The notes under the pieces: model-generated | The model's input: only the letters and a program-made list of their open reading frames with translations | Databases searched by the model: none | Told to the model about the DNA's origin: nothing | From: Gammaproteobacteria bacterium | GTDB lineage: Bacteria > Pseudomonadota > Gammaproteobacteria > Ga0077536 | Direction of reading: 5' to 3' | Length of the DNA: 64,000 nucleotides | Assembly (NCBI GenBank): GCA_009692265.1 | Contig: SHZM01000001.1 | Span: 19,363-83,362 of the forward strand | Shown here: in pieces, positions 1 to 64,000 of the stretch | How the letters are laid out: each line of letters starts with the position of its first letter | How positions within the stretch are numbered: the first letter of the stretch is position 1 | Position numbers and translations under genes: made by a program

Positions 1-1033
1 AATTGTTCGTCGGGACGTTCGCGATGCGCGCTTGTTCCGATTTCGTCAGTTTTACTTCGAGTGCCGCCACGATTTTCCGGGTGACTTCGTCCTGTACCGC
101 GAAGATATCTTCCAGCTCACGATCGTAGCGCTCGGACCATAGGTGATAATTCGTCGTGGCGTCGATCAGCTGCGCGGTAATTCGCACCCGCGAATTCGCT
201 TTGCGCACACTGCCTTCCAGCAGATAACGCACGCCAAGCTCCTTGCTGATGGCTTCGGGGCGCACCGTGTTGCCTTTGTACATGAACGCCGAGTTACGCG
301 AGATCACGAACAAGCCGGAGACCTTGGACAGATCGGTGATTAAATCTTCGGTGATACCTTCGCTGAAATATTCCTGCTCGGCATCTCCGCTGAGATTCAA
401 AAACGGCAACACCACGATCGAGGGTTTATCGGGTAGCGCCAACGCGGGAGCGGGGTGGGCCTCGGTCCAAGCCGGGGAGGAAGCGAGGACGACTCGATAC
501 ACGCGGACAGGGCGCGCGATGTTCTTGACCGTTTGCTCACCGAGATCGGTGTAGCTCAAGGTCAGCTTGTTTTCGACTTGCTCATGCACTGCTCCGGAAA
601 TGCGAATCCCGCCGCCGTCGGCCAGGCTCTCCAGGCGCGCCGCGATATTCACGCCGTCGCCATATATACGCTCGCCTTCGACCACCACATCGCCGAGATT
701 AATGCCGATCCGGTACTCCATTCGTTGCGCGACCGGAAGTTCCGCATTCTGCAAGTGAAGATCGTCTTGAATAGCGACGGCGCCCTGCAGCGCATCGACC
801 GCGCTACCAAAGTCCGCCAGTAAATTGTCCCCCGGAGAATCGACGACCCGCCCACGATGCTGCGCGATCAACCCGGTCATTCGTTCGCGATAAGCCGACA
901 GCCGGCGAATAGTCGCGACTTCATCGGTGCTCATCAAACGGCTATACCCTTTGACGTCGGCACTCAAAATCGCGGCCAACTTGCGGATCACCGGCGCGGC
1001 GCTCACTGGATCCTTGGCGTCTGAATCGCTCAT
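1..1033 (-). CDS. Class III adenylate/guanylate cyclase (CHD domain) with a C-terminal TolB-like/TPR-type extension. The 3' end runs off the window.
   Basis: ATG at 1033..1031. Translation MSDSDAKDPV...ILSADVKGYSRLM...GDGVNIAARLE is a typical cyclase homology domain. The downstream LPFLNLSGD...EDLITDLSK module is as seen in cya-type multidomain cyclases. No stop before coordinate 1. Confidence 0.8.
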   Translation of the reverse strand, partial: MSDSDAKDPVSAAPVIRKLAAILSADVKGYSRLMSTDEVATIRRLSAYRERMTGLIAQHRGRVVDSPGDNLLADFGSAVDALQGAVAIQDDLHLQNAELPVAQRMEYRIGINLGDVVVEGERIYGDGVNIAARLESLADGGGIRISGAVHEQVENKLTLSYTDLGEQTVKNIARPVRVYRVVLASSPAWTEAHPAPALALPDKPSIVVLPFLNLSGDAEQEYFSEGITEDLITDLSKVSGLFVISRNSAFMYKGNTVRPEAISKELGVRYLLEGSVRKANSRVRITAQLIDATTNYHLWSERYDRELEDIFAVQDEVTRKIVAALEVKLTKSEQARIANVPTNN

Positions 1034-1039
1034 GGCAGA

Positions 1040-2050
1040 TTAGCGTGAGACCAGAATCTCGCGTGCGCGTTCAAACATTGCGGACAGGCACAGCCCCATG
1101 TTCTCCCAAATCGGATCGTGCCGCTGGCCGCGGCGGTGGAGCTTCACGTTGAGACAGCCGATGCTGGCGAGCCTGAAACCGGCGAAGGCCTGATACCACG
1201 GGAGTTCCGCGTACGTGTGACCCATGCCGCGCTCATAGATATCGCGGATCTCCGCCACCGATGGCGGATAAATCGAGCGCCACGAATCCACCCAATTGGC
1301 TTGATCGGCGCTCATCATCAACCACCCGATATCGAGCAGCGAATCCCCGATCCCGGAGATTTCCCAATCGATCACACCAGTGAGTTTACCCGCGTCATAC
1401 AACACGTTTCCAGGCTGATAATCGCCGTGATAGAGCCCGATCGGCGCACTCGTTGGCATCGACGCGAGTAATAACGCTTCCACCACGGCCGCCTGTTCCG
1501 CCCACCGCGGTTCGGGTGCCTGCCGATAAATCCGCTGCCAGCGCGTGATCTGCTCCAATAATGGTTCCGGCGCTTGCCAATTCGCAAGGTGAGTTTGCCA
1601 ATCGAATTGATGAAAGCGCGGCAAGACTTCCACGGCTTGCCGCCACAGCGGCTCCGCGGCTCGTGGCGTGCGCTCGAAACTCGGCAGGGGATCCCACACA
1701 AAGTAGGTCTGGCCCGGCAACCGCTCCATCACGATGAAGGGGACACCGAACGCGGTTTCGTCCGCGTCGGCCCACGGCACTTTAGGCACTGGGAGATCCG
1801 CCGCACGCAACGCGCGCAATAGCGGCGCCTGGCGATAAACATCCGTATTGCCGCGACGCGCAACGCCTTTCGGTGGGATCTTCAGAACATAGCGTCCCGC
1901 ACTCGCCTGCGTGCCTTTCACTCGCGTTTCGAACAGGAATGTAAGCCCGGCATGCCCATCGGAATCGCTGATCGCGGCGAGTTCAAACTCCGCGCCGATT
2001 CGCGTTTGGATGAAGGATTCTAGATTGGATTGGAGTTCGTCAGTCACCAT
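1040..2050 (-). CDS. Phosphotransferase (aminoglycoside phosphotransferase/APH-like) family protein
   Basis: 336 aa ORF. Has the HGDYQPGNVLYD...IDWE motif characteristic of the APH/choline-kinase fold. Confidence 0.75.
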   Translation of the reverse strand: MVTDELQSNLESFIQTRIGAEFELAAISDSDGHAGLTFLFETRVKGTQASAGRYVLKIPPKGVARRGNTDVYRQAPLLRALRAADLPVPKVPWADADETAFGVPFIVMERLPGQTYFVWDPLPSFERTPRAAEPLWRQAVEVLPRFHQFDWQTHLANWQAPEPLLEQITRWQRIYRQAPEPRWAEQAAVVEALLLASMPTSAPIGLYHGDYQPGNVLYDAGKLTGVIDWEISGIGDSLLDIGWLMMSADQANWVDSWRSIYPPSVAEIRDIYERGMGHTYAELPWYQAFAGFRLASIGCLNVKLHRRGQRHDPIWENMGLCLSAMFERAREILVSR

Positions 2051-2086
2051 GCCGGTTCACACCCCATACTCCGGTTTGCGCGAAAA

Positions 2087-2623
2087 TCACTTCTCACTGC
2101 CGGAAAACAGCGCTGGTGCTTGTTGACCCGCCTTGGCGTCTTTCGTCCAGTAGCGTTTAGCCCATATCCCTTGGTACTTTTCATCGGTTAACGGCATGCG
2201 CCAGGTTTTTACTTCGGCGTCGGCGAGCACGACGGCGCACAGCGCGCGCGGCTGATCGTCGGTAATGTCCACATAATCATTCGCGTCTTTCTTGGCGAGA
2301 TAGCGCTGTGAGATCCGACGATAGCGGTCGCGCCAGAGATCATCGTTGCCAACCTCGTGTTCAATCGTCGCGCGGCCTTGCACAATGACTTTGCGGTACG
2401 GCAATCCGAGCTCATCGATGCATAACGCCACGCGCGAGTCGCGCCGGATATTGGCCAACCACTCGGAATGCTGCCGGGGGGTGAACCAAATCTTGCCTTC
2501 CTCAAACACATACCAAATGGGACACACGGCCGGCCAGCCGTCGCTATCCAAGGTGGCAATATCCATCAGGAGACCTGTTTCGTTCAAAAACTGCGTAATT
2601 TCGGTGTCAGTGAGTTTGGGCAT
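2087..2623 (-). CDS. Pyridoxamine 5'-phosphate oxidase-fold (PNPOx-like FMN/F420 split-barrel) protein
   Basis: 178 aa. The N-terminal half has the PNPOx-like pattern (TEITQFLNETGLLMDIATLDSDGWPAVCPIWYVF..G.IWFTP). Confidence 0.6.
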   Translation of the reverse strand: MPKLTDTEITQFLNETGLLMDIATLDSDGWPAVCPIWYVFEEGKIWFTPRQHSEWLANIRRDSRVALCIDELGLPYRKVIVQGRATIEHEVGNDDLWRDRYRRISQRYLAKKDANDYVDITDDQPRALCAVVLADAEVKTWRMPLTDEKYQGIWAKRYWTKDAKAGQQAPALFSGSEK

Positions 2624-2690
2624 GGGGATTCTCCTAAGTCAAAGTTCAGGTGCCATAATACCTGGACATCCATCACCTCGGAGCACCTCT

Positions 2691-3134
2691 ATGCTCGATC
2701 GCAAATTCGTTGGCTATACCTCGCCGCCTTGCACTTTGGAGGTCGAAAAAGGCCGGCTGCGCATGTTCGCCCACGCCATCGGCCAAACCGATCCGGTGTA
2801 TTGCGATGAAGCTGCGGCCCAGGCCAGGGGTTACCCTTCGTTACCGGTGCCGCCGACATTTCTATTTTGTTTGGAAATGGATCGACCCGATCCCTACGGC
2901 TGGTTCGACGACGTCGGCATTCCTCTGCCAGAAGTTTTGCACGCCGAGCAAGCGTTCACCTACCATCGGATGGCTTACGCCGGCGATCGCCTCACCTTCC
3001 ATGCGGAGATCACGGACATCTATGCGAAGAAAAATGGACTGCTGGAATTCGTCGTGCAGCTTAATCGCATTACTAACCAGCACGAGGAGCCGGTCGCGGA
3101 ATTTACGCGCACCCTCGTCATTCGCCATGGTTAA
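2691..3134 (+). CDS. MaoC-like dehydratase, N-terminal (FAS1-type/HadA-like) subunit
   Basis: ATG at 2691 after GGAG. The 147 aa protein (FVGYTSPP...DPVYCDEAAA) resembles the N-terminal hot-dog half of two-component (3R)-hydroxyacyl dehydratases. The longer ORF starting at 2346 overlaps the upstream divergent gene and was rejected. Confidence 0.65.
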   Translation: MLDRKFVGYTSPPCTLEVEKGRLRMFAHAIGQTDPVYCDEAAAQARGYPSLPVPPTFLFCLEMDRPDPYGWFDDVGIPLPEVLHAEQAFTYHRMAYAGDRLTFHAEITDIYAKKNGLLEFVVQLNRITNQHEEPVAEFTRTLVIRHG

Positions 3135-3144
3135 GGAATCGCAA

Positions 3145-3564
3145 ATGCCCAACCCCGGTTTCGCCTCCGTTCAAGTCGGGGATTCATTGCCAGCCTTGAC
3201 CGCAAAGCCACTCACTCGCCAAACCCTCGCGGTGTACTGCGGTGCTTCCGGCGATCACAATCCGGTACATGTGGACAGTGATTTCGCGCGCGCGGCCGGG
3301 CTCGATGACGTGATCGCGCACGGCATGCTCATCATGAGCTATATGAGTCGCACCTTGACCGACTGGGTGCCGCAGAACCGCGTCCGTAGCTTCAATACGC
3401 GCTTCATGGCGATCACCCACATCGGCGATGAAATCACTTGCACCGCGAAGGTCGTTGAAAAATTCACCCGCGACGCAGAGAACCTTGTCCGCATCGCGAT
3501 CGCGGCAGCGGATCAACGCGGGGAAGTGAAGACACAGGGCGAGGCATTGATCGCACTGCCCTGA
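3145..3564 (+). CDS. MaoC family dehydratase (HadB-like catalytic subunit)
   Basis: 139 aa. Has the hot-dog motif GDHNPVHVDSDFARAAG...IAHGM. It starts 10 nt after the previous CDS, so the two look like a coupled pair. Confidence 0.75.
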   Translation: MPNPGFASVQVGDSLPALTAKPLTRQTLAVYCGASGDHNPVHVDSDFARAAGLDDVIAHGMLIMSYMSRTLTDWVPQNRVRSFNTRFMAITHIGDEITCTAKVVEKFTRDAENLVRIAIAAADQRGEVKTQGEALIALP

Positions 3565-3588
3565 GGGAATAACAGCGGGAGGGATCGC

Positions 3589-4428
3589 ATGGACAGCAAC
3601 GTGATCACGGACAAGACCATTGGCCAATACCTGATAGATCGCCTGTGCGAAGCCGGTGCCCGTCACTGCTTCGGGGTACCGGGTGATTACATCCTCGGGT
3701 TTTATGATCTGATGGTCCACAGCCAGCTCACCCATATTGACACGACCCGTGAAGACACCGCCGCGTTTGCCGCCGATGGTTATGCCCGGTTATAAGGCTT
3801 GGGCGCGCTCGCCGTAACCTATGGAGTCGGCGCGTTGAACGTCGTGAACGCAGTCGCGGGTGCCTACGCCGAGAATTCGCCGGTGGTAGTGATCAGCGGT
3901 GCGCCCGGCGTTAGCGAAGCCGCCAACGATCCATTACTGCATCATCGCTTCGGGCCGTTCTCATTCCAGCGCGAAATTTTTCAACGCATTACCTGTGCCC
4001 AAGCAGTCTTGGACGATCCGTTGATCGCATTCCGACAAATCGATCGCACCTTGGCCGCCGCCCGGCGGCAGCGATTGCCGGTTTATATTGAGTTACCGCG
4101 TGATCAGGTCCGTGTAGCGGGCTACCCGGTACCGGTGGAGGCCGAGGTGGAGGCGGGTTCCGATCCGGCGACGTTGCGCGAAGCAGTGGATGAATGCTGT
4201 GCCCTATTGGAGAAATGCCAAACGCCGGTCCTGATTGCGGGCCAGGAACTGCATCGCCGCGGCTTGCAAGACGCCCTCATTGAGTTCGTCACGCGCACCA
4301 ACATTCCAACTGCCGCAACCCTGACCGGGAAATCGGTCATTGGCGAACGACATCCGTCGTACCTTGGGGTATATGAAGGCGCGATGAGTTCCGCCGCATC
4401 GCCAAAAAGCTGTTGCTTGATCTCGTAG
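3589..4428 (+). pseudogene. Indolepyruvate/phenylpyruvate decarboxylase family (TPP enzyme) remnant. It has an in-frame TAA at 3793..3795 and is truncated after about 277 of the roughly 550 expected codons.
   Basis: The translation matches the IPDC/PDC N-terminal and middle domains (FGVPGDY...ADGYARL*GLGALAVTYGVGALN...HHRFGP). The stop sits where the family has K/N. Homology ends near 4395-4400, where the antisense of the repeat-protein gene begins. Confidence 0.7.
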
Positions 4429-7334
4429 GTGTTGAAACCAGGTGTGCCGCTAACAGTGTTGTAGTCCGCGTACACCACCACGTAATTGCCCTGGCCGAGA
4501 TCCGCGATTGCGGGGCGATACTCGGTGCCATCAGTGCTCGACAGCAGCTTGCGTTGGCCATCGATCGCGACTCCGGCCGAGGTGTGTTCACGGATGTAGA
4601 CATCCGTGGTCGTGCCGACGTTTGGGATCACATCGTAGTTGTCGTTGTACCAGGTCACGACGAAGCCGCCGGTGGAGAGCGCCGTCACGTCTGGCTGGTA
4701 TTGACCGCCGATGGTCGACTCGTTGACCAGGAACTCGCCGCCGAGCTTGGCACCCGCCGCGGTGAAGCGCTGCCCGATTACCGCCTGACCGCTGTTGTCG
4801 CTGGCATCATTACCATCCGACGGCCATACCACCACGAACGTGCCGTCCGCCAGCACCGCGACGTTCGACACGTACTCGCCATTGTTCGCAATACTCTGGT
4901 TTCCCACCGTGGTGGTGTTGACCAGGAAGGTGTCGCCAAAGGTCCCACCCGCCGCGTTGAAGATCCGGCCATACACGCCGTGGCCCGCGCCGTCGTTACC
5001 GCCCTCGTCGGACCATACGATGATGAGATTGCCGTTCGCGAACGCCGCTATATCCGGGGTGTACTGGTTGCCGGTTTGGGGGTTTACCGTGCCGAGAATA
5101 TTGCTAATCCGGGTCTCGACCGTGACCACGGCCCCCGCGTTGTCGTAACGCTTCAAGTAGATGTCGTGGCTGCTACCGTCCGGATTCGTGTTTGACGACC
5201 ACACCGCCGCAAAGCCGCCCGCGTAGCCCGCGACATTGGTGTGGAACTGGTTATTGCTGGTGAACGTGTTGACCAGGAAGTTCCCACCCTGCGCCACGCC
5301 GCTCGCGTTGTAGCGCTGACCATACGCGCCGTAGGACGAACCATCGTTCAGATTGTCCTGTCACGCGACGACATAGCCGCCATCGGAGAGGCTCGCGAGC
5401 TGCGGGTAGTTCTGAATTCCGTTGGTCAGACTATTGACCCGGAATTCAGCGCCTAGCGCGAGACCCTGCGCGGTAAAACGCTGGACGTAGACGCCTTCCT
5501 GATTGCCGTCCTGGTCATCCGAATTCCAGGCCACGACATAACTGCCATCCGTTAAGGTTGCCACCGTCGGATAGGTCTGTTCAGCTGGCGTGTACGTGGT
5601 GACCTGGCTCTCACCGTAGACTACCGGTGCGCCATCCAGTTCCTTGGTGATATTCACCGTCAAGGTGCTGGCATCGCTGACTCCGCCGTCGCCGTCGCTG
5701 ACCCGTAGGCCCAGGGTCCGGCTAGCCAGCGGACTGGACGATGAATTGCCATAACCCAGGCGTTGCAGCGGGGCCTCGACCGCATCCACCGTCGCATTCG
5801 CATTCAACGTGATCGTGAGGCTCGCGCCGTTGACCCCGCCGGCGATTGTGCCGATCGTCGTACCGCCAAAACTGACATTCGCGCCCGCCACCCCGATCTG
5901 GCCAAAGCCGTTGCCCTGATGGACTACGCCGAGTTGGTCGTCGGTATTATTCGCGCCCTGTACGAAGAACAACTGCACCTGGCCGCCGTCGAAGTTCGCC
6001 GAATCCAGATCCGCGACGCTGACCGCGGAATCGAGCACTTGCAGGCTCGCGTTGACCAGGTTCTCGCCGAAGGTGACCACCCCGGCGAAGTCCCCGACGT
6101 CTGGGTTGGCTTGACGGGGTAGTTCGGCGGCAGTGCCGAACAATTGCTGGAAGATGCCTGCCGCAGAGCCGTCCTGCGGTTGATCAGAGCGCCACACCAC
6201 CACATAGTTATCGCTGCCGATGTGCGCGATCGCGGGCTCGTATTGAGCCCCGGAGGGCGTCCCCGTATCGGCCTTAAGTTGGCCACCCAGCGCGTTCCCG
6301 CTGGCGTCATATTCGCGAACGTAGACGTCGGCGGTGGTGCCTACCCCTTGAACCACGCCGTAGTTATCGTTGTACCAGGTGACAACAAAGCCGCCATTCG
6401 CCAAGGCTTCCACATCGGGCTGGTACTGGCCGCCGGTCGTCGATTCATTGACCCGAAATTCGCCGCCATCTAGCGCACCGGCTGCCGTATAACGCTGACC
6501 GTAGACCCCGGCACTGGACCCGTCTTGGTTATCGGAGCGCCAGACCACGACAAATCCGCCACCGGTGAGAAGCGCGACCTTCGGTTCGTACTGGGGACCC
6601 GTGACGAATGTATTGACGCGGAATTCGTTGACCCCGCCGGTGAGGATGGGCGTCCCCGTGGCGTCATAGCGCTGGGCGTAGACGCCATCGGTCCCGCTAT
6701 CTTGGGACTGCGATCGCCACACCACCACAAAGCTGCCGTCTGCGGCGGTTGCTACATCGGATTCAGTTTGGTAGTTGGCGAGGGTGGTATTAACCCGGAA
6801 TTCGTTGAGGCCATTGGTGAGCACCTGGACACCGGCATTGGTGTAGCGCTGCGCGTAAATGCCGTAGGAGCTGCTGGCCGCGTCCTGGAAGGAACTCCAG
6901 GTAACGATGAAGCCGCCGTTGTACGCACTGATGGCCGGTTCGTACTGGGTACTGGCGGTGATGGTGTTGACTCTGAACTGACTGCCCTGGGGCAGCGCGT
7001 TGGCGTCGTAGGCTTGCGCGTAGACCCCGTAGGAACTGCCGTCATTCGCGACTTGATCGGTCCACGTAATGACGAAGCCGCCGTTTGAGCGCCCGGTGAT
7101 AGTCGGTAGATACTGCGTGCCACCTGCAGTGCTATTAACCCGAAACTCCGGGCCGGTGGCGATGCCGCTCACCGTAAAGCGCTGCGCGTAGATGCCGTAG
7201 CTACCATCCGGATCCTGAACCTGGGAGATCCAGGTCACCACATACCCGCCCCCTGAGAGCGCCGCAACCGCGGGGTCATATTGGTTGCTATTGAAATAGG
7301 TATTGACTTGGTCTTCGTTATAGACGGCAACCAT
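4122..7334 (-). pseudogene. Giant tandem-repeat (about 47-aa repeats, likely extracellular) protein gene. It is interrupted by an in-frame TGA at 5361..5363, and its 3' end is lost: the frame reads into antisense of the IPDC-like remnant below about 4400.
   Basis: ORFs 5361..7334 and 4122..5297 are in the same frame (7334-5297 = 2037 = 679x3). The TGA replaces the Trp of the repeat consensus GG(F/Y)VV(T/V/A)W. About 15 repeats fit EFRVN.T..GxQ..P.V..L..GGFVVxWxS...DGS..GVYAQRY. The final stretch below 4400 has no repeat signature. Confidence 0.7.
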
Positions 7335-7859
7335 GGCGATCTCCCTGAGTGTTAAAACGGCGTGCTGCGTTCAATCCGGCGCAGGCCAGTATGCAAACGG
7401 TTGGTGAAGGTGGCGTGACGAGCTTACGGGAGACATGCGCGCCCGTGACGGTAATGGGTCTCGTTTGCGACCGTGCCTGAAAGTTGGATAGCCTTAGTGA
7501 TCGAGTACGAGTCACTATTCCTCCAAATTATTGGTTCTTCGATTCCTCCGGAATGTTCACGCGAATAGCATTCCGGGCAGCAGCGAACGCCGCGAAGGCG
7601 GAGTTCCGCGATAACCTATGCAAGACCAACGCCAGTCCGAGCGGGACGGAATTTTTCACCGAAAATCATAGGGTTAGCGAGAGCCCGAAATTTGTTTCAA
7701 AACGAGTTGTAAAAATCATGGACACGGAAGCCTGCGGGCGGGTTTCATCGGTGATCGCAAGCGACGAGTTTTTTTAGACGCTTCAAAGGGTTGGTGAAAG
7801 ATGCTCGGCAATAGCGGGCATATTACCGAGTCTATGATTTTTACAAGGATGTGGGTGAA

Positions 7860-7905
7860 TCCATCCTCCCCCTTTGCGAAGGGGGACTGAGGGGGATTTT
7901 CTTTC
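7860..7905 (-). repeat. REP/MITE-like GC-rich hairpin element (copy A, reverse orientation)
   Basis: Its reverse complement AAGAAAATCCCCCTCAGTCCCCCTTCGCAAAGGGGGAGGA shares a 25-nt identical core with copies at 10894 and 19254. It lies immediately 3' of the M14 gene that ends at 7907. Confidence 0.75.
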
Positions 7906-7906
7906 G

Positions 7907-9325
7907 TTACTCCACCTCGTCATAAATAAACAATGGGCCTTCGAGCAAACGACCGAAGGGGCGATAGCGAAACACGCTGCTCGCGGCACGCGGATCCAGC
8001 AGGAGTGGAATTATCCTTCGGCTCGGTTGCGCCAGAGGTATTCGCAGGGTACCTGGGTCGAGCACAACCTTGCCTGCCCACGGTTGCCAAGGCGAAGCGG
8101 CCTCCTCGGGTGAAATCCCTTTTGGGAACACTCGTGTCTGCACGCTTCGTCGCTCCGCGCGCGAAATAGTTTCGAATTTGATCCCGTGTCGTGCCAACAC
8201 CGCGCCGAACAAATTCACATGCGCGTTGATGACATACGCAGGCGGCAGGACAACCAGATCTTCGATCACGCAGGCACGGTGATCGGCAAACTGCCTCTCG
8301 ACTAACTCTCCAGTCGCATGCCGACGTAGCGGTATGCTGAGTTCCGGCATGTTTACGTTCGGCACGAAACGCGCGTTTAACGGGAGTTCACTTGGCACCT
8401 CACCGGCCGCGAGCTTAAGGACTTCTCTGATTTGCACTGCGCGTTCACTCACACAGGCCAAAAACACCTGCAAACACAGACGCTGCTTATCGACTCGCAC
8501 GCCGATATTGCGGTAGGTCGGATAGTGGCCCGCTTTGGGTTCCATCGGCGTTTCGAGCAGGATAGTCAGCGGCCCGCGGATCCCCGCTTTATTGCGGAAC
8601 TTGCGGATCGTGAAGCCGCCATGGGTGAGCGGTTGAGTGAGCGAGGTAATCTCACGGATATAACGCTGGGCGCGTAAGCCGCGCTGCGTAACACCTGCGA
8701 TTAAGGCCGGAAGTAACGTGCTTTCCAGATAGCGGCGGTTCACCGCCGGAATTGCCGGTGTATTCGCCACATCGAACTGCGCTTCGAAATCCGTCAAGTA
8801 ACCTTCGCGACCTAAAGTCTTGCTCTTGTAACTCGCCGACTCATGCGCATCGAGGATGACATCGGGCGCGAAATCGATCACCGCCGCATCGAGTGCGCAA
8901 CTCTCGGGCTGCGTCAGTAAGACATAGTCGCGATTGAGATTGACGTCGTTGCCGTTCTTGCTTGAATCGAGATCACGGCCGTCGGGGTTCGCGTTGGGAA
9001 TGAAGATCAGTTCCAGATCCTCAAGCAGTTCGCGCCGCTCGCCGAGCAGCACGTCGCGTGCGAGAAATAATAGCGCTTCACAGCCCGCCGCTTCCGAAGC
9101 GCCATGTTGCGAGCCGACCAGCATGACTCGCAGTTTCGCGGTGCGAAGCGGCTGCGCGCAAATCAAGGCCTGGAGTGGACGCCCCTGGGCTGAGCGCCCA
9201 AGGGTTTGCAGACGGGCAACCTTCGGCGCAAGCGCCGCGAGTTGTGCCAAATAGGCCGCGACGTCAGCCGAACTCGAATACGCCTGGAAACGCTGCGTTT
9301 CGAGCGGCGTCGGCGGTAGCTTCAC
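7907..9325 (-). CDS. M14 family zinc metallocarboxypeptidase (paralog 1, no signal peptide)
   Basis: 472 aa. M14 motifs present: GSQHGASEAAG (HxxE zinc site), IPNANPDGR, NLNRDY, DAHESAS, LETPME. The GTG start at 9325 overlaps the stop of the upstream paralog (GTGA). Confidence 0.75.
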   Translation of the reverse strand: MKLPPTPLETQRFQAYSSSADVAAYLAQLAALAPKVARLQTLGRSAQGRPLQALICAQPLRTAKLRVMLVGSQHGASEAAGCEALLFLARDVLLGERRELLEDLELIFIPNANPDGRDLDSSKNGNDVNLNRDYVLLTQPESCALDAAVIDFAPDVILDAHESASYKSKTLGREGYLTDFEAQFDVANTPAIPAVNRRYLESTLLPALIAGVTQRGLRAQRYIREITSLTQPLTHGGFTIRKFRNKAGIRGPLTILLETPMEPKAGHYPTYRNIGVRVDKQRLCLQVFLACVSERAVQIREVLKLAAGEVPSELPLNARFVPNVNMPELSIPLRRHATGELVERQFADHRACVIEDLVVLPPAYVINAHVNLFGAVLARHGIKFETISRAERRSVQTRVFPKGISPEEAASPWQPWAGKVVLDPGTLRIPLAQPSRRIIPLLLDPRAASSVFRYRPFGRLLEGPLFIYDEVE

Positions 9326-10884
9326 CGGAGGCGACGCGTCGCGCCTTTGTATGTGCGATAGACGAAGAAATCTTCCTCCGGTTGCACCAGCGCGGAATAC
9401 TCTGGGTAGCGAAAGATGCTGCTGGTCGAGCGCGGATCCAGCAATAACGCCGCGTAGCGTCCGTTGGGTTGCGTGAGATCGATGAACACACCGCCGGGTT
9501 CGATCTCGAGTGCGCGACGGTTTTCTGAAGTCATCTTCACTTGGTCGAGAATATTTGGCCGGCTCTCAAAACGCGCGGCGATGACGTCCGCGCTGGTGGG
9601 CTGGGTCAGACTCCAAAAACTAATGCCATGTCGTTCGAGCACATCGCGCAGCTTACCCACGTGTTGAGTGATGACCAGCATCGGCGGATAGGGGATCCGG
9701 TCGCCGGTCACCAGCTTTCGATGATCACGAAATTCAATCGACTCCAATTCGCGGGTATCGAGGCGGCGCATCGGGATTGAGACCTTTGGGTGCTCAGGAT
9801 CGACCACATAACCCGCGAACAAGGTAAGCGGCTCTTTATGCAAACCGCTGCGTGCCTCAACCACGCGGGTTGCGAGGATCGCCCGCCCCTCGTGCATCGA
9901 TTTAAGGAAGGTGCGAATGCACAGCAGCTGCCGCTCGACCCGCACCACGATATTGCGATACGTCGGGTAGGTGTCTTCGCGTGAATCGAGTTTGGTCTCC
10001 ACCAGAAACGAGATCGCGCCGCTCATGCCCGCGGTATTGCGGAAATTGCGCAGGGTCAGACCGCCGTGGGTGATCGGCTGTTTAAGGCTGATGATTTCGC
10101 CGATATAGCGATGCGCGGGCAATCCACCAGCGGTGACCCGTGCAATGAGTTCGGGCAACAAGGTCTGTAGCGCGTAGTCGCGCACCACGGCTGGCACGGA
10201 CGGGTTATTGCTGAATTCAAACTGCGCATCGAAATCGGTTAGGTAACCATCGCGCGCCAGAGTCTTGCGTTTCAGGACTGCGGATTCGTGCGAGTCCAGC
10301 ACGGCAGCGGGTCGATATTTTTCGAGCATGTCCTTGAGGATGCGGGTCTCCGGTTGCGACAGCAGGACAAAGTCGGTGTTGATATTGATGCCGTTGGCGT
10401 TCGCGCGCTTCTTATTATCGCGACCGTCGGGGTTCGCGTTCGGAATCAAAATCACATCGACATCGTCCAACAGCGGACGTAAGTCGCCCGCCACGAGTTC
10501 GCGCGCGATCACTAACAACGCTTCGCCACCTGCCGGCTCGGCGGCACCATGTTGTGAGCCGATCACCACGAGCTTCGGGCGTTTAAGTTCTTTCGATCGC
10601 TTTGTCTTTAAGACCAGGGCCTCGAGCACGCGTCCCTGTACTGACTTGCCGAGGTCGTCTTTACGCGCGAGGGTGGGGTAGTGCGCGACGATGGTGTCCA
10701 AGTACGTGGTGATCTCGGCGGAGGTGCTGATTCGAGAGTTTGCGTTCAGCTCGAGCGGCGTGAGCAGCGGGGGTGCGGCGTTCAGCTGTGAGGTGAACAG
10801 GAGTACCGTGACTAACGAAGGTAGGGTGCCGATTCTTGTGAGGTTGATCATGGTCGGTGTTTTACTCGAATTAATGGGTTTCAT
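9322..10884 (-). CDS. M14 family zinc metallocarboxypeptidase (paralog 2, with signal peptide)
   Basis: Paralog of the previous gene with the same motifs (GSQHGAAEPAGGEA, IPNANPDGRD, NTDFV, DSHESA, FLVETK). The N-terminus MKPINSSKTPTMINLTRIGTLPSLVTVLLFTSQLNAAP is signal-like. An alternative start at 10851 (MINLTR) is possible. The longer track ORF reaching 10968 reads through the REP element and was rejected. Confidence 0.7.
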   Translation of the reverse strand: MKPINSSKTPTMINLTRIGTLPSLVTVLLFTSQLNAAPPLLTPLELNANSRISTSAEITTYLDTIVAHYPTLARKDDLGKSVQGRVLEALVLKTKRSKELKRPKLVVIGSQHGAAEPAGGEALLVIARELVAGDLRPLLDDVDVILIPNANPDGRDNKKRANANGININTDFVLLSQPETRILKDMLEKYRPAAVLDSHESAVLKRKTLARDGYLTDFDAQFEFSNNPSVPAVVRDYALQTLLPELIARVTAGGLPAHRYIGEIISLKQPITHGGLTLRNFRNTAGMSGAISFLVETKLDSREDTYPTYRNIVVRVERQLLCIRTFLKSMHEGRAILATRVVEARSGLHKEPLTLFAGYVVDPEHPKVSIPMRRLDTRELESIEFRDHRKLVTGDRIPYPPMLVITQHVGKLRDVLERHGISFWSLTQPTSADVIAARFESRPNILDQVKMTSENRRALEIEPGGVFIDLTQPNGRYAALLLDPRSTSSIFRYPEYSALVQPEEDFFVYRTYKGATRRLR

Positions 10885-10893
10885 CGACCGAAT

Positions 10894-10962
10894 AAGAAAA
10901 TCCCCCTCAGTCCCCCTTTGACAAAGGGGTCGGCGCGCAGCGGCGGGGGACTTAGCGCGCAG
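10894..10962 (+). repeat. REP/MITE-like element (copy B, forward orientation)
   Basis: AAGAAAATCCCCCTCAGTCCCCCTTTGACAAAGGGGTCGGCGCGCAGCGGCGGGGGAC. It carries the same core as copies A and C. It sits between the bclA stop and the M14 paralog-2 start. Confidence 0.75.
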
Positions 10963-10967
10963 ATTCA

Positions 10968-12542
10968 CTACCCCGCCCGCAATCTGAACCGCTGAATCTT
11001 GCCGGTCGCCGTTTTCGGAAGCTCTGGGACAAATTCAAACCAGCGCGGGTACTTGTGTGGCGCAAGCTGCGTTTTCACATGCGCCTTCAATGCTGCTTCC
11101 AATTTCGGCACTCCGTGGCCCTTGCTCTTCAATACGACAAATGCTTTCGGTTTGATCAATCCCTCCGCGTCCGCCATGCCGACCACCGCCGCTTCGAGCA
11201 CGGCTGGGTGTGACATCAGCGCGGCTTCGACTTCGAACGGTGAAACGTATTGGCCGCTGACTTTGAGCATGTCGTCAGAGCGCCCACCGTAGGTGTAGTA
11301 GCCCTCCGCGTCGACCGTGTATTTATCACCCGCGCGGGTCCATGCGCCCATAAAGGTTTCACGCGATTTCTCGCGACTGTTCCAATACATCACGGCCGTG
11401 CTCGGACCGTTGATCTGGAGTTCGCCCAGACCAGGTCCCGTAATTTCTTGGCCTTGCTCATCGCACAGCCGGATTTGATAACCCGGGACGGGTTTACCCG
11501 TCGTACCGTAACGCACGTCGCCAGGCCGGTTCGATAAAAAAATATGCAACATCTCGGTCGAACCAATGCCGTCGAGGATGTCCACTCCAAAGTGGGCGGT
11601 AAAGCGTCGCCCGACGTCGGCGGGCAGCGCTTCACCCGCTGAGGTGCAGATCCGTAACGCGACTGTCGAGCGCTCGGGTAACCTTGGGCTCGCGAGCATC
11701 GCGGCATAGAGCGTCGGTACCCCGTAGAAAATCGACGGCTGCAAGTCGACCAGGCGTTTGAACACCGCCTCCGGGGTTGGCCGCTCGGCCATCAAGATCG
11801 CAGTGGCGCCAACCGCCAACGGGAACGTCAGGCTATTGCCTAGGCCATAGGCGAAAAATAATTTCGCGGCCGAGAACACCACATCCTGTTCAGTAATCCC
11901 GAGAATAGGACGTGCATACAGCTCAGCGGTGTGAAGCAAGCTCGAATGCACATGCACCGTACCCTTCGGGGGGCCGGTCGAACCGGAGGAGTACAGCCAG
12001 AAGCACACCTCACCCGCCGTGGTGTCGACCGGCTCGGCGGTGGGCTCGGCGGCCGCCATTAACTGGCCTAACACGGGATATCCATGTGCACCGGCCGTGG
12101 CAATAACATGCTTCAGCGATCGTGCTTCCGCGAGCGCCGGTGCAAACGTTTCCAGCAACGGTGCGGAAACGAACAGGGCTTTCGCGCAACTGTCGTCGAG
12201 CATGAAGCGGTAATCATCGCTGGTTAGCAGGGTATTCACCGCGATCGGTACGATCCCGGCTTTGATAGCGCCCAGGAACACGCTTGGAAAATCGATCGTG
12301 TCGTGTAGCGCGACCATAACCCGATCTTCGGGTTCAAGACCAAGCGCGCGCAGCGCATTGGCGGCACGATTCACGCGCGCGACTAGTTCGCCGTAAGAAT
12401 ACCGGCCGGCGTCATCGATATATGCGATTTTTTCGGCGCGGCCCGCCCGTAGGTTTCGTTCCAGGAGGTCATGCGCGGCGTTATAGCGACGCGGAATTTC
12501 AATCAACGGTGGCGAGACCGTGTGGTCGGCGCGAGACAACAT
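10968..12542 (-). CDS. bclA: Benzoate-CoA ligase family (aromatic acid:CoA ligase)
   Basis: 524 aa adenylate-forming enzyme with YSSGSTGPPKG, GTTGKP and a C-terminal ...KTATGKIQR. Length and motifs match the benzoate/4-hydroxybenzoate-CoA ligase family. It neighbours boxR/boxC/boxB. Confidence 0.8.
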   Translation of the reverse strand: MLSRADHTVSPPLIEIPRRYNAAHDLLERNLRAGRAEKIAYIDDAGRYSYGELVARVNRAANALRALGLEPEDRVMVALHDTIDFPSVFLGAIKAGIVPIAVNTLLTSDDYRFMLDDSCAKALFVSAPLLETFAPALAEARSLKHVIATAGAHGYPVLGQLMAAAEPTAEPVDTTAGEVCFWLYSSGSTGPPKGTVHVHSSLLHTAELYARPILGITEQDVVFSAAKLFFAYGLGNSLTFPLAVGATAILMAERPTPEAVFKRLVDLQPSIFYGVPTLYAAMLASPRLPERSTVALRICTSAGEALPADVGRRFTAHFGVDILDGIGSTEMLHIFLSNRPGDVRYGTTGKPVPGYQIRLCDEQGQEITGPGLGELQINGPSTAVMYWNSREKSRETFMGAWTRAGDKYTVDAEGYYTYGGRSDDMLKVSGQYVSPFEVEAALMSHPAVLEAAVVGMADAEGLIKPKAFVVLKSKGHGVPKLEAALKAHVKTQLAPHKYPRWFEFVPELPKTATGKIQRFRLRAG

Positions 12543-12559
12543 CAGGACTGGGTCGACCG

Positions 12560-13033
12560 TTAAAGCCGACGTAGCACTGCGGTCCAGACGTTCGCAACTC
12601 CGGGCAGGGTCGCGATGTCGGTACTACCGCTTAGCTCCGAGACCTCAGGCTGCCCATACCGACCCTGGTCCAGGCGATAACGAGTGACGCTGCGATCGGT
12701 GGGGTGCACCAGCCAATATTCGCGCACGCCGTGGCCTTCGTAGAGTGCGCGCTTGACGACCTGATCATGCGCGGCGGTGAACGGCGAGAGGATCTCCACA
12801 ATCCAATCCGATTGCACGACGGTATCGATTTCGTCGTCTGCTTCGTGGTGGCGAGGAAGTCGAATATCTAGCGGTGCGACGAATAAGCGGCTCGGCCCAT
12901 CACGTAATGCTTGATCAAGCTGACCAGCCATCGCGTAGGCGATCCCATCAATCAATTCGTAGCGGCGATTATCAGACCATGTGCAGTAATCGCCGTAGGT
13001 ATGTCGTTCATCATCGCGACGTGCAAGGCCCAT
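12560..13033 (-). CDS. Uma2 family (DUF820) restriction-endonuclease-fold protein
   Basis: The core YGDY..W...RRYELIDG...PLDIRL...DWIVEILSP...D..VK...Y...GV.EYWLV is typical of Uma2. The chosen start is the ATG at 13033; the track ORF extends to 13129. Some usual segments look shortened, so it may be degenerate. Confidence 0.55.
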   Translation of the reverse strand: MGLARRDDERHTYGDYCTWSDNRRYELIDGIAYAMAGQLDQALRDGPSRLFVAPLDIRLPRHHEADDEIDTVVQSDWIVEILSPFTAAHDQVVKRALYEGHGVREYWLVHPTDRSVTRYRLDQGRYGQPEVSELSGSTDIATLPGVANVWTAVLRRL

Positions 13034-13074
13034 ACTCGGCTCCGTATTCGTGTTTGCAAGTGCCCTAGTCAATC

Positions 13075-13551
13075 TTAAGCTGCGACGGCGTGCTCCGCAC
13101 GAACCAGCGCAAACCACGGGCCAATCCATGCTGCCGCAAATTCTTCCGGCATCAAACCCGCGGAAGCATCGTGTTCCAGCACTTCGCCGACTCTGCGCGC
13201 ACCTAACTTGGTCAGGATCTGATCGAAGCGACGGCCACCGAAGCAGTAAGTCTGCGCGTGCGATGAGTCCCCCAGCGAGACCAGGCCGTAGCGGATCCCA
13301 GTGAGATTGGGTCTGTCCTTGACTAGCGACTCGTAGAGCTTCTTGGCGTTGGCCGGCACATCGCCGTAGCCATAGGTGGACATACAGACTAAGTAGATCG
13401 CCGCTGGCTCGAACACCTTCGCGTCGAGCTCGTCCATTTGCAGGATCTCGCCTTGCGCACCCGCTTGTTGGAGATTGAAGTGGGCTTCTTCGGCGACGTA
13501 TTGGGTGTTGCCAGTGGTCGTGCCGACTAGGATCCGGACGGTAATCGCCAT
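13075..13551 (-). CDS. Flavodoxin, MioC-like FMN-binding protein
   Basis: ATG at 13551 gives MAITVRILVGTTTGNTQYVAEEA...STYGYGDVP.N, which aligns with E. coli MioC. The longer track ORF reaching 13635 was rejected because it reads into an AT-rich intergenic region. Confidence 0.75.
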   Translation of the reverse strand: MAITVRILVGTTTGNTQYVAEEAHFNLQQAGAQGEILQMDELDAKVFEPAAIYLVCMSTYGYGDVPANAKKLYESLVKDRPNLTGIRYGLVSLGDSSHAQTYCFGGRRFDQILTKLGARRVGEVLEHDASAGLMPEEFAAAWIGPWFALVRAEHAVAA

Positions 13552-13593
13552 GGGCTGTTGCTCCGAAAGGGTTGAAACGAAGGTAGAAAGTGA

Positions 13594-13637
13594 ATTATAT
13601 TTCATAAAATATTCTTCACAAGTATTATATTTCATAA
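13594..13637. promoter_or_regulatory. Candidate operator/promoter in the divergent flavodoxin-boxR intergenic region. Two perfect 14-bp direct repeats ATTATATTTCATAA (13594..13607 and 13624..13637) are spaced 30 bp apart.
   Basis: Seen directly in the sequence. This 93-bp AT-rich spacer between the divergent starts at 13551 and 13645 is the only AT-rich spot in the area. Confidence 0.4.
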
Positions 13638-13644
13638 GACTCCG

Positions 13645-14556
13645 ATGCCGCTTTCAGCCCAACCCAAGACTCTTGGTGCCGACTCCCTAGCGGAAGACGA
13701 CGCGGCGGCGCTCGCAGGTCTGGGCACTCGGATCCGTCAAGCCCGGGCGCGCCGTGGCATGACTCGCCGTGCATTAGCCCTGCATTCCGAGGTTTCAGAG
13801 CGCTACCTCGCGCACTTGGAAGGGGGTGAGGGAAATGCCTCGTTTCTGGTGCTGCGGCGAGTGGCGTTGGCGTTGAAATTGCCGCTTGCGGAGCTGGTCG
13901 ACGAGCGGCCCCCGGCCTCGATCGAATGGGCGCTGCTCGAACAGCTGCTAAAAGATCAACCAACCGCGAGCTTGCAGCGCATTCGCCATCAATTGCAGCG
14001 CGAAGTCGTTCATTCCGAGCACCTACGGGGTGCGCGGGTGGCGTTAATTGGCCTGCGCGGCGCGGGCAAATCGACCTTAGGCGCGCAAGTCGCAGCACAT
14101 CTTGATCGGCCGTTTATCGAACTCGATCGCGAAATAGAAGTAAGCGCCGGAGCGTCGTTAGAGGAGATTTTTTTGCTGTACGGGCAAGCCGGTTATCGTC
14201 GGCACGAGATGCGCTGCCTGCAGCGACTGATCGAAGAGACTCCACGCTGCGTGATCGCGACCGGCGGGAGCATTGTCTCGGAACCCGCAACCTATTCGCT
14301 GTTGCTCACGGCGTGCACGACCGTGTGGCTGAAAGCCTCCCCCGAAGAACATATGGCGCGCGTGGTCGCTCAAGGCGATCTGCGACCGATGAGTGGGAAC
14401 GCGGAGGCGATGGACGATCTGCGGCACATTTTGCTCGAACGCGCGGACCGTTACGCCCAGGCGGATTTCACCTTGGATACCACCGGCAAATCTCTTACTA
14501 CCACTTTCACTGCGTTGCTCGATCTGCTCAGCACGCCCCCCATCGCCAAGGAGTGA
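13645..14556 (+). CDS. boxR: BoxR/BzdR-type transcriptional regulator (N-terminal HTH-XRE fused to a shikimate-kinase-like effector domain)
   Basis: 303 aa. N-terminal XRE HTH (IRQARARRGMTRRALA...SERYLAHLEGG). C-terminal shikimate-kinase fold with P-loop (LIGLRGAGKSTLG...IATGGSIV). This architecture is specific to BzdR/BoxR, and the gene sits directly upstream of boxC-boxB. Confidence 0.8.
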   Translation: MPLSAQPKTLGADSLAEDDAAALAGLGTRIRQARARRGMTRRALALHSEVSERYLAHLEGGEGNASFLVLRRVALALKLPLAELVDERPPASIEWALLEQLLKDQPTASLQRIRHQLQREVVHSEHLRGARVALIGLRGAGKSTLGAQVAAHLDRPFIELDREIEVSAGASLEEIFLLYGQAGYRRHEMRCLQRLIEETPRCVIATGGSIVSEPATYSLLLTACTTVWLKASPEEHMARVVAQGDLRPMSGNAEAMDDLRHILLERADRYAQADFTLDTTGKSLTTTFTALLDLLSTPPIAKE

Positions 14557-14560
14557 CCCA

Positions 14561-16240
14561 ATGAGTGCTGCCGCCGTATCTCCAACAAGTCCTGAATATG
14601 TCACCTTCGACCGACACCCTGATCACTATGCGCATTGGCGCCTGAGCAGTGACGGCGCGGTCGCGACGTTGGCGCTGGATGTGGCCGAGGATAAGGGGCT
14701 GAAACCGGGTTATAAGCTCAAGCTGAATTCCTACGATCTCGGGGTCGACATCGAACTTTACGACGCGCTGCAACGCATTCGCTTCGAACATCCCCAAGTG
14801 AAAGTAGTGGTGATCACCAGCGCCAAGGACCGCATGTTCTGCTCGGGCGCGAATATCTACATGCTTGGCCTGTCGAGTCACGCGTGGAAAGTGAATTTCT
14901 GCAAGTTCACGAATGAAACGCGCAACGGAATCGAAGATTCGTCGCGCCACAGTGGGCTGAAATTCCTCGCCGCCGTAAACGGCACGGTCGCGGGCGGCGG
15001 CTACGAACTCGCGCTCGCCTGCGATGAGATCCTGATGGTTGACGATCGCTCTTCCACCGTGAGTTTGCCGGAAGTACCGTTACTCGGCGTACTGCCGGGC
15101 ACTGGTGGCTTAACGCGGATCATCGATAAACGTAGGGTCCGGCGCGATCTCGCGGACTTCTTCTGTACGACCAGTGAAGGCGTGCGTGGTGATCGGGCCA
15201 AGCTGTGGGGCTTGGTTGATCACATCGCTAAACCCCAGCAGTTCAAGGACGCCACTGCCGCGCACTTACAGCGCTTGATCGACGCGAGTACGCGACCAGC
15301 GGCGAGTGCGGGTATTGCGCTAACCCCGCTCGCACGGGTCATCGACGACGCCGGCATTCATTATTCACACGTCGACGTGCGCCTGGATCGCACGCAACGC
15401 ACCGCCACGATCATCGTCACTGCGCCCACCACCGCTGCTGTGCTGTCGCTCGCGGAGATCCACTCGCGCGCTGCTGCCTGGTGGCCACTGGCGATGGCGC
15501 GCGAACTCGATGACGCGATCCTGCTCCTGCGTTTGAATGAACTCGATATCGGCACCTGGATTTTGCAGACTCGCGGAGATCCCTTTGCGGTCCTCGCACT
15601 CGATGCGACCCTCGAAGCACACCAGACCGATTGGTTCGTGCATGAAACCATCGGCATGCTGCGAAGAACCTTCGCGCGGCTTGATGTGTCATCACGGACC
15701 CTGTACGCGTTGCTCGACGAAGGCTCGTGCTTCACGGGCACCTTGGCTGAACTCGCCCTCGCGGCCGATCGCAGCTTCATGTTGCAATGGCCGGACGAGC
15801 CCGAACGAGCGCCGCACCTTACGTTGTCGCACGTGAATTTTGGGCTGTATCCGATGGTGAATTATCAGAGTCGGATACAGACGCGATTCTGTAGTGACCC
15901 CGTGCCGGTCGCGCGCGTACACGCGAAAATCGGCACGGCGTTGGACGCCGCCGCCGCGCTTGAACTCGGCCTCGTCACGTTTGCACCCGACGATCTCGAT
16001 TGGGCCGACGAGGTGCGCCTCGCGCTTGAGGAGCGCACGAGTTTGTCGCCGGACGCGCTCACCGGCATGGAAGCTTCGTTGCGCTTCGGCGGTGCCGAGA
16101 CCTTAGAAACTCGGATATTTAGTCGGCTGTCGGCGTGGCAGAACTGGATCTTCATTCGCCCGAACGCTGTCGGCGAGCACGGCGCGCTGAAGGTCTTCGG
16201 CACCGGCCGCAAGGCGCAATTTAATTGGGAGCGGGTTTAA
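14561..16240 (+). CDS. boxC: 2,3-epoxybenzoyl-CoA dihydrolase BoxC (crotonase superfamily)
   Basis: ATG at 14561 preceded by AAGGAG. About 559 aa with an enoyl-CoA hydratase fold (AAVNGTVAGGGYELALACDEI), which matches the size and type of BoxC. It lies between boxR and boxB. The upstream extension in the 615-aa track ORF overlaps boxR and was rejected. Confidence 0.8.
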   Translation: MSAAAVSPTSPEYVTFDRHPDHYAHWRLSSDGAVATLALDVAEDKGLKPGYKLKLNSYDLGVDIELYDALQRIRFEHPQVKVVVITSAKDRMFCSGANIYMLGLSSHAWKVNFCKFTNETRNGIEDSSRHSGLKFLAAVNGTVAGGGYELALACDEILMVDDRSSTVSLPEVPLLGVLPGTGGLTRIIDKRRVRRDLADFFCTTSEGVRGDRAKLWGLVDHIAKPQQFKDATAAHLQRLIDASTRPAASAGIALTPLARVIDDAGIHYSHVDVRLDRTQRTATIIVTAPTTAAVLSLAEIHSRAAAWWPLAMARELDDAILLLRLNELDIGTWILQTRGDPFAVLALDATLEAHQTDWFVHETIGMLRRTFARLDVSSRTLYALLDEGSCFTGTLAELALAADRSFMLQWPDEPERAPHLTLSHVNFGLYPMVNYQSRIQTRFCSDPVPVARVHAKIGTALDAAAALELGLVTFAPDDLDWADEVRLALEERTSLSPDALTGMEASLRFGGAETLETRIFSRLSAWQNWIFIRPNAVGEHGALKVFGTGRKAQFNWERV

Positions 16241-16259
16241 CCCCCTCTGAAGAAACCCG

Positions 16260-17681
16260 ATGAGCATCAACTACAGCGAACGCATTCCGAATAATGTGAA
16301 CCTCGCGAGCGATCGCACCTTGCAACGTGCGCTGGAACACTGGCAGCCACGCTTTCTTGAGTGGTGGCAGGAAATGGGTCCGACCGACTTTCAGGGCAAC
16401 GAAGTCTATTTGCGCACCGCTGTCGGCGTGGATGTCGAAGGCTGGGCGAGTTACGGCGAAGTGAAAATGCCCGACTATCGCTGGGGCATTTTTCTCGCCG
16501 ATGCGGTCCCGGAGCGCACTATCGGGTTCGGCGACATGCTCGGACAACCAGTGTGGCAACAGGTCCCGGGTGAATTTCGCTCGCAGTTTCGACGCCTGAT
16601 CGTGACTCAGGGCGACACCGAGCCCGCCTCGGTCGAACAGCAGCGGCTACTCGGCCTGACCTGCCCATCGCTCTACGATTTACGCAATCTATTTCAGGTG
16701 AATGTCGAGGAAGGTCGGCATTTATGGGCGATGGTGTATCTGCTGCACGCCTACTTCGGTCGCGATGGACGCGAAGAAGCGGAAGAACTGTTAGCACGCC
16801 ATTCGGGGGATGCCGACAAGCCGAGAATATTAGGCACCTTCAACGAACCGATCTCGGACTGGCTGTCGTTTTTCTGTTTTACGTATTTCACTGATCGCGA
16901 CGGCAAGTATCAGCTTAAGAGTCTCGCGGAATCGGCCTTCGATCCGCTGGCGCGAACTTGTCGCTTCATGTTGACCGAGGAAGCGCACCATATGTTTGTC
17001 GGCGAAACCGGCCTGAGTCGGGTTATCCGCCGGACATTGGAATTGATCAAGGAACTCGGCACCGACGACTCGGCCGCGATTCAGCACGCGGGCGGGATGG
17101 ACTTTCCGTTATTACAACGATATCTGAATTTTTGGTTCACCTCCTCGCTAGATCTGTTTGGCTCGGAGGTTTCCTCGAACGCCGCGACCACCTTCGCGAA
17201 CGGGATCAAGGGGCGGCCGGATGAAACCTTGTACACCGATCATCACTGCCTTGAAACGGCCTTTGAATTAGCGATCCCCGATGACAATGGCGGAGCGAAA
17301 CTCGACTCCGTGCCGATGCGCAACGCGATGAACGAAGTCGCGCGCCAGGCCTACATCAAAGATTGCGAAATGGGCTTGAAGCGCTGGAACATGATGATCA
17401 AGCGCGCCGGGGTGGCGGTCGAACTTGCGCTACCGTCGAGCCGCTTTCGCCGCGGCATCGGCGCGTGGTATGGCGTTCCGACCGATCTCCAAGGTAATCG
17501 TATTAGCCCCGAAGCCTACCGTCACGGCCTCACCCAGTGGCTACCCGGCGAGCAAGATCGTATCCACGTGCATAGCCTGATGCGGTGTGTTACCACTCCA
17601 GGAAAGATGGCCGGGTGGATCGCGCCGCCCGACCGTGGCGTGAATAATCTGCCGGTGGCTTATGAGTATGTGCGGTTATGA
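16260..17681 (+). CDS. boxB: Benzoyl-CoA 2,3-epoxidase (oxygenase) subunit BoxB, diiron enzyme
   Basis: 473 aa, matching the length and sequence character of BoxB (EEGRHLWAMVYLL...EEAHHMFVGE diiron ligands). It follows boxC by 19 nt. Confidence 0.85.
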   Translation: MSINYSERIPNNVNLASDRTLQRALEHWQPRFLEWWQEMGPTDFQGNEVYLRTAVGVDVEGWASYGEVKMPDYRWGIFLADAVPERTIGFGDMLGQPVWQQVPGEFRSQFRRLIVTQGDTEPASVEQQRLLGLTCPSLYDLRNLFQVNVEEGRHLWAMVYLLHAYFGRDGREEAEELLARHSGDADKPRILGTFNEPISDWLSFFCFTYFTDRDGKYQLKSLAESAFDPLARTCRFMLTEEAHHMFVGETGLSRVIRRTLELIKELGTDDSAAIQHAGGMDFPLLQRYLNFWFTSSLDLFGSEVSSNAATTFANGIKGRPDETLYTDHHCLETAFELAIPDDNGGAKLDSVPMRNAMNEVARQAYIKDCEMGLKRWNMMIKRAGVAVELALPSSRFRRGIGAWYGVPTDLQGNRISPEAYRHGLTQWLPGEQDRIHVHSLMRCVTTPGKMAGWIAPPDRGVNNLPVAYEYVRL

Positions 17682-17690
17682 ACCAACCTG

Positions 17691-18200
17691 CTATGTAGAG
17701 GCATCAAGCTGAAAAACGATGATCGGGATGCCGCGCTCGCCCGCTCTATCGCGGTAATTTTCGAATCCCGGATAGATCGAAAGCGCTTTGCGCCATAGAC
17801 GATTGTGCTCCTCGCCCAAGGCGACTTCAGTCGCGTGGTAGCGACCGTGCACACCATAAAAATCTAACTCGACTTCGGGGTTCGCGCGAACATTGAATAG
17901 CCAGCCGGGATGCGTGGTTCGTCCCCAATTCGCGGCCAACACGACGATGTCGTCGCCATCCTGGATCCCAATTAATGGCACCTTCCGGTGCTCACTACTG
18001 CGCGCACCAACCATCGACAAACCTACGACGGGAAGTCCGACTACCGCGCGTGGAATTGACCAATGTTGTCGCGTCGCGGCCATCAACACGCGATCGACGT
18101 GATGTAGTACCTTGGCGAGGGCCGCCGCGCCGCGAGGCGAAGCTGGGAAAGATTGGAATGAGCGCTGCCAATCGTGTTGCCGTACGGCTATTTGCGTCAT
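17691..18200 (-). CDS. Deazaflavin (F420H2)-dependent oxidoreductase, nitroreductase family (DUF385/FDOR-type split barrel)
   Basis: ATG at 18200 gives 169 aa. It contains the family signature HPGWLFNVRANPEVELDF...YH.TEV...E.NRLW.....YPGFENY......IPIIVFQLD. The 218-aa track ORF extends upstream without support. Confidence 0.7.
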   Translation of the reverse strand: MTQIAVRQHDWQRSFQSFPASPRGAAALAKVLHHVDRVLMAATRQHWSIPRAVVGLPVVGLSMVGARSSEHRKVPLIGIQDGDDIVVLAANWGRTTHPGWLFNVRANPEVELDFYGVHGRYHATEVALGEEHNRLWRKALSIYPGFENYRDRAGERGIPIIVFQLDAST

Positions 18201-18371
18201 GTTGCACCTCCGTGCGCTTTTTGTAATCGAAATCCTAGATCTTGGGCTAGACTGCCGCGCGGACCGTGACGAGAAACGGTGCGGCGCAAGTCCGTGCAGT
18301 AAAAGTAGCAGCAGGGTTTCGATCGGTCCGCAGGCTCGGTCACACAATTTAACTTTCTAGAGGAGATTTTC

Positions 18372-19238
18372 ATGTCGCAGGTCGCATTTAAGCTCGGTGT
18401 CCTCAAACTTGGCTGCATTGGCGCGGCACCCTTGCTCGATTTATTGCTCGACGAGCGTGCGGATCGCGACGATCTGGAAGTTCGTGCGTACACCTGCGGT
18501 GCGAAATTAGATGCAGCCTCCTGTGCCGACCCGACCCGCGAGATCCTGGCGTATCGCCCACAGTTGGTCTTGTTAGTCAGCCCCAATGCTTCGCTCGCCG
18601 GGCCAACGAATTCGCGAAAGCTTCTCGGTGAAGCGGGGATCCCGATCATCACATTGTCCGATGGCCCGTCTAAAAAAGCCTTCTTCAAGAAAAACGACGA
18701 GGGCAAACAGGTTAAACAAGTCCCGCCCGGTCAGGGTTTCATGATCTTTCCGGCCGATTCGATGATCGGCGCACGCCGCGAATTTCTCGATCCGACCGAG
18801 ATGTCGTTGTTTAACGCCGATGTGATCAAAGTGCTCGCCGCGAGTGGTGTACTGCGGCTGGTTCAAACTGAACTCGATAGCGTGATTGAAGCGCTCAAAG
18901 CGGGAACTACGCCAACTTATCCCAACGTGACGGTCACGCCGGAGAAGGCAGTCGCCGCCGGCGGATTCGGCAATCCGTATGCGGCAGCGAAAGCGTATGC
19001 CGCACTCTCGATCGCGGAAGCCGTCTCCGCGGTGACCACCGATGGTTGTTTTAAGGAACAAGACCCACAACGCTACATTCCGATGGTCGCGGCCGGCCAT
19101 GAAATGATGCGGATGGCGGCGCGGTTGGCCGATGAAGCGCGGGAGCTGGAGAAAGGTGCGAATAGTCTATTGCGCACCCCGCATGGTGCTGATGGCTCCG
19201 TGCGCAGTAAGCGTGGGTTGGCGGATAAACCTGAATAA
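18372..19238 (+). CDS. F420-dependent methylenetetrahydromethanopterin dehydrogenase (Mtd) family protein, i.e. an archaeal-type Mtd homolog
   Basis: 288 aa with very strong similarity to methanogen Mtd along its whole length: KLGCIGAAPLLDLLLDERADR, MIGARREFLDPTEM, NADVIKVLAASGVLRLVQ, NPYAAAKA, GCFKEQDPQRYIPMVAAGHEMMRMAARLADEARELEKGANSLLRTPHG. Confidence 0.75.
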   Translation: MSQVAFKLGVLKLGCIGAAPLLDLLLDERADRDDLEVRAYTCGAKLDAASCADPTREILAYRPQLVLLVSPNASLAGPTNSRKLLGEAGIPIITLSDGPSKKAFFKKNDEGKQVKQVPPGQGFMIFPADSMIGARREFLDPTEMSLFNADVIKVLAASGVLRLVQTELDSVIEALKAGTTPTYPNVTVTPEKAVAAGGFGNPYAAAKAYAALSIAEAVSAVTTDGCFKEQDPQRYIPMVAAGHEMMRMAARLADEARELEKGANSLLRTPHGADGSVRSKRGLADKPE

Positions 19239-19253
19239 ACGCGTCGAGAGTTC

Positions 19254-19350
19254 AAGAAAATCCCCCTCAATCCCCCTTTTTCGAAGGGGGAGGACTACCG
19301 ACTCACCCCCTTTGAAAAAGGGGGTCATCGCGCAGCGGCGGGGATTTTTC
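19254..19350 (+). repeat. REP/MITE-like element, full-length copy C with about 9-bp terminal inverted repeats (AAAATCCCC ... GGGGATTTT) and two internal hairpins. It lies between convergent genes and is a probable bidirectional terminator.
   Basis: AAGAAAATCCCCCTCAATCCCCCTTTTTCGAAGGGGGAGG...TCACCCCCTTTGAAAAAGGGGGTCATCGCGCAGCGGCGGGGATTTTTC. It shares both modules with copies A and B. It starts 16 nt after the mtd-like stop and abuts the aldolase stop at 19350. Confidence 0.75.
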
Positions 19351-20099
19351 TATTTCAATGCCTCGCGCACCGCACTCGCACCCTGTCGCAGAAACAGTGT
19401 ATCCACACCGCACGCGATGAAAGTAAAGCCCGCCGCGATGCGCGGAATGACCCACTCCGGCGAGGTTGCGAAAAAACCCAACGTTAGGTTCGCGGCCAAA
19501 GTAACATCCGCGACCCGCTTAATCGCGGCCACGACTTCGGGATGGTCGAGTTGCCCCAGCCGGCCCATGCTCGCGGATAAATCGTAGGGGCCGACAAACA
19601 CCGAATCGAGCCCGGGTACCTGCACGATCGCCTCGATGTTATGAACAGCGTCGATGTGCTCGGCTTGTACAATCACGGCGGTCTCGTCATTCGCACGCGC
19701 GACGTATTCGGCAACCGCATAACCATACCCGTTCGCACGCGCAACCCCGACCCCGCGCCGTCCTTGCGGTGGAAACTTCGCGCCGGCCACGATCGCCGCC
19801 GCCTGCTCCGCAGTATTCACCTGCGGGACGATTATCCCAGCGGCACCGGCATCGAACGCACGCTTGATCCCGATCTCGTCGTGATTCGGCAAACGAACCA
19901 CGCACGGCAGGCCGTGCGCAGCGATGATCAGGTGTTGCAGTTCAGCCGGTCCGACCGGCGCGTGTTCGGTTTCCAGGAATAACCAATCGAAGCCGCATCC
20001 CGCTAAAACTTCTATCGCTTCGGGCGATGCGAGGCTTGCGATTGTGCCGATCAATACCTCGCGTTGTCGCAGTCGTGCGCGAAATGAAAGCTCACTCAT
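19350..20099 (-). CDS. HpcH/HpaI aldolase family protein (2-keto-3-deoxy-acid aldolase type)
   Basis: 249 aa with the TIM-barrel aldolase pattern (DWLFLETEHAP...AAGIIVPQVNTAEQA..IV...KFPPQGRRG). Its start overlaps the upstream gene's stop (ATGA). Confidence 0.7.
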   Translation of the reverse strand: MSELSFRARLRQREVLIGTIASLASPEAIEVLAGCGFDWLFLETEHAPVGPAELQHLIIAAHGLPCVVRLPNHDEIGIKRAFDAGAAGIIVPQVNTAEQAAAIVAGAKFPPQGRRGVGVARANGYGYAVAEYVARANDETAVIVQAEHIDAVHNIEAIVQVPGLDSVFVGPYDLSASMGRLGQLDHPEVVAAIKRVADVTLAANLTLGFFATSPEWVIPRIAAGFTFIACGVDTLFLRQGASAVREALK

Positions 20100-20899
20100 G
20101 CCTCGACCTTAAATGCTTTCGTCCACTCCTTGCCTTGCGAGTCGATGACATCGGCTTTCAGTTCGCCGCCCTTATGTGGCTTGAAAAAGAACCGAAAGCT
20201 CGGGTCCTCGCTGATCGAGATCCCAGTTTCCGCCGTCATAATCAGCGCATCGTTGAAATACAGTTTCCACGATTTCACGAAATGGGCCGGCCGAATCAAC
20301 TGTGTTTTCTGATCCTTTTGCATACCAGTGATGTTCGGATGCGAGAGCATCAACTGCCCGATGATGGCGTCCTCCGGCGTGCGCTCACCGACGGTGCGGA
20401 AATTGATTTGACCGATGCGTTCCATCGCCGCCTGCAGATCCGAGCCCAACGGTGCGGAACACCCGCCTTGGGCCTTCACGAAGTTACTCACGATGTGATG
20501 CTCGCCCGAGTTCAACACTGCAATCGCACGCACGTTAGTGTAATTGTCGATCCGGATCCTGAGCGCCAAATCGGCGCGTCCGATTTCGGGAGTAAGGTTA
20601 AATACGCCGGCTAGCGGCTCGGGATTATTATCGACAACGAGGTAGATTTTTTCGATGAAGCGTTCCGCGGTTTGCGGAAACTGAGCGCGAATGGTGACTG
20701 GGGTGAACGCCGCGTCTTCCGCGCGATAAGGCGTTTTCATTTCGATGACCGTGGTGTCTTCGATTAACACCTTGTCGGCGAAGTACTTGGGTTTGAGGAA
20801 AGTAGCCCACACATCGACCGGGGATTGCTCGGCGGCGATGACCGATTGCGCTATCAGCCCGCCGAGGAATATCCCTAAAACCGGGAACCTAACCATCAT
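20096..20899 (-). CDS. SoxY-SoxZ fusion (SoxYZ-like sulfur-carrier) periplasmic protein
   Basis: ATG at 20899 after GGAG. Signal peptide MMVRFPVLGIFLGGLIAQSVIAAEQ. The SoxY-like half ends in the carrier motif VKAQGGCS. The SoxZ-like half is IRPAHFVKSWKLYFNDALIMTAE...FRFFFKP. This resembles quinoprotein-dehydrogenase-associated SoxYZ-like carriers. Confidence 0.55.
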   Translation of the reverse strand: MMVRFPVLGIFLGGLIAQSVIAAEQSPVDVWATFLKPKYFADKVLIEDTTVIEMKTPYRAEDAAFTPVTIRAQFPQTAERFIEKIYLVVDNNPEPLAGVFNLTPEIGRADLALRIRIDNYTNVRAIAVLNSGEHHIVSNFVKAQGGCSAPLGSDLQAAMERIGQINFRTVGERTPEDAIIGQLMLSHPNITGMQKDQKTQLIRPAHFVKSWKLYFNDALIMTAETGISISEDPSFRFFFKPHKGGELKADVIDSQGKEWTKAFKVEA

Positions 20900-21069
20900 G
20901 AAATACTCCAGCAATTGACGTACCGCGGAATGCCAAGCATCGATTTTGACCGCTGACCGAGGCGATAATTCACTCCGGCTCTACCTTTCAAGGTCTCGTT
21001 CGCAGGGATTGTATCGACTGCGTCGGCTCAAGACCAAGACGTTCGTCCAAATCTCACTGGTGGCGAGAA

Positions 21070-22032
21070 TCAGTCATTGAAATGGCGGTACCCGGTGGTG
21101 GGCAACTGCATGGGGCGGCCCTCGGTGTCTAGCAGACTCACGATGCCGGGTGCTGCCGTCATTACGCCGATCGGGTATAGCGGCACGCTTGACCTTGTTG
21201 TGGCCATTAAGTCTGCCATGCGATCCGAAGGCACGGTGAAGCACAACTCGTAGTCATCGCCGCCAGTCGCCGCCAAGGTAAGGAGTTCACGGCCCTCAAA
21301 CAGGCTGCTGAGCGCTGTGGATCTTGGAATTCGTGATGCCTGGATTTCAGCGCCACAGTGGCTTCGTTCCGCGAGATGACCAACGTCCGCCAGCAACCCA
21401 TCCGAGATATCGATACAACTCGTGGCCACGCCGCGCAGCGCGACCCCAAGCGACACGCGCGGGCTCGGCCGCGCAAAACGATTGATCAAGGATTTCGCAG
21501 CCTCGCTAAATTGCGCGCCGCGTTGTAATAGCGCGAGTCCCCCGGCGGCATCGCCCAAGGTACCGGAAACACACACCAGATCTCCCGGGCGCGCGCCGTG
21601 CCGAGTCAAGGCCTGTCCAGTGGGAATGCCGCCGATGATCTGCACGGTGATGGTGAGCGGACCTCGCGTGGTGTCGCCGCCGATCAAGCTGCTGTGAAAG
21701 GGCGCGAGTGCTTCGTGCAAGCCGCGCGCGAATTCGCCTAGCCAGCGTTCATCGTTGTCCGGAACGGTTAAGGCGAGGGTTGCCCAACGTGGTTCGGCAC
21801 CCATCGCGGCGATGTCGCTTAAATTGACTGCGACGGCGCGGTAGCCGATGTCGGTGGGATCAAGTTCCGCGGGGAAATGTACGCCGGCGACGAGGGTGTC
21901 GGCGACGATGACGAGTTCTTCACCGGGTAGTGGACGCACTACCGCGCCATCGTCGCCGATGCCGAGGATGACGTCTGAACGTGCGCCGCCTAGCGGTTTG
22001 AATAGGGCTTCGATTAGGGCGAATTCATTCAT
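21070..22032 (-). CDS. thiL: Thiamine-monophosphate kinase
   Basis: 320 aa ThiL-like (AIR-synthase-related fold; DDGAV...VADTLVAGVHF). The ATG overlaps the nusB stop (ATGA), as in the nusB-thiL operon. Confidence 0.9.
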   Translation of the reverse strand: MNEFALIEALFKPLGGARSDVILGIGDDGAVVRPLPGEELVIVADTLVAGVHFPAELDPTDIGYRAVAVNLSDIAAMGAEPRWATLALTVPDNDERWLGEFARGLHEALAPFHSSLIGGDTTRGPLTITVQIIGGIPTGQALTRHGARPGDLVCVSGTLGDAAGGLALLQRGAQFSEAAKSLINRFARPSPRVSLGVALRGVATSCIDISDGLLADVGHLAERSHCGAEIQASRIPRSTALSSLFEGRELLTLAATGGDDYELCFTVPSDRMADLMATTRSSVPLYPIGVMTAAPGIVSLLDTEGRPMQLPTTGYRHFND

Positions 22033-22508
22033 GAAAATCCCCCCGAAAATCCCCCCGCCGCGGGTTCAGCGTGCGCGTTCTGTTCAACCGTGCGGAGGGC
22101 GCGCGCGACTTTGTCCAACACGCCGTTGACGTACTTGTGTGCTTCGTCGGCACCGAACATCTTGCACAGTTCGATTGCCTCGTTGACGACGACGCGCCAT
22201 GGAATTTGCGGGCAAAAGCGTAGTTCGTAGGTGCCGACCAGTAGCACGCTGCGTTCCACCGGACCTAGCTTCATCCAGTCGCGATCGAGTGCGGGGCGAA
22301 TATCTTGCAGCAGAATCTCGATTTGATTCGGGATCTCGCGGGTCAGGGTCGAAAAATATTCGAGGTTGACGCGGACGAGTTCACGTTCGGCAACGAATTC
22401 GCGCAGAATTTCATTCGGATCCTGTCCGGCGAGCTGCCATTGATACAACGCTTGAACGGCACAGCGACGCGCTCGAATTCTTCCTTCATGCCCACCGGTT
22501 TTGCTCAT
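22029..22508 (-). CDS. nusB: Transcription antitermination factor NusB, with an unusual C-terminal extension
   Basis: The NusB core is ARRCAVQALYQWQLAG...YVNGVLDKVA. About 20 extra residues follow, ending GGFSGGFS. That tail is encoded by the duplicated REP fragment at 22031..22062. Confidence 0.9.
   Translation of the reverse strand: MSKTGGHEGRIRARRCAVQALYQWQLAGQDPNEILREFVAERELVRVNLEYFSTLTREIPNQIEILLQDIRPALDRDWMKLGPVERSVLLVGTYELRFCPQIPWRVVVNEAIELCKMFGADEAHKYVNGVLDKVARALRTVEQNAHAEPAAGGFSGGFS
22031..22062 (-). repeat. REP/MITE-like element fragment (copy D) carrying a tandem duplication of GAAAATCCCCCC. It lies inside the nusB 3' end and thiL start.
   Basis: GAAAATCCCCCCGAAAATCCCCCCGCCGCGGG matches the reverse complement of the right end of copy C (GCAGCGGCGGGGATTTTTC). 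Confidence 0.6.
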
Positions 22509-22513
22509 TCGCG

Positions 22514-22987
22514 CTAGAGCTGACGCAACAGGGAAATCATTTCAATCGCGGTGAGCGCGGCGTCCGCGCCCTTATTTCCGGCCTTGGTTCCGGCGCGTTC
22601 AACAGCTTGCTCAATAGAATCCACCGTCAACACGCCGAACGCGACTGGTACGCCGCTGTCGGCGGCGGCCGCGGCGAGACCTCGCGACGCAACGCCCGCG
22701 ACATGTTCGAAATGCGGCGTCGATCCGCGGATAACGGCACCGAGCGCGATGATCGCATCGTGATTACCCGCGAGCGCTAATTTGCGCACCACCAGCGGCA
22801 GTTCGAAAGCGCCGGGGACGCGCACGATGGTGACGTCTTTGTCCGCGACACCATGGCGACGCAAGATATCAAGACAGCCAGCTTCGAGTTGATCGACGAT
22901 GAAATGATTAAAGCGACTGCACACCAGCACGAATTTCGCCGGAAGGTCGAGGACCAACTTTCCTTCAATGATTTTGCTATTACTCAT
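22514..22987 (-). CDS. ribH: 6,7-dimethyl-8-ribityllumazine synthase
   Basis: RibH-like sequence ([12 protein letters not shown]..., [20 protein letters not shown]). The ATG at 22987 was preferred; the track ORF starts at a GTG at 22999. Confidence 0.9.
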
Positions 22988-23034
22988 AAGGGCGTTCACG
23001 TCAGGTTGGAGGAGAAAAGAAACGTAGTCATCGT

Positions 23035-24147
23035 TTAGGACACATATTCGACTAATTCAAGCCCAAAGCCCGACAGCGCATGGTAGCGCCGGGGGTGACT
23101 CATGACGCGCATCTTACGCACCCCGAGTTCGCTCAGAATCTGCGCGCCAAGCCCAATCTGCCGAAAATCGCCGATGGTCGCTTCGCGTTTCGGCGCTTTA
23201 ACGTTTTCGCTGTTTTTATCCGAGTACCGAGAGATCTGCCGCTCCAGTTCATCATTATCGACCTGATTACTTAAGACGACGACCACGCCTTCGCCCGCTT
23301 CGGCGACACGACGTAGGGCATCCCGCAGCGGCCATCCTGCGTCCTTGCGGATTGAAGCTGTAAGATCCTGCAGCGGATTGTAAATATGCACGCGAACTAG
23401 GGTCGGGCGCTCGGGGTCGATCGTGCCGCGCACCATCGCGAGGTGGAAGTCGCCGTGCATGGTGTCGCGGAAGCCCACCAACTTGAAATCTCCAAACTCG
23501 GTCGGCAGTACCGCTTCGGCGGCGCGTTCGATTGTCCGCTCGTTTTCTATGCGGTAACGGATTAGATCCGCGATGGTCCCGATTTTAACTTGGTGTTGTC
23601 GCGCAATCTTCTCCAAATCCGGGCGCCGTGCCATGGTGCCATCGTCATTCAGAATTTCGACGATGACTGATGCCGGCTCCAACCCTGCCAAGCCGGCCAG
23701 ATCACAGCCAGCTTCAGTGTGGCCAGCGCGGGTGAGTACGCCACCGGGCTGCGCCATCAACGGGAATATATGACCTGGTTGGATGATATCGGCCGGCCGT
23801 GCTTGGGCGGCAACAGCGACTTGGATCGTGCGCGCGCGATCGGCGGCGGAGATCCCGGTCGTCACTCCTTCGGCGGCTTCGATCGAGACCGTGAAATTCG
23901 TACGATGGGTATAGAACGTTTCTTGCACCATCAACGGCAGGTTCAATTGTCGACATCGCGCTTCGGTCAAGGTCAGGCAAATCAGACCGCGCCCATGGCG
24001 CGCCATGAAATTCACATGTTCCGCGGTGCAATAACTCGCGGCGATCACGAAATCACCTTCGTTTTCGCGATCCTCATCGTCCATCATGATCACCATTCGT
24101 CCGGCGCGCAGCTCGTCGATGATCTCCCGTGAAGAACTCAATGCCAT
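23035..24147 (-). CDS. ribB: 3,4-dihydroxy-2-butanone-4-phosphate synthase with a C-terminal GTP-cyclohydrolase-II-like domain that appears catalytically degenerate (Cys-less)
   Basis: The N-terminal DHBP synthase motifs are present ([10 protein letters not shown], ...RAGHTEAG). The C-terminal 170 aa resemble RibA but contain no Cys residues, so the Zn-binding CxxC...C is absent, as in Pseudomonas RibB. Confidence 0.85.
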
Positions 24148-24184
24148 GGTCGTCTCGTTAAATGGGCGTCAACGACGCCGCTAG

Positions 24185-24838
24185 TTAATGATTTAAGAAG
24201 CCGGCCGCGCGCAAAGACTCTAGTCCCAGCACCGGCGCTTCGAGCGCGGATTTAGTCAGCAGGCGTTCGAGATAGCGCGCGATCAGGTCGACTTCCAAAT
24301 TCACCCGCGAACCGATTTGTAGGGTTCCCAAAGTGGTCTGCGACAAGGTATGCGGGATGAGAAGCAACTCAAACGCATCTGCCTCAATCGCGTTCACCGT
24401 AAGGCTGACGCCTTCGACGCTGATCGAACCCTTGGTCGCAATATAACGCGACATGGCAGCCGGCGCGGTGATTCGAAAGAATACGAACTCGCCGCGCAGT
24501 TCGCGCTTCGCGACGATCCCAACGCCATCGACATGGCCGCTGACGAGATGCCCCCCTAGGCGTTCGCCGAGCGCCAGGGCCTTTTCAAGATTTACCGTGG
24601 TGCCAGGCGCCAGCGCGCCAAGGGTGGTAAGGCGCAGGGTTTCAGGCGACACATCCACTGCGAAACTCGTCCCCGACAGCGCCGTCACGGTGAGACAGGG
24701 GCCGGACACCGCGATGCTATCGCCAAGTCTCACGTCGTTCAGTGCGAGCCCACCGCTATCGATCACCACGCGTTGTGCGGCGTGGGCGCGAGTCAAACTT
24801 TGAATGCGGCCAAGCGCCTGAATGATCCCGGTAAACAT
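24185..24838 (-). CDS. ribE: Riboflavin synthase (alpha subunit)
   Basis: MFTGIIQALGRI...GDSIAVSGPCLTV... shows the duplicated lumazine-binding halves. 217 aa. Confidence 0.9.
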   Translation of the reverse strand: MFTGIIQALGRIQSLTRAHAAQRVVIDSGGLALNDVRLGDSIAVSGPCLTVTALSGTSFAVDVSPETLRLTTLGALAPGTTVNLEKALALGERLGGHLVSGHVDGVGIVAKRELRGEFVFFRITAPAAMSRYIATKGSISVEGVSLTVNAIEADAFELLLIPHTLSQTTLGTLQIGSRVNLEVDLIARYLERLLTKSALEAPVLGLESLRAAGFLNH

Positions 24839-24869
24839 GCCAGCACTATCGAATATGGGGGGGGTTAGG

Positions 24870-25979
24870 TCAAGCCGCGAGTGGCTGCAAAATTAGACGC
24901 TGATCAATCCCGACAGTGGTCGCTTGAACGACCCGAAAACGTGTCGCGAGATCCAGGGAGAGGGGCTCTACAAGGGTGAACGCCGCACGGGCCGCGGCAC
25001 CGAGCAATACCGGTGCCACGTACAACACGAGTTCATCCACACAGCCCAGGTCCAACAGCGCACCCACCAAGGTGGGTCCGGCCTCGACCAGCAGTTCATT
25101 AACTTCAAGCGTGTGAAGGCGGGCCATAAGCGCGGCGAGATCCAGACCATGCGTGTGACCGCGCGGGAGCTCCTCGATGATCGCGCCTCGCGCAACGAGC
25201 GTGTCCCAGCGCGAGCCCGGTACATGGGCCGTGAACAAGCGGATTTCGCCAGGAACCGTAAACAGGCGCGCCTCCGGTGGTGTTCGCAATTCTGTATCCA
25301 GAATCAAGCGCGGCGGCGGTGTCGCGCCGACCTCAAAGCGTGGATCGCGCACATTCAAGCGCGGATCGTCGACCAGAACGGTGCCGCTGCCAGTCAGGAT
25401 TGCACCAGCGGCGGCCCGCAGTCGCTGCACATCGGCGCGCGCCGCGCTGCCGGTGATCCATTGGCTGCGGCCGTCGGCCAGTGCAATCTTCCCGTCCAGG
25501 CTCATGGCGAGTTTGACCTGTACCCAGGGCCGCTGGTGATGCTGGCGCATGAAGAAACCGCGATTCGAGGCTGTCGCCTCCGTGCTGAGCAGACCACCCG
25601 CGATCGCGATCCCGGCGGCTGCCAGGTGCGCGGCACCACCGCCCGCGACTCGCGGATTAGGATCCTGCACCGCGTAAACCACGCGCGCGACGTTGGCCGC
25701 CACCAGGGCGTGCGCACACGGTGGAGTTCGCCCGTAATGACAACAGGGTTCGAGGGTCACATAGACCGTTGCCCCATTCGCCGCGGCCCCGGCCGCTGCC
25801 AACGCTACCACCTCAGCATGGGGGCCACCGGCGCGCGCATGGAACCCTTCACCGACGATCGCGCCGTCTTTAACGATCACACACCCCACCCGCGGATTAG
25901 GACGCGTGGTGTTTAGACCACGCATTGCCAGGCGCAGAGCACGCGCCATCCATTCATGCTCGCGGGACTCGAACATCAT
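24870..25979 (-). CDS. ribD: Bifunctional diaminohydroxyphosphoribosylaminopyrimidine deaminase / 5-amino-6-(5-phosphoribosylamino)uracil reductase
   Basis: 369 aa. The deaminase half has the PC..CA zinc motif (HAEVVAL...TLEPCCHYGRTPPC) and the reductase half follows. It is adjacent to nrdR. Confidence 0.9.
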   Translation of the reverse strand: MMFESREHEWMARALRLAMRGLNTTRPNPRVGCVIVKDGAIVGEGFHARAGGPHAEVVALAAAGAAANGATVYVTLEPCCHYGRTPPCAHALVAANVARVVYAVQDPNPRVAGGGAAHLAAAGIAIAGGLLSTEATASNRGFFMRQHHQRPWVQVKLAMSLDGKIALADGRSQWITGSAARADVQRLRAAAGAILTGSGTVLVDDPRLNVRDPRFEVGATPPPRLILDTELRTPPEARLFTVPGEIRLFTAHVPGSRWDTLVARGAIIEELPRGHTHGLDLAALMARLHTLEVNELLVEAGPTLVGALLDLGCVDELVLYVAPVLLGAAARAAFTLVEPLSLDLATRFRVVQATTVGIDQRLILQPLAA

Positions 25980-26498
25980 TCAACGCTTGCGCGTGGCTTG
26001 GTCGATGGGGATCAGGTCCAGTTGTTGATCTCGCAGATCGGGCGGGAGATCGTTTTCGAGTCGCTCGATCTCCTCCAGAAAGGCGCGGACGTCTTCGAAG
26101 CTGCGGTAGACCGACGCGAAACGCACGTAGGCGACCTGATCCAGACCACGCAGCGCATCCATCACATGCTCGCCGATCCGGCGCGAATCGATTTCGCGCT
26201 CTCCGCTTTCGCGGATCCGGCGTTTGACTTGCGTGATCGCGGCTTCGACCCGCTCCATCGTGACCGGTCGCTTTTCAAGCGCCTTCAAAATTCCGCCGCG
26301 CAGTTTGTCTTCGTTGAAGGTTTCGCGCCGTCCATCACTCTTGGCGATCCGCGGCAGACTCAGCTCGGCGGTTTCGTAGGTGGTGAAACGCACCTTGCAT
26401 TCGATGCATTCCCGCCGCCGCCGGATCTGATCGCCCTCGCCTAACAAGCGGGAATCGATTACGCGGGTGTCGTGGTGGGCGCAGAACGGGCAGTGCAT
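25980..26498 (-). CDS. nrdR: Transcriptional repressor NrdR
   Basis: [17 protein letters not shown]...C.EC.VRFTTYE zinc ribbon followed by an ATP-cone. Confidence 0.92.
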
Positions 26499-26507
26499 CG
26501 TCGAAGT

Positions 26508-27758
26508 CTACCGGTATACCGGGAATTGACGACACAATTCGGTGACCTGCCCGCGCACCCGCGCTATCACCCGCTCATCAGTGAGGTGATCGAGCACGTC
26601 GCACATCCAGCCCGCGAGGGATTTCGCTTCCGCCTCTCCACATCCCCGCGTGGTCATCGCCGGGGTGCCGACGCGGATCCCACTGGTGACAAAGGGTGAT
26701 TGCGGGTCGTTCGGAACCGCGTTCTTGTTAACCGTGATGTGGGCAGCGCCGAGCGCCGCATCAGCGGCTTTGCCGGTCAGGCCCTGTTTGATCAGATCCA
26801 CCAAAAACAAATGATTGTCCGTGCCGCCCGACACCACGTGGTAACCGCGGGCAAGAAAGGTTTCCGCCATCGCGCGCGCGTTGACGAGGACTTGTTGTTG
26901 ATAAAGCTTGAATTCAGGCTGCATCGCCTCTAACAGCGCGACCGCCTTGGCCGCGATGATGTGCATCAGCGGACCGCCCTGGATCCCAGGAAACACCGCC
27001 GAATTGACCTTCTTTTCGAGGGTTTCGTTGGCCTTGCCCAAAATCATTCCGCTGCGCGGTCCGCGCAAAGTCTTATGGGTCGTGGTTGTGGTCATGTCGG
27101 CGAGGTGCACCGGGGTCGGATACAGGTCGACTGCGATAAGACCGGCAACGTGCGCGATGTCGGCAACCAAAAAAGCGCCCACTTCATCAGCGAGTTCGCG
27201 GAACCGCGCCCACTCGATTACCCGCGAGTACGCGGAGAAGCCGGTCATGATCATTTTTGGACGGTGTTCACGCGCGAGTCGCACGACTTCGTCGAAATCG
27301 ATACGCCCCGTCGCGTCCAGACCGTATTGGACCGCACGGTAGGTGCGGCCGGAAAAATTCACTGCCGCACCATGAGTTAAATGTCCGCCGTGCGCAAGGC
27401 TCATCCCCAACACACAATCGCCGGCGTTTAACATCGCGAGGTAAACCGCGCCGTTAGCCTGCGAACCGGAATGGGGTTGGACGTTCGCGTACTCCGCTCC
27501 GAACAAGGTTTTTGCGCGAGCGATCGCCAATTGTTCGACCACATCCACGTGCTCACACCCGCCATAGTAGCGTTTGCTCGGATATCCTTCGGCGTACTTA
27601 TTAGTCAATAAGGTTCCCGCCGCCTCGAGCACGCGTGGGCTCGTGTAGTTTTCCGACGCGATCAGTTCGATGTGGTCTTCCTGCCGCTGTTGTTCGGCCG
27701 CGATCGCGGCGGCGAGATCGGGGTCGAATCCAGCGATGCGCATATCGGTCGAAAACAT
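26508..27758 (-). CDS. glyA: Serine hydroxymethyltransferase
   Basis: 416 aa with classic SHMT motifs ([24 protein letters not shown]). Confidence 0.95.
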
Positions 27759-28063
27759 GCTCCTGTACCCCAGGATTGAACGATTTAACTATAAGGCGTT
27801 CGCCACAATTGACGCGTCGGCTACAGGCATCATGTAGGACCACCTTGCGGCAGGTGGTGGCTGCCGCATTATTTCCTAAACCACCCACTGACTCAATCCG
27901 AATGCTCGGGAATTCATGGAATTACCGTCGGACACGAATCCTCACGCGGATCTTGCGGGACGAGCGAGCACGACGCGAGATCTGTTCTTGCACTCCGGTG
28001 CGCTGGGTCGCGACCCTGGTTACAATGTCCGCCCGGACCCCACCTCGCGCACCGCGTTACCTT

Positions 28064-28936
28064 ATGACTAATGCCGATCAATTTTTCGCGCGCGCCGAGG
28101 CGTTGCTTTCCCGAGTTGAAAATTTAGTCGCGCGGCGTGAGCCACCACCGATCGAGGACGGCGTGGCGTGGCGTTGGCGCAAGCGCAATGGGATCGGCGC
28201 CTTACAGGCGATTAAGCATTTCAACGCGATCTCGCTGGCTGATTTGCAACATATCGAATTCCAACGCGAGGAGCTGGAGCGCAATACGCGTCAATTTCTC
28301 GCGGGCCTGCCCGCGAACAACGCCCTGCTCTGGGGTCCCCGTGGTACCGGCAAATCTTCCTTGGTCAAAGCCCTGTTCAACACCTATGTTGCACAGGGTT
28401 TACGACTGGTCGAAGTCGAACGCATGGATCTGATCGATCTGCCCGAGATTGTGGAGGCAATTAGCGCCCGCGATGGACGTTACGTCGTGTTCTGCGACGA
28501 TCTCTCGTTCGACGAACACGATTCAACCTATCGCGCTTTGAAAACCGTGCTGGATGGCTCGGTGCTCACGACTCCAGACAACATCGTGATCTACGCCACC
28601 TCGAATCGGCGCCACCTCGTGCCTGAGCGTTTGCGCGATAACCTCGAGGCACGCGCGGTGGACGGCGAGATCCATCAAAGTGAGGCGGTCGAGGAGAAGA
28701 TCTCGTTATCGGAGCGCTTCGGCCTGTGGCTGTCCTTTCATCCGTTCAATCAGGATCGCTACCTCGATATCGCGCGCCATTGGCTGGACGCGCTAGGGGT
28801 GGCGAATTGCGACTCCGAGGTGGTCGAGAAAGCCGCCCTGCAGTGGGCGCTGCTGCACGGCTCGCGCAGCGGTCGTGCGGCCTACCAATTCGCCAAGGAT
28901 TGGGCTGGGCGTCTCGCCTTAAGTCGCATCCCATGA
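28064..28936 (+). CDS. DUF815-type AAA+ ATPase
   Basis: ATG at 28064. P-loop WGPRGTGKSS and Walker B VVFCDDL. The upstream part of the 433-aa track ORF lacks homology. The stop overlaps the hpt-like start (ATGA). Confidence 0.7.
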   Translation: MTNADQFFARAEALLSRVENLVARREPPPIEDGVAWRWRKRNGIGALQAIKHFNAISLADLQHIEFQREELERNTRQFLAGLPANNALLWGPRGTGKSSLVKALFNTYVAQGLRLVEVERMDLIDLPEIVEAISARDGRYVVFCDDLSFDEHDSTYRALKTVLDGSVLTTPDNIVIYATSNRRHLVPERLRDNLEARAVDGEIHQSEAVEEKISLSERFGLWLSFHPFNQDRYLDIARHWLDALGVANCDSEVVEKAALQWALLHGSRSGRAAYQFAKDWAGRLALSRIP

Positions 28937-29490
28937 ACGAACCTACTCACGCCGAGCTTGAACGCGTAAAGCGTGACGCGGATCTACTCTACTCCAAGCC
29001 GGAAATCGATGCGGCGGTAGTGACCATGGCCGCAGCGATTACCGCTCGCCTACAGCATGAAAATCCGCTGTTGCTCGTGACGATGACCAGTGGTTTAGTC
29101 CCGGCGGCGTTTCTGCTTCCGCACCTGGATTTTCCGCTGCACGTGGATTATCTGCACCTGACTCGTTATGGGAGCGCCACCACCGGACAGGCGATCCAGT
29201 GGGTGCGACGGCCGCGGGCGACGGTAGTCGCGCGTACGGTGTTGCTCGTGGACGATCTTCTCGATCATGGACTAACGCTACAAGCTGCAGCCGAGGAGTG
29301 TCGCGCGTAGGGTGCGACCGGGGTTCTCACCGCAGTACTGGTCGTGAAGGAAATCGAAAATCGCGCGGGCCTGAAACGTACCGATTTTTATGCGCTGACC
29401 ACCTCCGACCGTTATCTGTTTGGGTATGGCATGGATTACAAAACGTTTTGGCGCAATGGACCGGGGATCTATGCGGTGCGCGAGCTTTGA
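28933..29490 (+). pseudogene. hpt: Hypoxanthine-guanine phosphoribosyltransferase-like (Pseudomonas PA4645-type) gene with an in-frame TAG at 29308..29310
   Basis: The frame from 28933 to 29490 is continuous except for the TAG at codon 126. Both halves align to the PRTase (...VLLVDDLLDHGLTL.. | ..TAVLVVKEIE...DRYLFGYGMDYKTFWRNGPGIYAV). Confidence 0.65.
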
Positions 29491-29619
29491 TCCTAGAAAT
29501 GGCAGTTGACCGCTGAACATCCTAAGGAATCTCATGATCAAATTTAAGTTTGTGCTTCGAATGGGCTTCACCCATTGGGTGGGCCGCACTGCACGCGCCG
29601 TTCAACTGCCGTCTCTAGG

Positions 29620-30351
29620 ATGATCGCCATTATCGGTGGCAGCGGGCTCGACCGCTTAAGCGCGCTGCAGAAGGTACGCGAGCACCGCGTCGGCAGCCGC
29701 TACGGCACGCCATCGGGTGCAATTATCGAAGGGTTATTGGCGGGCGCACCGGTGCTGTTCCTTCCACGCCACGGCGAAGGCCATAGCATTCCACCTCATC
29801 GCATTAACTACCGGGCGAATATCGCGGCGCTGCGGGATCACGGGGTGGAGGAAATTTTCGCGGTCACCGCAGTTGGCGGGATCGCGAAGACCGCAGGTCC
29901 GGGACGGATCGTGATCCCGGATCAGATCATCGATTACACGGCTGGACGCGAACACACTTTCTACGATGGCATCGACGGCAACCTAGATCACGTCGAGTTC
30001 GGGGAGCCGTATACTCCCGCGACGCGGCAACGCCTGATCGCGGCGGCCAATGCAGTGCCTCTCGAAGTTGTCACCGAGGGAGTGTATGGCGCGACCCAAG
30101 GACCACGGCTCGAAACCGCGGCCGAAATCGCGCGCCTCGCGCGCGATGGCTGCACACTCGTGGGCATGACGGGCATGCCGGAAGCCGCGCTCGCGCGCGA
30201 AGCTGGCCTACGTTACGCGAATTGCGCGTTGGTCGTGAATTGGGCCGCCGGCATTGGAGGCGACCCAATCTCGCTCGCCGAGATCGAGCAGCAACTCGCT
30301 AGTGGCATGCGCAAAGTGGTGCGCTTACTCAGCGCGGCGGTTCAACTCTAG
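29620..30351 (+). CDS. mtnP: S-methyl-5'-thioadenosine phosphorylase
   Basis: MIAIIGGSGL...PRHG.GH.IPPH.INYRANI is the PNP/MTAP fold. ATG at 29620. Confidence 0.85.
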   Translation: MIAIIGGSGLDRLSALQKVREHRVGSRYGTPSGAIIEGLLAGAPVLFLPRHGEGHSIPPHRINYRANIAALRDHGVEEIFAVTAVGGIAKTAGPGRIVIPDQIIDYTAGREHTFYDGIDGNLDHVEFGEPYTPATRQRLIAAANAVPLEVVTEGVYGATQGPRLETAAEIARLARDGCTLVGMTGMPEAALAREAGLRYANCALVVNWAAGIGGDPISLAEIEQQLASGMRKVVRLLSAAVQL

Positions 30352-30952
30352 GTTCCAGCGGGAGACCACTGTTTTCGATCGCCTCGTCGAGGTGATTGGT
30401 CACTTGCACGAGTACACCAAGCAGCGGGTGATCAAAATAATGCAGCTCACCGTCGCTAACTGCTCGCGATTCACTGACCGCCACCGTGCTCTCCGGCAGA
30501 TGCACCACAAATTCCGAATTTACCCGCATCGCATTTGACCCAATGGCGAGCCGCACGGCGCCTTCGACCGTCGGCGACGCCGCGGGATCCGCGGTGCCCG
30601 TCTCGGTCAAATACACCGGGCGACTGTCGCCCGCGCTCTGCCGCCACCCGCGATGGAACACGGTTTGATAGGTTGAACTCCCTTGCAGCACTTTATAGGC
30701 ACCAGCGAGTTGGAGTTCGTGCGGCCGCAGCTCGGTATACATCGCCGTGGTCGTTGGAACATCACCATCACTCGCACTCAGGCGCTGCGTTCCGCCGAAG
30801 GTCGGGATCTCACTCGCCGCCCAACTCGACTCAGCGGCCACGGGGTATCGAAAAGCGATCACCTCAACCTGGTACCACTCCTGCGCGGCAACAAGAACGC
30901 TCCACGCGAGGAGTGCGAACAAAAGCCCACAACGCGACTTTACCTTGGTCAC
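30329..30952 (-). CDS. CsiV-like periplasmic protein (signal peptide), coupled downstream of mfd
   Basis: 207 aa with N-terminal signal MTKVKSRCGLLFALLAWSVLVAAQ. It lies directly 3' of mfd with an ATGA overlap, the conserved position of CsiV-family genes in gammaproteobacteria. The family assignment is tentative. Confidence 0.5.
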   Translation of the reverse strand: MTKVKSRCGLLFALLAWSVLVAAQEWYQVEVIAFRYPVAAESSWAASEIPTFGGTQRLSASDGDVPTTTAMYTELRPHELQLAGAYKVLQGSSTYQTVFHRGWRQSAGDSRPVYLTETGTADPAASPTVEGAVRLAIGSNAMRVNSEFVVHLPESTVAVSESRAVSDGELHYFDHPLLGVLVQVTNHLDEAIENSGLPLEPRVEPPR

Positions 30953-33900
30953 GCGAGTCGGCCAAACAGCGCTTCTAGTTCGTTAAAACGACTCGGTGCG
31001 TCGGGTAGGTCCTTTTTGAGGCGCAACTTTTCTTGACCGTCCAGACGATAGGCCGCATTGGATTGAATCAACTTAATCACCTTCGCCGGATCGATATTGG
31101 GATGTGGCTTGAACTCTACTACTCCACCACTGCGACCGAGATCAACTCGTTTCACGTCGAGCGACGCCGCCGCAAGCTTAAGGCGGGTGATTCGGAACAA
31201 ATTGTGGACTGGGGTCTCAAAGGTGCCAAAACGATCGACCAACTCCTCCTTGAGACTTTCAAGTTCAGACTCATCAGCCACGCTTGCGATACGTTTATAG
31301 AGAACTAAACGCGCGTGCACGTCCGGCAAATAGTCCTCGGGCAACAGCGCCGGCACATGTAGCTCGATCTCGGTCGCGCGTGGTCCCGGATCGTCGATAC
31401 TTGGTTGTCGGCCAGCCTTTAAGGCGGCGACGGCGCGATTCAGCAAATCCGCATACAGGCCAAACCCTATCTCCTGAATATGGCCGCTTTGTTCGGCCCC
31501 GAGAATTTCGCCCGCGCCGCGGATTTCCATATCGTGGGTCGCCAAGGTAAAGCCGACACCAAGTTCCTCCAGTGCCTCAATCGCTTCAAGCCGTTTTACC
31601 GCATCCCCCGTAATCGCCTTGCGTGGCGGAGAAATGAGGTAGGCATACGCGCGATGGTGCGAGCGCCCGACCCGTCCGCGTAGCTGATAGAGCTGCGCAA
31701 GCCCGAATTTGTCGGCGCGGTTAATGATCATCGTGTTGGCATTCGGAATGTCGATCCCGGTTTCGATGATCGTCGTGCAGACCAGCACATTGCAGCGGCG
31801 ATGATAGAAATCGAGCATGACGTGTTCCAGATCGCGCTCGCGCATCTGCCCGTGTGCAAACTGTACGCGGGCTTCCGGCACTAAGTGTGCGATCTCGGTA
31901 GTCAGTCTGTCGATGGTGTCGACTTCGTTGTGCACGAAATACACCTGCCCACCACGCGCAATTTCACGCAACACCGCCTCGCGAATTAATTCATCGGACC
32001 ATTCGTGGATGAATGTTTTCACCGCGAGCCGCTTGGACGGCGCAGTCGCAATCACCGATAGCTCGCGCGTCCCAGCCAGCGCGAGATTCAAGGTTCGGGG
32101 GATGGGCGTGGCGGTTAAGGTGAGAATATCGACTTCGGTGCGCATCGCTTTCAGCTGCTCCTTCTGGCGCACCCCGAAACGATGCTCTTCGTCGATGATG
32201 ACGAGCCCGAGATTCTTAAATTTCAGATCGCGGCTCAATAATTTGTGGGTGCCAATAATGATGTCGACAGTTCCGTCGACCAGGCCCGCTTGCGCGACTC
32301 GAATACTCTGCGCATCGCGAAACCGCGAGAGTTGCTCTATTTTAACCGGCCAGTCCGCGAACCGATCGCGAAAGGTCTGGTAATGCTGTTGCGCCAGTAA
32401 TGTGGTCGGCACTAGCACGGCGACTTGCCGACCATCTCCAACGGCGATGAACGCCGCGCGCATCGCCACTTCGGTCTTGCCGAAGCCAACATCGCCGCAG
32501 ATCAGGCGATCCATAGGTTGTGGCTTTTGCATGTCTTCGACCACGGCTTCAATCGCAGCTTGTTGATCGGGGGTTTCCTCAAACGGAAACCCCTGTTCGA
32601 AGCTAAGGTAGGCGTCGCGTTCAAAACCAAACGCATGACCTATGCGGGACGCGCGTTTAGCATGGATCTCAAGCAATTCGGCGGCGACGTCGCGGATTTT
32701 CTCGGCCGCGCGGCGTCGCGCCTTGTCCCATTGCCCGCTTCCCAGTTTATGCAGCGGGGCGTGGTCGGGATCGATGCTGGTGTAGCGGCTGATCAAACCA
32801 AGCGATGCTACCGGAATGTAAATTTTGTCGCCGTCGGCGTATTCGAGCTTGATGAATTCGTTGGTGATACCCGCAGCGGTCAGAACTTCGAGCCCGAGAT
32901 AACGACCGATCCCGTGTTGCTCATGAACGACAGGCGCTCCGACCCGCAACTCAGCGAGATTACGCACAATCGCATCGAGCTCGACGTTGCTACGCCGACG
33001 ACGTCGACGTTGCGCCGCGCGCTCCCCGAACAACTGACTTTCCGTGATGAGGCTGAGCGGCGGCGTCTGGATCTCCGCACCTTCGGCGAGCGGACCGACC
33101 GCGAGGCCCAGCGGCGCATCGCTGTGTAAAAACTCTGCCCAGGTCCCGAATAACTTCAGCGGCAGGTTATGCCGTGCAAATAATTCCGCGATGGTTTCAC
33201 GCCGGCCAGTGGATTCAGCCAGCAACAACACGCGACCTTCGAAGCGCGCGACATACTCTTGTACCGTCGCGAGGGGTTCCTTGGCTCGAATGTCGATCGG
33301 TTGTCGCGTCGCAGGGCGCGACGCGAAGCGCTGGCCGCGCGCACGTTCCGTCCACTCTTCGCCACCGAGCGCGACCCGCGGAAAGTGCGCGAGCTGTGCT
33401 AGTGCATCTTCCCAGCTCAGGAATAATCGCGCCGGTGGTAGTAGCGGGCGCTCTATATCGTGGCGTAGTTGCTCATAGCGTGATTCAACCGACTGCATAA
33501 AGCTTTCGGCGGCGCTCGACAAGACACCATCGAGGAGAAACAAAGTTTGCTCAGGCAAATAATCGAAAAGCGTCGAGACCGACTCGAAAAATAGTGGCAG
33601 GTAGTACTCAATACCTGGCGGGGCGAGCCCACTACTCACGTCTTCGAAGATTGGACTCGCGCTGGGCCGACCATCAAAGCTCAACCGCCAATTGCGACGA
33701 AAGGTCGCAATTCCGTCCTCGGTCAGCGGCACTTCACGCGCCGGCAACAATTCGATACTCGGCACCTGAGTGGTAGAGCGTTGCGTCTCGACGTCGAACA
33801 ATCGCAGAGATTCAATTTCATCACCCAACAGGTCGATCCGAAACGGCTGCTCCGCACCCATCGGAAATACGTCGATCAGCGATCCTCGGATCGCGAAGTC

Positions 33901-34398
33901 ACCGTGATCGGTGACCTGTGGCATATAGCGATAGCCGGCTTCCTGTAACCGCCGACGAAATTTATCGCGGTCCAGATCGTCGCCAACTTTCAACACAAAG
34001 CTCTGACCCTGCACCCACTGCCGGGGCGCAAGACGCTGTAATAAAGTCGCGACTGAAATGATTAAACACGCATGCCGTGGTTGATCGAGGCTGGCGAGCG
34101 TGGTCATGCGCTCGGAGATGATGTCCTGGAAAGGACTGAAACGGTCGTACGCTAAAGTCTCCCAATCCGGCAAATGCAAAATCGGAATTTCCGGCGCGAA
34201 AAATGGTAATTCCAAACCATACTGCACAGCGGCCGCGGACTCGGTGCATACCAGTACAGTGAGTCCGGCGTGTCGGCGCGCGGTCTCGGCGATTGCGAGG
34301 CTACGCGCGGCACCAAATAGTTGTGTCCAATAGCTCAGGCGCTCGCCTGGCGCAGGCGGCACGGGCGCTAACGGGCTTAGGCGCGAGCGATCATCCAT
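30949..34398 (-). CDS. mfd: Transcription-repair coupling factor
   Basis: 1149 aa with DEAD/helicase motifs (GDVGFGKTEVA, DEEHRFG) and a TRCF C-terminal domain. Confidence 0.95.
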   Translation of the reverse strand: MDDRSRLSPLAPVPPAPGERLSYWTQLFGAARSLAIAETARRHAGLTVLVCTESAAAVQYGLELPFFAPEIPILHLPDWETLAYDRFSPFQDIISERMTTLASLDQPRHACLIISVATLLQRLAPRQWVQGQSFVLKVGDDLDRDKFRRRLQEAGYRYMPQVTDHGDFAIRGSLIDVFPMGAEQPFRIDLLGDEIESLRLFDVETQRSTTQVPSIELLPAREVPLTEDGIATFRRNWRLSFDGRPSASPIFEDVSSGLAPPGIEYYLPLFFESVSTLFDYLPEQTLFLLDGVLSSAAESFMQSVESRYEQLRHDIERPLLPPARLFLSWEDALAQLAHFPRVALGGEEWTERARGQRFASRPATRQPIDIRAKEPLATVQEYVARFEGRVLLLAESTGRRETIAELFARHNLPLKLFGTWAEFLHSDAPLGLAVGPLAEGAEIQTPPLSLITESQLFGERAAQRRRRRRSNVELDAIVRNLAELRVGAPVVHEQHGIGRYLGLEVLTAAGITNEFIKLEYADGDKIYIPVASLGLISRYTSIDPDHAPLHKLGSGQWDKARRRAAEKIRDVAAELLEIHAKRASRIGHAFGFERDAYLSFEQGFPFEETPDQQAAIEAVVEDMQKPQPMDRLICGDVGFGKTEVAMRAAFIAVGDGRQVAVLVPTTLLAQQHYQTFRDRFADWPVKIEQLSRFRDAQSIRVAQAGLVDGTVDIIIGTHKLLSRDLKFKNLGLVIIDEEHRFGVRQKEQLKAMRTEVDILTLTATPIPRTLNLALAGTRELSVIATAPSKRLAVKTFIHEWSDELIREAVLREIARGGQVYFVHNEVDTIDRLTTEIAHLVPEARVQFAHGQMRERDLEHVMLDFYHRRCNVLVCTTIIETGIDIPNANTMIINRADKFGLAQLYQLRGRVGRSHHRAYAYLISPPRKAITGDAVKRLEAIEALEELGVGFTLATHDMEIRGAGEILGAEQSGHIQEIGFGLYADLLNRAVAALKAGRQPSIDDPGPRATEIELHVPALLPEDYLPDVHARLVLYKRIASVADESELESLKEELVDRFGTFETPVHNLFRITRLKLAAASLDVKRVDLGRSGGVVEFKPHPNIDPAKVIKLIQSNAAYRLDGQEKLRLKKDLPDAPSRFNELEALFGRLA

Positions 34399-34404
34399 CT
34401 TAGG

Positions 34405-35118
34405 TCATGCCCTTGGCGCGGTGTGAACGATCTGTGAGGTGATATCCGCCAACGCCGCGACCGGATCGGCCGCGCGCGTGATCGGTCGTCCTATCACGAG
34501 ATAATCTCCGCCCGCTGCAATCGCAGCCCTGGGCGTCGCCACCCGTTGTTGGTCGTCGAGATCCGCGCCCGCTGCGCGAATACCTGGCGTGACTGTCAGA
34601 AAGCCCGCTCCGGCAACGGCTTTCACCGCCGCGATTTCCTGCGGCGAACACACCACGCCATCGAGGCCGCAGGCGAACGCGAGACGCGTGAGTCGTTCGA
34701 CCTGGGTCGCCGGATCTCCGGAAATTCCTATAGAGAGGAGATCGGCCGCGCCTAAACTCGTCAACACCGTCACGCCGATCAGCAAGGGGCGCTCGCGATA
34801 GGTCGCTAACGCTTCGCGCGCGGCGCGCAACATCTCCGCGCCGCCGCTGATATGGACATTTACCATCCACACGCCCAGCTCCGCAGCCGCACGACAGGCT
34901 GCGGCGACGGTGTTCGGGATGTCGTGAAATTTAAGATCGAGAAAAACCGGGATCCCGCGCGCAACAAATTCATGGACGACTGGCGGGCCCTCGCGCGTAA
35001 ATAATTCTTTCCCGATCTTGAGCGAATAGCCGCTCGATGGCAGACACTCGACTAGGGCTACTGCCCCAGCGGCGCTTGCGCAATCCAGCGCAATAATGAT
35101 CGGCGAAGAGGCGATCAT
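34405..35118 (-). CDS. pyrF: Orotidine-5'-phosphate decarboxylase
   Basis: [12 protein letters not shown]..., [13 protein letters not shown]... Confidence 0.92.
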
Positions 35119-36302
35119 TCGCCTTCAATGCCATGAATCGGCTTAATTGTGTTCCAACTTTTGCAGCTCGGGCAGTTCCAGTACACGGAGCGTCCTGAAA
35201 ATCCACACTGCTCGCATTTGTACAAGGCTTTGCTCGCGATAAGGCGCACCGTGGTTTCCTTGAGGATTAGCAGATCTTCGCGCGATTCGCCGTTCGCGCT
35301 GTGCAGTGTGTAATCGATAAGGCGATCTATCCCTTTTAAAGTCGGTCGGATTTTAAGTTCCTGCACGATGTATTGCTTGGCGGCGTCCAAGCCGGTGTCC
35401 GCTTCGGTCAATTCGGCAACCGCCAGCAGCGGCGTAACCCCGGCCCGCAACCCAGCCAGGCGCTCCAGATACTCTTTAAGTTCATCCATCCGCTCAAGCG
35501 CTCGATAGCATTTAACCAGAGGTACTATAGCTTCGCCGATATAGTCCACATCCTGATGTTCGATCCGCTTTAACGCTTGAATCGCGCGTTCGAATTCACG
35601 ATTCGACATCGCAAGGTTGGCAGACATTAAACTCGCCCGTACGCACTTGCGGTCGGCACTCAACGCCCTCTCGAGTAATTCTTGAGCCTCGTTTCGATTA
35701 CTTAACTCTATTTGCTGTTGCGCTTGTTCACATAAAAAATGTGCTCGGGCGACACTGAGATTCTCGCCGTTAACCGCTTCCAGGCGCGTGCTGAACTCGA
35801 GTGCTTTCTCCCAATCCTGCTCTTGCTGGTAGATATCGATTAAGTGGCGTAGCGCGGCCGGTTGATACAGGCCTCGGTCCAGCAATTCCAGAAACAGATT
35901 CTCGGCGCGGTCGAACAATCCCGAGCGCATGTAATCAAGACCCAGCTCCAGGAGCGCTTGTCCGCGCTGAGTCACATCGAGAGTGGTTCGCGCGACCAGG
36001 TTTTGGTGAATTCTGATCGCGCGATCAACTTCACCGCGGCGACGAAACAGATTTCCTAGCGCGAGATGGGTTTCGACTGTTTCCGCGTCGACCTCCAAGA
36101 CCTTCACTAAGACTTCGATCGCTTTATCCGGTCGATCATGCAGGAGGTAGTTAAGGCCCTTGAAATAGTCGGTCGCAATCTGTTCCCGAGGCTCGCGGCG
36201 AGCCGAGCTAGGCCCAACCTCCCGCCGGCCGTACAGCCAACCCGATAAGGCCGCGACAGGCAGCAGCAACGCCGTGACGAAGAATAGCACTTGACTATCC
36301 AT
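35115..36302 (-). CDS. lapB: Lipopolysaccharide assembly protein B (TPR repeats plus C-terminal rubredoxin-like zinc finger)
   Basis: N-terminal TM segment, TPR repeats, and a C-terminal CEQCGF...WNCPSCKSW. Confidence 0.88.
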
Positions 36303-36594
36303 GGCCGAGCGGGAGTTCGGGCGCGCTGGTCGGATTCGGCGCTACAGTGGAATTTAGCGCGACCGCTGTTTTCTTACGCTCGCGATGAAGCGCGTTTTGA
36401 AGCATCAGTTGGCGTGGCAAAAGGGCCAGGATCCCGCAGAGAGCCCCGACAATGAGCCCGCCGACTAGCGCCCATGACAGCGGGATCTCAACGGATCTGA
36501 TGTAGAAATCGACGGTGACAAGCTGGTGGTTTCGGCTGTGGAATGCGAGGCCAAGGAGTACCACGCTTAGCGCGAACAGGATGCGCAGGATCAT
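36295..36594 (-). CDS. lapA: Lipopolysaccharide assembly protein A (DUF1049 inner-membrane protein)
   Basis: ATG at 36594 gives MILRILFALSVVLLGLAF..., two TM helices. It overlaps the lapB start. Confidence 0.75.
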   Translation of the reverse strand: MILRILFALSVVLLGLAFHSRNHQLVTVDFYIRSVEIPLSWALVGGLIVGALCGILALLPRQLMLQNALHRERKKTAVALNSTVAPNPTSAPELPLGHG

Positions 36595-36678
36595 CACGCG
36601 GCTTTCGCTCGGGGATTGCGATCGGCGCACTCACCCGTTTCAGGTAGGTGCCAATCACGGCGCCGTTCCCGGGTACCG

Positions 36679-37029
36679 CTAGTCGTCGTCCTCGTCATCA
36701 TCATCATCGTGCGCCGAAGCCGCACGTCCGCGTTCGACGGTCGCATCGTCCAGCGCATTAACGCGTTCACGTAACTCTTTGCCAGGTTTGAAGTGCGGGA
36801 CATGCTTTGCGGGCAACGACACCGGATCGCCCGATTTTGGATTACGGCCGAGGCGAGGCGGCCGAAAATGCAGGGAAAAGCTGCCGAACCCGCGGATTTC
36901 AATCCGTTGTCCGGTGGCCAATGTTTGACCCATTTGTTCCAACATGGTCTTGACCGCGAGTTCGACATCGCGGTATCCAAGCTGTGTTTGCTTTCTGACA
37001 AGAATTTCGATCAGTTCTGATTTTGTCAT
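36679..37029 (-). CDS. ihfB: Integration host factor beta subunit, with a poly-acidic C-terminal tail
   Basis: MTKSELIE...[39 protein letters not shown]. It ends in [14 protein letters not shown] at 37029. Confidence 0.9.
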
Positions 37030-37162
37030 TCTTATTCTCGCTTTACGCCGCCTTCTAACTGGACAGAAAAACTTGTTCCGCACAGCGCCATTGGAAAAAT
37101 TAGCGCGCTCAAGTGGGCGTTGTTAGGGCCCACCCTAGGTTACCGGCCCACGGAGGCCCCCG

Positions 37163-38833
37163 TTACTTGGCGTCGAGCTGCGCCTTTAGCAGCTCGCCAA
37201 GTTTAATGGTCGCGGTCTCGTTTTCCGCACTGTACTCTTGCAGCATCGTTTGTTCATCTTCGCTTTCCTTCGCTTTGATGGACAAGTTGATCACTCGGCG
37301 CTTGCGGTCGACGCCGATGATCATCGCTTCGATCGGCTCGTTTTCACGCAAAAGCTTGCGGGCATCATCGACCTGATCGTGCGAGATTTCACTGGCGCGG
37401 ATCACACCCTCTATGCCGTCGCCCAGATTCACGGTCGCCGATTTCGCATCAACGCTGATAATTGTGCCGTTGACGATCGTACCCTTGCCGCTGTCGGCGA
37501 GGTAGGACGAGAAGGGATCCTGCGCAAGCTGCTTGATCCCCAGGGAAATGCGTTCGCGTTCGGCATCCACGGCCAACACGACGGTATCGATCTCATCGCC
37601 CTTCTTGAAGTTACGCACTGCTTCTTCGCCAGGGATGTCCCACGAGAGGTCTGAAAGATGGACTAAACCATCGATTCCGCCGTCCAACCCTATGAAAATC
37701 CCGAAATCGGTAATCGATTTGATCACGCCGCTGACGCGATCGTTCTTGTTATGAGTAGCTGCGAACTCTTCCCAGGGATTGACGCGGCATTGCTTCATGC
37801 CGAGCGAGATACGACGACGCTCCTCGTCGATATCCAGCACCATAATTTCGACTTCTTGACCCAGGTGCACCACTTTCGAGGGGTGCACATTCTTATTCGT
37901 CCAGTCCATTTCGGAGACGTGGACGAGGCCTTCAACCCCTACTTCGATTTCCACGAAGCAGCCATAGTCAGCAATATTCGTAACGGTGCCGAACAGACGT
38001 GTGTGCTCCGGATAGCGTCGGGAAATGTCGACCCACGGATCCTCGCCTAACTGTTTCAGGCCGAGCGACACGCGAGTACGTTCGCGGTCGAACTTGAGTA
38101 CCTTGACAGTGATTTCTTCGCCGATGTTGACGACTTCCGAGGGATGCTTGACTCGCTTCCAGGCCATGTCGGTGATGTGCAGCAAACCGTCGATGCCGCC
38201 CAAATCGATGAACGCACCGTAGTCAGTAAGGTTCTTGACCAAGCCCTTAGTGACGGCACCTTCCTTAAGACTTTCGAACAACGCTTCGCGTTCCGCCGAA
38301 TTCTCGCTTTCGACTACCGCGCGGCGTGAGACCACCACGTTATTACGTTTGCGGTCGACTTTGACGACCTTGAAATCGAGGGGCTTGCCTTCGAGATAAC
38401 TGGTATCGCGCACTGGCCGCACATCGACCAATGAACCGGGAAGGAAGGCTCGTATGGTGGCGATGTCGACCGTGAAGCCACCTTTGACTTTATCGCTGAT
38501 AATGCCGGTGACAGTTTGGCCGGCTTCGCAAGCCTTTTCTAATTCATCCCAGGCTTTAGCACGCTTGGCTTTATCCCGCGAGAGGCGGGTCTCACCGAAA
38601 CCGTCTTCGACGGAATCGAGCGCGACGTCGACTAGATCGCCGACCGCAACTTCTATCTCACCTTTGGCATTTTTGAACTGCGCCGCGTCGATGACCCCTT
38701 CGGATTTTAGCCCCGCGCTGACGACCACGCGCTCAGAGGTTACTTCGACGACCGTGGCTTTGATAATCGTGCCCGGTCGCATTTTGATCTCGACCTGGCT
38801 GCTTTCGAATAATTCGGCAAAACTTTCCGTCAT
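37163..38833 (-). CDS. rpsA: 30S ribosomal protein S1
   Basis: Six S1 domains. The N-terminus [10 protein letters not shown] matches E. coli S1 when started at the ATG at 38833; the track ORF begins at a GTG two codons upstream. Confidence 0.95.
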
Positions 38834-38952
38834 AGTCACTATAGTTATCTCGTCTGAAGCAGAGTTCTTGCTGATTAGGCGCCGCGAGCGACGTGGGCAG
38901 ATCAGCGACCCTGGCTCAGGGTTAAAGGGTTAAAATTAAGACCCCCGGTCCA

Positions 38953-39642
38953 TTACACAAGACCGCGCGAGTACGCCAGGCGCATCACGCGGTCTTCAAC
39001 TTCGGCAATCCCGAGCAGGTTGGTGTCGAGGATTTCGGCGTCGAGTGCGGGCTGTAACGGCGCGATTGCGCGCTTCGAGTCGCGCTCATCGCGTTCACGG
39101 ATGTCCTCCAGGAGCCGCGCGAGGTTAACATCGAACCCTTTGCCCTTCAACTGCTTATATCGTCTCTCGGCGCGAATTTCGGGGCTCGCGGTTAGAAATA
39201 TCTTGAGCTGCGCGTCGGGGAAAACCACGGTACCCATGTCCCGCCCGTCGGCCACGAGCCCGGGCGCGCGTCGTAGCTCGCGCTGGCGTTGCAGCAGCGC
39301 GCCGCGCACTTCGGGACAGGCCGCGACCCACGAAGCGAGTGCGCCGGTCGACTCCAAACGCACCTCGCTAGTGACACACTCGCCCGCCAGGTAAATTTCT
39401 GGTGCTTCCCGCCCAGGTCGAAATTCAAGCGGCAGTTGGGCGGCAAGACGCGCAAGGCTCGGGGCGTCGTCCAAAGCCACCGCCTGACGATCAGCCAACA
39501 TGCCAACCAGACGGTAAAGCACGCCGCTGTCTAAAAAATGCCATCCCAGGCGGGCGGCGAGTTTGAGACTTAGGGTGCCCTTGCCTGTGCCACTCGGTCC
39601 GTCCACGGCGATGACCGGTGGTTGCGTGTACGGAATGGTCAC
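38953..39642 (-). CDS. cmk: Cytidylate kinase
   Basis: IAVDGPSGTGKGT... P-loop. Aligns with E. coli Cmk. GTG start. Confidence 0.92.
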   Translation of the reverse strand: MTIPYTQPPVIAVDGPSGTGKGTLSLKLAARLGWHFLDSGVLYRLVGMLADRQAVALDDAPSLARLAAQLPLEFRPGREAPEIYLAGECVTSEVRLESTGALASWVAACPEVRGALLQRQRELRRAPGLVADGRDMGTVVFPDAQLKIFLTASPEIRAERRYKQLKGKGFDVNLARLLEDIRERDERDSKRAIAPLQPALDAEILDTNLLGIAEVEDRVMRLAYSRGLV

Positions 39643-39645
39643 AGA

Positions 39646-40956
39646 TCAGGCGGGATGAATTCGCATGCCGGCAGCCCGCGCGAGGTCGACAAAGGTCGGA
39701 AAACTCGTCGCGATCGTGGCCCAGCCGTGAATCGTCAGCGGCTGAGTGGCCCGCAAACTCGCGATCGCGAAAGACATGGCAATACGATGATCACCATGGG
39801 CTTCGATGGTGGCGCCGCCGAGTGGCCCGCCGATGATTTCCATACCGTCTGGTAGTGTCGTGACCTGCGCCCCCATTGCGCGAAGGCCCGTGGCCATGGT
39901 CTCGATGCGATCGCTTTCTTTATGGCGCAGCTCTTCGGCGCCGGTCACTCGCGTAAGTCCTTTCGCACAGGCCGCGGCCACGAACAACACCGGGAATTCG
40001 TCGATCGCCAGCGGCACCAACGTCCGCGGAACCTCGATCCCATGCAAGGCGGACGCGCGGACGTGTAAGTCAGCGACCGGTTCACCGCCGATTTCACGGG
40101 TGTTTCGAACGCGGATATCTGCCCCCATCAACCGCAGAATATCGAGCACACCGGTGCGCGTTGGATTGATCCCGACTGCCTCCATTACCACTTCCGTGGC
40201 GGCGGCCAGCGCCGCACCGACCAAGAAAAACGCCGCTGAAGAAATATCCGCCGGAACAACGATGGGCGCCGCGGTTAAACGTTGGCCCCCATCGACACTG
40301 ATTTGATTACCGACTCGCTCAACCCGCACGCCGAAGCCGGTCAACATCCGCTCGGTGTGGTCCCGCGTTGGCGCAGGCTCGGTCACCTTGGTGGTCCCGG
40401 TGGCAAACAATCCAGCGAGCAGGATCGCTGACTTCACCTGGGCACTGGCCACTGGCAGCGCGTAGTCAATTGCGTGCAACGCCGCGCCGGCGGCGAGCTT
40501 GATCGGCGGATTCCCGTTAGCTTGCGTGGTAATCCGGGCACCCATTTGTTCTAGCGGATCGGTGACCCGCCGCATCGGTCGCCGCCGCAACGAATCGTCT
40601 CCAGTGAGTATTGCCTTAAGGCCCGCGCCCGCGACAATCCCTGACAACAAACGCATGGAGGTTCCCGAATTGCCGCAATCGAGCACAGTACTCGGCGTAA
40701 TCAGGCCGTCGCGACCACGGCCTTGTATCCGCAACAAGCGCCCTTGATCTAATTCCTCGATCGCGACCCCCATCGCCCGAAATGCAGCAATCGTCGCGCG
40801 CACGTCTTCGCCCATGAGGCAATCGCGAACCTCGGTAACACCATCGGCCAAGGCACCGAACATCACTGCGCGATGTGAGATCGATTTATCACCCGGAACC
40901 CGCAATCGTCCGCACAACGTGCCACCGGGTTCAAGGCGCAAGGTGTCGGGGATCAT
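39646..40956 (-). CDS. aroA: 3-phosphoshikimate 1-carboxyvinyltransferase
   Basis: 436 aa EPSP synthase (LPGDKSISHR...). Confidence 0.93.
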   Translation of the reverse strand: MIPDTLRLEPGGTLCGRLRVPGDKSISHRAVMFGALADGVTEVRDCLMGEDVRATIAAFRAMGVAIEELDQGRLLRIQGRGRDGLITPSTVLDCGNSGTSMRLLSGIVAGAGLKAILTGDDSLRRRPMRRVTDPLEQMGARITTQANGNPPIKLAAGAALHAIDYALPVASAQVKSAILLAGLFATGTTKVTEPAPTRDHTERMLTGFGVRVERVGNQISVDGGQRLTAAPIVVPADISSAAFFLVGAALAAATEVVMEAVGINPTRTGVLDILRLMGADIRVRNTREIGGEPVADLHVRASALHGIEVPRTLVPLAIDEFPVLFVAAACAKGLTRVTGAEELRHKESDRIETMATGLRAMGAQVTTLPDGMEIIGGPLGGATIEAHGDHRIAMSFAIASLRATQPLTIHGWATIATSFPTFVDLARAAGMRIHPA

Positions 40957-41840
40957 GTCAGACCTCGGCGGGTGAGATAGGCGTCGCGGGCTTTCTTCGC
41001 GCGGGTGAATGTGGCGTGCAGGACCGCGCCGTCTTCCCGATCGATGGCACTTTTAAGCGCCCCCAAGGTCGCTTCAAACCGGGTACACACCGCCATTAAT
41101 GCCGTACGATTCGCCATCGCAATATCCCTCCACATGTCCGGGTTACTGGAGGCGATTCGGGTGAAATCGCGAAAGCCCCCGGCCGCGTAATCGAAGATCT
41201 CGCCAGTACTGCGTCCGTCGCCGGAACCGGCGCTGGCCAGGCAGTCGACGAGCGCAAACGCAAGCAAGTGCGGTAAATGACTAGTTGCGGCAAGCACCAG
41301 GTCATGGTGATCGACCTCCATCAAGGTCACCTCGGCACCAGTGGCCTCCCACATCCGTCGCACCTTGCCCACCGCGAAAGAGGCCGTCTCGGACACTGGT
41401 GTCAAAATCACGCGGTGACGTTCGAATAAGGTTTCAGTGGAGGCCTCGACCCCGCTTTTCTCGCCACCCGCGATCGGATGACCCGGCACAAAGCGCGACA
41501 GCGCCGGCCCGAGATGCGCGCGCGCGGCTTCCACCACGCTGCGTTTCGTACTGCCGACATCCGTGATTAGCGCCTGCGGCGCTAATCCCGGCGCGATCCG
41601 TCGACACACTTCGCTGGTCGCGCCCAAGGTCGTCGCGAGGACTACGAGATCGGCATCGTGAACGGCCTCCGCTGGATTGGTGCTATAGCGATCGATAACG
41701 CCAAGCGCGATCCCACGTTGCAAATTATGTTCATCGCGCCCGCAGCCGACGACTTCGCCGACCAAGCCCTTCGCCCGCAATGCGCGCGCCAGCGAGCCGC
41801 CGATCAGTCCTAGGCCGATGATGGCGATCCGCTCGAACAT
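40953..41840 (-). CDS. tyrA: Prephenate/arogenate dehydrogenase
   Basis: IAIIGLGLIGGSLA NAD-binding site and a TyrA core. 4-nt overlap with aroA. Confidence 0.88.
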   Translation of the reverse strand: MFERIAIIGLGLIGGSLARALRAKGLVGEVVGCGRDEHNLQRGIALGVIDRYSTNPAEAVHDADLVVLATTLGATSEVCRRIAPGLAPQALITDVGSTKRSVVEAARAHLGPALSRFVPGHPIAGGEKSGVEASTETLFERHRVILTPVSETASFAVGKVRRMWEATGAEVTLMEVDHHDLVLAATSHLPHLLAFALVDCLASAGSGDGRSTGEIFDYAAGGFRDFTRIASSNPDMWRDIAMANRTALMAVCTRFEATLGALKSAIDREDGAVLHATFTRAKKARDAYLTRRGLT

Positions 41841-41841
41841 C

Positions 41842-42924
41842 TCAAATTATCGCGCGAGGATAGGAGCCGAGGACTCGGCACATCGACGTCGACTGCGCTA
41901 GACGTTGTAAGGCGGCCGCGACGACGGGTTCGTCGCGGTGCCCGACGATATCGGCAAAAAAAATGTATTCCCAGGTACCTTGGCGCAACGGCCGTGACTG
42001 GATCCGGGTCATGCTGATGCTGGCCGAGGAAAATGCTTGCAAGGCGTCGCAGAGTGCGCCGGATCGGTTCGCGGTACAGAAAGCGAGTGACGTAAGATCG
42101 TCGCCGGAAGGTGGGACTGGATTACTACCGATCACGAGAAACCGCGTGGTGTTATCCGCCTGATCTTCGATATTCGCCGCGAGAATCGGCAGTTCATATA
42201 ACGCCGCGGCGGCGTTTCCGGCGATCGCCGCCGCGGCTGTCTCCGAACTCACTCGACGGGCGGCTTCGGCATTACTGCTAAGGGCGATTTGCTCCGCTTG
42301 CGGGCAATTAAGCGAAAGCCAGCGGCGACATTGCGCCAACGCCTGACCGTGCGCATAGATTCGGCTGAGCGCGCGTGAGTCAGTCGCGCGAGTCAGCAGC
42401 TGATGGTGTATTGGTAAGACAACTTCGCCGCAGACCTGCAGCCTCGAGGCGAATAACAGGTCGTGTGACTGGTTGATCGGACCTTCGAGCGAATTCTCGA
42501 TCGGAGTGACCCCGAAGGAGGCTGTGCCTTCTTCGACTTGGCGAACGATATCTTCAATGGTCGGGAGCGGCAGAAAACTCGCCGAATTGCCGAAATGCTT
42601 TTGCGCGGCGGCATGCGTGTAAGTTCCGGCCGGACCTAAATACGCTACTGTCAGGGGCTGCTCCAGTGCTAAACACGCCGACATCACCTCGCGGATAATC
42701 CGCACTGCGTCGGCGCTCGCAAGCGGACCAGGATTGCTGTCGCGGATACGTCGCAACACTTCAGCTTCTCGCTCCGGTCGATAGAAATTCGTGTCCGTCC
42801 CACCGCCGCGCTTGATCCGGCCGACTTCGATCGCGCAGCGACCTCGTTCATTGATGAGCCGCAGGACCTCGCGATCGATTGCATCAATCTGTGCACGCAC
42901 CGCCTTGAGCGCTTCTTCTGTCAT
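41842..42924 (-). CDS. pheA: Bifunctional chorismate mutase / prephenate dehydratase
   Basis: N-terminal CM domain (LKAVRAQIDAIDREVLRLINERGR), a PDT domain, and a C-terminal ACT domain. Confidence 0.92.
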   Translation of the reverse strand: MTEEALKAVRAQIDAIDREVLRLINERGRCAIEVGRIKRGGGTDTNFYRPEREAEVLRRIRDSNPGPLASADAVRIIREVMSACLALEQPLTVAYLGPAGTYTHAAAQKHFGNSASFLPLPTIEDIVRQVEEGTASFGVTPIENSLEGPINQSHDLLFASRLQVCGEVVLPIHHQLLTRATDSRALSRIYAHGQALAQCRRWLSLNCPQAEQIALSSNAEAARRVSSETAAAAIAGNAAAALYELPILAANIEDQADNTTRFLVIGSNPVPPSGDDLTSLAFCTANRSGALCDALQAFSSASISMTRIQSRPLRQGTWEYIFFADIVGHRDEPVVAAALQRLAQSTSMCRVLGSYPRAII

Positions 42925-42978
42925 GAAGGTACGTGCCGGCCTCGCTCAGCGCTACCCGCGCGGGACAAGTCCTTTTTC

Positions 42979-45567
42979 TCAGAGTTCGTCCAAAGGTTCA
43001 TCATCGACTACGCCAGCTTGTTCGTTGTCACCATTCTCGCCTCCGAGATCGGCAATTGGCTCCATCCCGACGAGCTTCTCCCCATCGCTAAGGCTGATTA
43101 GGCGCACGCCCTGGGTGTTGCGACCGACGACTGAAATCCCCTCGACCGGCGTGCGTACCAAGGTTCCGCCATCGGTAATCAACATGATTTCATCATCGGG
43201 GGAGACCGTGGTCGCGCCGATCACCTTGCCGTTTCGGGCGCTCGTTTGAATCGCAATCACGCCTTGCCCACCACGGGAGTGGGTCGGAAACTCATCGACC
43301 CGGGTTCGTTTACCGTAGCCAAATTCCGTCGCAAATAGGAGCGCACGCTCGGGATCGATCGAAATCAACGCGATAACTTCTTGTCCGGATCCCAAACGAA
43401 TACCGCGAACGCCGTGCGCATTACGGCCCATCGGGCGCGCTTCGCACTCGTTGAACCGGGTCGCCTTGCCGCCCGAACCAACCAGCATGACATCCTGTGT
43501 CCCATCGGTAAGCACCACACCGACCAAGCTGTCGTCATCGGCTAGATCAACCGCGATGATTCCGCTGGTTCGCGGTCGGGAATACTCGGCCAACGAGGTC
43601 TTCTTGACGGTGCCGCGGCGAGTCGCCATCAACACGAAGAGTTCTGGATCGAACTCCTTGATCGGCAGCACCGCGGAAATGCGTTCGCCTTCGCTCAAGG
43701 GAAGAAGATTGATCAACGGACGACCACGCGCGGTACGGCTTGCCTGCGGCAGCTCGTACACTTTTTTCCAGTAGACTTTCCCGTGGGTCGAAAAACACAG
43801 CAAGGTGTCATGTGTATTCGCGATAAATAACTTGTCAACAAAATCTTCGTCGCGGGTGGTGGTCGCGGTTTTGCCCTTCCCTCCGCGGCGTTGCGAGCGG
43901 TAGGTCGCGATGGGTTGCGATTTCGCATAGCCCAGATGCGACAAGGTCACCACCACGTCTTCGCGGCTGATTAGATCTTCAAACGACAAGTCTTCATGGG
44001 TCATCTCGATCCGCGTACGGCGCTCGTCACCGAAGTTGTCGCGAATTTCAATCAACTCGTCACGGACCACTTCGAGCAGTCGTTCGGGACGCAGCAGAAT
44101 ATCGCGGAGATCGTCGATACGGGTCAGGATTTCTCTATATTCCTCGAGTATTTTGTCCTGCTCGAGCCCGGTCAGGCGTTGTAGCCGCATCTCGAGAATT
44201 TCTTTCGCCTGCCGTTCCGAAAGACGATAGCCGTCGGGGTGAAGACCACAGGCCGCTGGTAAGTCGTCGGGCCGCGAAACTTCGCTGCCCGCACGTTCAA
44301 GCATCACCAGCACGACTCCAGGGCGCCAGGTCCGCTCGGCTAGCGCCACGCGCGCTTCATTCGGTCCGGGTGCGGCTTTGATCAGCGCGATGACCTCATC
44401 GATGTTGGCGAGTGCCACCGCTAAACCTTCCAAGACGTGACCGCGATCCTTGGCTTTGCGTAACGCGAACAAAGTGCGTCGCGTAACGACCTCACGGCGA
44501 TGTTTTAAGAAGCATTCGAGCAGGGTCTTTAGGTCGAGTGTACGTGGCTGGCCGTCGACTAGTGCCACGGTATTGATGCCAAATACCGTTTGCATCTGGG
44601 TATGCTGATACAGGTTATTCAACAATACTTCGGGCACTTCGCCGCGCTTGAGTTCGATCACCATGCGCATGCCGTGTTTATCGGATTCGTCGCGCAGTTC
44701 GCGGATCCCGGTGAGCCGCTTTTCCTTAACCAGCTCGGCAATTTTCTCTAATAAGCGCGCCTTATTGACCTGGTACGGCAATTCGGTCACGACGATCTTC
44801 GGTGTATCCGTTTCAACGTCTTCGATTTCAGCTTTAGCTCGGACGTAGATCCGGCCGCGCCCCGTGCGGTAGGCATCGCGGATCCCAGCCCCGCCATTAA
44901 TTATGCCCGCCGTGGGAAAGTCCGGACCCGGGACGAGCTTGATCAAGTCCTCGATCGACAGACTGGGTGTATCGATTAACGCTACACAGGCATTGATAAT
45001 CTCCACCAAGTTATGCGGCGGAATATTGGTCGCCATGCCGACTGCAATGCCGCTTGAACCATTGACGAGAAGATTCGGAATACGCGCGGGAAGTACGGTT
45101 GGTTCTTGTTCCTTACCGTCGTAATTCGGCACGAAGTCGACCGTTTCCTGGTCGATATCCGACAGCAGTTCGCCTGCAATTTTGTCCAGCCGGCATTCGG
45201 TGTAGCGCATAGCCGCTGGCGCGTCGCCATCGACCGAGCCGAAGTTGCCCTGGCCGTCGATTAAGGTGTAACGCAGAGAGAAATCCTGCGCCATACGGAC
45301 CAACGTGTCGTAAATCGCGTTATCGCCATGGGGGTGAAACTTACCCATCACCTCGCCGACGATACGAGCGCATTTCACATACGGACGATTCCAGACATTG
45401 TTCGATTCGTGCATCGCATACAGCACGCGACGATGGACGGGCTTGAGGCCATCGCGGACATCGGGCAGCGCACGGCCGACGATGACGCTCATCGCGTAGT
45501 CCATGTAGGACTGCCGCATTTCGTCTTCGATGTTAACGGGGAGTAATTGACGCGCGAAATCGACCAT
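42979..45567 (-). CDS. gyrA: DNA gyrase subunit A
   Basis: The N-terminus ...[44 protein letters not shown] is near-identical to E. coli GyrA. 862 aa. Confidence 0.97.
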
Positions 45568-45853
45568 AAGGGTGTGCTTCAGGACCCCGGAAAGAGCCCT
45601 TAGTGGAACCTTTTAAGTTCTTAAAATTAAAGGAAAACGAATGTCCGCGGAGGACGTGCGATTGTAGCACGGGGTGGTCTCGTACCTGTACCCTAAACCC
45701 GAGGTTTTTTAAGGGCATCTGTCTAAGTTCGCTGAAGGCGCACTGGCTACGTTAAAACCGAACTCAAAATGCTCATTTACCCTCTGTAAACTGCGCTTCT
45801 TCGCTCGGTTGCGCCTTGCCATCATCGCCTTGACCGAATTTATAGAGATGCCC

Positions 45854-46891
45854 TTACGTCCCTCCAACGAGTCGTGCCAGGCCTTCGCGCGAGGGTCGCT
45901 CGAGAAGCCCGGCCTCGGTCACTAAAACATCAATCAAGGCGGCTGGGGTCACATCGAACACCGGATTCAGCGCGGTCACACCTGCGGCAGCGAAGCGTTT
46001 GCCGCTTACCTGCAAGACCTCATCGCTTGAACGCTCTTCGATGGCAATCTCAGCGCCATTTGCGGTGTTTAGATCGACGGTTGATAACGGGGCTGCGACC
46101 ATGAAGCGCACCCCGAGCGCGCGCGCCGCCAGCGCTAGACCGAATGTGCCAATTTTATTCGCGACATCGCCATTCGCGGCAATTCGATCCGCCCCGACAA
46201 TCACCCAACTAACCTGCTCCGCGCGCATCACGTGAGCCGCACTGCTATCTGTGATGAGACGCACTGGAATGCCGTCTTTGTGCAATTCCCAGGCGGTTAA
46301 ACGCGCCCCCTGCAGCCAGGGTCGCGTTTCAGTCGCGAACACCTCCTGCAAACGCCCTAGATGGTACGCACTGCGGATTACTCCGAGCGCGGTCCCATAG
46401 CCAGCGGTTGCCAGAGCGCCGGCATTGCAGTGAGTCATTACCTTGGCACCAGGCTCGATTAAGGCGGCACCCAACTCGCCCATTCGTTCATTGGCCGCGC
46501 GATCACTTCGATGTAGCGCCGTGGCTCGCGCAAGGATTGCCGCGGTCGGATCTCCAGTAAGCGCCGGGAGGTCACGCGCGACTAAATCCACTGCCCAGGC
46601 CAAGTTAACCGCGGTCGGCCGCGCGGCGCGTAAAGCCGCCAACGCAGGCACGATGTAGGTGCGCCAGTCATCCCGACTATGTGCATAGGCCTCGCGCGCG
46701 GCGAGCGCTACCCCATAGGCCCCCGCAATACCGATTGCAGGCGCGCCCCGAACCACCATCGTTGTGATCGCCTCCACCACCGACCGGTAGTCCTCGCACC
46801 GTAAATAGAGTTCGCATTCGGGCAGGCGTCGCTGGTCTAGGAGAACCAGCGCGTCGTCCCACGCCAACGGAGAGATCATTGAGTCATGCAT
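45854..46891 (-). CDS. mtnA: S-methyl-5-thioribose-1-phosphate isomerase
   Basis: eIF2B-like fold with VVRGAPAIGIAGAYG. An alternative start at 46879 (MISPLA...) is possible. Confidence 0.88.
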   Translation of the reverse strand: MHDSMISPLAWDDALVLLDQRRLPECELYLRCEDYRSVVEAITTMVVRGAPAIGIAGAYGVALAAREAYAHSRDDWRTYIVPALAALRAARPTAVNLAWAVDLVARDLPALTGDPTAAILARATALHRSDRAANERMGELGAALIEPGAKVMTHCNAGALATAGYGTALGVIRSAYHLGRLQEVFATETRPWLQGARLTAWELHKDGIPVRLITDSSAAHVMRAEQVSWVIVGADRIAANGDVANKIGTFGLALAARALGVRFMVAAPLSTVDLNTANGAEIAIEERSSDEVLQVSGKRFAAAGVTALNPVFDVTPAALIDVLVTEAGLLERPSREGLARLVGGT

Positions 46892-48218
46892 GGTGTAAAT
46901 AATGTGGTGCCTGGTCGGTATGGTAACTTAGAGCCCATGCAACACGTTGATCAACTCATTCATGCGCGCTGGGTGATTCCCGTTGAACCCCATGGCGTCG
47001 TTCTCGATCACCACAGTGTCGCAATCACCGAAGGCCGCATCATGGCGCTTCTGCCGACTGAACTGGCGCTCGAATCGATTCAGGCGATAAACACGATTGA
47101 CTGTCGCAGTCACCTACTAATCCCCGGGCTCATCAACTGTCACACTCACGCCGCGATGAGCTTGTTTCGCGGCCTGGCGGACGACCTCCCGTTAATGACT
47201 TGGTTGGAACAGCACATATGGCCGGCCGAGGCGCGCTTCGCTGATCGGCAATTTGTTCGCGAAGGCACCCGACTTGCTGCCTACGAAATGCTGCGCGGGG
47301 GCACGACTTGCTTTAACGACATGTACTTTTTCCCCGACGAAGCCGCAGCAGCCGCGACCGAACTCGGGATCCGGGCTATGATCGGGCTCATAGTGATCGG
47401 CTTTCCAACCGCGTGGGCGCAGGACGCTCGGGAATACTTGCGACTGGGCCAACAGGTACACGACCGCTACCGTGGTCATCCGCTGATCCATACCGCTTTC
47501 GCGCCCCACGCACCGTACACCGTTGATGACTCGACTTTAAGCCAGATCGCGATGCTGGCCGAGGAACTCGACGTACCAATCCACATGCACGTGCATGAAA
47601 CGCGTCAGGAAATCGAAGACTCCATCGCTCGGTATGGGCAACGGCCCTTGGCTCGATTACAAGGCTTAGGCCTGTTGTCACCGCGCCTGTTGGCTGTGCA
47701 TATGACCCAACTGACCTCAGCCGAAATCGAGACCGTAGCGCTAGCTGGAGTCAGCATCGCGCATTGTCCGGAATCAAACCTGAAGCTCGCGAGTGGCCTG
47801 TGCCCGGTCGCTAAGCTGCTGGCCGCCGGTATCAATTGCACCCTCGGTACGGATGGCGCGGCCAGTAACAATGATCTCGATCAACTTGCTGAAATGCGCT
47901 GCGCCGCGCTGTTGGCGAAAGCGGTCGCCGGAGATCCCTGCGCGGTCCCTGCCGCCACGGCGCTACGCATGGCAACCTTGAACGGCGCACGCGCGTTGGG
48001 GCTCGAAACGGAGTTGGGCTCGATCGTCGTCGGCAAACAGGCCGATCTCGTGGCGCTGGATTTCAGCGATCCACGGCTTCACCCGATCTACGATCCGCTC
48101 TCCCAGCTGGTCTATGCCGCGCAGCGCGACGCGGTAAGCGATGTCTGGGTTGCCGGACGCCGGGTAGTTCAACGAGGCGTGGTGCTCGGGATTGATCCCT
48201 CGCAACTCGTCGTCGACG

Positions 48219-50318
<2,100 letters not shown>

Positions 50319-50319
<1 letters not shown>

Positions 50320-50819
50320 TGTCGCGAACACTCGGTGAGACTGAAGCGGAATTTGCGGTAGATAGCAGCGAAGCCTTGCTTGAAGTCAGTTTGGCGCTCG
50401 CGACCCAGGCACGACACAGTCTGGACATCGTCAGCCGGCATCTTGATCCGGCACTCTATGACAACGAGCTCTTCTCGGACGCGTTACGTGCGCTAGTCGT
50501 GAACACTCGGCGTGCGCAAATTCGGCTGCTTATTCTGGATAGCGCACCGGTCGTGTTGCACGGCCATCGCGTGGTGGAACTGGCGCAACGTTTGACGGAT
50601 TTCATTCAGATTCGGGTACCGGCACCACAACACAAGGAATTTAACGAAGCGTGGCTAGTCGCTGATAACACCGGATATGCGCATCGCCGTTTTAGTGACC
50701 GATATGACGCGACCGTGAACTTCGCGGCCAGACGTGTTTCGAACAGTTTGACGAAGCGCTTCGAGGAGCTATGGAACCAAGCCCAACTAGATTCCAACCT
50801 GCGCCGCCAGCACTTGTAA
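50319..50819 (+). CDS. Hypothetical protein (166 aa), translationally coupled to purB (TAATG)
   Basis: The ORF starts on the purB stop. No family recognised by eye. Confidence 0.45.
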
Positions 50820-51667
50820 GGTTCGCGCTGGCGACCTGTTGCATGGTCGTCGCGAGCGCAGCCTTCGCGGCCGAGTTGATGCTCGAAGTGATCGACCTTC
50901 AGCACCGCTTGGTTCGCGACATGATTCCCTTGCTCCAACCGCTTCTTGCGCCTGGCGGAACACTCACTGGAACGTCGAATCAACTAATTGTGCGTTCCAC
51001 CCGCGAAAACTTGGCTGAGATTAAAGACGTCGTCGCGAGCGTCGATACGCGGGTCAAGCAATTGAAGATCACCGTTACTCAGGACTTAAGCGCCGTGCAA
51101 GATTTTGCGCACGACGGGCTATCCGGAGAACTCGCCGCCGGCGATTTTGGGGTAAGCGTCCCTTCTACCGAGCCCGGAAATATCACTCTCGGAATTGACT
51201 GGGAGCAAGGTGGTGCGCGGTATCACACCACGCGCACCCGTAGCCAAGAAGACAGCAATACCGTCCACTTCGTGACGACGATCGAGGGTCAGCCCGCGTA
51301 TATCGCGACTGGGCAGGTGCTTCCGTACTCTTATGAAAATGCGACGGCGACTCCCTATGGCGTACAGGTCGATCGTGGCGTGACGTATGCGCAGGCGTCG
51401 TCGGGCGTCTATGTCACTCCGCAGGTCCAAGGAGATCGCGTAATTCTTGATGTCGCGCCCCAGCTCGAACGCGTGGATCCCCATGGCTCTGGGGCAATCG
51501 GCACGTACGCAACGACAACCACAGTGAGCGGCCGGCTGGGAGAATGGATTGCGTTAAGTGGCGCCACTAGCGGAGCAGGAGGTAGCACCTCGGAACTGCT
51601 GGCACGCACGCGACGCCAAGGCGACAATAGCTACACCGTGTGGGTGAAGGTCGAAGAGCAGCAATAG
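50771..51667 (+). CDS. Secreted protein with a secretin-N (NolW-like) domain
   Basis: Signal peptide ...VRFALATCCMVVASAAFA/AE. The LEVIDLQHRLVRDMIPLLQPLL..GTLTGTSNQLIVRSTRENLAEIKDVV segment resembles secretin/GspD N-domains. Confidence 0.5.
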   Translation: MEPSPTRFQPAPPALVRFALATCCMVVASAAFAAELMLEVIDLQHRLVRDMIPLLQPLLAPGGTLTGTSNQLIVRSTRENLAEIKDVVASVDTRVKQLKITVTQDLSAVQDFAHDGLSGELAAGDFGVSVPSTEPGNITLGIDWEQGGARYHTTRTRSQEDSNTVHFVTTIEGQPAYIATGQVLPYSYENATATPYGVQVDRGVTYAQASSGVYVTPQVQGDRVILDVAPQLERVDPHGSGAIGTYATTTTVSGRLGEWIALSGATSGAGGSTSELLARTRRQGDNSYTVWVKVEEQQ

Positions 51668-51723
51668 CGCAGGTTCGGTATTCTGTGCGGGCAAACAACC
51701 CGATTCAAAACAGCTCAGGAACT

Positions 51724-54700
51724 ATGTCCGGATCTTCCCCTCTTACCGTGCGCTATCTGGTCGGCGACGCGGCCCTGTCCTCCTTTCGGCTGGCGCGGGT
51801 TCTACTCCGTCTGCGCGAAATAGAACCTCGCCTTGAGCAGTTACAGGCGACTCATATTTATGTCGTCTCAAGCAGTGAGCCGTTAAGCTCCCAGGACACC
51901 GAGCATCTCCAAGCGATTCTAAATTTGCCAACCCTCGCCGCGGTGCCGGCTGCGAACGGATTGTTTGTCGCCGCGCGTGCCGGGACTTTGTCGCCCTGGT
52001 CCAGCAAGGCCACGGACATCGCGCAGAACTGCGGTCTCGGTCGGATCCGGCGAATCGATCGCGTCACTCAGTGGACCTTCGAAGCGGGCGCAGCGGTTAG
52101 GTGGTCAACCTTGGCTGCGCTCCTACACGATCGCATGACCGAAACCGCCCACCTCGACCTTGCAAGTCTGTCGACGCCCCATTCGATGACACCGCGCCCG
52201 CTACGGCGCATTCCGCTGTTGGAACACGGTGATTCCGCCATCGCGGCGCTCAACCTTGAGTTAGGCTTAGCGCTCGCCACAGACGAAATCGAGTACCTTG
52301 CCCGGTGCTATCGCGGGTTCGCACGAAATCCAACAGATGCGGAACTCATGATGTTTGCGCAAGCAAACTCCGAACATTGTCGGCACAAAATATTCAACGC
52401 CGAATGGGAAATCGATCGTGAACCGCGGACCGACAGCTTATTTGACTTGGTCCGCGCAACTCATGCCGCGAATCCGAATCAAGTTCTCTCGGCCTATCGT
52501 GATAACGCAGCTGTTAGCCGCGGGTATCGTGGCGAACGGTGGCTGATCGATCCGCGGACTCGTTGCTACCGCGGGGTTAGCGAAGAAATTGAATTAGTAA
52601 TGAAGGTCGAAACCCATAACCATCCGACGGCTATCTCACCGTTCGCGGGGGCCGCGACTGGCGCGGGCGGTGAGATCCGAGACGAAGGGGCGACCGGCCG
52701 CGGCGCGCGACCCAAGGCTGGACTAACTGGATTCTGTGTCTCGCACCTGCGGATTCCGGGTTTCGAACAGGCGTGGGAAAAGCCCCGACCGCTGAATCCA
52801 CGGTTGGCAAATCCATTGCAGATTATGCTCGACGGACCCCTTGGTGCCGCGGCGTTCAACAACGAATTTGGACGCCCCGCGCTTGCCGGCTATTTTCGAA
52901 CCTTCGAACAGACCGTCGTCAATGGGGGCCATAACGAGCGGCGCGGCTACGATAAACCGATCATGCTCGCTGGCGGCATCGGCAATATTCGCACCGGGCA
53001 TATCGAGAAATTGCGCTTGCCCCCCGGCGCGCAAGTCCTGGTGCTGGGTGGGCCGGCGATGTTGATCGGGCTTGGCGGCGGGGCCGCATCGTCTCAGCGC
53101 GAAGGAATGTCTGATCCCGATCTCGATTTTGCATCAGTCCAACGCGACAACGCTGAAATGGAGCGGCGCGCCCAGGAAGTTATCGACGCCTGCTGGGCGC
53201 TGGGCCCGGAAAATCCGATTTTGTCCGTCCACGATGTCGGCGCAGGCGGCCTTTCTAATGCGATTCCGGAATTGTTACACGACAGCGTGCGGGGTGGGCG
53301 CCTGAATCTACGCGCGATCCCAAGCGCCGATTCGAGCCTGTCGCCACTAGAAATTTGGTGTAACGAAGCGCAGGAACGCTACGTGCTAGGAGTGCTCGCG
53401 GAACGTGTTTCGGAAGTCCTATCGATCTGCGCGCGCGAGCGGTGTCCGAGTGCGGTGATCGGGGAGGTGACCGAAGAAGAGCAGCTAGTGCTGTGGGATC
53501 CACACACACAAGAAGCAGTGATTGATCTGCCGATGGATGTCATTTTCGGCAAGCCTCCGAAAATGAAACGCGCGGCACTCACAAGCGGGCTTGCCGTCTC
53601 TCCAATACCGCAGGTCGCCGTCGAAAAACTTGCAGCGCTGATTCGCCAGGTGCTGCGCTTCCCGGCGGTCGGTGACAAACGATTCCTCATCACCATCGGC
53701 GATCGCACGGTGGGTGGCTTGTCTGTCCGTGATCAAATGGTCGGGCCATGGCAGGTGCCGGTAGCGGATTGCGCGGTCACCGCACTCAGCTTTGGCAGTA
53801 CGGCGGGCGAAGCATTTGCGCTCGGAGAGCGAACGCCCTTGGCGCTGCTGAATTCGGCGGCGAGTGCGCGAATGGCGATCGGCGAGGCGATCACGAATCT
53901 GGCTGCTGCGCGGATTATGGACTTACGCGACGTCGTACTCTCCGCGAATTGGATGACCGCCGCGGGACATCCGGGAGAAGACGCGAAGTTGTTTTCGGCG
54001 GTAGCCGCGACCAGTGCGCTGTGCATCGAGTTGAAGATCTGCATTCCGGTGGGGAAAGACTCCATGTCAATGCGCAGCGTCTGGCAGGACGAAGCTGGTG
54101 AGCACGCAACAACTTCGCCCTTGAGCCTGGTTGTTTCGGCCTTCGCACCAGTGGCGGATACCGAGATGTCCTTAACGCCAGTCTTACAGCGGCGCCGCGA
54201 TACCTCATTGCTGTTTATCGATCTGGCACGCGGCGCTCAGCGGCTGGGTGGCTCGGTGGCGGCACAGGTTCAGGATGCCCTCGGCACGACCACACCGGAC
54301 CTCGACTGCCCGCAGGACCTCGCCGAAAGTTTCGCTGCGATTCAACTCCTCAACGAGGCCGGTTACTTGTTGGCCTACCACGACCGCTCCGACGGTGGCT
54401 TGCTTGTCACCTTGCTGGAGATGGCCTTCGCCGGGCGCTGCGGAATTTCGATCGATTTAACGCCGTTGGGTGGCGAATCACTCGGTGCCCTGTTTTGCGA
54501 AGAGCTTGGGATTGTCGTGCAAGTTGAAACTACGGACGTTCCCGAGGTGTTAGCTCAATTTGGCAAAACGACCGGCCTGATGTCGCATATACACGCCATT
54601 GGAGCCGTGAATGACGACACCGAAATATCGATTGTCTTCCAGAACCAAACGCTCTACCAAGACGATTTATTCGTAGCCCTGGAAGAATGGTCGCAGACAA

Positions 54701-55590
54701 GTTACCGCATCCAAAGCCTACGCGATAACGCCATTTGTGCCGACGAAGAACTCGCGACGATCCTGGATCGCCATGACCCGGGTTTATCACTGCACATCCC
54801 CGAGAGCTTAGACGTTACCCCTCCGATGCTTTCGTTAAGCCGACCTCGAATTGCAGTGCTGCGGGAGCAAGGGGTCAACGGACATCGTGAAATGGCCGCG
54901 GCGTTCACTAAAGCGGGATTCGACGCGATCGATGTCCATATGTCCGATTTAATCAGCGGCGCGGTGACGTTAGCTGCTTTCGAAGGATTGGTAGCGTGTG
55001 GTGGGTTCTCCTATGGCGACGTGTTAGGGGCTGGTGGTGGTTGGGCCAAATCCATTCTCTTTAATGCGGGCGCCTACGATCAGTTCTCGGCATTTTTTGC
55101 GCGCCCGAATACTTTTTCCCTCGGTGTCTGCAACGGCTGTCAGATGTTGTCGCAACTAAAATCGATCATCCCTGGCGCCACCCATTGGCCGCGGTTTATG
55201 CGTAATCGCTCGGAACAGTTCGAAGCGCGCCTCGTCATGGCCGAAGTACTGAAGACCCCTTCGATTTTGTTTGCGGACATGCACGGCCTACAGGCCCCGG
55301 TGGTCGTGGCACACGGGGAAGGGCGACTCGAGTCGGCGGCGACACAAGGCGTCTGTTTGCGCTACGTCGATAATCGTGGACGAGTAGCGGCTTACTATCC
55401 CCATAATCCAAACGGATCGGAAGCTGGTGCAACGGGGGTCACCACCCAAGACGGGCGCGTGACTATTCTGATGCCACATCCGGAACGGGTCTTTTTACGA
55501 CAACAATTCTCGTGGTTGGATCCAACTTGGCGACAGGCGGAATCACCCTGGTTCGGGATTTTCAGAAATGCGCGTCGATTCGTCCACTGA
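51724..55590 (+). CDS. purL: Phosphoribosylformylglycinamidine synthase (single-chain large PurL)
   Basis: ATG at 51724. About 1288 aa with FGAM synthetase and a C-terminal glutaminase domain (GVCNGCQML). Confidence 0.95.
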   Translation: MSGSSPLTVRYLVGDAALSSFRLARVLLRLREIEPRLEQLQATHIYVVSSSEPLSSQDTEHLQAILNLPTLAAVPAANGLFVAARAGTLSPWSSKATDIAQNCGLGRIRRIDRVTQWTFEAGAAVRWSTLAALLHDRMTETAHLDLASLSTPHSMTPRPLRRIPLLEHGDSAIAALNLELGLALATDEIEYLARCYRGFARNPTDAELMMFAQANSEHCRHKIFNAEWEIDREPRTDSLFDLVRATHAANPNQVLSAYRDNAAVSRGYRGERWLIDPRTRCYRGVSEEIELVMKVETHNHPTAISPFAGAATGAGGEIRDEGATGRGARPKAGLTGFCVSHLRIPGFEQAWEKPRPLNPRLANPLQIMLDGPLGAAAFNNEFGRPALAGYFRTFEQTVVNGGHNERRGYDKPIMLAGGIGNIRTGHIEKLRLPPGAQVLVLGGPAMLIGLGGGAASSQREGMSDPDLDFASVQRDNAEMERRAQEVIDACWALGPENPILSVHDVGAGGLSNAIPELLHDSVRGGRLNLRAIPSADSSLSPLEIWCNEAQERYVLGVLAERVSEVLSICARERCPSAVIGEVTEEEQLVLWDPHTQEAVIDLPMDVIFGKPPKMKRAALTSGLAVSPIPQVAVEKLAALIRQVLRFPAVGDKRFLITIGDRTVGGLSVRDQMVGPWQVPVADCAVTALSFGSTAGEAFALGERTPLALLNSAASARMAIGEAITNLAAARIMDLRDVVLSANWMTAAGHPGEDAKLFSAVAATSALCIELKICIPVGKDSMSMRSVWQDEAGEHATTSPLSLVVSAFAPVADTEMSLTPVLQRRRDTSLLFIDLARGAQRLGGSVAAQVQDALGTTTPDLDCPQDLAESFAAIQLLNEAGYLLAYHDRSDGGLLVTLLEMAFAGRCGISIDLTPLGGESLGALFCEELGIVVQVETTDVPEVLAQFGKTTGLMSHIHAIGAVNDDTEISIVFQNQTLYQDDLFVALEEWSQTSYRIQSLRDNAICADEELATILDRHDPGLSLHIPESLDVTPPMLSLSRPRIAVLREQGVNGHREMAAAFTKAGFDAIDVHMSDLISGAVTLAAFEGLVACGGFSYGDVLGAGGGWAKSILFNAGAYDQFSAFFARPNTFSLGVCNGCQMLSQLKSIIPGATHWPRFMRNRSEQFEARLVMAEVLKTPSILFADMHGLQAPVVVAHGEGRLESAATQGVCLRYVDNRGRVAAYYPHNPNGSEAGATGVTTQDGRVTILMPHPERVFLRQQFSWLDPTWRQAESPWFGIFRNARRFVH

Positions 55591-56533
55591 TCGACGATCG
55601 CTCGCCACGAAGATCTCGGCGCCGGCATTCGAAACGGTCGTCGGACACTCGAGCCGCTGGCGGTACCTCGCAAAATTCGGATTAATCCTCCTCGGTCTTA
55701 CCGCACTATTCCTATGGTCGCCAGTGTCATTACCGGCTACCGGATACGCTTGGCTACTGCTTGGTTTCCTGTTCAGCCTATTGTCGTATGTCCTCTATGC
55801 TCTGCGCTTTCGCGTGTCCTTGGCAGCCGTTGGCGTTGCTATGGGATCCCTGCAAACGGTACGACTCAACTCGTTTGCGACGTTTTGCCAATTCTTTGTT
55901 CCACTCTCCGTGGGCGCGGACTTAACCCGTTTCGCGCTGTGCCGGGATCTCGACCCTAAACACCGTGGTTTACGCTGCGCGGGCGGGATAATCGTTGATC
56001 ATTGCACCGGACTCCTGACCGCGCTCCTGATCGGCGCTGCGTTGTCGTACACCGTTATCCCCCCCCTCCCGACTGTCACACAGTACGCGCAGATGATCGT
56101 CGCTGCACTTGGTGTGCTCAGCGTCGTTACAGGAGTTTGGGTTTGGCGAAGGCGCGCACGGCGATCGCACTATCGCCTAGGGATATTGCTGCGCACACGC
56201 TGGCGGAATTTAATGTTGGGAATAGGGTTTTCGCTCGCGATGCAGCTAACGCTTGCCGGCGCCGTGTTTGTGGGGAGCGTCGAGTGGCACAATTCTTTGA
56301 CCTACTCAGAAGTCTTGTGGGTGTTAGCGTGCGGCTCTGTCATGCAACTCGTGCCGATTAATGTCGCCGGAATTACGGTCGGTGACGCCGCCGGTGTAGG
56401 ACTATATGTCGCGCTTGGTTTAGCGATGGCGGAGGCGTTGCAGCTAGTTGCGCTGTTTTATGTGTATCGACTCTCGGTCGCGATAATCGGCGGCCTGTGG
56501 CAATTAATACCGGAGCGGCCAAAGTCCAGATAA
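55568..56533 (+). CDS. Lysylphosphatidylglycerol-synthase-TM-like (UPF0104 flippase-like) integral membrane protein
   Basis: 321 aa with about eight predicted TM helices. Typical of the LPG_synthase_TM family. Confidence 0.55.
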   Translation: MRVDSSTDRRSLATKISAPAFETVVGHSSRWRYLAKFGLILLGLTALFLWSPVSLPATGYAWLLLGFLFSLLSYVLYALRFRVSLAAVGVAMGSLQTVRLNSFATFCQFFVPLSVGADLTRFALCRDLDPKHRGLRCAGGIIVDHCTGLLTALLIGAALSYTVIPPLPTVTQYAQMIVAALGVLSVVTGVWVWRRRARRSHYRLGILLRTRWRNLMLGIGFSLAMQLTLAGAVFVGSVEWHNSLTYSEVLWVLACGSVMQLVPINVAGITVGDAAGVGLYVALGLAMAEALQLVALFYVYRLSVAIIGGLWQLIPERPKSR

Positions 56534-56538
56534 TCGGA

Positions 56539-57768
56539 CTAACGAAATATTGTCGCGTGTAGTTTCGACTCGCGCGTGAAGGCGTTGGGGATCAGTCGGG
56601 TGAGCCAGTTAATTGGCGCGCTGGTGCTCATGCAATAAATCGAGACTGGCTCGACGGTAGCCCCGACTAAGACTTTCGCTTCATACGAGCCTAGACCAAG
56701 CTGGATATAACGGCTCTGGCGCTCGATCCCGAGTCGAATGACTTCATTGATTAGTACAAACCATTCTTTACCAGGTTTGCCGGGCTCGCGTCCGAAGTAG
56801 GTCGCAATTGTGGTGGCGTCATCCAGTAGCACCAAGCCATGCGCAATAGGGCGGCCGTCTCGCTCGACAGCGAGCATCAAGCTGTTAGTCCCGAGAAAGT
56901 GCGCCATGTTCGCGTAGTAATCGGCGGTGAGTGCTTCGCGTTTAAAGCCTTTGGCGCTGTCGAAGACAGTTGCAGCTTGGCGCGCCCAGTGCACCGCATT
57001 AGCGCCGAATTCAACAACGCGCTTGACTTTCTGGCCGCTTGCCGCAGCCCGCGCCAAGCGGCGCTTAATATCCTTCCGATAACGCGCGCGCATGCTCGCG
57101 AGATACTCGTCATAGGATTTCCAACGCACTTCGATTCGCGCCAATGGCAAGTTACAGACGCGGCGGAACCCGTGACCCTGCAGGACATCGAAGCGCGATC
57201 GATCCTGGTTCAGAAAATCCCGGATTACGACAATGGCGCTGCGCTGCGCATAGGCGATATCAGCCGCTGCGTCCGCGAGCTTTAGTAATAATCGATGTTG
57301 ATTCTCCCCCTCGCGTATCGAAATGGAGTGCCCAACCATTAAAGGCGAGGCGCATTCAGTGATCAGCGCTTGCAAGAAGCGCGGCCATAGATATCGACCG
57401 GCACGTACCAGGCCTTGGAGGAAGTTGGGCAGTAATTGAGCGAAATCTGTTGTTATGGTGTACACACAGGCATGCGCGACAATTTGATTGTCATGGTCAA
57501 AAACTACTGGATAGAAAAATTGGCAATCATGGATCGCGGCAGCTTCCACCGCGGCCAGGTAGGCGTGCGAGCGAGGTAATGCATCAAGCCCGATGATCGC
57601 GTCCCATCGCACCGAATCAATATCGTGAATCGAGGTCAGAATCAGCGTGCGAAATGCCGGATCGCGTGGTGCTCGCCGACGAGGCGGCGCGCTGAGTGGG
57701 CGCGCCGTTAGCGCACTTCGCGGACGGGTCGAGAACCCCCATTTCCAGCCCGATGCTTTAGACCACAT
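56539..57768 (-). CDS. FemAB-like/DUF482 GNAT-fold acyltransferase (BioF2-like)
   Basis: 409 aa. The overall pattern (ILTSIHDIDSVRWDA...) matches FemAB-like N-acyltransferases. The N-terminal start is uncertain. Confidence 0.5.
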   Translation of the reverse strand: MWSKASGWKWGFSTRPRSALTARPLSAPPRRRAPRDPAFRTLILTSIHDIDSVRWDAIIGLDALPRSHAYLAAVEAAAIHDCQFFYPVVFDHDNQIVAHACVYTITTDFAQLLPNFLQGLVRAGRYLWPRFLQALITECASPLMVGHSISIREGENQHRLLLKLADAAADIAYAQRSAIVVIRDFLNQDRSRFDVLQGHGFRRVCNLPLARIEVRWKSYDEYLASMRARYRKDIKRRLARAAASGQKVKRVVEFGANAVHWARQAATVFDSAKGFKREALTADYYANMAHFLGTNSLMLAVERDGRPIAHGLVLLDDATTIATYFGREPGKPGKEWFVLINEVIRLGIERQSRYIQLGLGSYEAKVLVGATVEPVSIYCMSTSAPINWLTRLIPNAFTRESKLHATIFR

Positions 57769-57933
57769 TGCGGCGGCCGCGTCGCGGCACTAGCGCTGCG
57801 ACGACACAAATTTGAAAAAGCTTCTTAATGTACATCCCTGGGAGCTTAGCATGAGTCAATCAGTTTACTGTCGCGCGAGTACTGAGTTCAGAGCCACTAG
57901 AAAAGCTGTTACATTTCTCGCCACACCAAAAAT

Positions 57934-58533
57934 TTGAACAGGATTAATCGAGTGGACCCAGAGCGTAACGGCAAAAATTCACGTCAACGCGCAGGACGGA
58001 ATCGAGAAGTCAGCGCCGATGAACGCGACTTATTCCGACAAGCGCTGGCCGGTGTGCGACCTCTCCAGGTTGATACCGTGCCGTTACGCCCGTTAGCACC
58101 GCGAGTGCCAGTGCGGCCTTCTCACGCAAGCGTGAGTGACAACGCTCTCGCGAGCTTGCGCGACCCGTCGGTCAACGAACTCGACCACACTGATCACCTT
58201 AGTTTCAAACGGGTTGGCTTACGCCCAACCGATATGCGCAAACTCAAGCGAGGCCAATTCCCCTGTCAGGGTGAACTCGATCTGCATGGGCGAACGGCGA
58301 CCGAAGCCAAGTCACTGCTCCTGGATTTCTTGCGTGTTTGTCGCGATCGCGGCTTACGTTGCGTTCGCATTGTGCATGGCAAGGGCTATCGCTCGCCGAA
58401 TCAGCAAGCGGTGCTTAAGCCTAATATCGCGCACTGGCTTGCACAACGCGAAGAGGTTGTTGCCTATACCAGTGCACTGCCCATGGATGGTGGAACGGGT
58501 GCCCTCTACGTCTTACTCAACCGCCTCTACTGA
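57934..58533 (+). CDS. smrA: Smr-domain endonuclease (SmrA-like)
   Basis: The C-terminal Smr domain ELDLHGRTATEAKSLLLDFL...VRIVHGKG aligns with E. coli SmrA. The start is non-ATG (TTG at 57934). Confidence 0.65.
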   Translation: MNRINRVDPERNGKNSRQRAGRNREVSADERDLFRQALAGVRPLQVDTVPLRPLAPRVPVRPSHASVSDNALASLRDPSVNELDHTDHLSFKRVGLRPTDMRKLKRGQFPCQGELDLHGRTATEAKSLLLDFLRVCRDRGLRCVRIVHGKGYRSPNQQAVLKPNIAHWLAQREEVVAYTSALPMDGGTGALYVLLNRLY

Positions 58534-58543
58534 AAATGGAGCG

Positions 58544-59395
58544 ATGACTTTTCCTAACACCCTACGGCTCGCATCCAACGATGGCGCAAGTGCGGACATT
58601 TCCCTGTTTGGCGGGCAGGTGCTGTCGTGGCAAACGTCGGACGGGCGTGCAGGTTTATTCTTAAGCAAGCTCGCGTCCCACGGCACTGGTGCCCCAATCC
58701 GTGGCGGCATCCCAATAGTTTTTCCGCAGTTCTCCGATTTCGGACCATTACAAAAACATGGATTTGCACGAGTTCAGCAGTGGACCTTGATGGATCGTTC
58801 GCGTGCAGTCGAGGGGGAGACCGCGCGGTTGAGGATGACTCATACGGCTGCGACAACACCGGCTTGGTCGCATGACTGTACGCTGGAAGTTGCTGTGACT
58901 GTGGGCGGTTGTGCGCTGGCCGTCGCACTGTGCGTGCAAAACACCGGAAACTCCGCGTTCCAATTTACCTCGGCGTTGCATACTTACCTCGCAATCGACG
59001 ATATCGACGCGATCACGATAGAAGGCCTCGGCGGACAACCCTATGCCGATACCACGGCTGCCGGTGCTCTGGGTGTGGAGCAGGCGTTCAATATGAAAGT
59101 CCGCGGCGAGATCGATCGAATCTATCGTGGAGTCGCTGAGCCCGTGATAATCAGGGAACAGGATCGAGAAACCGTGGTTGCAGCAACGGGATTTCCGGAG
59201 GTCGTAATCTGGAATCCGGGCGCGATTCGTGGGGCCGCACTGGTAGATCTTGAACCCGACGGGTATCGCCGGATGTTGTGCGTGGAGGCTGCCGCGATTC
59301 AGATCCCTATCGCCCTTGAACCGACCCAGGTTTGGCAGGGGTGCCAGACTATTCGGACCTACCCTAGTGTCGACAAACGAGGAGACGGGCAATGA
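58544..59395 (+). CDS. D-hexose-6-phosphate mutarotase (aldose 1-epimerase family, YeaD-like)
   Basis: ATG at 58544 after GGAG gives 283 aa with the aldose-epimerase fold (GGIPIVFPQF, ...HTYL). The longer track ORF from 58136 overlaps smrA. Confidence 0.75.
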   Translation: MTFPNTLRLASNDGASADISLFGGQVLSWQTSDGRAGLFLSKLASHGTGAPIRGGIPIVFPQFSDFGPLQKHGFARVQQWTLMDRSRAVEGETARLRMTHTAATTPAWSHDCTLEVAVTVGGCALAVALCVQNTGNSAFQFTSALHTYLAIDDIDAITIEGLGGQPYADTTAAGALGVEQAFNMKVRGEIDRIYRGVAEPVIIREQDRETVVAATGFPEVVIWNPGAIRGAALVDLEPDGYRRMLCVEAAAIQIPIALEPTQVWQGCQTIRTYPSVDKRGDGQ

Positions 59396-59574
59396 AGTGG
59401 ATCCTGTGGGTGATAGCGGTGACGGCTAATGGCAATCATATCGCTATCGACAAGACTGAATTTTCGACCCAGGTTAGTTGTGAAGCCGCGGCATCGCAAG
59501 TGCAGGGAGTCAATAATACTGCGATAGGTTCAACCGCACGGATTGAGGCAGCCTGCCTACGTGGTGCGCCGTAA
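59392..59574 (+). CDS. Small hypothetical protein (60 aa) with an N-terminal hydrophobic segment
   Basis: ATGA overlap with the upstream stop suggests coupling. No family recognised. Confidence 0.35.
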   Translation: MKWILWVIAVTANGNHIAIDKTEFSTQVSCEAAASQVQGVNNTAIGSTARIEAACLRGAP

Positions 59575-59602
59575 GCCGGAGTTTCAGCAGCCGTTTCTAG
59601 AT

Positions 59603-60046
59603 CTAAAGCTTCGCGGTCGCGATTGTGTCGCCCGAGTTGTCCAGCAACAATTCAACTTCGTGCGCGATCCGCGCACAGGCGTTCGTGGACGTCATTACCT
59701 GCAACCGTAAATCCCAGCCCGGGCTTTGCCCTTCAGCGGTAGTCACTGCCGCTTCGTTCAGGTAGCGGCACTCTTCTGCCATGCGGGACTCGGCTGCCGT
59801 CAAGGTCGGATCTAAATCTGATTCCCCCTCGATCTCAAGGTCGGCCGAGCGATCGAGCACCCGACTGGCAATGCGACTTTGATACATGAAGACAGCCTCA
59901 GCCCGGCTGTCATACTTGCGCGATGCATCGCTTAACATTTCAGGCGACGTGGCGACGGTTGCGCAGCCCGAAAGCGTAACTCCGACGACACTTACAATCA
60001 TTGCCAAGGTAGTAGGTTTTAAAAGCACTGTTGTTGCCTTGTTCAT
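59603..60046 (-). CDS. Lipoprotein (lipobox LSGC), function unknown
   Basis: ATG at 60046 gives MNKATTVLLKPTTLAMIVSVVGVTLSG|C. Confidence 0.6.
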   Translation of the reverse strand: MNKATTVLLKPTTLAMIVSVVGVTLSGCATVATSPEMLSDASRKYDSRAEAVFMYQSRIASRVLDRSADLEIEGESDLDPTLTAAESRMAEECRYLNEAAVTTAEGQSPGWDLRLQVMTSTNACARIAHEVELLLDNSGDTIATAKL

Positions 60047-60367
60047 GGGTGGCCCTGCGCTCCCGGGCACCGCGGCCCGTAGTAGTGATATTTGTAGACG
60101 TAAAAGCGGTAGGGTGCTAGGAAACTTGAGATGTATTCCCGAAAAATTTCCAGGAATCACCGAGGCTGTGATCCGCGTCACACGCGTCAGTGGAACTTGA
60201 CCCGGAGGGTCAGCGACCGATCAGCTTAAGGGCACCTCCAAAAATTGTCTTTTTGCACAATTGCGGCGTTGCGGCACTTCCTGCGATGCCCATTAACTTG
60301 CTGTGTTCACTGCGCTTCTCGGAAGTACCGCGCCTTGTCATAGGCTCCCGGGATGGGGGAAACGAAT

Positions 60368-60850
60368 TCACCGCGGCGGGAGGTTTTCAATCAGCGCGAC
60401 GGCAGTCGCGGCGATTCCTTCAGCGCGACCGGTAAACCCCATTGACTCGGTAGTCGTACCTTTAATGCTGACTTGCTCGCGGGCGAGGTTGAGATCCTCA
60501 GCGATGCGCGTACACATTAGCGTCGCGTGCGGGGCGATCCGCGGCCTTTCGCAGATCACCGTCGCATCGATGTTGGAAATGCCATAACCTGCCTTGACGA
60601 TTAACTCACCGACTCGTCGCAATAAAATGCGACTGTCGATCCCTTTGAATTCCTGGCTGGAGTCCGGGAAATGCTTGCCAATGTCACCCAACCCCGCGGC
60701 ACCCAGCAACGCGTCGCAAATCGCGTGAATCAATACATCGCCGTCTGAATGCGCCGCGAGCCCGCGTTCGAATGGAATTGTGACCCCGCCTAGGACGACG
60801 TGATCTCCGCCGCGAAATTTGTGCGCATCTATGCCTTGGCCTATTCGCAT
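60368..60850 (-). CDS. ispF: 2-C-methyl-D-erythritol 2,4-cyclodiphosphate synthase
   Basis: MRIGQGIDAHKF...HSDGDV motifs. Confidence 0.93.
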   Translation of the reverse strand: MRIGQGIDAHKFRGGDHVVLGGVTIPFERGLAAHSDGDVLIHAICDALLGAAGLGDIGKHFPDSSQEFKGIDSRILLRRVGELIVKAGYGISNIDATVICERPRIAPHATLMCTRIAEDLNLAREQVSIKGTTTESMGFTGRAEGIAATAVALIENLPPR

Positions 60851-61584
60851 ACACTTTCTCCACCGCCGCTGCCTTGCTGAACGCGCAGTATCAATGCGGC
60901 CATAGCGAGATCTTCAGGTCGCGTTATTTTCAAATTATCACCGTGGCCTTCAATCACGCGCGGGATTTCCCCCAAACCCTCGATTGCTTGCGCTTCGTCG
61001 GTAACCACAGCACCTTGCGCGATCGCCTGGGTTAAGGCACTGCGCAATAATCCGTACCGAAACATCTGTGGAGTTAGCGCATGCCACAAGTACGCGCGCT
61101 CGACCGTCGCTTCGATAGTACCGTTCGGCTGGCACCGCTTCAGCGTATCCCGCACCGGTACGCCTAAGATACCGCCGCAGGCCGAGTCCTGCAGAGAATC
61201 GAGCAATAGATCGATATCCACGGCGCGCAAACACGGGCGGGCAGCATCGTGAACCATGACCCAGTCTTGGGCCTCACACTCGTGGCTAAGAGCCAGCAAA
61301 GCATTCAGCACAGAATGGCAACGTTCGGCACCGCCCAGGGTATTCCTAACTGCGCTCGACATGGTTATCCGCGATGCGAGCGCAGGCCACCATTCGTCGT
61401 CGGCACTGATCGCGACCATGACGCCGTTAATTCGTGGATGGGAGGAAAAGCGCTCAAGGGTATGCTCGAGTACCGTTTTTCCCAATAACTGCAGATACTG
61501 CTTTGGAATGTCCGCGCGCATCCGCGAACCCTTGCCCGCAGCCGGAATGATCGCCCAGATCCGCGGCGAAAGTCTCGCGCTCAC
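60841..61584 (-). CDS. ispD: 2-C-methyl-D-erythritol 4-phosphate cytidylyltransferase
   Basis: AIIPAAGKGSRM...VHDAARPC. Confidence 0.92.
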   Translation of the reverse strand: MSARLSPRIWAIIPAAGKGSRMRADIPKQYLQLLGKTVLEHTLERFSSHPRINGVMVAISADDEWWPALASRITMSSAVRNTLGGAERCHSVLNALLALSHECEAQDWVMVHDAARPCLRAVDIDLLLDSLQDSACGGILGVPVRDTLKRCQPNGTIEATVERAYLWHALTPQMFRYGLLRSALTQAIAQGAVVTDEAQAIEGLGEIPRVIEGHGDNLKITRPEDLAMAALILRVQQGSGGGESVCE

Positions 61585-61608
61585 GGCGTTCCGCCAAGGC
61601 TACCCAGG

Positions 61609-61926
61609 CTACTCTTCATCCGCGTGCTTAGTTTCATTAGTTGCAGTGTCCGGTGCTAGCTCGAGAATTTGGTAGAAGATCTCGCCTTCCTTCACCATCC
61701 CCATTTCGCTGCGGGCGATTTCTTCAACCGCGTCTAAGCCTTCCTTGAGATCCATGACCTCGGCAGCTAATTTGCTATTGCGCAATCGCAATTTTTCGAG
61801 TGTCTGTTCCTGCTCCGTAATCTGCGCTTCGAGTTTCCATACGTCACGCTTGCCGCCTTTCCCGAACCACCATGTCACTTGCAAACCCAGTAGTAGCGCA
61901 AGAAGGAGGCCGAGCAGAATCCGCAT
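61609..61926 (-). CDS. ftsB: Cell division protein FtsB
   Basis: N-terminal TM segment plus coiled coil. Conserved position between eno and ispD. Confidence 0.85.
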   Translation of the reverse strand: MRILLGLLLALLLGLQVTWWFGKGGKRDVWKLEAQITEQEQTLEKLRLRNSKLAAEVMDLKEGLDAVEEIARSEMGMVKEGEIFYQILELAPDTATNETKHADEE

Positions 61927-61929
61927 CGG

Positions 61930-63213
<1,284 letters not shown>

Positions 63214-63228
63214 TTAAGCCTCTTAAGG

Positions 63229-64000
63229 TTAATCCACCGAATCCGCCCGCATCGCGCCAGCCGCCTTCACGGTCGCATCAACCGATTTCAACGTTTCCAA
63301 CACTTCGCGCATCCGTGCGAGTGGCCAGGCGTTGGGACCATCGCTCAGCGCCTGCGCCGGAGTCGGGTGCGTTTCAATGAAAATTCCCGCGACCCCGACC
63401 GCTGCGGCAGCCCTCGCAAGCGCTGGCACAAATTCACGCTGACCGCCAGAACTGGCACCCTGCCCGCCCGGCATCTGTACCGAATGCGTGGCGTCGAAAA
63501 CGACCGGCGCGCCACTCGCGCGCATCACCACCAAAGCACGCATATCCGACACTAGGTAGTTGTAACCGAACGAGGCACCGCGTTCACACACCATGATGGC
63601 GTCGTTGCCGACTGCGCGCGCTTTGGCTACTACATGTGCCATGTCGCCCGGCGCGAGGAACTGACCCTTTTTAATATTGACCGGCTTGCCCTGGCGCGCG
63701 ACAGCCTGGATGAAGTTAGTCTGCCGACACAGAAAAGCTGGAGTTTGCAAAACATCGACGACAGCGGCGATCTCGTCGAGGGGCGAATCTTCGTGGACAT
63801 CGGTTAAGACCGGTACCCCAATGTCCCGCTTAACCTTGCTTAAAATTTCGAGCCCGCGCTCCAGACCTGGTCCTCGAAAGCTCTCGTGCGAAGTACGGTT
63901 GGCTTTATCAAAGGAGGCTTTGAATACGAACGGAATATCCAGCTCACGAGTCAGCTCCCGCAAAAACCCGGCAACTTCCAGGCAGAGGCTTTCGGATTCG
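63229..64000 (-). CDS. kdsA: 3-deoxy-8-phosphooctulonate synthase (5' end beyond the window)
   Basis: ...[16 protein letters not shown]...DVHE...PAFLCRQT... aligns to E. coli KdsA residues about 50-284. The frame stays open to coordinate 64000. Confidence 0.9.

Follow-up and report, generated by a model that had tools for sequence, protein, structure and literature searches.

Tail-to-tail remnants of a decarboxylase gene and a giant repeat-protein gene in a Lake Baikal genome: a probable scar in a variable locus

The window, by which we mean the whole 64-kb stretch of DNA analysed, belongs to a metagenome-assembled genome (MAG) from deep Lake Baikal. Within it, the 5' half of a keto-acid decarboxylase gene abuts, tail to tail, at most the first fifth of a giant surface-protein gene, and both of the joined remnants, the IPDC-like and the giant repeat one, also bear a premature in-frame stop. 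The features of the locus, in window coordinates, are as follows.

3589-4392, + strand: IPDC/PPDC-like TPP decarboxylase pseudogene, codons 1-268 of ~540, comprising the PYR domain and half of the middle domain
3793-3795, + strand: codon 69 of the IPDC remnant, an in-frame TAA; CAG (Gln) in the aligned closest relatives
4393-4428, + strand: stretch of the IPDC frame beyond family homology (AASPKSCCLIS), lying antisense to giant-gene sequence and ending in TAG at 4426-4428
4386-4393, no strand: putative breakpoint, where 6-8 nt (GAGTTCCG) fit both parents
4122-4385, - strand: continuation of the giant-gene frame into antisense IPDC, free of family homology, ending in TAG at 4122-4124
4386-7334, - strand: 5' remnant of a giant modular repeat-protein gene, 983 codons, with start codon, N-terminus as in homologues and a GGGAGA Shine-Dalgarno-like motif intact
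4386-5630, - strand: module B, second seven-bladed propeller, cut right after its closing strand (QQLFGDAAEL)
5361-5363, - strand: in-frame TGA in place of the motif Trp in blade 2 of module B (TGG to TGA)
5631-6134, - strand: inter-propeller domain of ~165 aa, a predicted beta-sandwich (AlphaFold2 pLDDT 88.8)
6135-7334, - strand: module A, predicted seven-bladed beta-propeller (residues 1 to ~400) with seven W-motifs 55-61 aa apart
7335-7906, - strand: 572-bp spacer from the M14a stop to the giant-gene start, of lower GC (0.51-0.53)
7868-7903, - strand: REP-like palindromic element just past the M14a stop, one of a small family in the window

The + strand frame from 3589, which the first-pass annotation had read as an IPDC-like TPP enzyme, carries an N-terminal PYR domain (PF02776, E=1.5e-30, residues 10-112), has TIGR03394 as its top NCBIfam model (positions 4-256 of 535, E=1.6e-59) and phenylpyruvate decarboxylase 2NXW as its best match among solved structures (E=7.6e-51), and is 85-87% identical in amino acids to P0001, L017 and L065, which bears that reading out. 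Its PYR domain and the first half of its middle domain align end to end with the IPDC/PPDC family (TIGR03394; Azospirillum brasilense PPDC, 2NXW; Enterobacter cloacae IPDC, 1OVM), but the remnant differs from that family in length and content. The middle domain is incomplete, matching PF00205 at profile positions 1-71 of 137 only, the score of 202 bits falls far below the TIGR03394 equivalog cut-off of 554.5, and the C-terminal PP domain, the binding site of the TPP diphosphate and Mg, is missing, with no PF02775 match in the remnant. Searching the 64-kb window by tblastn with the TPP_C domain of L064 recovered no displaced remnant of this domain (best E=0.59). Orthologues are 541-552 aa long in genomes with a cleanly delimited IPDC ORF. 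The remnant is derived from the decarboxylase family but is not a working member of it.

The TAA at 3793-3795 lies between the conserved ADGYAR and G-x-GA motifs. It had been assigned to a conserved K/N position; the stop itself stands, but the site is mostly arginine among 120 homologues (R 79, N 14, H 12, K 6, Q 4, L 3, P 1, S 1), and in the aligned DNA of L003 and L065, two relatives at 85-87% identity, it is glutamine (CAG). A relative-rate count gave 9.3 lineage-unique changes in the remnant against 7.9 in its sisters, with 5 against 4 changes at 123 invariant columns; accelerated evolution was therefore rejected, old decay left no sign, and the lack of excess amino-acid change points to recent inactivation.

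The giant repeat protein on the - strand consists, as far as it is preserved, of tandem propeller and beta-sandwich modules. Its blade motif, G-G-[FY]-V-V-x-W, ends in W in 12 of the 14 blades, in Y in one and in a stop in one; homologues carry W at the stop site as well, so the earlier claim that TGA replaces a consensus Trp at 5361 is correct. So is the claim that the frame runs on into antisense IPDC until 4122: a 391-aa ORF (4122-5297, - strand) spans the junction, and its last 88 codons are antisense IPDC devoid of homology. A 657-aa ORF comprises one propeller, the beta-sandwich and 1.3 blades, and is listed in GenBank as hypothetical protein EXR86_00135. The AlphaFold2 model of module A is confident (pLDDT 86, pTM 0.90), and Foldseek matches this model best to the propeller of CylK (C-terminal domain, 7FH7; TMq 0.75, E=4.5e-12), and also to the FoRham1 lyase (7ESK; TMq 0.62, E=6.8e-11). 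At 12-13% sequence identity and with no shared catalytic residues shown, these predicted matches indicate fold resemblance only. The inter-propeller domain gave only weak cohesin- or cadherin-like matches (best E=3e-3, TM 0.35-0.45). Neither the blade nor this 165-aa domain is matched above threshold by any Pfam or NCBIfam model, the only hint being a 25.5-bit match to NF053835, 'PDIAV motif-containing lipoprotein', whose cut-off is 90.

The closest relatives of the giant remnant in a search of 5.8 billion proteins, P0122-P0133, share 53-60% amino-acid identity at high coverage; the best homologues are mostly betaproteobacterial, and among the matches listed the closest are fragments. The homologous gene in L005 exceeds 5200 aa; a 300-bp stretch of it contains several frameshifts. 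Features shared with the giant RTX-, cadherin- or VCBS-type 'large repetitive proteins' are beta-propeller and Ig-like beta-sandwich modules in tandem and an N-terminus in which no signal peptide is seen by eye. Homologues of the giant protein can be thousands of residues long, and PF00353 RTX, cadherin or VCBS domains occur in several of the more distant homologues, whereas the copy here is a 983-codon stump with an internal TGA. Comparison with related genomes, as the first-pass annotation had suggested, supplied longer homologues of both genes, in agreement with its statement that both lack their 3' ends.

Homology is lost abruptly on both strands. That of the IPDC frame ends at 4391-4393 (blastn against the 85%-identical L003 stops at 4391), slightly short of the ~4395 given earlier, and an apparent tblastn extension to 4569 was discarded as noise, having three stops inside it. 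Giant-gene homology ends at 4386, leaving an overlap of 6-8 nt. In a codon-by-codon mapping, GAGTTCCG reads as IPDC codons M-S-S-(E) on the + strand and as giant-gene codons (A)-E-L on the - strand. The inter-propeller domain (ELPRQANP...DGDGG...INVT.ELDG) follows module A, and after module B the gene is cut exactly at the first residues of the next such domain; all homologues, unlike the remnant, continue with PRQANP..DF.G.V.F.EN after QQLFGxxAEL. To place the breakpoint, we aligned the DNA against L003 and against the paralogous boundary of module A (6099-6149), so that the microhomology is deduced from orthologous and paralogous sequences rather than the true parental ones. No long repeat touches 4386-4393. 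When IPDC homologues, the TPP_C domain of L064, the blade and the linker were used as tblastn queries against the 64-kb window, no relocated halves or reciprocal junction came to light outside 3589-7334.

Related loci reveal the native layout of this region. The flanking genes (M14a, M14b and AMP-binding on one side; MaoC, PNPOx and APH on the other) are immediate neighbours in six related loci. In the MAG GCA_050740855.1, PNPOx on contig L065 diverges from an IPDC N-terminus with 86.6% identity to the window and Gln at the stop site, and AMP-ligase-M14b-M14a on contig L064 meets, 76 bp further on, the C-terminal domain of a convergent IPDC. MaoC2 is followed by IPDC, at 85-86% identity to the window, in L017 and L003/L004. 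M14a converges directly on MaoC2, with IPDC absent, in L058-L062, and is followed by PNPOx after 58 bp in L063, such that some relatives have lost IPDC and others both IPDC and the MaoC genes. Further IPDC matches of ~70% identity from the genome scan (Methylobacter, Chromatiales and others) share no synteny with the window, leaving only L017 among the scan matches informative on the ancestral layout. In the native arrangement, (MaoC1-MaoC2-)IPDC converges on M14a-M14b-AMP-ligase, which occupies the opposite strand, and the giant gene is absent from all related loci compared (L003/L004, L017, L058-L065). Because the giant gene is not native to the locus, the event went beyond a simple deletion between long-standing neighbours. 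Across sister lineages the locus has at least four other gene-content states; sister genomes display the intact arrangement, in which IPDC and M14a converge, and three loss or variant states that are further advanced.

The spacer between M14a and the giant gene, 7335-7906, has no match in related loci either, and it must hold the other boundary of the lineage-specific segment. Its small ORFs have no significant Pfam match, Rfam yielded nothing at E<=0.1 across 3000-11500, and a simple scan for sigma-70-like promoters found none in 3400-8000. Further copies of its REP-like element lie at 10894-10929, 19254-19289 and 19288-19323. The third-position GC content of the giant remnant (GC3 0.73-0.80) is higher than that of its neighbours (0.62-0.71), a difference that could instead reflect the amino-acid composition of the repeat. 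Taken with the layout of the relatives, the giant gene was probably acquired horizontally and would be foreign to this locus.

We read the locus, with a probability of about 0.8, as a genuine genomic scar that holds two recent pseudogenes, formed by insertion of the giant gene, then a microhomology deletion, together with nonsense changes. The giant propeller-repeat gene would have come to lie just downstream of M14a in the lineage of the window. Illegitimate recombination or deletion at the 6-8 nt microhomology (4386-4393) may then have cost the giant gene its 3' portion, which is 80% or more of it if judged by the L005 relative, and IPDC its last ~270 codons, along with whatever separated the two genes. 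Each remnant in addition carries one GC-to-AT nonsense change, TGG to TGA in the giant gene and CAG/CAA to TAA in IPDC. Microhomology-mediated (illegitimate) deletions are a process that creates bacterial pseudogenes, and the locus resembles their products in its single junction with 6-8 nt fitting both parents, in the loss of both 3' ends and in its GC-to-AT nonsense mutations. A deletion or recombination scar with later decay, as first proposed, is supported by the truncations and by nonsense codons at positions where relatives have sense codons. A scar of this kind is an ordinary and already known form of gene loss. Going by what remains encoded, neither product would be able to work, since the decarboxylase has lost its TPP/Mg-binding PP domain and the giant protein everything after its second propeller module.

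A full-length giant gene may never have been present here. A stray fragment holding only its 5' part, brought in by transformation, for example, could have been swapped illegitimately, in one step, for the 3' half of IPDC and the 76-bp spacer. That no related locus holds the giant gene at this place, that the 572-bp spacer is without counterpart in relatives, that the visible junction shows microhomology and that the insert has a higher GC3 would all fit such a replacement, which we nevertheless consider doubtful. The remnant has an intact promoter-proximal region, ribosome-binding motif and start codon, and is co-oriented behind M14a, which is the look of an acquired gene that once functioned; it is more likely that a working gene was gained and later lost than that a useless fragment became fixed, and comparing the spacer with related loci did not locate the second junction. 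As a tentative suggestion, the remnant may record a single-step, microhomology-mediated capture of a foreign gene fragment at a deletion-prone locus. An inversion is most improbable. Breakpoints within two genes do yield tail-to-tail fusions, and the junction would then be one end, its reciprocal IPDC 3'/giant 3' join lying elsewhere, but relative to MaoC/PNPOx/APH, M14a-M14b-AMP-ligase is oriented as it is in every relative, and the 64-kb window holds no C-terminal IPDC piece or further giant-gene piece. Since the flanks retain their ancestral relative orientation, we rejected this alternative.

A chimeric contig had been named at the outset as another possible source of the pattern. The contig could be joined falsely at ~4390, or both stops could be consensus errors of the metagenome, given that the source is a MAG, that repeat-rich giant genes are error-prone in assemblies and that the L005 homologue has clustered frameshifts. 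The junction and both stops are, however, identical base for base in three assemblies of Lake Baikal deep-water metagenomes. The Logan assembly of SRR8561391 matches the window over 3521-10725 at 7205/7205 identities, and its contig ends at these two coordinates, away from the junction; a 32-kb ENA contig shows the same ORF structure, and the Logan and ENA assemblies contain exact copies of the 391-aa ORF across the junction and of the 68-aa ORF that ends at the TAA. All three assemblies appear to draw on reads of the same pair of deep Lake Baikal samples, which makes them independent as computations and not as DNA preparations. The 6-8 nt shared at the junction are far shorter than any assembler's k-mer, and the flanks do not derive from different genomes or distant loci, the flanking genes being adjacent in L058-L064, an arrangement that a random misjoin would not give. 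With the junction identical in three assemblies and its flanks neighbours in relatives, a chimeric contig is unlikely, and we consider artefact as a whole a slim prospect.

It is also highly unlikely that the locus is still functional, with the 657-aa and/or the 391-aa ORF expressed as new, shorter proteins, or with the TGA read through or decoded as Trp. The 657-aa ORF does retain its start, a Shine-Dalgarno-like motif and one complete propeller module that is predicted to fold confidently, and it has a GenBank entry. However, the stop within a blade would leave the second propeller incomplete, the 391-aa ORF closes with its 88 antisense codons, and export may require the missing C-terminal parts, as suggested by the RTX repeats of several more distant homologues. 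The standard code holds: TGA closes 16 of the 32 long ORFs in the window, that of MaoC2 just upstream included, and because it is thereby the commonest stop there, recoding of TGA or its decoding as Trp is excluded.

For the giant propeller/beta-sandwich family, about 4300 homologues in which a 7-bladed propeller alternates with a 165-aa beta-sandwich, neither Pfam nor NCBIfam has a curated domain model, and this is the broader point raised by the remnant; quite apart from the scar, we speculate that this widespread family could be a distinct surface-adhesin class. The locus itself is a small, clean instance of gene loss caught midway, and its relevance is mostly to annotation. Rather than as genes, the 657-aa EXR86_00135 and the ORFs of 391, 209 and 68 aa beside it should be annotated as fragments of two pseudogenes, and an indolepyruvate/phenylpyruvate decarboxylase should be left out when the metabolism of this Lake Baikal MAG is reconstructed.

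As the first-pass annotation had observed, two broken genes meet tail to tail in the window. The features concerned are:

2087-2623, - strand: PNPOx
3589 to 4391-4393, + strand: remnant of an indolepyruvate/phenylpyruvate-decarboxylase-like gene (IPDC)
3793-3795, + strand: in-frame TAA of IPDC
4386-4393: overlap of IPDC and giant-gene homologies (GAGTTCCG)
4386-7334, - strand: remnant of a giant repeat-protein gene
5361-5363, - strand: in-frame TGA of the giant gene
7907-9325, - strand: M14a, an M14 peptidase gene
9322-10968, - strand: longest ORF of M14b, a second M14 peptidase gene

The IPDC remnant, which starts 25 bp downstream of MaoC2, corresponds to the N-terminal half of a thiamine-pyrophosphate decarboxylase. 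In Pfam, TPP_enzyme_N is matched (E=1.5e-30), TPP_enzyme_M is matched over no more than its first 71 positions out of 137, and there is no match to TPP_enzyme_C. Among NCBIfam models, TIGR03394 (indolepyruvate/phenylpyruvate decarboxylase) fits best, over model positions 4-256 of 535 at 202 bits vs a cut-off of 554.5, and the closest solved structure is 2NXW, the Azospirillum phenylpyruvate decarboxylase. Family homology does end abruptly, at 4391-4393 rather than the approximately 4395 originally proposed, and the blastn alignment with the related locus L003 (85% identical) stops at 4391; a tblastn extension out to 4569 contains three stops and was rejected as noise. Given that orthologues with a cleanly delimited ORF span 541-552 aa, about 270 codons are missing. 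The TAA indeed follows the conserved ADGYAR and precedes GxGA, but its position, initially described as a conserved K/N, is variable among 120 homologues (R 79, N 14, H 12, K 6, Q 4, L 3, P 1, S 1), and both DNA-aligned relatives of 85-87% identity carry CAG (Gln) there.

The giant-gene remnant comprises 983 codons of a repeat protein whose N-terminus agrees with those of its homologues and whose layout is a seven-blade module (module A), a ~165-aa domain and a second seven-blade module. Its TGA takes the place of the closing residue in the blade motif GG[FY]VVxW, where 12 of the 14 blades have W and one has Y, in keeping with the reported replacement of a consensus Trp; decoding of TGA as Trp is ruled out, as 16 of the window's 32 long ORFs end in TGA, MaoC2 among them. 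Family homology stops at 4386, immediately after QQLFGDAAEL, where all homologues, like this gene's own module A, read on as PRQANP..DF.G.V.F.EN; past this point the frame crosses antisense IPDC, as first described, until a TAG at 4122. The closest relative with genomic context, on the JGI metagenome contig L005, encodes at least 1319 + 3895 aa, and the stump therefore represents less than one fifth of such a gene. At L005 13700-14300 this homologue shifts frame several times in ~300 bp and is thereby broken up into two ORFs (1319 aa and >3895 aa); it is either another decaying copy or an assembly error in a repeat.

A protein search with the giant protein returned 4312 homologues, while no Pfam or NCBIfam model matched its propeller and inter-propeller parts above threshold, the sole sub-threshold hint being NF053835 ('PDIAV motif-containing lipoprotein'). 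Module A is predicted with confidence to be a seven-bladed β-propeller (pLDDT 86, pTM 0.90); the CylK propeller is the nearest solved fold (TMq 0.75), with the FoRham1 lyase also among the nearest. The inter-propeller domain is confidently predicted as a β-sandwich (pLDDT 89), with weak similarity to cohesin/cadherin-like folds. Across the family (homologues P0122-P0240), seven-bladed propellers alternate with ~165-aa β-sandwich domains, and some more distant homologues contain RTX, cadherin or VCBS domains. By architecture, the giant protein resembles giant secreted or surface adhesins.

Bases 4386-4393 fit both parents if synonymous differences are allowed, and only 6-8 nt are common to both. 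A chimeric assembly, the alternative raised by the first-pass annotation, is unlikely, because this overlap is far under any assembler's k-mer and the genes on both sides of the 4.3-kb segment are directly adjacent in related genomes. A 7205-bp contig from the independent Logan assembly of SRR8561391 is 100% identical to window 3521-10725, including the junction and both stops, and a 32-kb contig of ENA assembly ERZ1305449 has the same ORF structure; records from both reproduce the 391-aa junction-spanning ORF and the 68-aa TAA-terminated ORF residue for residue, and the 657-aa ORF is GenBank protein EXR86_00135 of the 'Gammaproteobacteria bacterium' MAG. As run SRR8561391 derives from the sample taken at 1350 m in Lake Baikal (PRJNA521725; bioRxiv 10.1101/2020.04.02.019802), these concordant assemblies appear to share one DNA source.

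The window's segment is flanked by APH (-), PNPOx (-), MaoC1 (+) and MaoC2 (+) on the IPDC side and by M14a (-), M14b (-) and AMP-ligase (-) on the other. The same locus has at least four other states in relatives:

State a, L065 (MAG GCA_050740855.1): PNPOx diverging from an N-terminal IPDC part with 86.6% identity to the window
State a, L064 (same MAG): AMP-ligase-M14b-M14a, followed at 76 bp by the C-terminal domain of an IPDC in convergent orientation
State b, L017 (MAG GFS_2113): APH-PNPOx, then MaoC1-MaoC2-IPDC (85-86% identity), the contig ending within IPDC
State b, L003/L004: MaoC2-IPDC only, IPDC continuing beyond the window's breakpoint
State c, L058 and L059-L062: M14a directly convergent on MaoC2, without IPDC
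State d, L063: M14a, 58 bp, then PNPOx (96.6% identical), without MaoC and IPDC

None of these loci contains a giant gene, and the native arrangement is therefore IPDC converging on M14a. The comparison also shows the IPDC (and MaoC) cassette to be dispensable, with repeated losses, and the giant-gene stump to be confined to the window's lineage. An inversion is excluded because the orientation of M14a-M14b-AMP-ligase with respect to MaoC/PNPOx/APH is still the ancestral one. The rest of the 64 kb holds neither a C-terminal part of IPDC nor any further part of the giant gene. Counting the window, the PNPOx-M14a interval has at least five gene-content states (IPDC only; MaoC+IPDC; MaoC only; nothing; the window's stump) and is a local hotspot of gene loss.

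We prefer a mechanism of acquisition followed by deletion, in line with the original reading of a recombination scar plus decay. The giant gene would have been acquired whole beside M14a, together with its upstream region, and a microhomology-mediated illegitimate deletion would then have removed the giant gene's 3' part along with the spacer and the 3' half of IPDC, with one GC-to-AT nonsense change arising in each remnant before or after the deletion. Both products would be non-functional, the decarboxylase lacking its PP domain and the giant protein everything beyond the second propeller. There is modest evidence that the giant gene is foreign: GC3 is 0.73-0.80 in the stump vs 0.62-0.71 in its neighbours, and the best protein homologues (53-60% identity) are mostly betaproteobacterial (Zoogloea, Rhodocyclaceae, Accumulibacter). 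One-step replacement of part of the locus by a captured giant-gene fragment is the less likely alternative. The 572-bp spacer between the giant gene and M14a has no match in related loci and so leaves the M14a-side boundary unplaced. Measured against its sisters, the IPDC remnant shows no acceleration in relative-rate counts (lineage-unique changes, 9.3 vs 7.9; changes at the 123 columns otherwise invariant, 5 vs 4), and neither remnant contains frameshifts; inactivation is therefore recent relative to the ~14% protein divergence from the nearest relatives. The junction represents a well-known phenomenon in an ordinary form, and the main use of the finding is annotation correction.

M14a has far lower aa identity to relatives (58-68%) than its neighbors have in the same loci (PNPOx 78-97%, APH 72-81%, AMP-ligase 74-83%). 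The longest M14b ORF (548 aa, GTG at 10968) exceeds its relatives (499-509 aa) and overlaps the REP-like element at 10894-10929, and the true start probably lies some 40 codons further downstream. This element belongs to a small palindromic intergenic family (AAGAAAATCCCCCTCAGTCCCCCTTTG.CAAAGGGG) with copies at 7868-7903 (-), 10894-10929 (+), 19254-19289 (+) and 19288-19323 (+), the first bordering the variable segment, directly behind the stop codon of M14a. In another organism's locus (L002 2583-3800 and downstream), the IPDC homologue P0006 (70% identical) ends at 405 aa and is followed by an opposite-strand unannotated ORF block ending in a >1960-aa tape-measure-like protein (PF20155); this may be a prophage insertion in the IPDC gene.

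Follow-up and report, generated by a model that had tools for sequence, protein, structure and literature searches.

Giant RTX adhesins (LapA, MpIBP, FrhA, and SiiE-like proteins) carry Ig-like extender repeats in the N-terminal two-thirds of the chain. The protein family represented at the locus described here is similar in that its members reach 4,800-7,900 aa, have no N-terminal signal peptide, and carry long Ig, cadherin, and PKD-like arrays, with a C-terminal RTX-type β-roll domain in the full-length relatives. It differs in the N-terminal two-thirds, where Ig-like domains alternate with an array of eight predicted seven-bladed propellers, and in its short RTX region, which contains one or two degenerate nonapeptides and is missed by the Pfam model. 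Further, the inspected loci showed no adjoining genes for an ABC transporter or a membrane-fusion protein, and the copy studied here is devoid of the entire C-terminal part. A propeller combined with an RTX-like Ca-binding domain is also found in CylK, a Friedel-Crafts alkylating enzyme of about 650 aa that has one propeller only and is no giant built from tandem modules.

The only curated models with recurring similarity were NCBIfam NF053835 ("PDIAV motif-containing lipoprotein") and NF038383 ("LIC12048 family lipoprotein"). A Y.PD(I/V)A motif occurs in the blades, and PDIAV_lipo matched 19 of the 29 propeller sequences, all below threshold (best E 5e-9). However, the second repeat block of the protein studied here scored 25.6 bits against the 90-bit cut-off of NF053835, and no lipobox was visible N-terminally; it has no lipoprotein signal, and those families are themselves uncharacterised. 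The β-propeller fold is shared with Asp-box/BNR sialidase-type and GH43/GH93 propellers (Foldseek E 1e-9 to 1e-7), but TM values were 0.45-0.57 and no family-profile match was significant. These propellers have five or six blades, whereas seven were found here, and the SxDxGxTW Asp-box motif was not seen in the blade consensus.

The analyzed window is a 64,000-nt stretch of contig SHZM01000001.1, from a gammaproteobacterial metagenome-assembled genome. As the initial annotation had proposed, it harbored a long, repeat-built coding region (Table 1). This feature is most probably a pseudogene, in which only a degraded 5' end (983 codons out of roughly 5,000-6,000) is left of a gene that encoded a giant modular extracellular protein. 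The frame was open across 2,949 bp without a frameshift, apart from one TGA, and its translation aligned collinearly along its full length (100%) with homologues P0002-P0012 (53-60% identity), which identifies it, by sequence comparison, as the N-terminal two modules of such a protein. The N-terminus, MVAVYNEDQVNTY, led directly into blade 1. No Sec signal peptide was visible by eye, in agreement with the initial annotation, and the start residue was identical in at least five homologues (P0002, P0003, P0007, P0009, and P0012). No promoter of the sigma-70-like type was apparent in 7250-7950.

Table 1. Features of the coding remnant and the convergent neighboring gene (window positions).
Feature	Position	Strand	Basis
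Whole coding remnant (983 codons, single frame, one internal TGA)	4386..7334	-	Translation
Shine-Dalgarno-like GGGAGA, 5 nt upstream of ATG at 7334-7332	7340..7345	-	Read from sequence
Propeller A (predicted), seven blades	6126..7334	-	Repeat HMM, AlphaFold2, Foldseek
QQLFGTAAEL motif, blade 7 end and linker into insert	6120..6149	-	aa 396-405
Insert domain, modelled Ig/cadherin-like β-sandwich with two short helices	5610..6119	-	aa 406-575
Propeller B (predicted), seven blades	4386..5615	-	Repeat HMM matches, blade i/i+7 identity
In-frame TGA at conserved Trp of blade 9	5361..5363	-	GGYVVA*QDN vs ...GGFVITWQD... in homologues
Junction at which both convergent genes lose homology, no spacer	4386..4389		Codon-by-codon reading
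TPP-dependent decarboxylase-like pseudogene, convergent	3589..4389	+	Pfam TPP_enzyme_N and TPP_enzyme_M on two ORF pieces

The repeats numbered 14, in two blocks of seven, and followed the consensus EFRVN..Q..P.VA.L..GGFVVVW.S..QDGS..GVYAQRY (repeat HMM), which matches the motif of about 47 residues recognized at the outset. An HMM built from repeats 8-14 only gave exactly seven matches in aa 1-405 (39-79 bits), and the best score among 500 shuffles was 7.4 bits; the periodicity is far beyond chance. The repeats of the initial annotation were therefore real, but its count of at least 15 was too high, and its period of 47 aa (141 bp) corresponded to the conserved core only: each blade comprises about 56 aa, and the spacing was 54-60 aa (about 168 bp, range about 165-175 bp). 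The non-repetitive insert between the two blocks was also present, with a length of about 175 aa instead of about 150 aa. QQLFGTAAEL did recur as QQLFGDAAEL exactly where homology stops, at the end of propeller B (aa 974-983, nt 4386-4415), and QQ(L/I)FG was conserved across homologues. Tandem Repeats Finder showed no tandem array at the DNA level, and the repeats, which are old and diverged, were detectable at the protein level only. Blade-to-blade identity was 37% on average, and blades i and i+7 were 30-72% identical.

AlphaFold2 modelled block 1 (pLDDT 89, pTM 0.91) as seven β-sheets of 3-4 strands each, and the top Foldseek match was CylK (PDB 7fh6; E 7e-12, query TM 0.72). The lyase FoRham1 (rhamnose-glucuronate lyase) was also among the best matches, and both structures are seven-bladed propellers. 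Block 1 is thus predicted to be a seven-bladed β-propeller, with blades at aa 6-61, 63-117, 118-170, 177-229, 236-289, 291-350, and 351-403. Of the two folds initially considered, propeller and β-roll, the latter was not borne out; the model and the Foldseek matches ruled out a β-roll or β-helix. Membership in the CylK family was rejected on the basis of 14% identity in the structural alignment and a family profile that misses CylK in the PDB. The insert models as an Ig/cadherin-like β-sandwich. Exactly seven HMM matches were found per block, so that repeat number equals blade number, and the second block (aa 574-628, 630-683, 684-736, 750-800, 802-865, 866-923, and 926-980) is predicted from its sequence to be a second seven-bladed propeller. 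Module 1 consists of a propeller and a putative Ig/cadherin-like domain, and module 2 keeps the propeller alone.

The view that the repeat belongs to no named domain was upheld by the Pfam, NCBIfam, and PDB searches. Scanned against Pfam and NCBIfam, the window protein showed sub-threshold or spurious matches only; 12 homologues, scanned against Pfam, likewise yielded just noise (CopC, GH43, fn3, FtsQ). Named Pfam propeller repeats (WD40, Kelch, NHL, PQQ, FG-GAP, SBBP, BNR, RCC1, and others) did not match the window protein above the gathering score, and no match to the same families in the 12 homologues held up; a lone NHL match had an E of 0.45. Homologue P0024 reached a marginal summed GH43 score (33.8 bits against a cut-off of 32.2), and the recurring PF24051 (DUF7355), PF22847 (Glyco_hydro_43_rel), and PF26862 (Phage_T4_Y10B) were all marked "faint". 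GH43 and CopC membership was rejected, the Pfam matches being noise. In PDB sequence searches, neither the propeller nor the insert had a match, whether queried as single sequences or as profiles.

Close relatives in the Burkholderiales and Rhodocyclales (Roseateles, Pelomonas, AAP65, Rubrivivax, and Thauera) have uninterrupted ORFs of >4,200-5,060 aa with eight propeller-plus-Ig modules; the Ig domain that follows the fourth propeller is duplicated, and PKD repeats come after the eighth. Across nine related loci (L001-L009), the stretch from one insert to the next contains exactly seven blades in almost every case. Distant full-length relatives (4,800-6,800 aa, 33-37% identical) have the same module order and carry 10-12 Big_9/cadherin-like domains and, in one scanned case, a Calx-beta domain. 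The full-length relatives terminate in a conserved RTX-type domain of about 116 aa, an end known from the 33-37% identical relatives only, as the available loci of the 53-60% identical relatives stop before the C-terminus. The PKD tail, used as a homology query, yielded nothing beyond fragments and unrelated PKD proteins. The profile of the C-terminal domain matched the RTX β-rolls of AlgE4, serralysin, AprA, lipase, and CyaA (E 1e-10 to 1e-7) and, weakly, the RTX-like domain of CylK (E 0.006); the Pfam HemolysinCabind (RTX) model did not score on the tails of the full-length relatives. In the type I protease/lipase subclass, the uncleaved C-terminal signal is an acidic residue followed by hydrophobic residues. 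The relatives' last residues were ...DIDFV, ...LDFI, ...LVFV, ...NYFV, and ...DYLV, mostly acidic and then hydrophobic.

The initial annotation regarded the region as the truncated front of a giant protein and as consistent with export by a type I secretion system (T1SS). Truncation was supported, and type I secretion gained support at the family level because the full-length relatives end in the RTX-type domain. The search for adjacent T1SS genes was negative at every locus inspected: no type I secretion genes (ABC transporter, membrane-fusion) were found among the window ORFs scanned, upstream in related loci L004, L007, and L008, or around the genes of the complete relatives P0259 and P0257. 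Conserved synteny with type I secretion genes was consequently rejected. Such adjacency is common, though not obligatory. The intact gene would have comprised roughly 5,000-6,000 codons encoding a giant modular extracellular protein that starts without a signal peptide, would probably be exported C-terminus first and unfolded via a T1SS, and would fold after export, outside the cell.

The propeller array may form a multivalent, adhesin-like binding surface; a literature search found no experiment or paper on propeller function. It is unlikely that the propeller is instead an enzyme, which would make these giants secreted multi-catalytic proteins such as polysaccharide lyases/hydrolases or alkylating enzymes. 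Such activity would be in keeping with the nearest structures, which are enzymes (CylK, rhamnose-glucuronate lyase, GH93, sialidases), and with the faint blade-level similarity to GH43. However, sequence identity to these structural neighbors was just 9-15%, none of them was matched significantly by the family profile, and the Q, W, S, QD, G, and QR conserved in every blade form a structural pattern, not a single active site. In addition, eight near-equivalent copies beside Ig, PKD, and cadherin domains constitute an adhesin layout.

The reading as a decayed remnant was based on lesions in both convergent genes. A TGG-to-TGA nonsense change halts translation at codon 658, leaving the annotated ORF of 657 aa; this internal TGA had been missed in the initial annotation. 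Homologues go on as PRQ.NP.L.DF beyond AAEL, whereas the window copy stops at codon 983, without C-terminal GGxGxD repeats or a secretion signal. The convergent TPP-enzyme gene contained an in-frame TAA at 3796-3798 and retained its N domain but only half of its M domain, stopping at ...GVYEGAMS. The junction is most likely a deletion scar: the same cut would also have taken the 3' half of the TPP-enzyme gene, and everything past codon 983 would be gone, including any secretion domain.

An assembly or sequencing artefact, with an intact giant gene in reality and both the junction and the TGA as metagenome assembly errors, is quite unlikely. Both lesions were admittedly read from the assembly alone, and genes of this family often end at contig ends or look frameshifted in assemblies. 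Nevertheless, the sequence around the junction is unique (no 12-mer of the interval 4340-4440 has a second copy in the window), the contig runs on for 4.3 kb with coherent genes, no frameshift interrupts the 2,949 bp, and each abutting gene has its own internal stop (TAA 3796, TGA 5361), as expected after real inactivation. Highly improbable is a truncated gene that still functions, either with the TGA read through or recoded (Trp or Sec) to yield at least 983 aa or as a 657-aa fragment with a new role: the start codon and Shine-Dalgarno-like site are intact and the frame is otherwise open, but TGA is the stop of 6 of the 13 confident, Pfam-supported genes, whose reading frames contain 88 TGG and not one internal TGA, beyond 4386 the frame is the antisense of another gene, and without the C-terminal secretion domain export as probably in the relatives would be impossible. 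TGA recoding was accordingly rejected, TGA being a normal stop in this genome. We infer that the window copy is a non-functional pseudogene from which at most a 657-aa fragment would be made, and this fragment would not be exportable.

The find is ordinary except for the uncurated family. The propeller profile found 64,036 cluster representatives, giving a family size of at least 64,000 50%-identity clusters, and judging from these searches the family appears to be very large and not modelled by the curated domain libraries searched here. Its extracellular partner domains included RTX repeats, a T9SS tail, dockerin, and cadherin. In other phyla the same module was also found in the context of T9SS, dockerin, and RHS toxins. 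A literature search on the repeat (motif, PDIAV, LIC12048, and propeller with RTX and adhesin) found nothing. It is conceivable, and proposed here only tentatively, that the blade and the propeller/Ig-like module define a very large extracellular family that is neither described nor curated, and that the eight-propeller arrays of environmental Proteobacteria form a class of their own among giant proteins secreted by the type I route, serving in binding or possibly as enzymes.

For the source genome the locus has little import: the probable dead remnant and the TPP-enzyme pseudogene record one likely deletion event. For the family, although tens of thousands of protein clusters contain the repeat, it has no significant match in the curated libraries searched and no solved structure. 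Hosts of the 5,000-8,000 aa proteins include well-studied genera of wastewater and freshwater, namely Zoogloea, Thauera, Accumulibacter, Roseateles, and Rubrivivax. A curated model, together with the biochemistry of a single propeller, would annotate very many "hypothetical" giant surface proteins, and such surface proteins may bear on floc and biofilm formation.

The repeat gene ran in a single frame on the minus strand from its ATG down to approximately position 4386, and G+C content was 58-63% throughout, without a compositional break. An alignment anchored on F(R/L)VN resolved 14 repeats in the window protein, arranged as two blocks of seven (propeller A, aa 6-403; propeller B, aa 574-980). 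Their consensus,.EF.VNT.T.G.Q Y.P.VA.L..GGFVVVW.S...D GS..GVY.QRY.AAG...G., is the motif given in the initial annotation, which had counted at least 15 repeats with a period of about 141 bp; copies were instead spaced 54-60 aa (~165-175 bp) apart, with a conserved core of ~47 aa each. Although miscounted, the repeats were real: an HMM built from repeats 8-14 only gave exactly seven matches in aa 1-405 (39-79 bits), against a top score of 7.4 bits in 500 shuffles of that region. Mean blade-to-blade identity was 37%, and blade i of block A shared 30-72% identity with blade i+7 of block B, which indicates that whole seven-blade blocks were duplicated. Tandem Repeats Finder detected no tandem array at the DNA level, so the repeats are old.

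Propeller A was modeled with AlphaFold2 from an alignment (A1) of 28 homologous seven-repeat blocks plus aa 1-405. The model was confident and all-beta (pLDDT 89, pTM 0.91), with seven groups of 3-4 strands. In a Foldseek search against the PDB, CylK was the top match (E 7e-12, TM 0.72, 14% identity) and the rhamnose-glucuronate lyase FoRham1 the second, followed at lower TM by sialidases and GH93 enzymes. CylK and FoRham1 are seven-bladed propellers; from the strand groups and these matches, block A is predicted to be a seven-bladed beta-propeller. A beta-roll fold for the repeats was ruled out by the same model and matches. For the insert between the blocks (aa ~406-575; labelled Ig in the module order below), a model from 36 sequences confidently predicted a beta-sandwich that also has two short helices (pLDDT 90, pTM 0.82).

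Neither domain was claimed by any curated sequence model among those searched. Pfam-A and NCBIfam scans of the window protein gave no match for propeller or insert, Pfam returned only CopC and GH43 noise (mostly zero significant stretches) on the homologues' repeat region, and three Pfam identifiers recurring in precomputed lists were all flagged 'faint'. The only recurring curated similarity was sub-threshold, to the NCBIfam model 'PDIAV motif-containing lipoprotein' (matches in 19 of 29 blocks, best E 5e-9; window protein 25.6 bits, cut-off 90). No solved relative of either domain was found in the PDB by sequence and profile searches, and no description of the repeat in the literature searched. 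The family is huge all the same: at E ≤1e-3 the A1 profile matched 64,036 cluster representatives, and at ≤1e-30 it matched 22,649 (longest proteins up to 7,923 aa). Member counts are inflated by pieces, since many database 'proteins' are fragments: in the assemblies of two related loci (L001, 5208-21693; L011, 1-14185) the giant gene was broken up by frameshifts into a large number of ORFs, for which indel errors in sequencing may be responsible.

Homologues closest to the window protein (53-60% identity) belonged to Zoogloea, Thauera, Accumulibacter, Aquincola and further Rhodocyclales and Burkholderiales; they shared its start residue and likewise lacked a signal peptide. Blade and insert HMMs placed on nine loci revealed a strict module grammar, clearest in Roseateles hydrophilus, Pelomonas margarita, strain AAP65, a Rubrivivax MAG and a Thauera MAG: three units of seven blades plus Ig, one of seven blades plus two Ig, three more of seven blades plus Ig, and a final seven blades. 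In these five, the modules lay within uninterrupted ORFs of >4,200-5,060 aa running past the end of the fetched DNA, with PKD repeats after the eighth propeller. The module order was shared by six more distant, full-length proteins (P0243, P0249, P0257, P0259, P0261 and P0269; 4,811-6,779 aa, 33-37% identity). Scans of P0259 and of the P0243 tail showed 10-12 Big_9/Cadherin_4/Cadherin_5 domains after the propeller modules and, in P0259, a Calx-beta domain.

All six ended in a conserved domain of ~116 aa, the alignment profile of which matched the C-terminal RTX beta-rolls of classical substrates of type I secretion (E 1e-10 to 1e-7), namely AlgE4 and AlgE6 R-modules, serralysin, alkaline protease, Pseudomonas lipase and CyaA. 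At the very end, most had an acidic residue and then hydrophobic ones (...DIDFV, ...LDFI, ...LVFV), which resembles the extreme C-terminal motif of protease/lipase-class substrates. Other family members paired the propeller with RTX repeats of canonical type, T9SS sorting tails, dockerins or cadherin domains, and these partners argue that the family is in general extracellular. No ABC transporter, membrane-fusion or TolC genes adjoined the repeat gene in the window or any inspected locus. The initial proposal, that the gene encoded a giant exported protein of RTX type from a repeat family without a name and had lost its C-terminal signal, was largely borne out at the family level.

Among the long relatives seen over their full length, P0311 (5,471 aa) was the closest, with 45% identity over aa 5-981. 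It had four propeller modules followed by YD/RHS-type repeats and an RHS-core-like motif; from this layout, read by eye, propeller modules may also head polymorphic-toxin-like proteins. In another locus (L016, 1-418, beside P0119), a TcA-like ABC-toxin gene of 3,212 aa (ABC_toxin_N, Neuraminidase, TcA_TcB_BD) was directly followed, on its downstream side, by the gene of a propeller-family protein. The complete gene of P0259 (4,811 aa), in locus L012, lay ~4.4 kb upstream of aroA-cmk...rpsA. The window also has aroA and rpsA (37163-40956, compared with L012 24535-34436), but there they are 30 kb away from the repeat gene and are ordered differently, so the resemblance is probably a coincidence.

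Features of the window around the repeat gene
Feature	Position	Strand	Remarks
TPP-dependent decarboxylase-like pseudogene	3589-4389	+	ends ...GVYEGAMS at 4387-4389
In-frame TAA of this pseudogene	3796-3798	+	
In-frame TGA of repeat gene	5361-5363	-	GGYVVA*QDN; homologues GGFVITWQD
Formal ORF of repeat gene	7334-5361	-	657 aa
Start of repeat gene	ATG 7334-7332	-	GGGAGA upstream at 7340-7345
M14 zinc-carboxypeptidase-like genes, tandem	7907-9325, 9322-10968	-	directly upstream of repeat gene; stop/start overlap; Pfam match over N-terminal half only
Uma2-family putative restriction endonuclease gene	12560-13129	-	adjoins several short overlapping ORFs at 13075-14098
rpsA	37163-38839		
aroA	39646-40956		

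The window copy was interrupted by a TGA, overlooked in the initial annotation, in place of a Trp conserved among the homologues examined and a single transition from TGG. This genome uses TGA as an ordinary stop: six of 13 Pfam-supported ORFs terminate with it, and in the same 13 TGG occurs 88 times and TGA never in frame. The formal ORF is therefore short (in GenBank a hypothetical protein, EXR86_00135, on a 116-kb contig of a Gammaproteobacteria MAG), and 325 more codons of clear repeat sequence follow in the same frame. Homology ended after QQLFGDAAEL, at 4386; past AAEL, homologues continue with PRQ.NP.L.DF into the next Ig-like domain, whereas the window reads antisense to the TPP gene. 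The latter was cut at the same junction, after half of its TPP_enzyme_M (middle) domain. Because the two genes are convergent, abut without spacer and each carry one further disabling mutation, the simplest reading is that a single deletion took both 3' ends, with decay thereafter. An assembly chimera at the junction is the main rival, as the source is a MAG, but the junction lies in unique sequence, and a real inactivation better accounts for the independent stops to either side of it. Judged from its sequence, the locus is an ordinary pseudogene.

The intact protein would be exported by type I secretion and fold outside the cell, where its propeller array may serve in multivalent binding. 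A catalytic role is conceivable, as the closest structures are enzymes, but the conserved residues are repeated in every blade, like structural residues, and the protein as a whole is laid out like an adhesin. What modest interest the locus has comes from its family of propeller modules, which is very large and uncurated.

Follow-up and report, generated by a model that had tools for sequence, protein, structure and literature searches.

Does the 64-kb window analysed here (the whole stretch of DNA) carry a mobile gene cassette? The question is raised by short GC-rich repeats, two of which lie in opposite orientation on either side of a tandem pair of M14 zinc carboxypeptidase genes, and which the initial annotation had described as a four-copy REP- or MITE-like family whose inverted members could have mobilised the two genes. 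The family itself is real, in that the 22-mer core AAAATCCCCCTCA(G/A)TCCCCCTT has three exact matches in the window against 0.00 expected from shuffles, and four C-run/G-run hairpins (C5TTT/AAAG5) occur across the three core sites against 0.07 expected, establishing short, extragenic, hairpin-containing repeats at three of the four proposed loci (Table 1). The fourth does not belong with them: it consists of a duplicated 12-mer, GAAAATCCCCCC, whose units encode ...AAGGFSGGFS* in the nusB reading frame, and it could at most be a remnant of an element end, such that we do not count it as a copy. The motif AAATCCCCC is over-represented in the window (5 occurrences against 0.37 expected).

Table 1. 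Positions and component parts of the repeat copies and of the genes flanked by copies A and B.
Feature	Position	Strand	Description
Core 22-mer, exact	7879-7900	-
Core 22-mer, exact	10897-10918	+
Core 22-mer, exact	19257-19278	+
Copy A	7864..7903	+	Solo module; G-form on + strand (class II triplex layout)
Copy A, module			34 nt, TCCCCCTTTGCGAAGGGGGACTGAGGGGGATTTT
Copy A, Y-arm	7867-7874		TCCCCCTT
Copy A, loop			TGCG
Copy A, R-arm	7879-7886		AAGGGGGA
Copy A, linker			CTG
Copy A, third strand	7890-7900		AGGGGGATTTT
M14-1	7907..9325	-	M14 zinc carboxypeptidase paralog 1, 472 aa; flanked gene, outside the element
M14-2	9322..10851	-	M14 zinc carboxypeptidase paralog 2, 509 aa from ATG at 10851; flanked gene, outside the element
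Copy B	10894..10950	+	Collapsed inverted pair
Copy B, end and linker		+	AAGAAAATCCCCCT; linker CAG
Copy B, single hairpin	10913-10929	+	CCCCTTT-GAC-AAAGGGG
Copy B, remainder		+	15-nt linker TCGGCGCGCAGCGGC; GGGGGA
Copy C	19254..19351	+	Full inverted pair of modules, 98 nt
Copy C, left module	19254-19291
Copy C, right hairpin	19305-19325		ACCCCCTTT-GAA-AAAGGGGGT; followed by 14-nt linker
Copy C, third strand and end	19340-19351		GGGGATTTTTCT
Tandem GAAAATCCCCCC x2	22033..22056	+	No hairpin; 3' coding end of nusB, abuts thiL ATG

The three copies differ in completeness and setting. Copy A begins 3 nt past the stop of M14-1 with its G-form on the + strand, so that the M14 mRNA carries the C-form. 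Copy B sits in the 116-bp spacer between the stop of an AMP-binding gene (10968) and the start of M14-2 (10851), and read on the - strand it is a complete module (hairpin, CTG and AGGGGGATTTT). The opposite orientation described for copies A and B is borne out by an inverted pairing of 36 nt with 89% complementarity at a distance of 2990 nt, as are the terminal inverted repeats and two hairpins of copy C, whose ends AGAAAATCCCC...GGGGATTTTTCT are complementary at 11 of 12 positions. Copy C fills the convergent junction between the stops of an MTD gene (19238) and an HpcH-family gene (19350-19352), and one independent assembly breaks inside it, an indirect hint on copy number in the source genome. 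The placement of the repeats at gene 3' ends or convergent junctions likewise holds for the three copies, all of which lie 0-17 nt from a stop codon. An Rfam search (E up to 10) over positions 7000-23000 returned no match at the copies, and a literature search with the literal repeat sequence found no paper.

The repeat unit is a module of about 35 nt, in which a pyrimidine arm (Y-arm, consensus T C5 TT(T)), a loop of 3-5 nt and a purine arm (R-arm, (A)AA G5 A) are followed, across a linker of about 3 nt that is free in sequence (TAA, CAA, CAG, CTG and others), by a third strand (A G5 A TTT). The 'AAAATCCCCC' end corresponds to this third strand, which mirrors the adjacent hairpin arm, a feature overlooked at first reading. 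Changes in the third strand track those in its own hairpin in mirror-image fashion and not as a complement: the mirror relation fits better than a direct repeat in 21 of 22 distinct asymmetric module types and, when types are defined more finely, 33 of 34 asymmetric types show runs of 6-8 mirrored nt, with a mean run of 6.9 nt against 4.9-5.3 nt in shuffles (0 of 5000 reach 6.9), counts that are not fully independent, as variant modules multiply by copying and some 8-10 variant classes carry the signal. Examples include AAATCTCCCC|CCCCTCTTT, TCCTCCCCC|CCCCTCCTTT and TCCCTCTC|TCTCCCTTT. Among hairpins that were not picked by the search pattern, 87 of 101 are accompanied by a third strand that mirrors the arm over at least 6 nt, with a linker of exactly 3 nt in 65 of these 87, and in inverted pairs composed of unlike modules each third strand matches its own hairpin rather than the opposite end. 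Such mirror covariation characterises intrastrand triplex motifs. That the third strand instead pairs with the purine arm by Watson-Crick rules was rejected, since the asymmetric variants (such as CTCCCC versus GAGGGG) cannot pair in this way, and G-quadruplex or i-motif folding was dropped because each strand offers only two G- or C-runs per module and three per pair, and because such folds need no mirror placement of interruptions.

The E. coli BoxC repeats are the same elements as PIT (potential intrastrand triplex) elements and the TMECO triplex motif (Hoyne & Maher 2000; Holder et al. 2015, PMC4666352). The class II definition of such sequences (ITxF / PIT) calls for a Y-stem, an R-stem and a reverse-Hoogsteen stem placed consecutively on one strand, with stems of 6-15 nt and at most one mismatch, and these stem blocks are found in copy A, in the left module of copy C and on the - strand of copy B. 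The blocks TCCCCCTT / AAGGGGGA / AGGGGGAT(T) of copy A give 8 triplets of the allowed kinds, the left module of copy C matches it, and copy B on the - strand combines a 7-bp stem with the third strand AGGGGGATTT and one imperfect outer position. The two loops measure 4 and 3 nt in copy A, 5 and 3 nt in the left module of copy C and 3 and 3 nt on the - strand of copy B, all within the defining 1-6 nt, and the second loop reaches 14-15 nt in the right module of copy C and on the + strand of copy B, beyond that range and the typical length of about 3 nt. The mirror covariation seen across the family conforms to the triplet rules G.G-C, A.A-T and T.A-T, with the third strand antiparallel to the purine arm.

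The core is not confined to one genome or lineage. At least 120 genome stretches, which belong to at least 17 phyla and include isolates and complete chromosomes, contain the 22-mer exactly, unlike a genome-specific REP family; the core is also found in 14 viral-contig stretches and on Acinetobacter and cyanobacterial plasmids, at positions without an annotated feature. Only the module is common to these loci, and their flanking sequences are unrelated. Modules face either way relative to transcription without bias (43 to 35 on crude ORF calls), which fits a DNA-level feature. No target-site duplication was seen when 37 inverted pairs and the window copies were checked for a consistent flanking direct repeat; none of the window proteins that were scanned is a transposase, and the 2471 ORFs within 8 kb of the 120 listed loci include no transposase-like cluster and no recurrent Y1-like or other mobility gene, the recurrent clusters being generic GGDEF, ABC and sigma-54 only. 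A family 40-mer had no match covering at least 80% of its length among 5426 E. coli genomes. A resemblance of the 15-nt long linker shared by copies B and C to the equivalent intergenic site of Immundisolibacter was discarded as a chance GC-rich match of a bare 13-15-mer, and a metagenome scan for the long-linker variant gave a single chance match, inside a coding region, and no further copies.

Taken at the level of sequence, these data make it probable that the three loci represent independent insertions of a module of about 35 nt of the intrastrand triplex kind (BoxC / PIT / TMECO class), with coincidental bracketing of the M14 genes. Once the G-rich strand is single-stranded, the hairpin would form and the third strand would fold back antiparallel to the purine arm, giving the 8-9 purine-motif triplets suggested by the covariation, and the complementary strand could form the pyrimidine-motif equivalent. 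This triplex fold may be what selection preserves. The module would have spread in trans, by a route without target duplication, and plasmids and phages probably took it from host to host; by analogy with E. coli BoxC it may mark or promote local rearrangement: copy A would adjoin a 4.3-kb lineage-specific insertion, and copy B would have opened a formerly overlapping gene junction. The inverted pair of copy C, with its A- and T-tails, could in addition act as a bidirectional terminator-like hairpin. We put forward only tentatively the stronger proposal that the module is itself horizontally mobile, carried almost unchanged into at least 17 phyla by plasmids and phages, and that the single-stranded DNA triple helix is selected in vivo, for example as the substrate of a mobilising or replication-associated enzyme. 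Under this proposal the module in phage-like contigs, in the arrangement ...UUGAGGGGGAUUUUAAAAUG, appears to have been co-opted as an intergenic hairpin-plus-Shine-Dalgarno unit.

The alternative that survives best is that the modules are kept mainly as RNA-level signals, either as intrinsic (bidirectional) terminators or as 3'-end mRNA stabilisers, which we regard as possible but rather unlikely. It would account for the closeness of the window copies to stop codons, for modules lying 10 and 19 nt past a stop codon on two annotated plasmids, and for a somewhat lower frequency in divergent spacers, which on crude ORF calls hold 10% of modules versus 20% of intergenic base pairs. Copy C resembles bidirectional intrinsic terminators in that, at a convergent junction, an A-tract and a T-tract enclose a long GC-rich hairpin, the outer stem AGAAAAUCCCC/GGGGAUUUUUCU being followed by a U-run on both strands, and its folding exceeds that of shuffles both as RNA (z = -4.3 and -3.6) and as DNA (z = -5.2 and -4.5). 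The terminator role suggested in the initial annotation is structurally plausible for copy C. Copies A and B have no U-run adjacent to the stem; in solo modules the U-run is about 10 nt off the hairpin, and a consensus terminator scan reported none of the three copies. Against RNA-level maintenance also stand the unbiased orientation, the position of copy B inside a junction that is translationally coupled in relatives, sequence conservation far beyond what termination needs, and the third strand itself, which a stem model leaves unexplained inasmuch as it mirrors its own hairpin instead of pairing with the other end. The E. coli PIT/BoxC elements are also reported to have shown no terminator or promoter activity (PMC4666352).

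A REP/REPIN system, in which a RAYT (an IS200-like Y1 transposase) encoded in the same genome maintains its cognate REP sequences, is improbable as an explanation, even though the modules resemble REP, BIME and REPIN sequences in being short (about 35 nt), extragenic and palindromic, in their frequent arrangement as inverted doublets near gene 3' ends and in leaving no target-site duplication, and even though a folded ssDNA module would be well suited to recognition by a single-strand-specific HUH enzyme. The palindrome foot carries no conserved GTAG/GTGG head, its place being taken by the free linker of about 3 nt, and no cognate RAYT was seen among the ORFs within 8 kb of the 120 listed loci. 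Each REP family is restricted to its lineage and co-evolves with its RAYT, whereas at least 17 phyla have the module core in identical form, and REP sequences do not show mirror covariation.

The proposal that copies A and B are the inverted ends of a 3-kb composite or MITE-mediated cassette that brought both M14 genes draws on the inverted pair just outside the two genes, and is very improbable given the same locus in relatives. Six relative loci (7-17 kb), with M14 proteins 56-68% identical, keep the same tandem pair, and four of the six (L122, L123, L126 and L127) keep the gene order flavodoxin, AMP-binding, M14, M14, MaoC; L124 covers the L123 region in another assembly, and in Immundisolibacter (L125) the pair is kept with different neighbours. 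A search for modules across all six loci found none, leaving the orthologous sites of the relatives without the element, and some of their junctions are too tight to hold one, with a 4-bp gene overlap upstream and 6 bp downstream: in both L123 and L126 the stop of the AMP-binding gene overlaps the start of M14-2, and the MaoC gene follows 6 bp after M14-1 in L123. As relatives keep the pair, in four of the six loci with its gene order, and have no modules, the arrangement that the initial annotation had itself said would make the flanking coincidental, the bracketing is a coincidence: on this comparison the M14 pair is old and vertically inherited, with two insertions that happen to lie on either side of it. 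The absence of target-site duplications across the family and of a transposase in the window or near the 120 listed loci also argues against a cassette, and against a MITE more generally. Bacterial MITEs (such as Correia/NEMIS, ERIC, RUP and Nezha) are likewise non-coding and multi-copy, with terminal inverted repeats resembling the paired form of copy C, and can carry terminator or RBS-like signals. The unit here, however, is a 35-nt module rather than a 100-400-bp element, no parent IS with matching ends was found in the 8-kb neighbourhoods of the 120 listed loci, unlike module variants often make up the two 'TIRs' of a pair, and copy A is solo, without a second end. Chance similarity of low-complexity C-run/G-run sequence without common origin has a negligible probability, for although the motif is compositionally simple and the fourth supposed copy is a mere 12-mer duplicated in a coding region, the zero expectation for the 22-mer, the identity of 21 specified bases in at least 120 unrelated genome stretches and the consistent architecture and linker length of hairpins not selected by the query all speak against it.

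Judged by its sequence, the module is of an intrastrand triplex kind that is already described, with a consensus of its own. The shared features are a Y-arm, a loop of 3-6 nt, an R-arm, a 3-nt second loop and a reverse-Hoogsteen strand with stems of about 9 nt; a class II layout on the G strand with the pyrimidine-motif class on the other; and an association with local rearrangements and indels, copies A and B lying at synteny break points. TMECO/BoxC elements share with the module an intergenic position (invariable in their case), the lack of strand bias, the occurrence as palindromic pairs in addition to solo copies and the absence of a nearby transposase, and they are linked to local rearrangements (PMC4666352). 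Their consensus, CCCTCNCCC-N3-6-GGGNGAGGG-N3-GGGNGAGGG (Holder et al. 2015, PMC4666352), is not matched by the window modules, in which the C5/G5 runs are uninterrupted and the A/T tails conserved (T C5 TTT / AAA G5 A / A G5 A TTT), and the TMECO lists in the supplement of that paper (PMC4666352) contain neither AAAGGGGG nor GGGGGATT. TMECO is reported from proteobacteria only (PMC4666352), whereas the module core extends to at least 17 phyla, plasmids and phage-like contigs. In vitro the TMECO sequence folds into a stable triplex, for which DMS probing in vivo gave no support (Holder et al. 2015, PMC4666352). A further parallel is with H-DNA, as TCCCCCT-CAA-TCCCCCT is a mirror repeat obeying the same triplet rules, but in the module this repeat and the Watson-Crick hairpin partner to which it is fused share one strand, so that a triplex could form within a single strand without unpairing a long duplex.

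Intrastrand triplex repeats (BoxC/PIT) were described 25 years ago and, to our knowledge, have neither an agreed function nor an established means of spread. The window copies belong to a second, much more widely distributed family. Unlike the E. coli elements, the module family offers enough natural variants to reveal mirror co-evolution of third strand and hairpin, evolutionary evidence suggesting that a triple-helix-compatible arrangement, and not just a hairpin, is maintained. For annotators, the modules break assemblies, create spurious 'hypothetical proteins' and mark synteny break points, and around innocent genes they can be mistaken for transposon ends, as in the M14 case.

Three sites in the window, copies A, B and C, match exactly the 22-mer core AAAATCCCCCTCA(G/A)TCCCCCTT, for which shuffles expect no match, and a C-run/G-run hairpin adjoins each of them. 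Copies A and B form an inverted pair of 36 nt, 89% complementary and separated by 2990 nt, and copy C, with complementary ends AGAAAATCCCC and GGGGATTTTTCT, carries two hairpins and has a fold far more stable than shuffles both as RNA (z = -4.3 and -3.6) and as DNA (z = -5.2 and -4.5); Rfam returns no match at the window copies. By gene coordinates, copy A begins 3 nt past the stop codon of the M14 carboxypeptidase gene M14-1, copy B lies within the 116-bp spacer past the ligase stop, and copy C fills a convergent junction. The fourth copy counted in the initial annotation, at the nusB-thiL junction, drops out of this set: it is GAAAATCCCCCC twice over without a hairpin, encodes the NusB C-terminal residues ...AAGGFSGGFS* and runs right up to the thiL start. 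Although not itself an element, it may be the relic of an element end, since AAATCCCCC is over-represented in the window (5 observed against 0.37 expected). The NusB tail extends ~23 residues past the Pfam domain and ends GGFSGGFS, from the duplicated GAAAATCCCCCC; it may be the product of an element end absorbed at this junction. The second carboxypeptidase gene, M14-2, has two candidate starts, the called one and an in-frame ATG 11 codons upstream, right after copy B, whose insertion may have altered the start.

Features discussed, in window positions
Feature	Position	Strand	Remark
~4.3-kb block	4122-7334 and 3589-3795		
Copy A	7864-7903		core 7879-7900 (-)
M14 carboxypeptidase 1 (M14-1)	7907-9325	-	
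M14 carboxypeptidase 2 (M14-2)	9322-10851	-	
Upstream ATG of M14-2	10852-10884		ATGAAACCCATTAATTCGAGTAAAACACCGACCATG
Copy B	10894-10950		core 10897-10918 (+)
AMP-binding ligase	10968-12542	-	
Aerobic benzoyl-CoA (box) cluster	12560-19238		
BoxB	16260-17681		TIGR03225, 731 bits
F420-type methylene-H4MPT dehydrogenase	18372-19238	+	
Copy C	19254-19351		core 19257-19278 (+)
HpcH-family aldolase	19350-20099	-	
NusB tail region	22029-22100		
Supposed fourth copy	22033-22056		
Inverted repeat	45710-45856		

Across loci, the ~35-nt module has the consensus AAAAT-C5-T, short linker, T-C5-TTT, loop, AAA-G5-A, and among the matches listed it occurs solo, in convergent inverted pairs (39/128, most commonly ~78 nt long), in opposite-facing pairs spaced 10-30 nt apart (32/128), or nested in larger lineage-specific repeats. 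The outer run is the mirror image of the hairpin arm, neither its complement nor a direct copy, as in AAATCTCCCC-taa-CCCCTCTTT, TCCTCCCCC-ac-CCCCTCCTTT and TCCCTCTC-aa-TCTCCCTTT. Among the matches listed (206 modules, 52 distinct types), 21 of the 22 asymmetric-arm types favour a mirror over a direct relation; under a finer definition (131 distinct types, 34 asymmetric, same matches), the anchored mirror run averages 6.9 nt in the asymmetric types; two shuffling schemes give means of 4.9 +/- 0.14 and 5.3 +/- 0.17, and 0 of 5000 shuffles came up to the observed mean. Hairpins collected independently of the query have a third strand that mirrors the arm over 6 nt or more in 87/101 cases, with a linker of free sequence that is 3 nt long in 65 of those 87 and a conserved AAAT tail, and in inverted pairs with differing halves the outer run tracks its own hairpin, not the opposite end. 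We know of no copying process that yields a mirror image; it is the arrangement that base triplets call for. On the G strand, where the third strand runs antiparallel to the purine arm, the triplets are G.G-C, A.A-T and T.A-T; on the C strand, where it runs parallel, they are C+.G-C and T.A-T. Copy A, TCCCCCTT-tgcg-AAGGGGGA-ctg-AGGGGGATT, gives eight allowed triplets. From this covariation and the precedent of the E. coli TMECO motif, we infer that the window consensus may form a triplex.

The same architecture, the 'intrastrand triplex motif', was described for BoxC in the 1990s and for the PIT elements of Hoyne and Maher, as reviewed in Holder et al. 2015 (PMC4666352). TMECO, CCCTCNCCC-N3-6-GGGNGAGGG-N3-GGGNGAGGG with 9-nt stems and a second loop of 3 nt, forms a very stable triplex in vitro by CD and NMR (Tm 70-82 C), although in vivo DMS probing did not see it as a stable triplex; it is always intergenic, without strand bias, occurs also as palindromic pairs, has no transposase nearby, gave neither promoter nor terminator activity in earlier tests and is linked to local rearrangements, and cyanobacteria hold many G/C-rich triplex motifs (PMC4666352). 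The window elements share the TMECO layout but differ in consensus, and their sequence is absent from the text and supplement lists of Holder et al. 2015 (PMC4666352), which leads us to file them as putative members of the known triplex-motif kind with a consensus not previously listed there.

The repeat is not genome-specific. Scanning one genome per species recovered the exact core in at least 120 stretches, and the matches listed, cultured isolates and closed chromosomes among them, cover, by record titles, Gamma- and Betaproteobacteria (Thiothrix, Thiomargarita, Methylococcales, Acinetobacter lwoffii, Nitrotoga, Gallionella) and Thermodesulfobacteriota, Nitrospirota, three Chloroflexota classes, Elusimicrobiota, Patescibacteria and Poribacteria, together with Zixibacteria, Binatota, Deferribacterales, Pirellulales, Gemmatimonadales, Desantisbacteria, Fermentibacteria, Omnitrophota and Acidobacteriota. 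The core is also present in 14 stretches of viral contigs, related copies lie on Acinetobacter, Pseudanabaena and Allocoleopsis plasmids where no feature is annotated, and 5426 E. coli genomes lack the core. Among the matches listed, flanks beyond the ~35-nt unit are unrelated to each other; a metagenome search with the long-linker variant common to B and C returned a single chance coding match only. In other phyla the module is nested in larger lineage-specific repeats (ten loci, with two further groups of four and five), at the apex of an inverted repeat GTAAGTTCTCAATAA...TTATTGAGA.GTTAC, within a GTTTTTGAAAAATAT-ended repeat or in a tandem unit of 165 nt, and in this it resembles a building block shared among several non-autonomous elements. 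In phage-like contigs (L128-L141, for example L130, L135, L136 and L141), 10/26 modules have a G-form end ...TTGAGGGGGATTTT with, no more than 12 nt downstream, an ATG or GTG that starts an ORF of 80 aa or longer (example gggggattttAAAAATG), against 10/215 in bacterial loci among the matches listed; as the third strand there occupies the Shine-Dalgarno position, the module may serve these contigs as a hairpin-plus-RBS unit between genes.

Crude ORF calls on the 146 placeable modules among the matches listed put 109 between genes (78 tandem, 20 convergent, 11 divergent), with orientation unbiased relative to transcription (43 to 35). Inspection of 37 inverted pairs shows no target duplication, no mobility gene recurs within 8 kb of modules among the matches listed, and the window proteins scanned include no transposase. 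We therefore favour a DNA-level structural repeat, which would spread in trans. The terminator or stabiliser role suggested initially survives as a tentative proposal for copy C only, which on either strand has a long hairpin between an A-tract and a T-tract; a consensus terminator scan flags no window copy, and solo modules have no U-run adjacent to the stem. Against the MITE reading stand the missing target duplication and, among the matches listed, the lack of a recurrent mobility gene nearby. As for A and B having mobilised the M14 pair as a cassette, all six relative loci examined (7-17 kb each) keep the tandem pair and none holds a module, the very outcome named beforehand as refuting that idea.

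M14-1 has its closest homologues, at 56-68% identity, in Gammaproteobacteria MAGs and Immundisolibacter. The gene order around the pair (enoyl-CoA hydratase, HTH/SKI regulator, flavodoxin, AMP-binding ligase, M14, M14, MaoC, dehydratase, PNPOx, APH) is kept in four of the six loci (L122, L123, L126 and L127); L124 covers the L123 region in a second assembly, and the Immundisolibacter locus L125 keeps the pair among different neighbours. Two relatives have the M14-2 start overlapping the ligase stop, and in one MaoC lies 6 bp past M14-1. L126 carries at the copy A site, just past M14-1 (5328-5433), a different repeat, a REP-like inverted pair beginning GTAGGTCGGATAAGCGGAGCGTAATCCGAC; extragenic repeats from more than one family seem to be drawn to this intergenic site.

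Specific to the window relative to these loci are the modules, a 4.3-kb block directly past copy A that is missing from all syntenic relatives, and an additional gene of the Uma2 family upstream of the ligase, which place copies A and B at synteny break points; the position would fit BoxC instability, as a correlation only. The block encodes a 68-aa TPP_enzyme_N fragment and two internally repetitive proteins (657 and 391 aa) with ~165-177-nt periodic repeats in common, of which the larger has no Pfam family and both have weak NCBIfam matches only. The box cluster, next to which relatives conserve the two M14 peptidases, also comprises an enoyl-CoA-hydratase-domain protein, an HTH/shikimate-kinase-like regulator, a flavodoxin and the AMP-binding ligase, and its neighbourhood holds the F420-dependent methylene-H4MPT dehydrogenase (PF01993) and an F420H2 quinone reductase-family gene (ENA gene calls), a pairing unusual for a gammaproteobacterium-like genome. 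Past 23 kb, the scanned part belongs to the core chromosome (riboflavin genes, glyA, mfd, pyrF, rpsA, aroA, pheA, gyrA). An inverted repeat whose 31-nt arms are 84% complementary and 85 nt apart lies in the spacer that separates the start of gyrA from the IF-2B-family gene before it.

Follow-up and report, generated by a model that had tools for sequence, protein, structure and literature searches.

A boxA-less benzoyl-CoA (box) gene cluster with a linked flavodoxin gene, a second clade of BoxB, and a candidate route of electron supply

The stretch of DNA analyzed here (the window) spans 64 kb on a MAG contig of 116 kb, and a gene module for aerobic benzoyl-CoA (box) metabolism occupies positions 10968-17681. 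This region encodes a benzoate-CoA ligase, a Uma2-family protein, a flavodoxin, BoxR, BoxC, and BoxB (Table 1). An earlier annotation made without database searches (the sequence-only reading) had named these genes, and profile searches found every one of them in its place; the BoxB and BoxC assignments both lie above the cut-offs of their models. The genes appear to be arranged as a divergent pair of operons, fld-(uma2)-bclA and boxR-boxC-boxB, which would share one BoxR-controlled promoter region; the flavodoxin gene is the first gene, and bclA the final conserved pathway gene, of the operon divergent from boxR. The five box-module genes (ligase, flavodoxin, BoxR, BoxC, and BoxB) are full length, with dN/dS ratios of 0.04-0.24 against three relatives. 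Pfam scans of the rest of the window revealed housekeeping genes only.

Table 1. Features of the box module and its flanks (window coordinates; profile scores are given against the model cut-off).
Feature	Position	Strand	Evidence or remark
Two M14 carboxypeptidase-like genes	7907-10968	-	PF00246 matches both
Benzoate-CoA ligase (bclA)	10968-12542	-	TIGR02262, 811 bits vs 375
Uma2-family (PD-(D/E)XK-like) gene	12560-13033; ORF to 13129	-	PF05685, 67 bits vs 27
Box-associated short flavodoxin (FMN protein), 158 aa	13075-13551	-	PF00258, 85 bits vs 25
Two candidate BoxR-type operator boxes	gTGaAtTATAtTtCAT 13590-13605; AagtAtTATAtTtCAT 13620-13635		30 bp apart
BoxR, XRE HTH + shikimate-kinase-like repressor (BoxR/BzdR-type)	13645-14556	+	PRK08154, 392 bits vs 204; PF01381, PF01202
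BoxC, 2,3-epoxybenzoyl-CoA dihydrolase	14561-16240	+	TIGR03222, 908 bits vs 712
BoxB, diiron benzoyl-CoA 2,3-epoxidase, type II clade	16260-17681	+	TIGR03225, 731 bits vs 499
FDOR family gene (F420H2-dependent oxidoreductase)	17691-18200	-	TIGR00026, 77 bits vs 46; PF04075
F420-type Mtd	18372-19238	+	flanks module

The window BoxB is 61% identical to Aromatoleum (Azoarcus) evansii BoxB (3PER, E = 4e-190), and its only other PDB match is 4MUD, a PaaA-family protein. All six diiron ligands (E120, E150, H153, D211, E240, and H243) are kept and invariant, identical to those of the A. evansii enzyme. Upstream, the two candidate operator boxes overlap divergent promoter-like sites: ATTATATTTCAT occurs in two exact copies in the 64 kb, both at 13590-13635 (expected number, 0.09), and the three sigma-70-like matches in 10800-19400 all fall at 13572-13628. 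The published BoxR motif is ATGCAcTATAgTGCAT (PMC6449761); the candidate boxes match it at 12-13 of 16 positions and are degenerate, with half-sites TGAA/TTCA instead of TGCA. Related boxes of the TGCAxTATAxTGCA type are present in many spacers between the flavodoxin gene and boxR, and in the window it is the flavodoxin gene that stands first behind this shared promoter region. In PMC6449761, the supplements do not indicate which annotation was given to the gene adjoining boxR in Polaromonas.

The flavodoxin has its fold, length (~150 aa), and FMN motifs in common with Escherichia coli MioC and YqcA, which are its best PDB and NCBIfam matches, yet it misses the equivalog cut-offs (PRK08105, 121.5 bits vs. 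160; MioC, 102.5 bits vs. 158); the nearest solved structures are flavodoxin 2M6R, MioC, PA3435, and cindoxin. Box-linked flavodoxins, defined as such by box-cluster context, are mostly 45-80% identical to each other and acidic (median pI 4.4), and 42 orthologues retain the GTTTGNT, STYGxGDVP, and LGD motifs at ≥95%. The gene is under purifying selection (dN/dS 0.04-0.17), and its divergence tracks that of BoxB (r = 0.85; compare 0.90 for BoxC and 0.89 for BoxR). Save a few fragments, the 102 homologues all stand alone as proteins of ~156 aa, and none of the 102 is a Rosetta-stone fusion to BoxB or to a reductase.

The sequence-only reading had also reported boxA and boxD as missing from the window, and searches across the whole 64 kb confirm this: tblastn with five verified BoxA sequences (TIGR03224, 703 bits for the query BoxA) and with a verified BoxD (NF008868, 710 bits) returned nothing at E < 0.1, and Pfam scans agree. 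Within the same 64 kb we found no aldehyde dehydrogenase (tblastn and Pfam scans), no adrenodoxin-reductase-like gene (tblastn, nothing at E < 0.1), no other reductase that could serve BoxB or the flavodoxin, and no lower-pathway genes. BoxD and the β-oxidation-like steps would have to be encoded elsewhere; for boxA, we infer absence from the genome as a whole.

The window's cluster was compared with 88 loci from 80 species-representative genomes and close relatives, a sample that retains the 80 matches most similar to the query and reaches at most 10 kb to either side of boxB; genes in these loci were called by codon-usage log-odds trained on box genes, and all counts come from direct tblastn. 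An NJ tree resolves BoxB into three clades. All copies adjacent to boxA fall into type I, as does the characterized A. evansii BoxB; the window's BoxB belongs to type II, which forms one clade; type III consists of Myxococcota sequences, with neither boxA nor a flavodoxin gene nearby. The flavodoxin gene lies by boxR in 47 of 51 informative type II loci (the exceptions are L044, L046, L064, and L070) vs. none of 12 type I/III loci (Fisher p = 7e-10), a comparison in which type I is under-sampled because of the retention of the matches closest to the query. boxA is found at none of the 41 loci with only a type II copy vs. four of six that have a type I copy (p = 8e-5), and whenever boxA adjoins a boxB of type II, a boxB of type I is there as well.

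Every close relative examined (L001-L006, L008-L010, L014, and L053) shows the arrangement lig-fld<>boxR-boxC-boxB and lacks boxA within 10 kb; their BoxB proteins are 80-86% identical to that of the window, and the genes downstream of boxB vary. More widely, the five genes of the type II module stay together in Pseudomonadota (Burkholderiales, other Gammaproteobacteria, and Alphaproteobacteria) and in Acidobacteriota, and the window ligase is 63-78% identical to ligases of type II clusters in other genomes. Some of these clusters include a lactonase-type hydrolase, transporters, and BoxD, the last in 7 of 63 type II loci (NF008868, 710 bits). The best reading of the window region is as an intact representative of a second, widespread kind of box cluster, a common and apparently undescribed version of the pathway. 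Of 47 type II loci, 10 have an adrenodoxin reductase/FprA homologue (PDB 1CJC, E = 7e-63; 1LQT, E = 8e-59) after boxB, directly so in most; enzymes of this class reduce small redox carrier proteins.

These gene sets suggest the following scheme. The ligase would activate benzoate, and BoxR would leave its two operator boxes upon formation of benzoyl-CoA, which BoxB would epoxidize with O2 and two electrons; BoxC would then convert the epoxide to 3,4-dehydroadipyl-CoA semialdehyde and formate. In type II clusters, we propose that the two electrons come from the co-encoded FMN flavodoxin and not from the Fe-S/FAD protein BoxA, which joins 2x[4Fe-4S] to an FNR-type NADPH reductase. The flavodoxin would in turn take its electrons from an FAD reductase dependent on NAD(P)H, in some genomes the adrenodoxin-reductase/FprA-like enzyme whose gene comes right after boxB, and in this genome an unlinked one, probably a housekeeping flavodoxin reductase. 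A flavodoxin donor with an FAD reductase feeding it would thus constitute a chain NAD(P)H → FAD → FMN → diiron, which parallels cindoxin reductase → cindoxin → P450cin. We think it reasonably probable that BoxB of this genome is reduced through such a chain. The suggestion of the sequence-only reading that the flavodoxin might serve as donor is, at the level of gene content, well supported by its near-constant presence in a BoxB clade that has no boxA nearby and by the adrenodoxin-reductase-like gene of some members. Our literature search found nothing that connects a flavodoxin with BoxB or with a benzoyl-CoA oxygenase or epoxidase; to our knowledge, type II BoxB would be the first FMN-fed bacterial diiron aromatic-ring oxygenase.

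On the other hand, a BoxA encoded elsewhere may reduce BoxB, with the flavodoxin either unrelated to BoxB or an accessory in diiron assembly, repair, or re-reduction, as NrdI and YfaE are for ribonucleotide reductase. Pfam scans of neighbors found no alternative reductase within 10 kb of type III BoxB or of the boxA-less type I loci L084 and L087, which makes a partner encoded elsewhere clearly possible; furthermore, the type II boxB of locus L019 directly follows boxA, with no flavodoxin gene within 10 kb, and loci L007 and L011 hold both boxA and the flavodoxin gene. In the latter two, however, a type I boxB-boxA pair stands beside the type II boxB, which makes them cases of two oxygenases with two partner systems, and the distribution of boxA across the survey, where it keeps company with type I copies, speaks against a BoxA partner for type II. 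The recurrent adrenodoxin-reductase-like gene likewise suits a supply chain for a flavodoxin, not for BoxA, and a weak further indication is that none of the best 120 of at least 8000 BoxA homologues is tied to the window's lineage. We judge reduction by a distant BoxA to be unlikely, if still deserving of some weight. Considerably less probable is a remnant, incomplete or in decay, that degrades no benzoate. Such clusters were read in this way in 2024, when contexts without boxA in Polaromonas, Ramlibacter, and Ferrovibrio were classed as incomplete (PMC10803450), and the window, with boxA, boxD, and lower-pathway genes missing from 64 kb and with its fld-lig operon interrupted by the Uma2 gene, could be taken the same way. 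Decay is difficult to reconcile with five full-length genes above equivalog cut-offs (for the flavodoxin, see above), intact diiron ligands, the low dN/dS, an architecture conserved across phyla, and the BoxD, hydrolase, and transporter genes of some type II clusters. The incomplete pathway or fragmented duplicate considered by the sequence-only reading is unlikely, given a module shared by Pseudomonadota and Acidobacteriota and a dN far lower than dS.

The same reading had raised a deazaflavin (F420) route to BoxB through the neighboring FDOR, the F420-dependent Mtd, or both, and these two genes do lie immediately downstream of boxB. The FDOR gene, which is convergent with boxB, is nevertheless a window-specific insertion outside the module, absent from all 88 comparison loci, closest relatives included; Mtd is found near boxB only within this lineage, at distances of 70 bp to ~8.5 kb, and never near the type II clusters of other taxa. 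FDORs, moreover, use F420H2 to reduce small molecules and do not themselves serve as protein electron carriers. We have rejected this route as unsupported and consider it very improbable indeed.

Compared with the canonical box clusters of A. evansii and the Burkholderiales, the window shares the ligase, BoxC, the BoxR regulator, and a divergent two-operon layout, and its candidate operators resemble the TGCA-type palindromes of BoxR apart from the half-sites; it differs in having no boxA after boxB, in the flavodoxin gene that comes first opposite boxR, in a BoxB from a separate clade, and in the lack of boxD, lactonase, and PnbB/DUF4863 genes near the cluster. In the plasmid collection from which a canonical reference was drawn, every BoxB is type I-like and no more than 60% identical. 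In Mycetohabitans rhizoxinica pBRH01, the order is abhydrolase-lig-DUF4863<>boxR-boxC-boxB-boxA, which differs from type II in that boxA is present and the flavodoxin gene is missing.

The nearest functional parallel is P450cin, which is supplied by NADPH through cindoxin reductase and the FMN protein cindoxin, and for which E. coli flavodoxin reductase can stand in for the dedicated reductase (PMC9687028). The window flavodoxin is related to cindoxin, to MioC, and to the CPR FMN domain, and we propose that it acts, like the small stand-alone flavodoxin of the P450cin system, as a one-electron shuttle. Type II clusters with a reductase gene would resemble P450cin also in having a separate NADPH-dependent FAD enzyme, which a housekeeping flavodoxin reductase could replace. 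The likeness is one of function and not of family membership: P450cin is a heme P450, whereas the window oxygenase has a diiron center and a CoA thioester as its substrate, and a linked reductase of the P450cin type is missing in the window. BoxB belongs to the same superfamily as the diiron oxygenases of PaaABC(D)E phenylacetyl-CoA epoxidase and the bacterial multicomponent diiron monooxygenases, the former also epoxidizing an aromatic CoA thioester. The reductases of such systems, PaaE and MmoC, are FNR-type proteins with a [2Fe-2S] domain, and we know of no member that uses a flavodoxin.

Where oxygen is low or fluctuates, benzoate and many aromatic pollutants are processed mainly through the box pathway, and calls of pathway completeness (KEGG modules, marker-gene surveys) need boxA. 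If a flavodoxin takes the place of BoxA, clusters now called incomplete may therefore well work. More broadly, we see an even chance that type II BoxB is a diiron epoxidase that depends on flavodoxin and needs no BoxA, that it is a major and possibly the predominant environmental form, and that genomes scored as incomplete belong to competent benzoate degraders. In that event, cultured strains of Polaromonas, Ramlibacter, and Caenimonas, together with many MAGs, have been mis-scored as incapable of the pathway, and the BoxB family would gain a second, modular electron-supply system directly comparable with BoxA. Isolates already in culture and routine reconstitution assays would suffice to put the role of the flavodoxin to the test.

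Two further features concern the ligase operon. The Uma2-family gene was described in the sequence-only reading as embedded in the module, and it is indeed located between the flavodoxin and ligase genes, where relatives have a gap of ~35-100 bp; its PF05685 match is limited to model positions 94-167 of 172, the N-terminal half being divergent or shortened. It has no tblastn match in any of the 88 comparison loci, and a role in the pathway, of which there is no sign, was rejected for a gene found only in this window. At the other end of the operon, the pair of M14 carboxypeptidase-like genes lies directly downstream of the ligase gene, with a start/stop overlap, and is kept in that position in L001-L006, L008-L010, and L014; it is a lineage-specific extension of the operon.

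The window comes from a MAG labelled Gammaproteobacteria bacterium. All genes named in the sequence-only reading of the window (ligase, Uma2, flavodoxin, BoxR, BoxC, BoxB, FDOR and Mtd) were recovered by ORF listing and profile searches, including BoxB and BoxC, each of which matched its own profile at the score listed below. Searches by tblastn with verified queries gave no match to BoxA, BoxD or an adrenodoxin-reductase-like protein in the 64 kb, and Pfam scans agreed for boxA and boxD; the observation of a box module lacking both genes is therefore confirmed. The other genes identified by the Pfam scans are core housekeeping ones, e.g., the rib operon, glyA, mfd, rpsA, aroA, gyrA, purL and eno. 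Against the solved structure of A. evansii BoxB (3PER), the window BoxB shows 61% identity (E = 4e-190); it retains 6/6 diiron ligands, and its clade-specific residues include W292, S295, F312 and S393 (window numbering). The top NCBIfam matches of the flavodoxin are PRK08105 and MioC, both under their equivalog cut-offs.

Genes of the box region and its surroundings, in window positions
Gene	Position	Strand	Match or remark
PNPOx-like gene	2087-2623	-	
Large gene, no family assignment	4122-5297		weak lipoprotein-model match only
Large gene, no family assignment	5361-7334		
Two M14 zinc-carboxypeptidase-like genes	7907-10968	-	3' of ligase gene, start/stop overlap
Benzoate-CoA ligase	10968-12542	-	TIGR02262, 811 bits
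Uma2-family gene	12560-13033 (ORF to 13129)	-	PF05685, C-terminal half of model only (positions 94-167 of 172)
Flavodoxin, 158 aa	13075-13551	-	PF00258
BoxR	13645-14556	+	PRK08154
BoxC	14561-16240	+	TIGR03222, 908 bits
BoxB	16260-17681	+	TIGR03225, 731 bits
FDOR gene	17691-18200	-	converges on boxB
F420-type Mtd gene	18372-19238	+	comes after FDOR gene; NF002162, 333 bits vs cut-off 297
HpcH/HpaI-family aldolase and fused SoxYZ-like carrier genes	19350-20914	-	4-nt overlap; carrier TIGR04557, "quinoprotein dehydrogenase-associated"

BoxB neighborhoods were surveyed in 80 species-representative genomes, the ones closest to the query out of at least 600 BoxB matches, a choice that under-samples type I. 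BoxB classes were set by tblastn mapping and by identity to two references, the window BoxB and 3PER; the three classes come out as clades in an NJ tree. The A. evansii enzyme falls in type I, together with all boxA-adjacent copies (loci L081 and L086 and the second copies of L007, L011, L019, L020 and L026). Type II comprises the window BoxB and about 70 others; its hosts are Burkholderiales (isolates among them being Polaromonas sp. A23, Caenimonas terrae and two strains of Ramlibacter) as well as other Gammaproteobacteria, Alphaproteobacteria and Acidobacteriota. Myxococcota make up type III. Candidate type II-only genomes include Ramlibacter sp. MMS24-I3-19 (NZ_CP190017.1), OZ260072.1, OY762427.1, CBDAVA010000003.1, Polaromonas sp. 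A23, Caenimonas terrae KACC 13365 and Ramlibacter sp. WS9. Counting species representatives only, a flavodoxin gene adjoins boxR in 47 of the 51 type II-only loci with at least 3.3 kb of readable upstream sequence, vs. 0/12 loci of types I and III (Fisher p = 7e-10), whereas boxA is found in none of the 41 type II-only loci with both flanks readable, vs. four of six loci with a type I copy (Fisher p = 8e-5). In Mycetohabitans rhizoxinica, the annotated canonical cluster reads abhydrolase-ligase-DUF4863<>boxR-boxC-boxB-boxA (<>, divergent pair) and differs from the type II arrangement exactly in having boxA and lacking the flavodoxin.

We inspected the gene neighborhoods of those BoxB relatives nearest to the window copy, which come from several metagenomes and MAGs and share 80-86% identity with it. 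All of them carry the block M14-M14-ligase-flavodoxin<>boxR-boxC-boxB, and none has boxA within 10 kb of boxB; the 3' neighbors of boxB vary. Among 42 orthologues the FMN motifs of the flavodoxin are at least 95% conserved, and the protein is acidic (median pI 4.4); the homologues recovered all stand alone, with no fusions found. Its pairwise distances correlate with those of BoxB (r = 0.85) to about the same degree as do those of BoxC (0.90) and BoxR (0.89). By these sequence measures, the flavodoxin behaves like a box pathway gene. In the flavodoxin-boxR spacer of the window, ATTATATTTCAT occurs twice within 13590-13635, 30 bp apart and with no other copy in the 64 kb (0.09 expected), overlapping the sole sigma-70-like sites of the region. 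Many further type II clusters have TGCAxTATAxTGCA-like palindromes in the equivalent place; these match the published BoxR/BzdR motif, ATGCAcTATAgTGCAT (PMC6449761); the putative operator boxes of the window are degenerate, with TGAA/TTCA half-sites.

We propose, as the most likely mechanism, that in type II systems the flavodoxin takes the place of BoxA and would directly reduce the diiron center of BoxB, after itself receiving electrons from a separate FAD reductase. The sequence-only reading had offered the flavodoxin as a possible BoxB donor; its near-constant presence beside type II boxR supports this role, and the electron transfer itself is what we infer. The reductase would be unlinked in the window genome, presumably a housekeeping flavodoxin reductase, and BoxD and the lower pathway would be supplied from outside the window cluster. 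BoxD lies inside 7/63 type II clusters; thus, type II is used with normal downstream chemistry. A candidate reductase, a ~415-aa homologue of adrenodoxin reductase (PDB 1CJC, E = 7e-63) and M. tuberculosis FprA (1LQT, E = 8e-59), follows boxB, mostly directly, in 10 of the 47 type II loci whose sequence 3' of boxB could be read (e.g., L023 and L059), mainly in deeper-branching alphaproteobacterial and acidobacterial members. With the flavodoxin it is predicted to form a complete NADPH → FAD → FMN chain, with a logic like that of the system cindoxin reductase → cindoxin → P450cin, in which E. coli flavodoxin reductase can replace the dedicated enzyme (PMC9687028). Cindoxin is among the nearest solved structures to the window flavodoxin.

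Our confidence in direct reduction by flavodoxin is moderate, partly because no linked BoxB partner occurs in the type III loci or in two of the type I loci, so that a partner can be unlinked, and partly because in L019 a type II boxB adjoins boxA without a flavodoxin. It is thus possible, if rather unlikely, that an unlinked BoxA reduces BoxB and that the flavodoxin is accessory. A BoxA search of a large protein collection returned none on a contig of the window's lineage among the 120 matches listed, a scope that gives this result little weight. The clusters of L007 and L011 include the flavodoxin and also have a type I boxB and its boxA between boxC and the type II boxB; they thus combine two oxygenases with a separate partner system for each.

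The box pathway and its enzymes are already known, and a 2024 comparative study noted box contexts without boxA in genera including Polaromonas, Ramlibacter and Ferrovibrio, rating them incomplete and probably non-functional (PMC10803450). That the cluster is a non-functional remnant appears improbable in view of conservation and selection: dN is far under dS against three relatives (omega 0.04-0.17 for the flavodoxin gene, 0.06-0.09 for boxB and 0.08-0.13 for boxC, with dS saturated), and the incomplete pathway entertained earlier is likewise unlikely. The suggested deazaflavin route found no support; supply of BoxB by F420 via FDOR/Mtd is scarcely credible, since the FDOR gene is missing from relatives and Mtd neighbors the box block (at 70 bp to ~8.5 kb) only in the window's lineage. 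A 2019 BoxR regulon study described boxCBA operons with the flavodoxin unmentioned (PMC6449761), and we found no open-access paper tying a flavodoxin or adrenodoxin-reductase-type enzyme to BoxB; among such papers, the proposed BoxA/flavodoxin exchange and its clade-wide consistency appear undescribed so far.

Several further features accompany these clusters. In L007 (7100-11425), L011, L019 (7334-11410), L020 and L026, the order boxC-boxB(type I)-boxA-boxB(type II) places one boxA between tandem BoxB paralogues of two clades; the L007 type I copy is seemingly frameshifted close to its N-terminus, possibly through misassembly. The type III loci (L075-L080, L082, L083, L085 and L088) encode BoxB about 62% identical to either other type, with no boxA, flavodoxin or recognizable reductase found within 10 kb and a divergent boxR directly upstream of boxC. 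A DUF6306 gene (PF19825, ~135 aa) lies 3' of type II boxB in seven loci from Burkholderiales (L021, at 11404-11811, L022, L025, L028, L029, L030 and L074, all without the adrenodoxin-reductase-like gene), being the immediate neighbor in five of them, and could encode a further accessory of the type II system.

F420 use is unusual for Gammaproteobacteria; the joint occurrence of the Mtd equivalog (77-82% conserved in relatives), the FDOR gene and the nearby PNPOx-like gene suggests it for the window's lineage. The Uma2 and FDOR genes were found in none of the close relatives and are therefore insertions private to the window genome; Uma2 may be a degraded copy, because an internal segment seems to be missing around DTVVQSDWIVEILSP. 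The M14 pair is kept lineage-wide and, speculatively, could release benzoate from N-benzoyl amino acids. Between this pair and the PNPOx-like gene (window region 2600-7400), relatives carry two MaoC/FAS1-type dehydratase genes, where the window has the two large genes instead, and the aldolase-carrier pair is kept in several relatives.

What the first reader, a model, noticed from the sequence alone, without database searches (positions are those of the whole stretch)
19350..20899. SoxY-SoxZ fusion carrier co-transcribed with an HpcH/HpaI aldolase where pgpA usually follows thiL
Downstream of nusB-thiL the conserved partner pgpA is missing. In its place is a two-gene operon with an ATGA overlap. 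The first gene is a periplasmic SoxYZ-like carrier, with signal peptide, SoxY Ig-fold ending in GGCS, and a SoxZ-like half. The second is a cytoplasmic-type HpcH aldolase. SoxYZ-like fusions are normally associated with quinoprotein dehydrogenases or sulfur oxidation, not with C-C lyases. The pairing and the location at the core/accessory boundary suggest an inserted module of unknown function.
Basis: partly seen in the sequence, partly recalled or inferred. Interest (0 to 1): 0.5.

Follow-up and report, generated by a model that had tools for sequence, protein, structure and literature searches.

The report
SoxYZ-like carrier plus aldolase after thiL
Two real, overlapping genes follow thiL, one for a secreted SoxYZ-type cysteine carrier and one for a cytoplasmic pyruvate aldolase; the pairing is an old, inherited feature of one uncultured gammaproteobacterial lineage rather than a recent insertion, and its function is still unknown.

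Summary
Gene 20096-20899(-) encodes a 267-aa secreted SoxY-SoxZ fusion. It scores 241 bits on TIGR04557 (cutoff 140), and Cys147 in GGCSAP is invariant. Gene 19350-20099(-) encodes a catalytically intact HpcH/HpaI-type aldolase. The two overlap by ATGA. pgpA is absent.

Composition is native. The carrier sits downstream of nusB-thiL in all 58 orthologous loci from related uncultured Gammaproteobacteria, and it is more conserved than NusB.

An NJ tree suggests the aldolase joined a pre-existing thiL-carrier arrangement once. It is adjacent in 37 of 58 loci, was lost in one sub-clade, and is split by selfish genes in two close relatives.

In a distant clade of the same family, 0 of 80 loci have HpcH and 71-74 of 80 have a SoxH-like metallohydrolase directly upstream. 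No quinoprotein dehydrogenase or metallohydrolase lies in this 64-kb window.

Best reading: a co-transcribed, vertically inherited pair whose products act in different compartments, a periplasmic swinging-arm Cys carrier and a cytoplasmic aldolase. A shared pathway is not excluded.

This is a new genomic context for a known but uncharacterised family. Interest is modest. The adjacent bacterial F420-type Mtd homologue may be more unusual.

The parts
20096..20899 (-). Gene for a 267-aa secreted SoxY-SoxZ fusion carrier. The signal peptide is aa 1-22 (nt 20834-20899). The SoxY-like domain is aa 43-152 and the SoxZ-like domain aa 179-268.
   Evidence: Pfam and NCBIfam hits. Identical to database protein P0001. 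AlphaFold2 model pLDDT 82.8; the N half matches SoxY 2ox5_Y (TM 0.83) and the C half matches SoxZ 1v8h/2ox5_A (TM 0.77-0.81).
20459..20461 (-). TGT codon of the carrier cysteine Cys147, in the motif KAQGGCSAPL.
   Evidence: Invariant in 36 orthologues and present in 116 of 118 aligned full-length sequences. Residues 146-150 are the only internal segment with pLDDT below 50, which fits a flexible arm.
19350..20099 (-). Gene for a 249-aa cytoplasmic class II (metal-dependent) pyruvate aldolase of the HpcH/HpaI family.
   Evidence: PF03328 1.9e-34. Below the HpaI, GarL and RhmA equivalog cutoffs. 154 bits to YfaU 2vws. H46, R69, E147 and D173 invariant in 48 relatives.
20096..20099 (-). ATGA stop/start overlap joining the two genes.
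   Evidence: Read directly from the sequence.
19239..19349 (.). Structured spacer between the convergent HpcH and Mtd genes. Two G5/C5 hairpins are nested in an outer stem. Probable bidirectional terminator that ends the transcript.
   Evidence: RNA MFE -50 kcal/mol, z = -3.3 against shuffles. The motif is unique to this place in the window. The simple terminator scan did not flag it, as there is no T-run.
20900..21069 (-). 170-nt spacer between thiL and the carrier gene. No terminator-like site and no consensus promoter were found, so read-through from nusB-thiL is possible.
   Evidence: no Rfam family. By eye there is a weak candidate promoter, TTGGTC-N18-TACAAT. That is inference only.
21070..22508 (-). 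Upstream context genes thiL (21070-22032) and nusB (22029-22508), which anchor the conserved synteny.
   Evidence: TIGR01379 thiL 335 bits. The NusB assignment rests on the precomputed Pfam call PF01029 on this same contig and on L002-L005 and on tblastn.
18372..19238 (+). Convergent neighbour: an F420-dependent methylene-H4MPT dehydrogenase (Mtd) homologue. It is context for the finding. Whether it is functionally linked is unknown.
   Evidence: NF002162 333 bits against a cutoff of 297. 225 bits to M. kandleri Mtd 1qv9. Present in 14 of the 42 HpcH-adjacent loci, and also in L007, where HpcH lies 2.5 kb downstream, and in L025, which has no HpcH.

Best explanation
These are two genuine genes that are probably co-transcribed. 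Transcription would start from read-through of nusB-thiL and/or a weak promoter of their own, and would end at the hairpin cluster at 19239-19349.

Gene 1 makes a periplasmic SoxY-SoxZ fusion. It most likely works like SoxYZ: the invariant Cys147 sits on a flexible GGCSAP loop between the two beta-sandwich domains, carries a covalently bound group, and presents it to partner enzymes. The bound group is most likely sulfane or oxidised sulfur, and possibly another thiol-reactive species. The partner enzymes are encoded elsewhere in this genome. In basal relatives and in the rest of the family, the partner is a SoxH-like zinc metallohydrolase encoded next door.

Gene 2 makes a cytoplasmic divalent-metal aldolase. 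It interconverts a 4-hydroxy-2-oxo acid with pyruvate plus an aldehyde.

The pairing is a lineage-specific, vertically inherited arrangement. The carrier was already fixed next to thiL, the aldolase was added downstream once, and it has mostly been kept. Because the products act in different compartments, I take them as co-expressed but not as consecutive steps of one pathway.

Shown here: gene structure, domains, Cys conservation, fold, catalytic residues, synteny statistics and native composition. Inferred: periplasmic location, the swinging-arm mechanism, co-transcription and the lack of a direct biochemical link.
For: - Domains and family membership.
- ATGA overlap.
- Cys147 and signal peptides conserved.
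- Model with a SoxY half, a SoxZ half and a disordered Cys loop.
- Aldolase about 150 bits to YfaU, HpaI and GarL, with invariant catalytic residues.
- Carrier downstream of thiL in 58 of 58 orthologous loci, and HpcH adjacent in 37 of 58.
- Mean identity to the window proteins: carrier 64.9%, NusB 61.7%, ThiL 50.3%, HpcH 57.9%.
- Single origin of the HpcH adjacency on both the HpcH and the carrier NJ trees.
- An antitoxin gene and a DUF4143 ATPase gene sit between the two genes in the closest relatives, L006 and L007, and both genes stay intact.
- HpcH relatives at 57-59% identity stand alone in unrelated contexts (L087, L089).
- Eight carrier paralogues with at least 8 kb of upstream sequence visible are not thiL-linked and never have HpcH.
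- Native GC3.
- No terminator-like site between thiL and the carrier.
Against: - The adjacency has survived where everything further downstream was reshuffled between sub-clades A and B.
- In sub-clade B the genes for the carrier, HpcH, an RraA-like aldolase, a secreted 124-aa Cys protein and a secreted cupin are packed with 4-nt overlaps. That looks like one operon serving both compartments and hints at a shared process.
- Published work already links SoxYZ fusions to carbon (alcohol and C1) metabolism rather than sulfur (PMC11237559).
- No transcript data were available, so co-transcription is not demonstrated.
- The chemical group carried on the Cys is unknown for the whole family.
Confidence: 0.5

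Rival explanations
1. The pair is a functional module that spans the membrane. The periplasmic carrier and the cytoplasmic aldolase would serve one pathway, for example the handling of a reactive aldehyde or 2-oxo acid. In sub-clade B the RraA-like aldolase, the secreted cupin and the 124-aa protein would also take part. In sub-clade A, Mtd might. The carrier thiol would capture or deliver the compound outside the cell, and the aldolase would make or consume it with pyruvate inside.
For: - Single gain, with the pair retained in 37 of the roughly 46 informative crown-clade loci (hand count from the tree), always immediately downstream, on the same strand, with short gaps.
- Interleaved periplasmic and cytoplasmic genes with 4-nt overlaps in L005.
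- Elsewhere the family sits beside aldehyde-producing PQQ dehydrogenases and C1 enzymes (PMC11237559, PMC12997753).
- Mtd, a C1 enzyme, lies within the held locus (0.8-8 kb downstream) in 14 of the 42 HpcH-adjacent loci, and also in L007 and L025.
Against: - The two products are in different compartments, and no transporter is encoded in the window pair.
- HpcH was lost in one sub-clade while the carrier stayed.
- The pair is split by selfish genes in L006 and L007.
- The whole nrdR-rib-nusB-thiL-carrier block is syntenic in this lineage, so adjacency alone has low specificity.
- In L002 and L088, Mtd overlaps an Anbu proteasome gene rather than HpcH.
Confidence: 0.3
2. The carrier belongs functionally to the nusB-thiL unit or to a general housekeeping role in the periplasm, such as thiol or sulfur homeostasis. 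On this reading HpcH is a passenger.
For: - The carrier-thiL linkage is 58 of 58, stronger than the carrier-HpcH linkage.
- The carrier is more conserved than NusB in 44 of 58 loci.
- No terminator-like site lies between thiL and the carrier.
- A membrane-anchored or secreted DsrE-like protein with a conserved Cys (DFKxC) is encoded between thiL and the carrier in many relatives.
Against: - In many loci 1-6 kb of unrelated genes (TPR protein, exosortase substrate, MBL) separate thiL from the carrier.
- Paralogous carriers are not near thiL.
- No known chemistry links ThiL to a periplasmic carrier.
Confidence: 0.12
3. The two genes are a recently acquired horizontal island that replaced pgpA.
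For: - pgpA is absent.
- The carrier gene has the lowest overall GC of its neighbours, 0.544.
- Gene content downstream of the pair is variable.
Against: - GC3 is typical.
- The carrier is at this position in all 58 orthologous loci, and pgpA is absent from all related loci held at that point.
- The trees indicate vertical descent and separate arrival of the two genes.
Confidence: 0.03

Closest known systems
[quoted passage not shown]
   Same: Same architecture: signal peptide, SoxY domain, KAxGGCSAP Cys loop and SoxZ domain with an HPNxxGxQ motif. The window protein scores above the family cutoff. The function of the family is unproven (PMC12997753, PMC11237559).
   Different: No PQQ dehydrogenase, MoxJ-like binding protein, rhodanese or SoxH-like metallohydrolase lies in the 64-kb window or within 10 kb in crown-clade relatives. 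Instead the gene is fixed after thiL and followed by an HpcH aldolase. The lineage has Gln before the GGC, where the family consensus is Ser or Ala.
Canonical SoxY/SoxZ heterodimer of the thiosulfate-oxidising Sox system (PDB 2ox5, 4uwq)
   Same: Both halves share the fold (TM 0.77-0.84), and the carrier Cys follows a GG pair.
   Different: The two parts are fused into one chain, so the Cys arm is an internal loop rather than a free GGCGG C-terminus. Scores are below the SoxY_true cutoff (58.9 against 125) and the SoxZ_true cutoff (63.7 against 76). None of the larger window ORFs scanned against Pfam/NCBIfam is a Sox enzyme.
HpaI, GarL and RhmA(YfaU) class II pyruvate aldolases
   Same: TIM-barrel HpcH/HpaI family with about 150 bits to each. 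The catalytic His, the catalytic Arg and the two metal-binding carboxylates are conserved.
   Different: Scores are below every equivalog cutoff (202 against 369, 184 against 407, 162 against 441), so the substrate is not assignable. None of the neighbouring ORFs scanned against Pfam/NCBIfam belongs to a homoprotocatechuate, glucarate or rhamnonate pathway.

Membership tests
TIGR04557 SoxYZ-like fusion carrier | Profile score above the curated cutoff | tested here: met
   241.5 bits against a cutoff of 140.
TIGR04557 SoxYZ-like fusion carrier | SoxY and SoxZ domains on a single chain, with the corresponding folds | tested here: met
   Pfam PF13501 plus PF08770. The AlphaFold2 model halves match 2ox5_Y (SoxY) and 1v8h/2ox5_A (SoxZ).
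TIGR04557 SoxYZ-like fusion carrier | Conserved carrier cysteine in the GGC(S)AP loop | tested here: met
   Invariant in 36 orthologues and present in 116 of 118 aligned full-length sequences.
TIGR04557 SoxYZ-like fusion carrier | Export to the periplasm | tested here: inconclusive
   A Sec-type N-terminus with an AXA site is conserved in all orthologues. No signal-peptide predictor or experiment was available.
TIGR04557 SoxYZ-like fusion carrier | Genomic association with a PQQ quinoprotein dehydrogenase and a SoxH-like 'relay' metallohydrolase (TIGR04558/9) | tested here: not met
   None is present in the window. MBL lies upstream only in basal relatives L062, L068, L071, L072 and L078, and in L084. 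No PQQ-DH or MoxJ homologue is found in any related locus. The distant clade has MBL in 71-74 of 80 loci.
Canonical SoxY/SoxZ (Sox thiosulfate oxidation) | Scores above the SoxY_true and SoxZ_true cutoffs, a C-terminal GGCGG, and sox gene neighbours | tested here: not met
   58.9 against 125 and 63.7 against 76 bits. The Cys is internal (GGCSAPL). None of the larger window ORFs scanned against Pfam/NCBIfam is a Sox enzyme.
HpcH/HpaI class II aldolase (PF03328) | Profile match and the catalytic His and Arg plus the metal-binding Glu and Asp | tested here: met
   119 bits against a cutoff of 25. H46, R69, E147 and D173 align with YfaU H49, R74, E153 and D179 and are invariant. The residue roles come from established knowledge of YfaU and HpaI.
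HpaI, GarL and RhmA equivalogs | Score above the equivalog cutoff (defines substrate specificity) | tested here: not met
   202 against 369, 184-187 against 393-407, and 162 against 441 bits.
Two-gene operon | Same strand, overlapping stop and start, no intervening terminator, and one shared transcript | tested here: inconclusive
   The ATGA overlap is shown. The transcript itself cannot be tested with these tools.

The most novel reading that the evidence does not exclude
SoxYZ-like fusion carriers may be protein-thiol carriers for reactive aldehydes such as formaldehyde, rather than sulfur carriers. On this reading, Cys147 would capture the aldehyde in the periplasm as a thiohemiacetal, analogous to glutathione-dependent formaldehyde oxidation. 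A SoxH-like glyoxalase-II-fold hydrolase would release the oxidised product.

In this lineage the system would have been re-wired to cytoplasmic aldehyde chemistry. The HpcH aldolase would condense the aldehyde with pyruvate, and a bacterial F420-dependent Mtd would oxidise methylene-H4MPT. That would explain why the family always sits beside aldehyde- or C1-handling enzymes.
Probability: 0.07. Interest if true: 0.75.

Novelty: new variant of a known kind. Interest (0 to 1): 0.35.

Why it matters
The SoxYZ-fusion family is widespread: 1320 clusters at 50% identity match at E<=1e-3, and 144 of them at E<=1e-30, the range where matches are full-length fusions. It is repeatedly noted next to lanthanide- and PQQ-dependent alcohol dehydrogenases, yet it has no assigned function.

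This lineage shows that the carrier can be kept under very strong purifying selection, stronger than on NusB, without any adjacent quinoprotein dehydrogenase or metallohydrolase. That argues its role is not confined to quinoprotein maturation. It also gives a natural comparison set for phylogenetic profiling: basal loci with MBL, crown loci with HpcH, and paralogues with neither.

The practical value is as a lead. No mechanism has been demonstrated.

Tried and rejected
- Rfam found nothing in the whole window at gathering thresholds. In 19200-21150 at E<=1 there was only a chance snoRNA hit, so no riboswitch or leader explains the spacers.
- The consensus promoter and terminator scan gave nothing useful around the pair.
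- I looked for PQQ dehydrogenase, MBL, rhodanese and sox genes among the larger window ORFs. All of those with a Pfam/NCBIfam hit were housekeeping or box-pathway genes.
- tblastn of the sub-clade-B genes against the window found nothing significant for DsrE-like, RraA-like, 124-aa protein or cupin; the ALS-like TPP query gave only a marginal hit (E 2.8e-4, 33% over 99 aa, at 3625-3900).
- Greedy ORF calling in high-GC paralogue loci picked shadow ORFs and was abandoned in favour of targeted tblastn.
- A 51-sequence alignment of distant representatives was too diverse for the locus scan. I replaced it with a 22-sequence one.
- A literature search for HpcH together with SoxY found nothing relevant.
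- I considered a thiamine link, prompted by the thiL adjacency and the TPP enzyme in sub-clade B, and rejected it as unsupported.
- I considered contamination or mis-binning as the source of Mtd and rejected it. The gene is flanked by proteobacterial genes and recurs in many independent MAGs.
Full report
**1. What is there**

On the minus strand, downstream of nrdR-ribD-ribE-ribBA-ribH-nusB-thiL, lie two ORFs (thiL is TIGR01379 at 335 bits).

The first is 20096-20914 as listed from a TTG. Its real start is almost certainly ATG 20899. [quoted passage not shown] The second is 19350-20099 and is 249 aa. The stop of the first and the start of the second overlap as ATGA at 20096-20099.

**2. The carrier**

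- Pfam finds SoxY (aa 43-152, 4.6e-30) and SoxZ (aa 179-268, 4.2e-26). NCBIfam TIGR04557 scores 241.5 bits against a cutoff of 140. The true SoxY and SoxZ models fall below their cutoffs.
- The N-terminus, MMVRFPVLGIFLGGLIAQSVIA|AE, has the layout of a Sec signal. All 36 aligned orthologues have one, followed by a conserved QSxVDVW start of the mature protein.
- Cys147 in VKAQGGCSAPL is invariant in those 36 sequences. It is present in 116 of 118 aligned full-length sequences, which are the query plus 117 representatives of the wider family at about 30-48% identity. The family motif is KA[SA]GGCSAP.
- An AlphaFold2 model has pLDDT 82.8 and pTM 0.79. It shows two beta-sandwich halves. Residues 146-150 (GCSAP) are the only internal stretch with pLDDT below 50, as expected for a flexible arm.
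- Foldseek matches the N half to SoxY of the Paracoccus SoxYZ complex (2ox5_Y, TM 0.83). It matches the C half to SoxZ (1v8h and 2ox5_A, TM 0.77-0.81). By sequence search, no fused SoxYZ chain is in the PDB.

**3. The aldolase**

- PF03328 matches at 1.9e-34. The best NCBIfam hits are HpaI, GarL and RhmA, all far below their equivalog cutoffs.
- The protein scores about 150 bits against YfaU, HpaI and GarL structures.
- H46, R69, E147 and D173 align with YfaU H49, R74, E153 and D179. They are invariant in 48 relatives. The enzyme is therefore catalytically intact, but its substrate cannot be assigned.
- It has no signal peptide and no twin-arginine motif.

**4. Surroundings in the window**

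- pgpA is absent. E. coli PgpA finds nothing by tblastn in the window or in any related locus held at that point, L001-L089.
- Convergent to HpcH is a full-length homologue of the archaeal F420-dependent methylene-H4MPT dehydrogenase Mtd (18372-19238). It scores 333 bits on NF002162 against a cutoff of 297, and 225 bits to M. kandleri 1qv9.
- Next come an F420H2-dependent reductase (DDN family) gene and boxB/boxC.
- The 111-nt spacer between HpcH and Mtd folds into nested G5/C5 hairpins (-50 kcal/mol, z = -3.3). It is probably a bidirectional terminator.
- The other larger ORFs of the window that have a Pfam/NCBIfam hit are housekeeping or box-pathway genes. None is a PQQ dehydrogenase, metallo-beta-lactamase-fold protein, rhodanese or Sox enzyme.
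- Rfam finds nothing.
- GC3 is 0.69 for the carrier and 0.664 for the aldolase. The mean for 23 window genes is 0.663 with sd 0.031, so there is no compositional sign of recent transfer.

**5. Relatives and co-occurrence**

A scan of one genome per GTDB species found 266 relatives. The best 80 are all uncultured Gammaproteobacteria MAGs. tblastn with window and relative proteins gave the following counts:

- In 58 non-redundant loci with enough sequence on both sides, the carrier lies downstream of thiL, on the same strand and within 8 kb.
- In 37 of those 58, HpcH follows within 300 nt on the same strand. In 21 it does not.
- Eight carrier paralogues with at least 8 kb of upstream sequence visible, and a few more on shorter contigs, are not near thiL and never have HpcH. 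Up to three copies occur per genome, at 46-60% identity. Their contexts are diverse.

The HpcH-positive loci fall into two types.

- Type A includes the window. It has carrier-HpcH with Mtd further downstream on the opposite strand, directly convergent with HpcH in the window. Fourteen loci are of this type.
- Type B has carrier, HpcH, an RraA-like aldolase, a secreted 124-aa two-Cys protein and a secreted cupin, then DinB and an ALS-like TPP enzyme. Several junctions overlap by 4 nt. Twenty-four loci are of this type.

In the closest relatives, L006 and L007 (88-89% carrier identity), an antitoxin gene and a DUF4143 ATPase gene are inserted between the carrier and HpcH. Both flanking genes remain intact.

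In the reverse direction, HpcH homologues at 57-59% identity occur both with the carrier (L086, L088) and alone in unrelated neighbourhoods (L087, L089).

**6. History**

An NJ tree of HpcH places the carrier-linked types A and B as sister clades, with the unlinked homologues outside.

An NJ tree of the carrier, rooted on a canonical family member, gives this order:

- At the base are loci with a SoxH-like metallohydrolase directly upstream. L084 is from a Methylococcales MAG. L062, L068, L071, L072 and L078 are thiL-linked. Some basal loci carry a DsrE-like gene, and none has HpcH.
- Next is the clade of paralogues that are not linked to thiL.
- Last is a crown clade, A plus B, in which HpcH is present.
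- Within that crown clade, HpcH has been lost again in one nested sub-clade (L033, L037, L041, L045, L047, L048, L055, L059) and in L025.

These are distance trees without support values, so the order of events is a best estimate. They imply that the carrier was already fixed beside thiL and that the aldolase was added once.

The carrier is the most conserved gene of the block. Mean identity to the window protein is 64.9%, against 61.7% for NusB, 50.3% for ThiL and 57.9% for HpcH.

**7. Comparison with the known family**

I scanned metagenomes with an alignment of distant family members. That clade is about 35% identical to the window protein by my estimate.

- 0 of 80 loci have HpcH or thiL.
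- 71-74 of 80 have a metallohydrolase directly upstream on the same strand. In L104 it scores 396 bits on TIGR04559, 'quinoprotein relay system zinc metallohydrolase 2'.
- PQQ dehydrogenase homologues occur in 21 of these mostly short contigs. MoxJ-like binding proteins occur in 28.

This matches the literature.

- PP_2677 and PP_2678 in the P. putida ped cluster have unknown function, with proposals that they act in maturation, redox control or protection of PQQ (PMC12997753).
- The SoxYZ-S2 and S4 fusions of lucinid symbionts lie beside PQQ-ADH, soxH, xoxF and fdh. Those authors suggest a role in carbon rather than sulfur metabolism (PMC11237559).
- A Sox(YZ) fusion also lies in a PQQ alcohol-catabolism cluster in Hyphomicrobium (PMC11582611).

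The window protein therefore passes the sequence tests for the family. It fails the contextual feature that gives the family its name. No paper pairing HpcH with SoxY was found.

**8. Interpretation**

I favour, at about 0.5, a co-transcribed but mechanistically separate pair. One product is a periplasmic swinging-arm Cys carrier whose partner enzymes are encoded elsewhere. The other is a cytoplasmic pyruvate aldolase.

A genuine trans-membrane functional module, at about 0.3, is not excluded. Two observations support it: the adjacency persisted where everything downstream was reshuffled, and the type-B operon is tightly interleaved.

A link to the nusB-thiL unit or a general periplasmic housekeeping role gets about 0.12. 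A recent horizontal island gets about 0.03.

The most novel reading still allowed is that these carriers handle aldehydes rather than sulfur, with HpcH and Mtd as the cytoplasmic arm. I put that at about 0.07.

**9. Verdict**

This is a new genomic context, and a lineage-specific sub-family, of a known but uncharacterised carrier family. Interest is modest at 0.35. The neighbouring bacterial Mtd homologue deserves its own look: a 2021 review lists Mtd as archaeal only (PMC8498797).

Noticed in passing
window 18372-19238 (+): Full-length homologue of the F420-dependent methylene-H4MPT dehydrogenase Mtd in a gammaproteobacterial contig. It scores 333 bits on NF002162 (cutoff 297) and 225 bits to M. 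kandleri 1qv9. A 2021 F420 review lists Mtd as archaeal only (PMC8498797). It is conserved at 64-81% identity in about 20 related MAG loci.
   Followed up: partly
window 17691-18200 (-): An F420H2-dependent quinone reductase / DDN-family gene lies next to Mtd. Together they suggest that this uncultured gammaproteobacterium uses F420. No F420 biosynthesis genes were seen among the larger window ORFs scanned against Pfam/NCBIfam.
   Followed up: no
L002 14225-15867 and L088 11495-13094: In relatives, the Mtd gene sits directly next to an Anbu-type proteasome homologue on the same strand, with a 4-nt overlap in L002 and a 5-nt gap in L088. They lie beside circularly permuted ATP-grasp, alpha-E and transglutaminase genes. 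This is an odd partner set for a C1 enzyme.
   Followed up: no
window 19239-19349: A 111-nt spacer between the convergent genes with two CCCCCTTT...AAGGGGG hairpins nested in an outer stem (-50 kcal/mol, z -3.3). It is unique in the window and matches no Rfam family. Probably a bidirectional terminator.
   Followed up: partly
L003 9390-9911, L005 9080-9631 and about 27 other loci: A gene for a DsrE-like protein lies divergently between thiL and the carrier in many relatives. The protein is membrane-anchored or secreted and has conserved VLHGPD and DFKxC motifs. It is a candidate sulfur-transfer partner and is absent from the window.
   Followed up: partly
L005 12337-13214 and 30 other loci: A secreted protein of about 124 aa with two conserved Cys and no Pfam or NCBIfam hit follows the carrier, directly or after HpcH-RraA. 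It is often followed by a secreted cupin with a GDWHPAPRRQ...GxGHR motif.
   Followed up: partly
L006 about 2100-2800; L007 6641-8247: An AbrB/MazE-like antitoxin gene and a DUF4143 AAA ATPase gene are inserted between the carrier and HpcH in the closest relatives.
   Followed up: yes
L031, L073, L085 (one MAG); also L032/L077, L012/L083, L016/L075, L030/L082: Several MAGs carry two or three diverged SoxYZ-like fusion paralogues at 46-60% identity. The extra copies sit in unrelated contexts, including luciferase-like monooxygenase, CoA-transferase and GGDEF/EAL genes.
   Followed up: partly
record titles of L007, L012, L015, L033, L037, L051, L076, L083: Public MAG records that hold this locus are labelled Klebsiella pneumoniae, Klebsiella sp., Enterobacteriaceae or Hydrogenophaga intermedia. 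These labels do not fit the gene content and are probably mis-assignments by the submitters.
   Followed up: no
window 4122-7334 (-) and 7907-10968 (-): Two large ORFs of 391 and 657 aa have no Pfam hit. They lie beside two tandem M14 carboxypeptidase-like genes of 472 and 548 aa. A Uma2-family endonuclease gene (12560-13129) sits inside the benzoyl-CoA (box) gene cluster.
   Followed up: no
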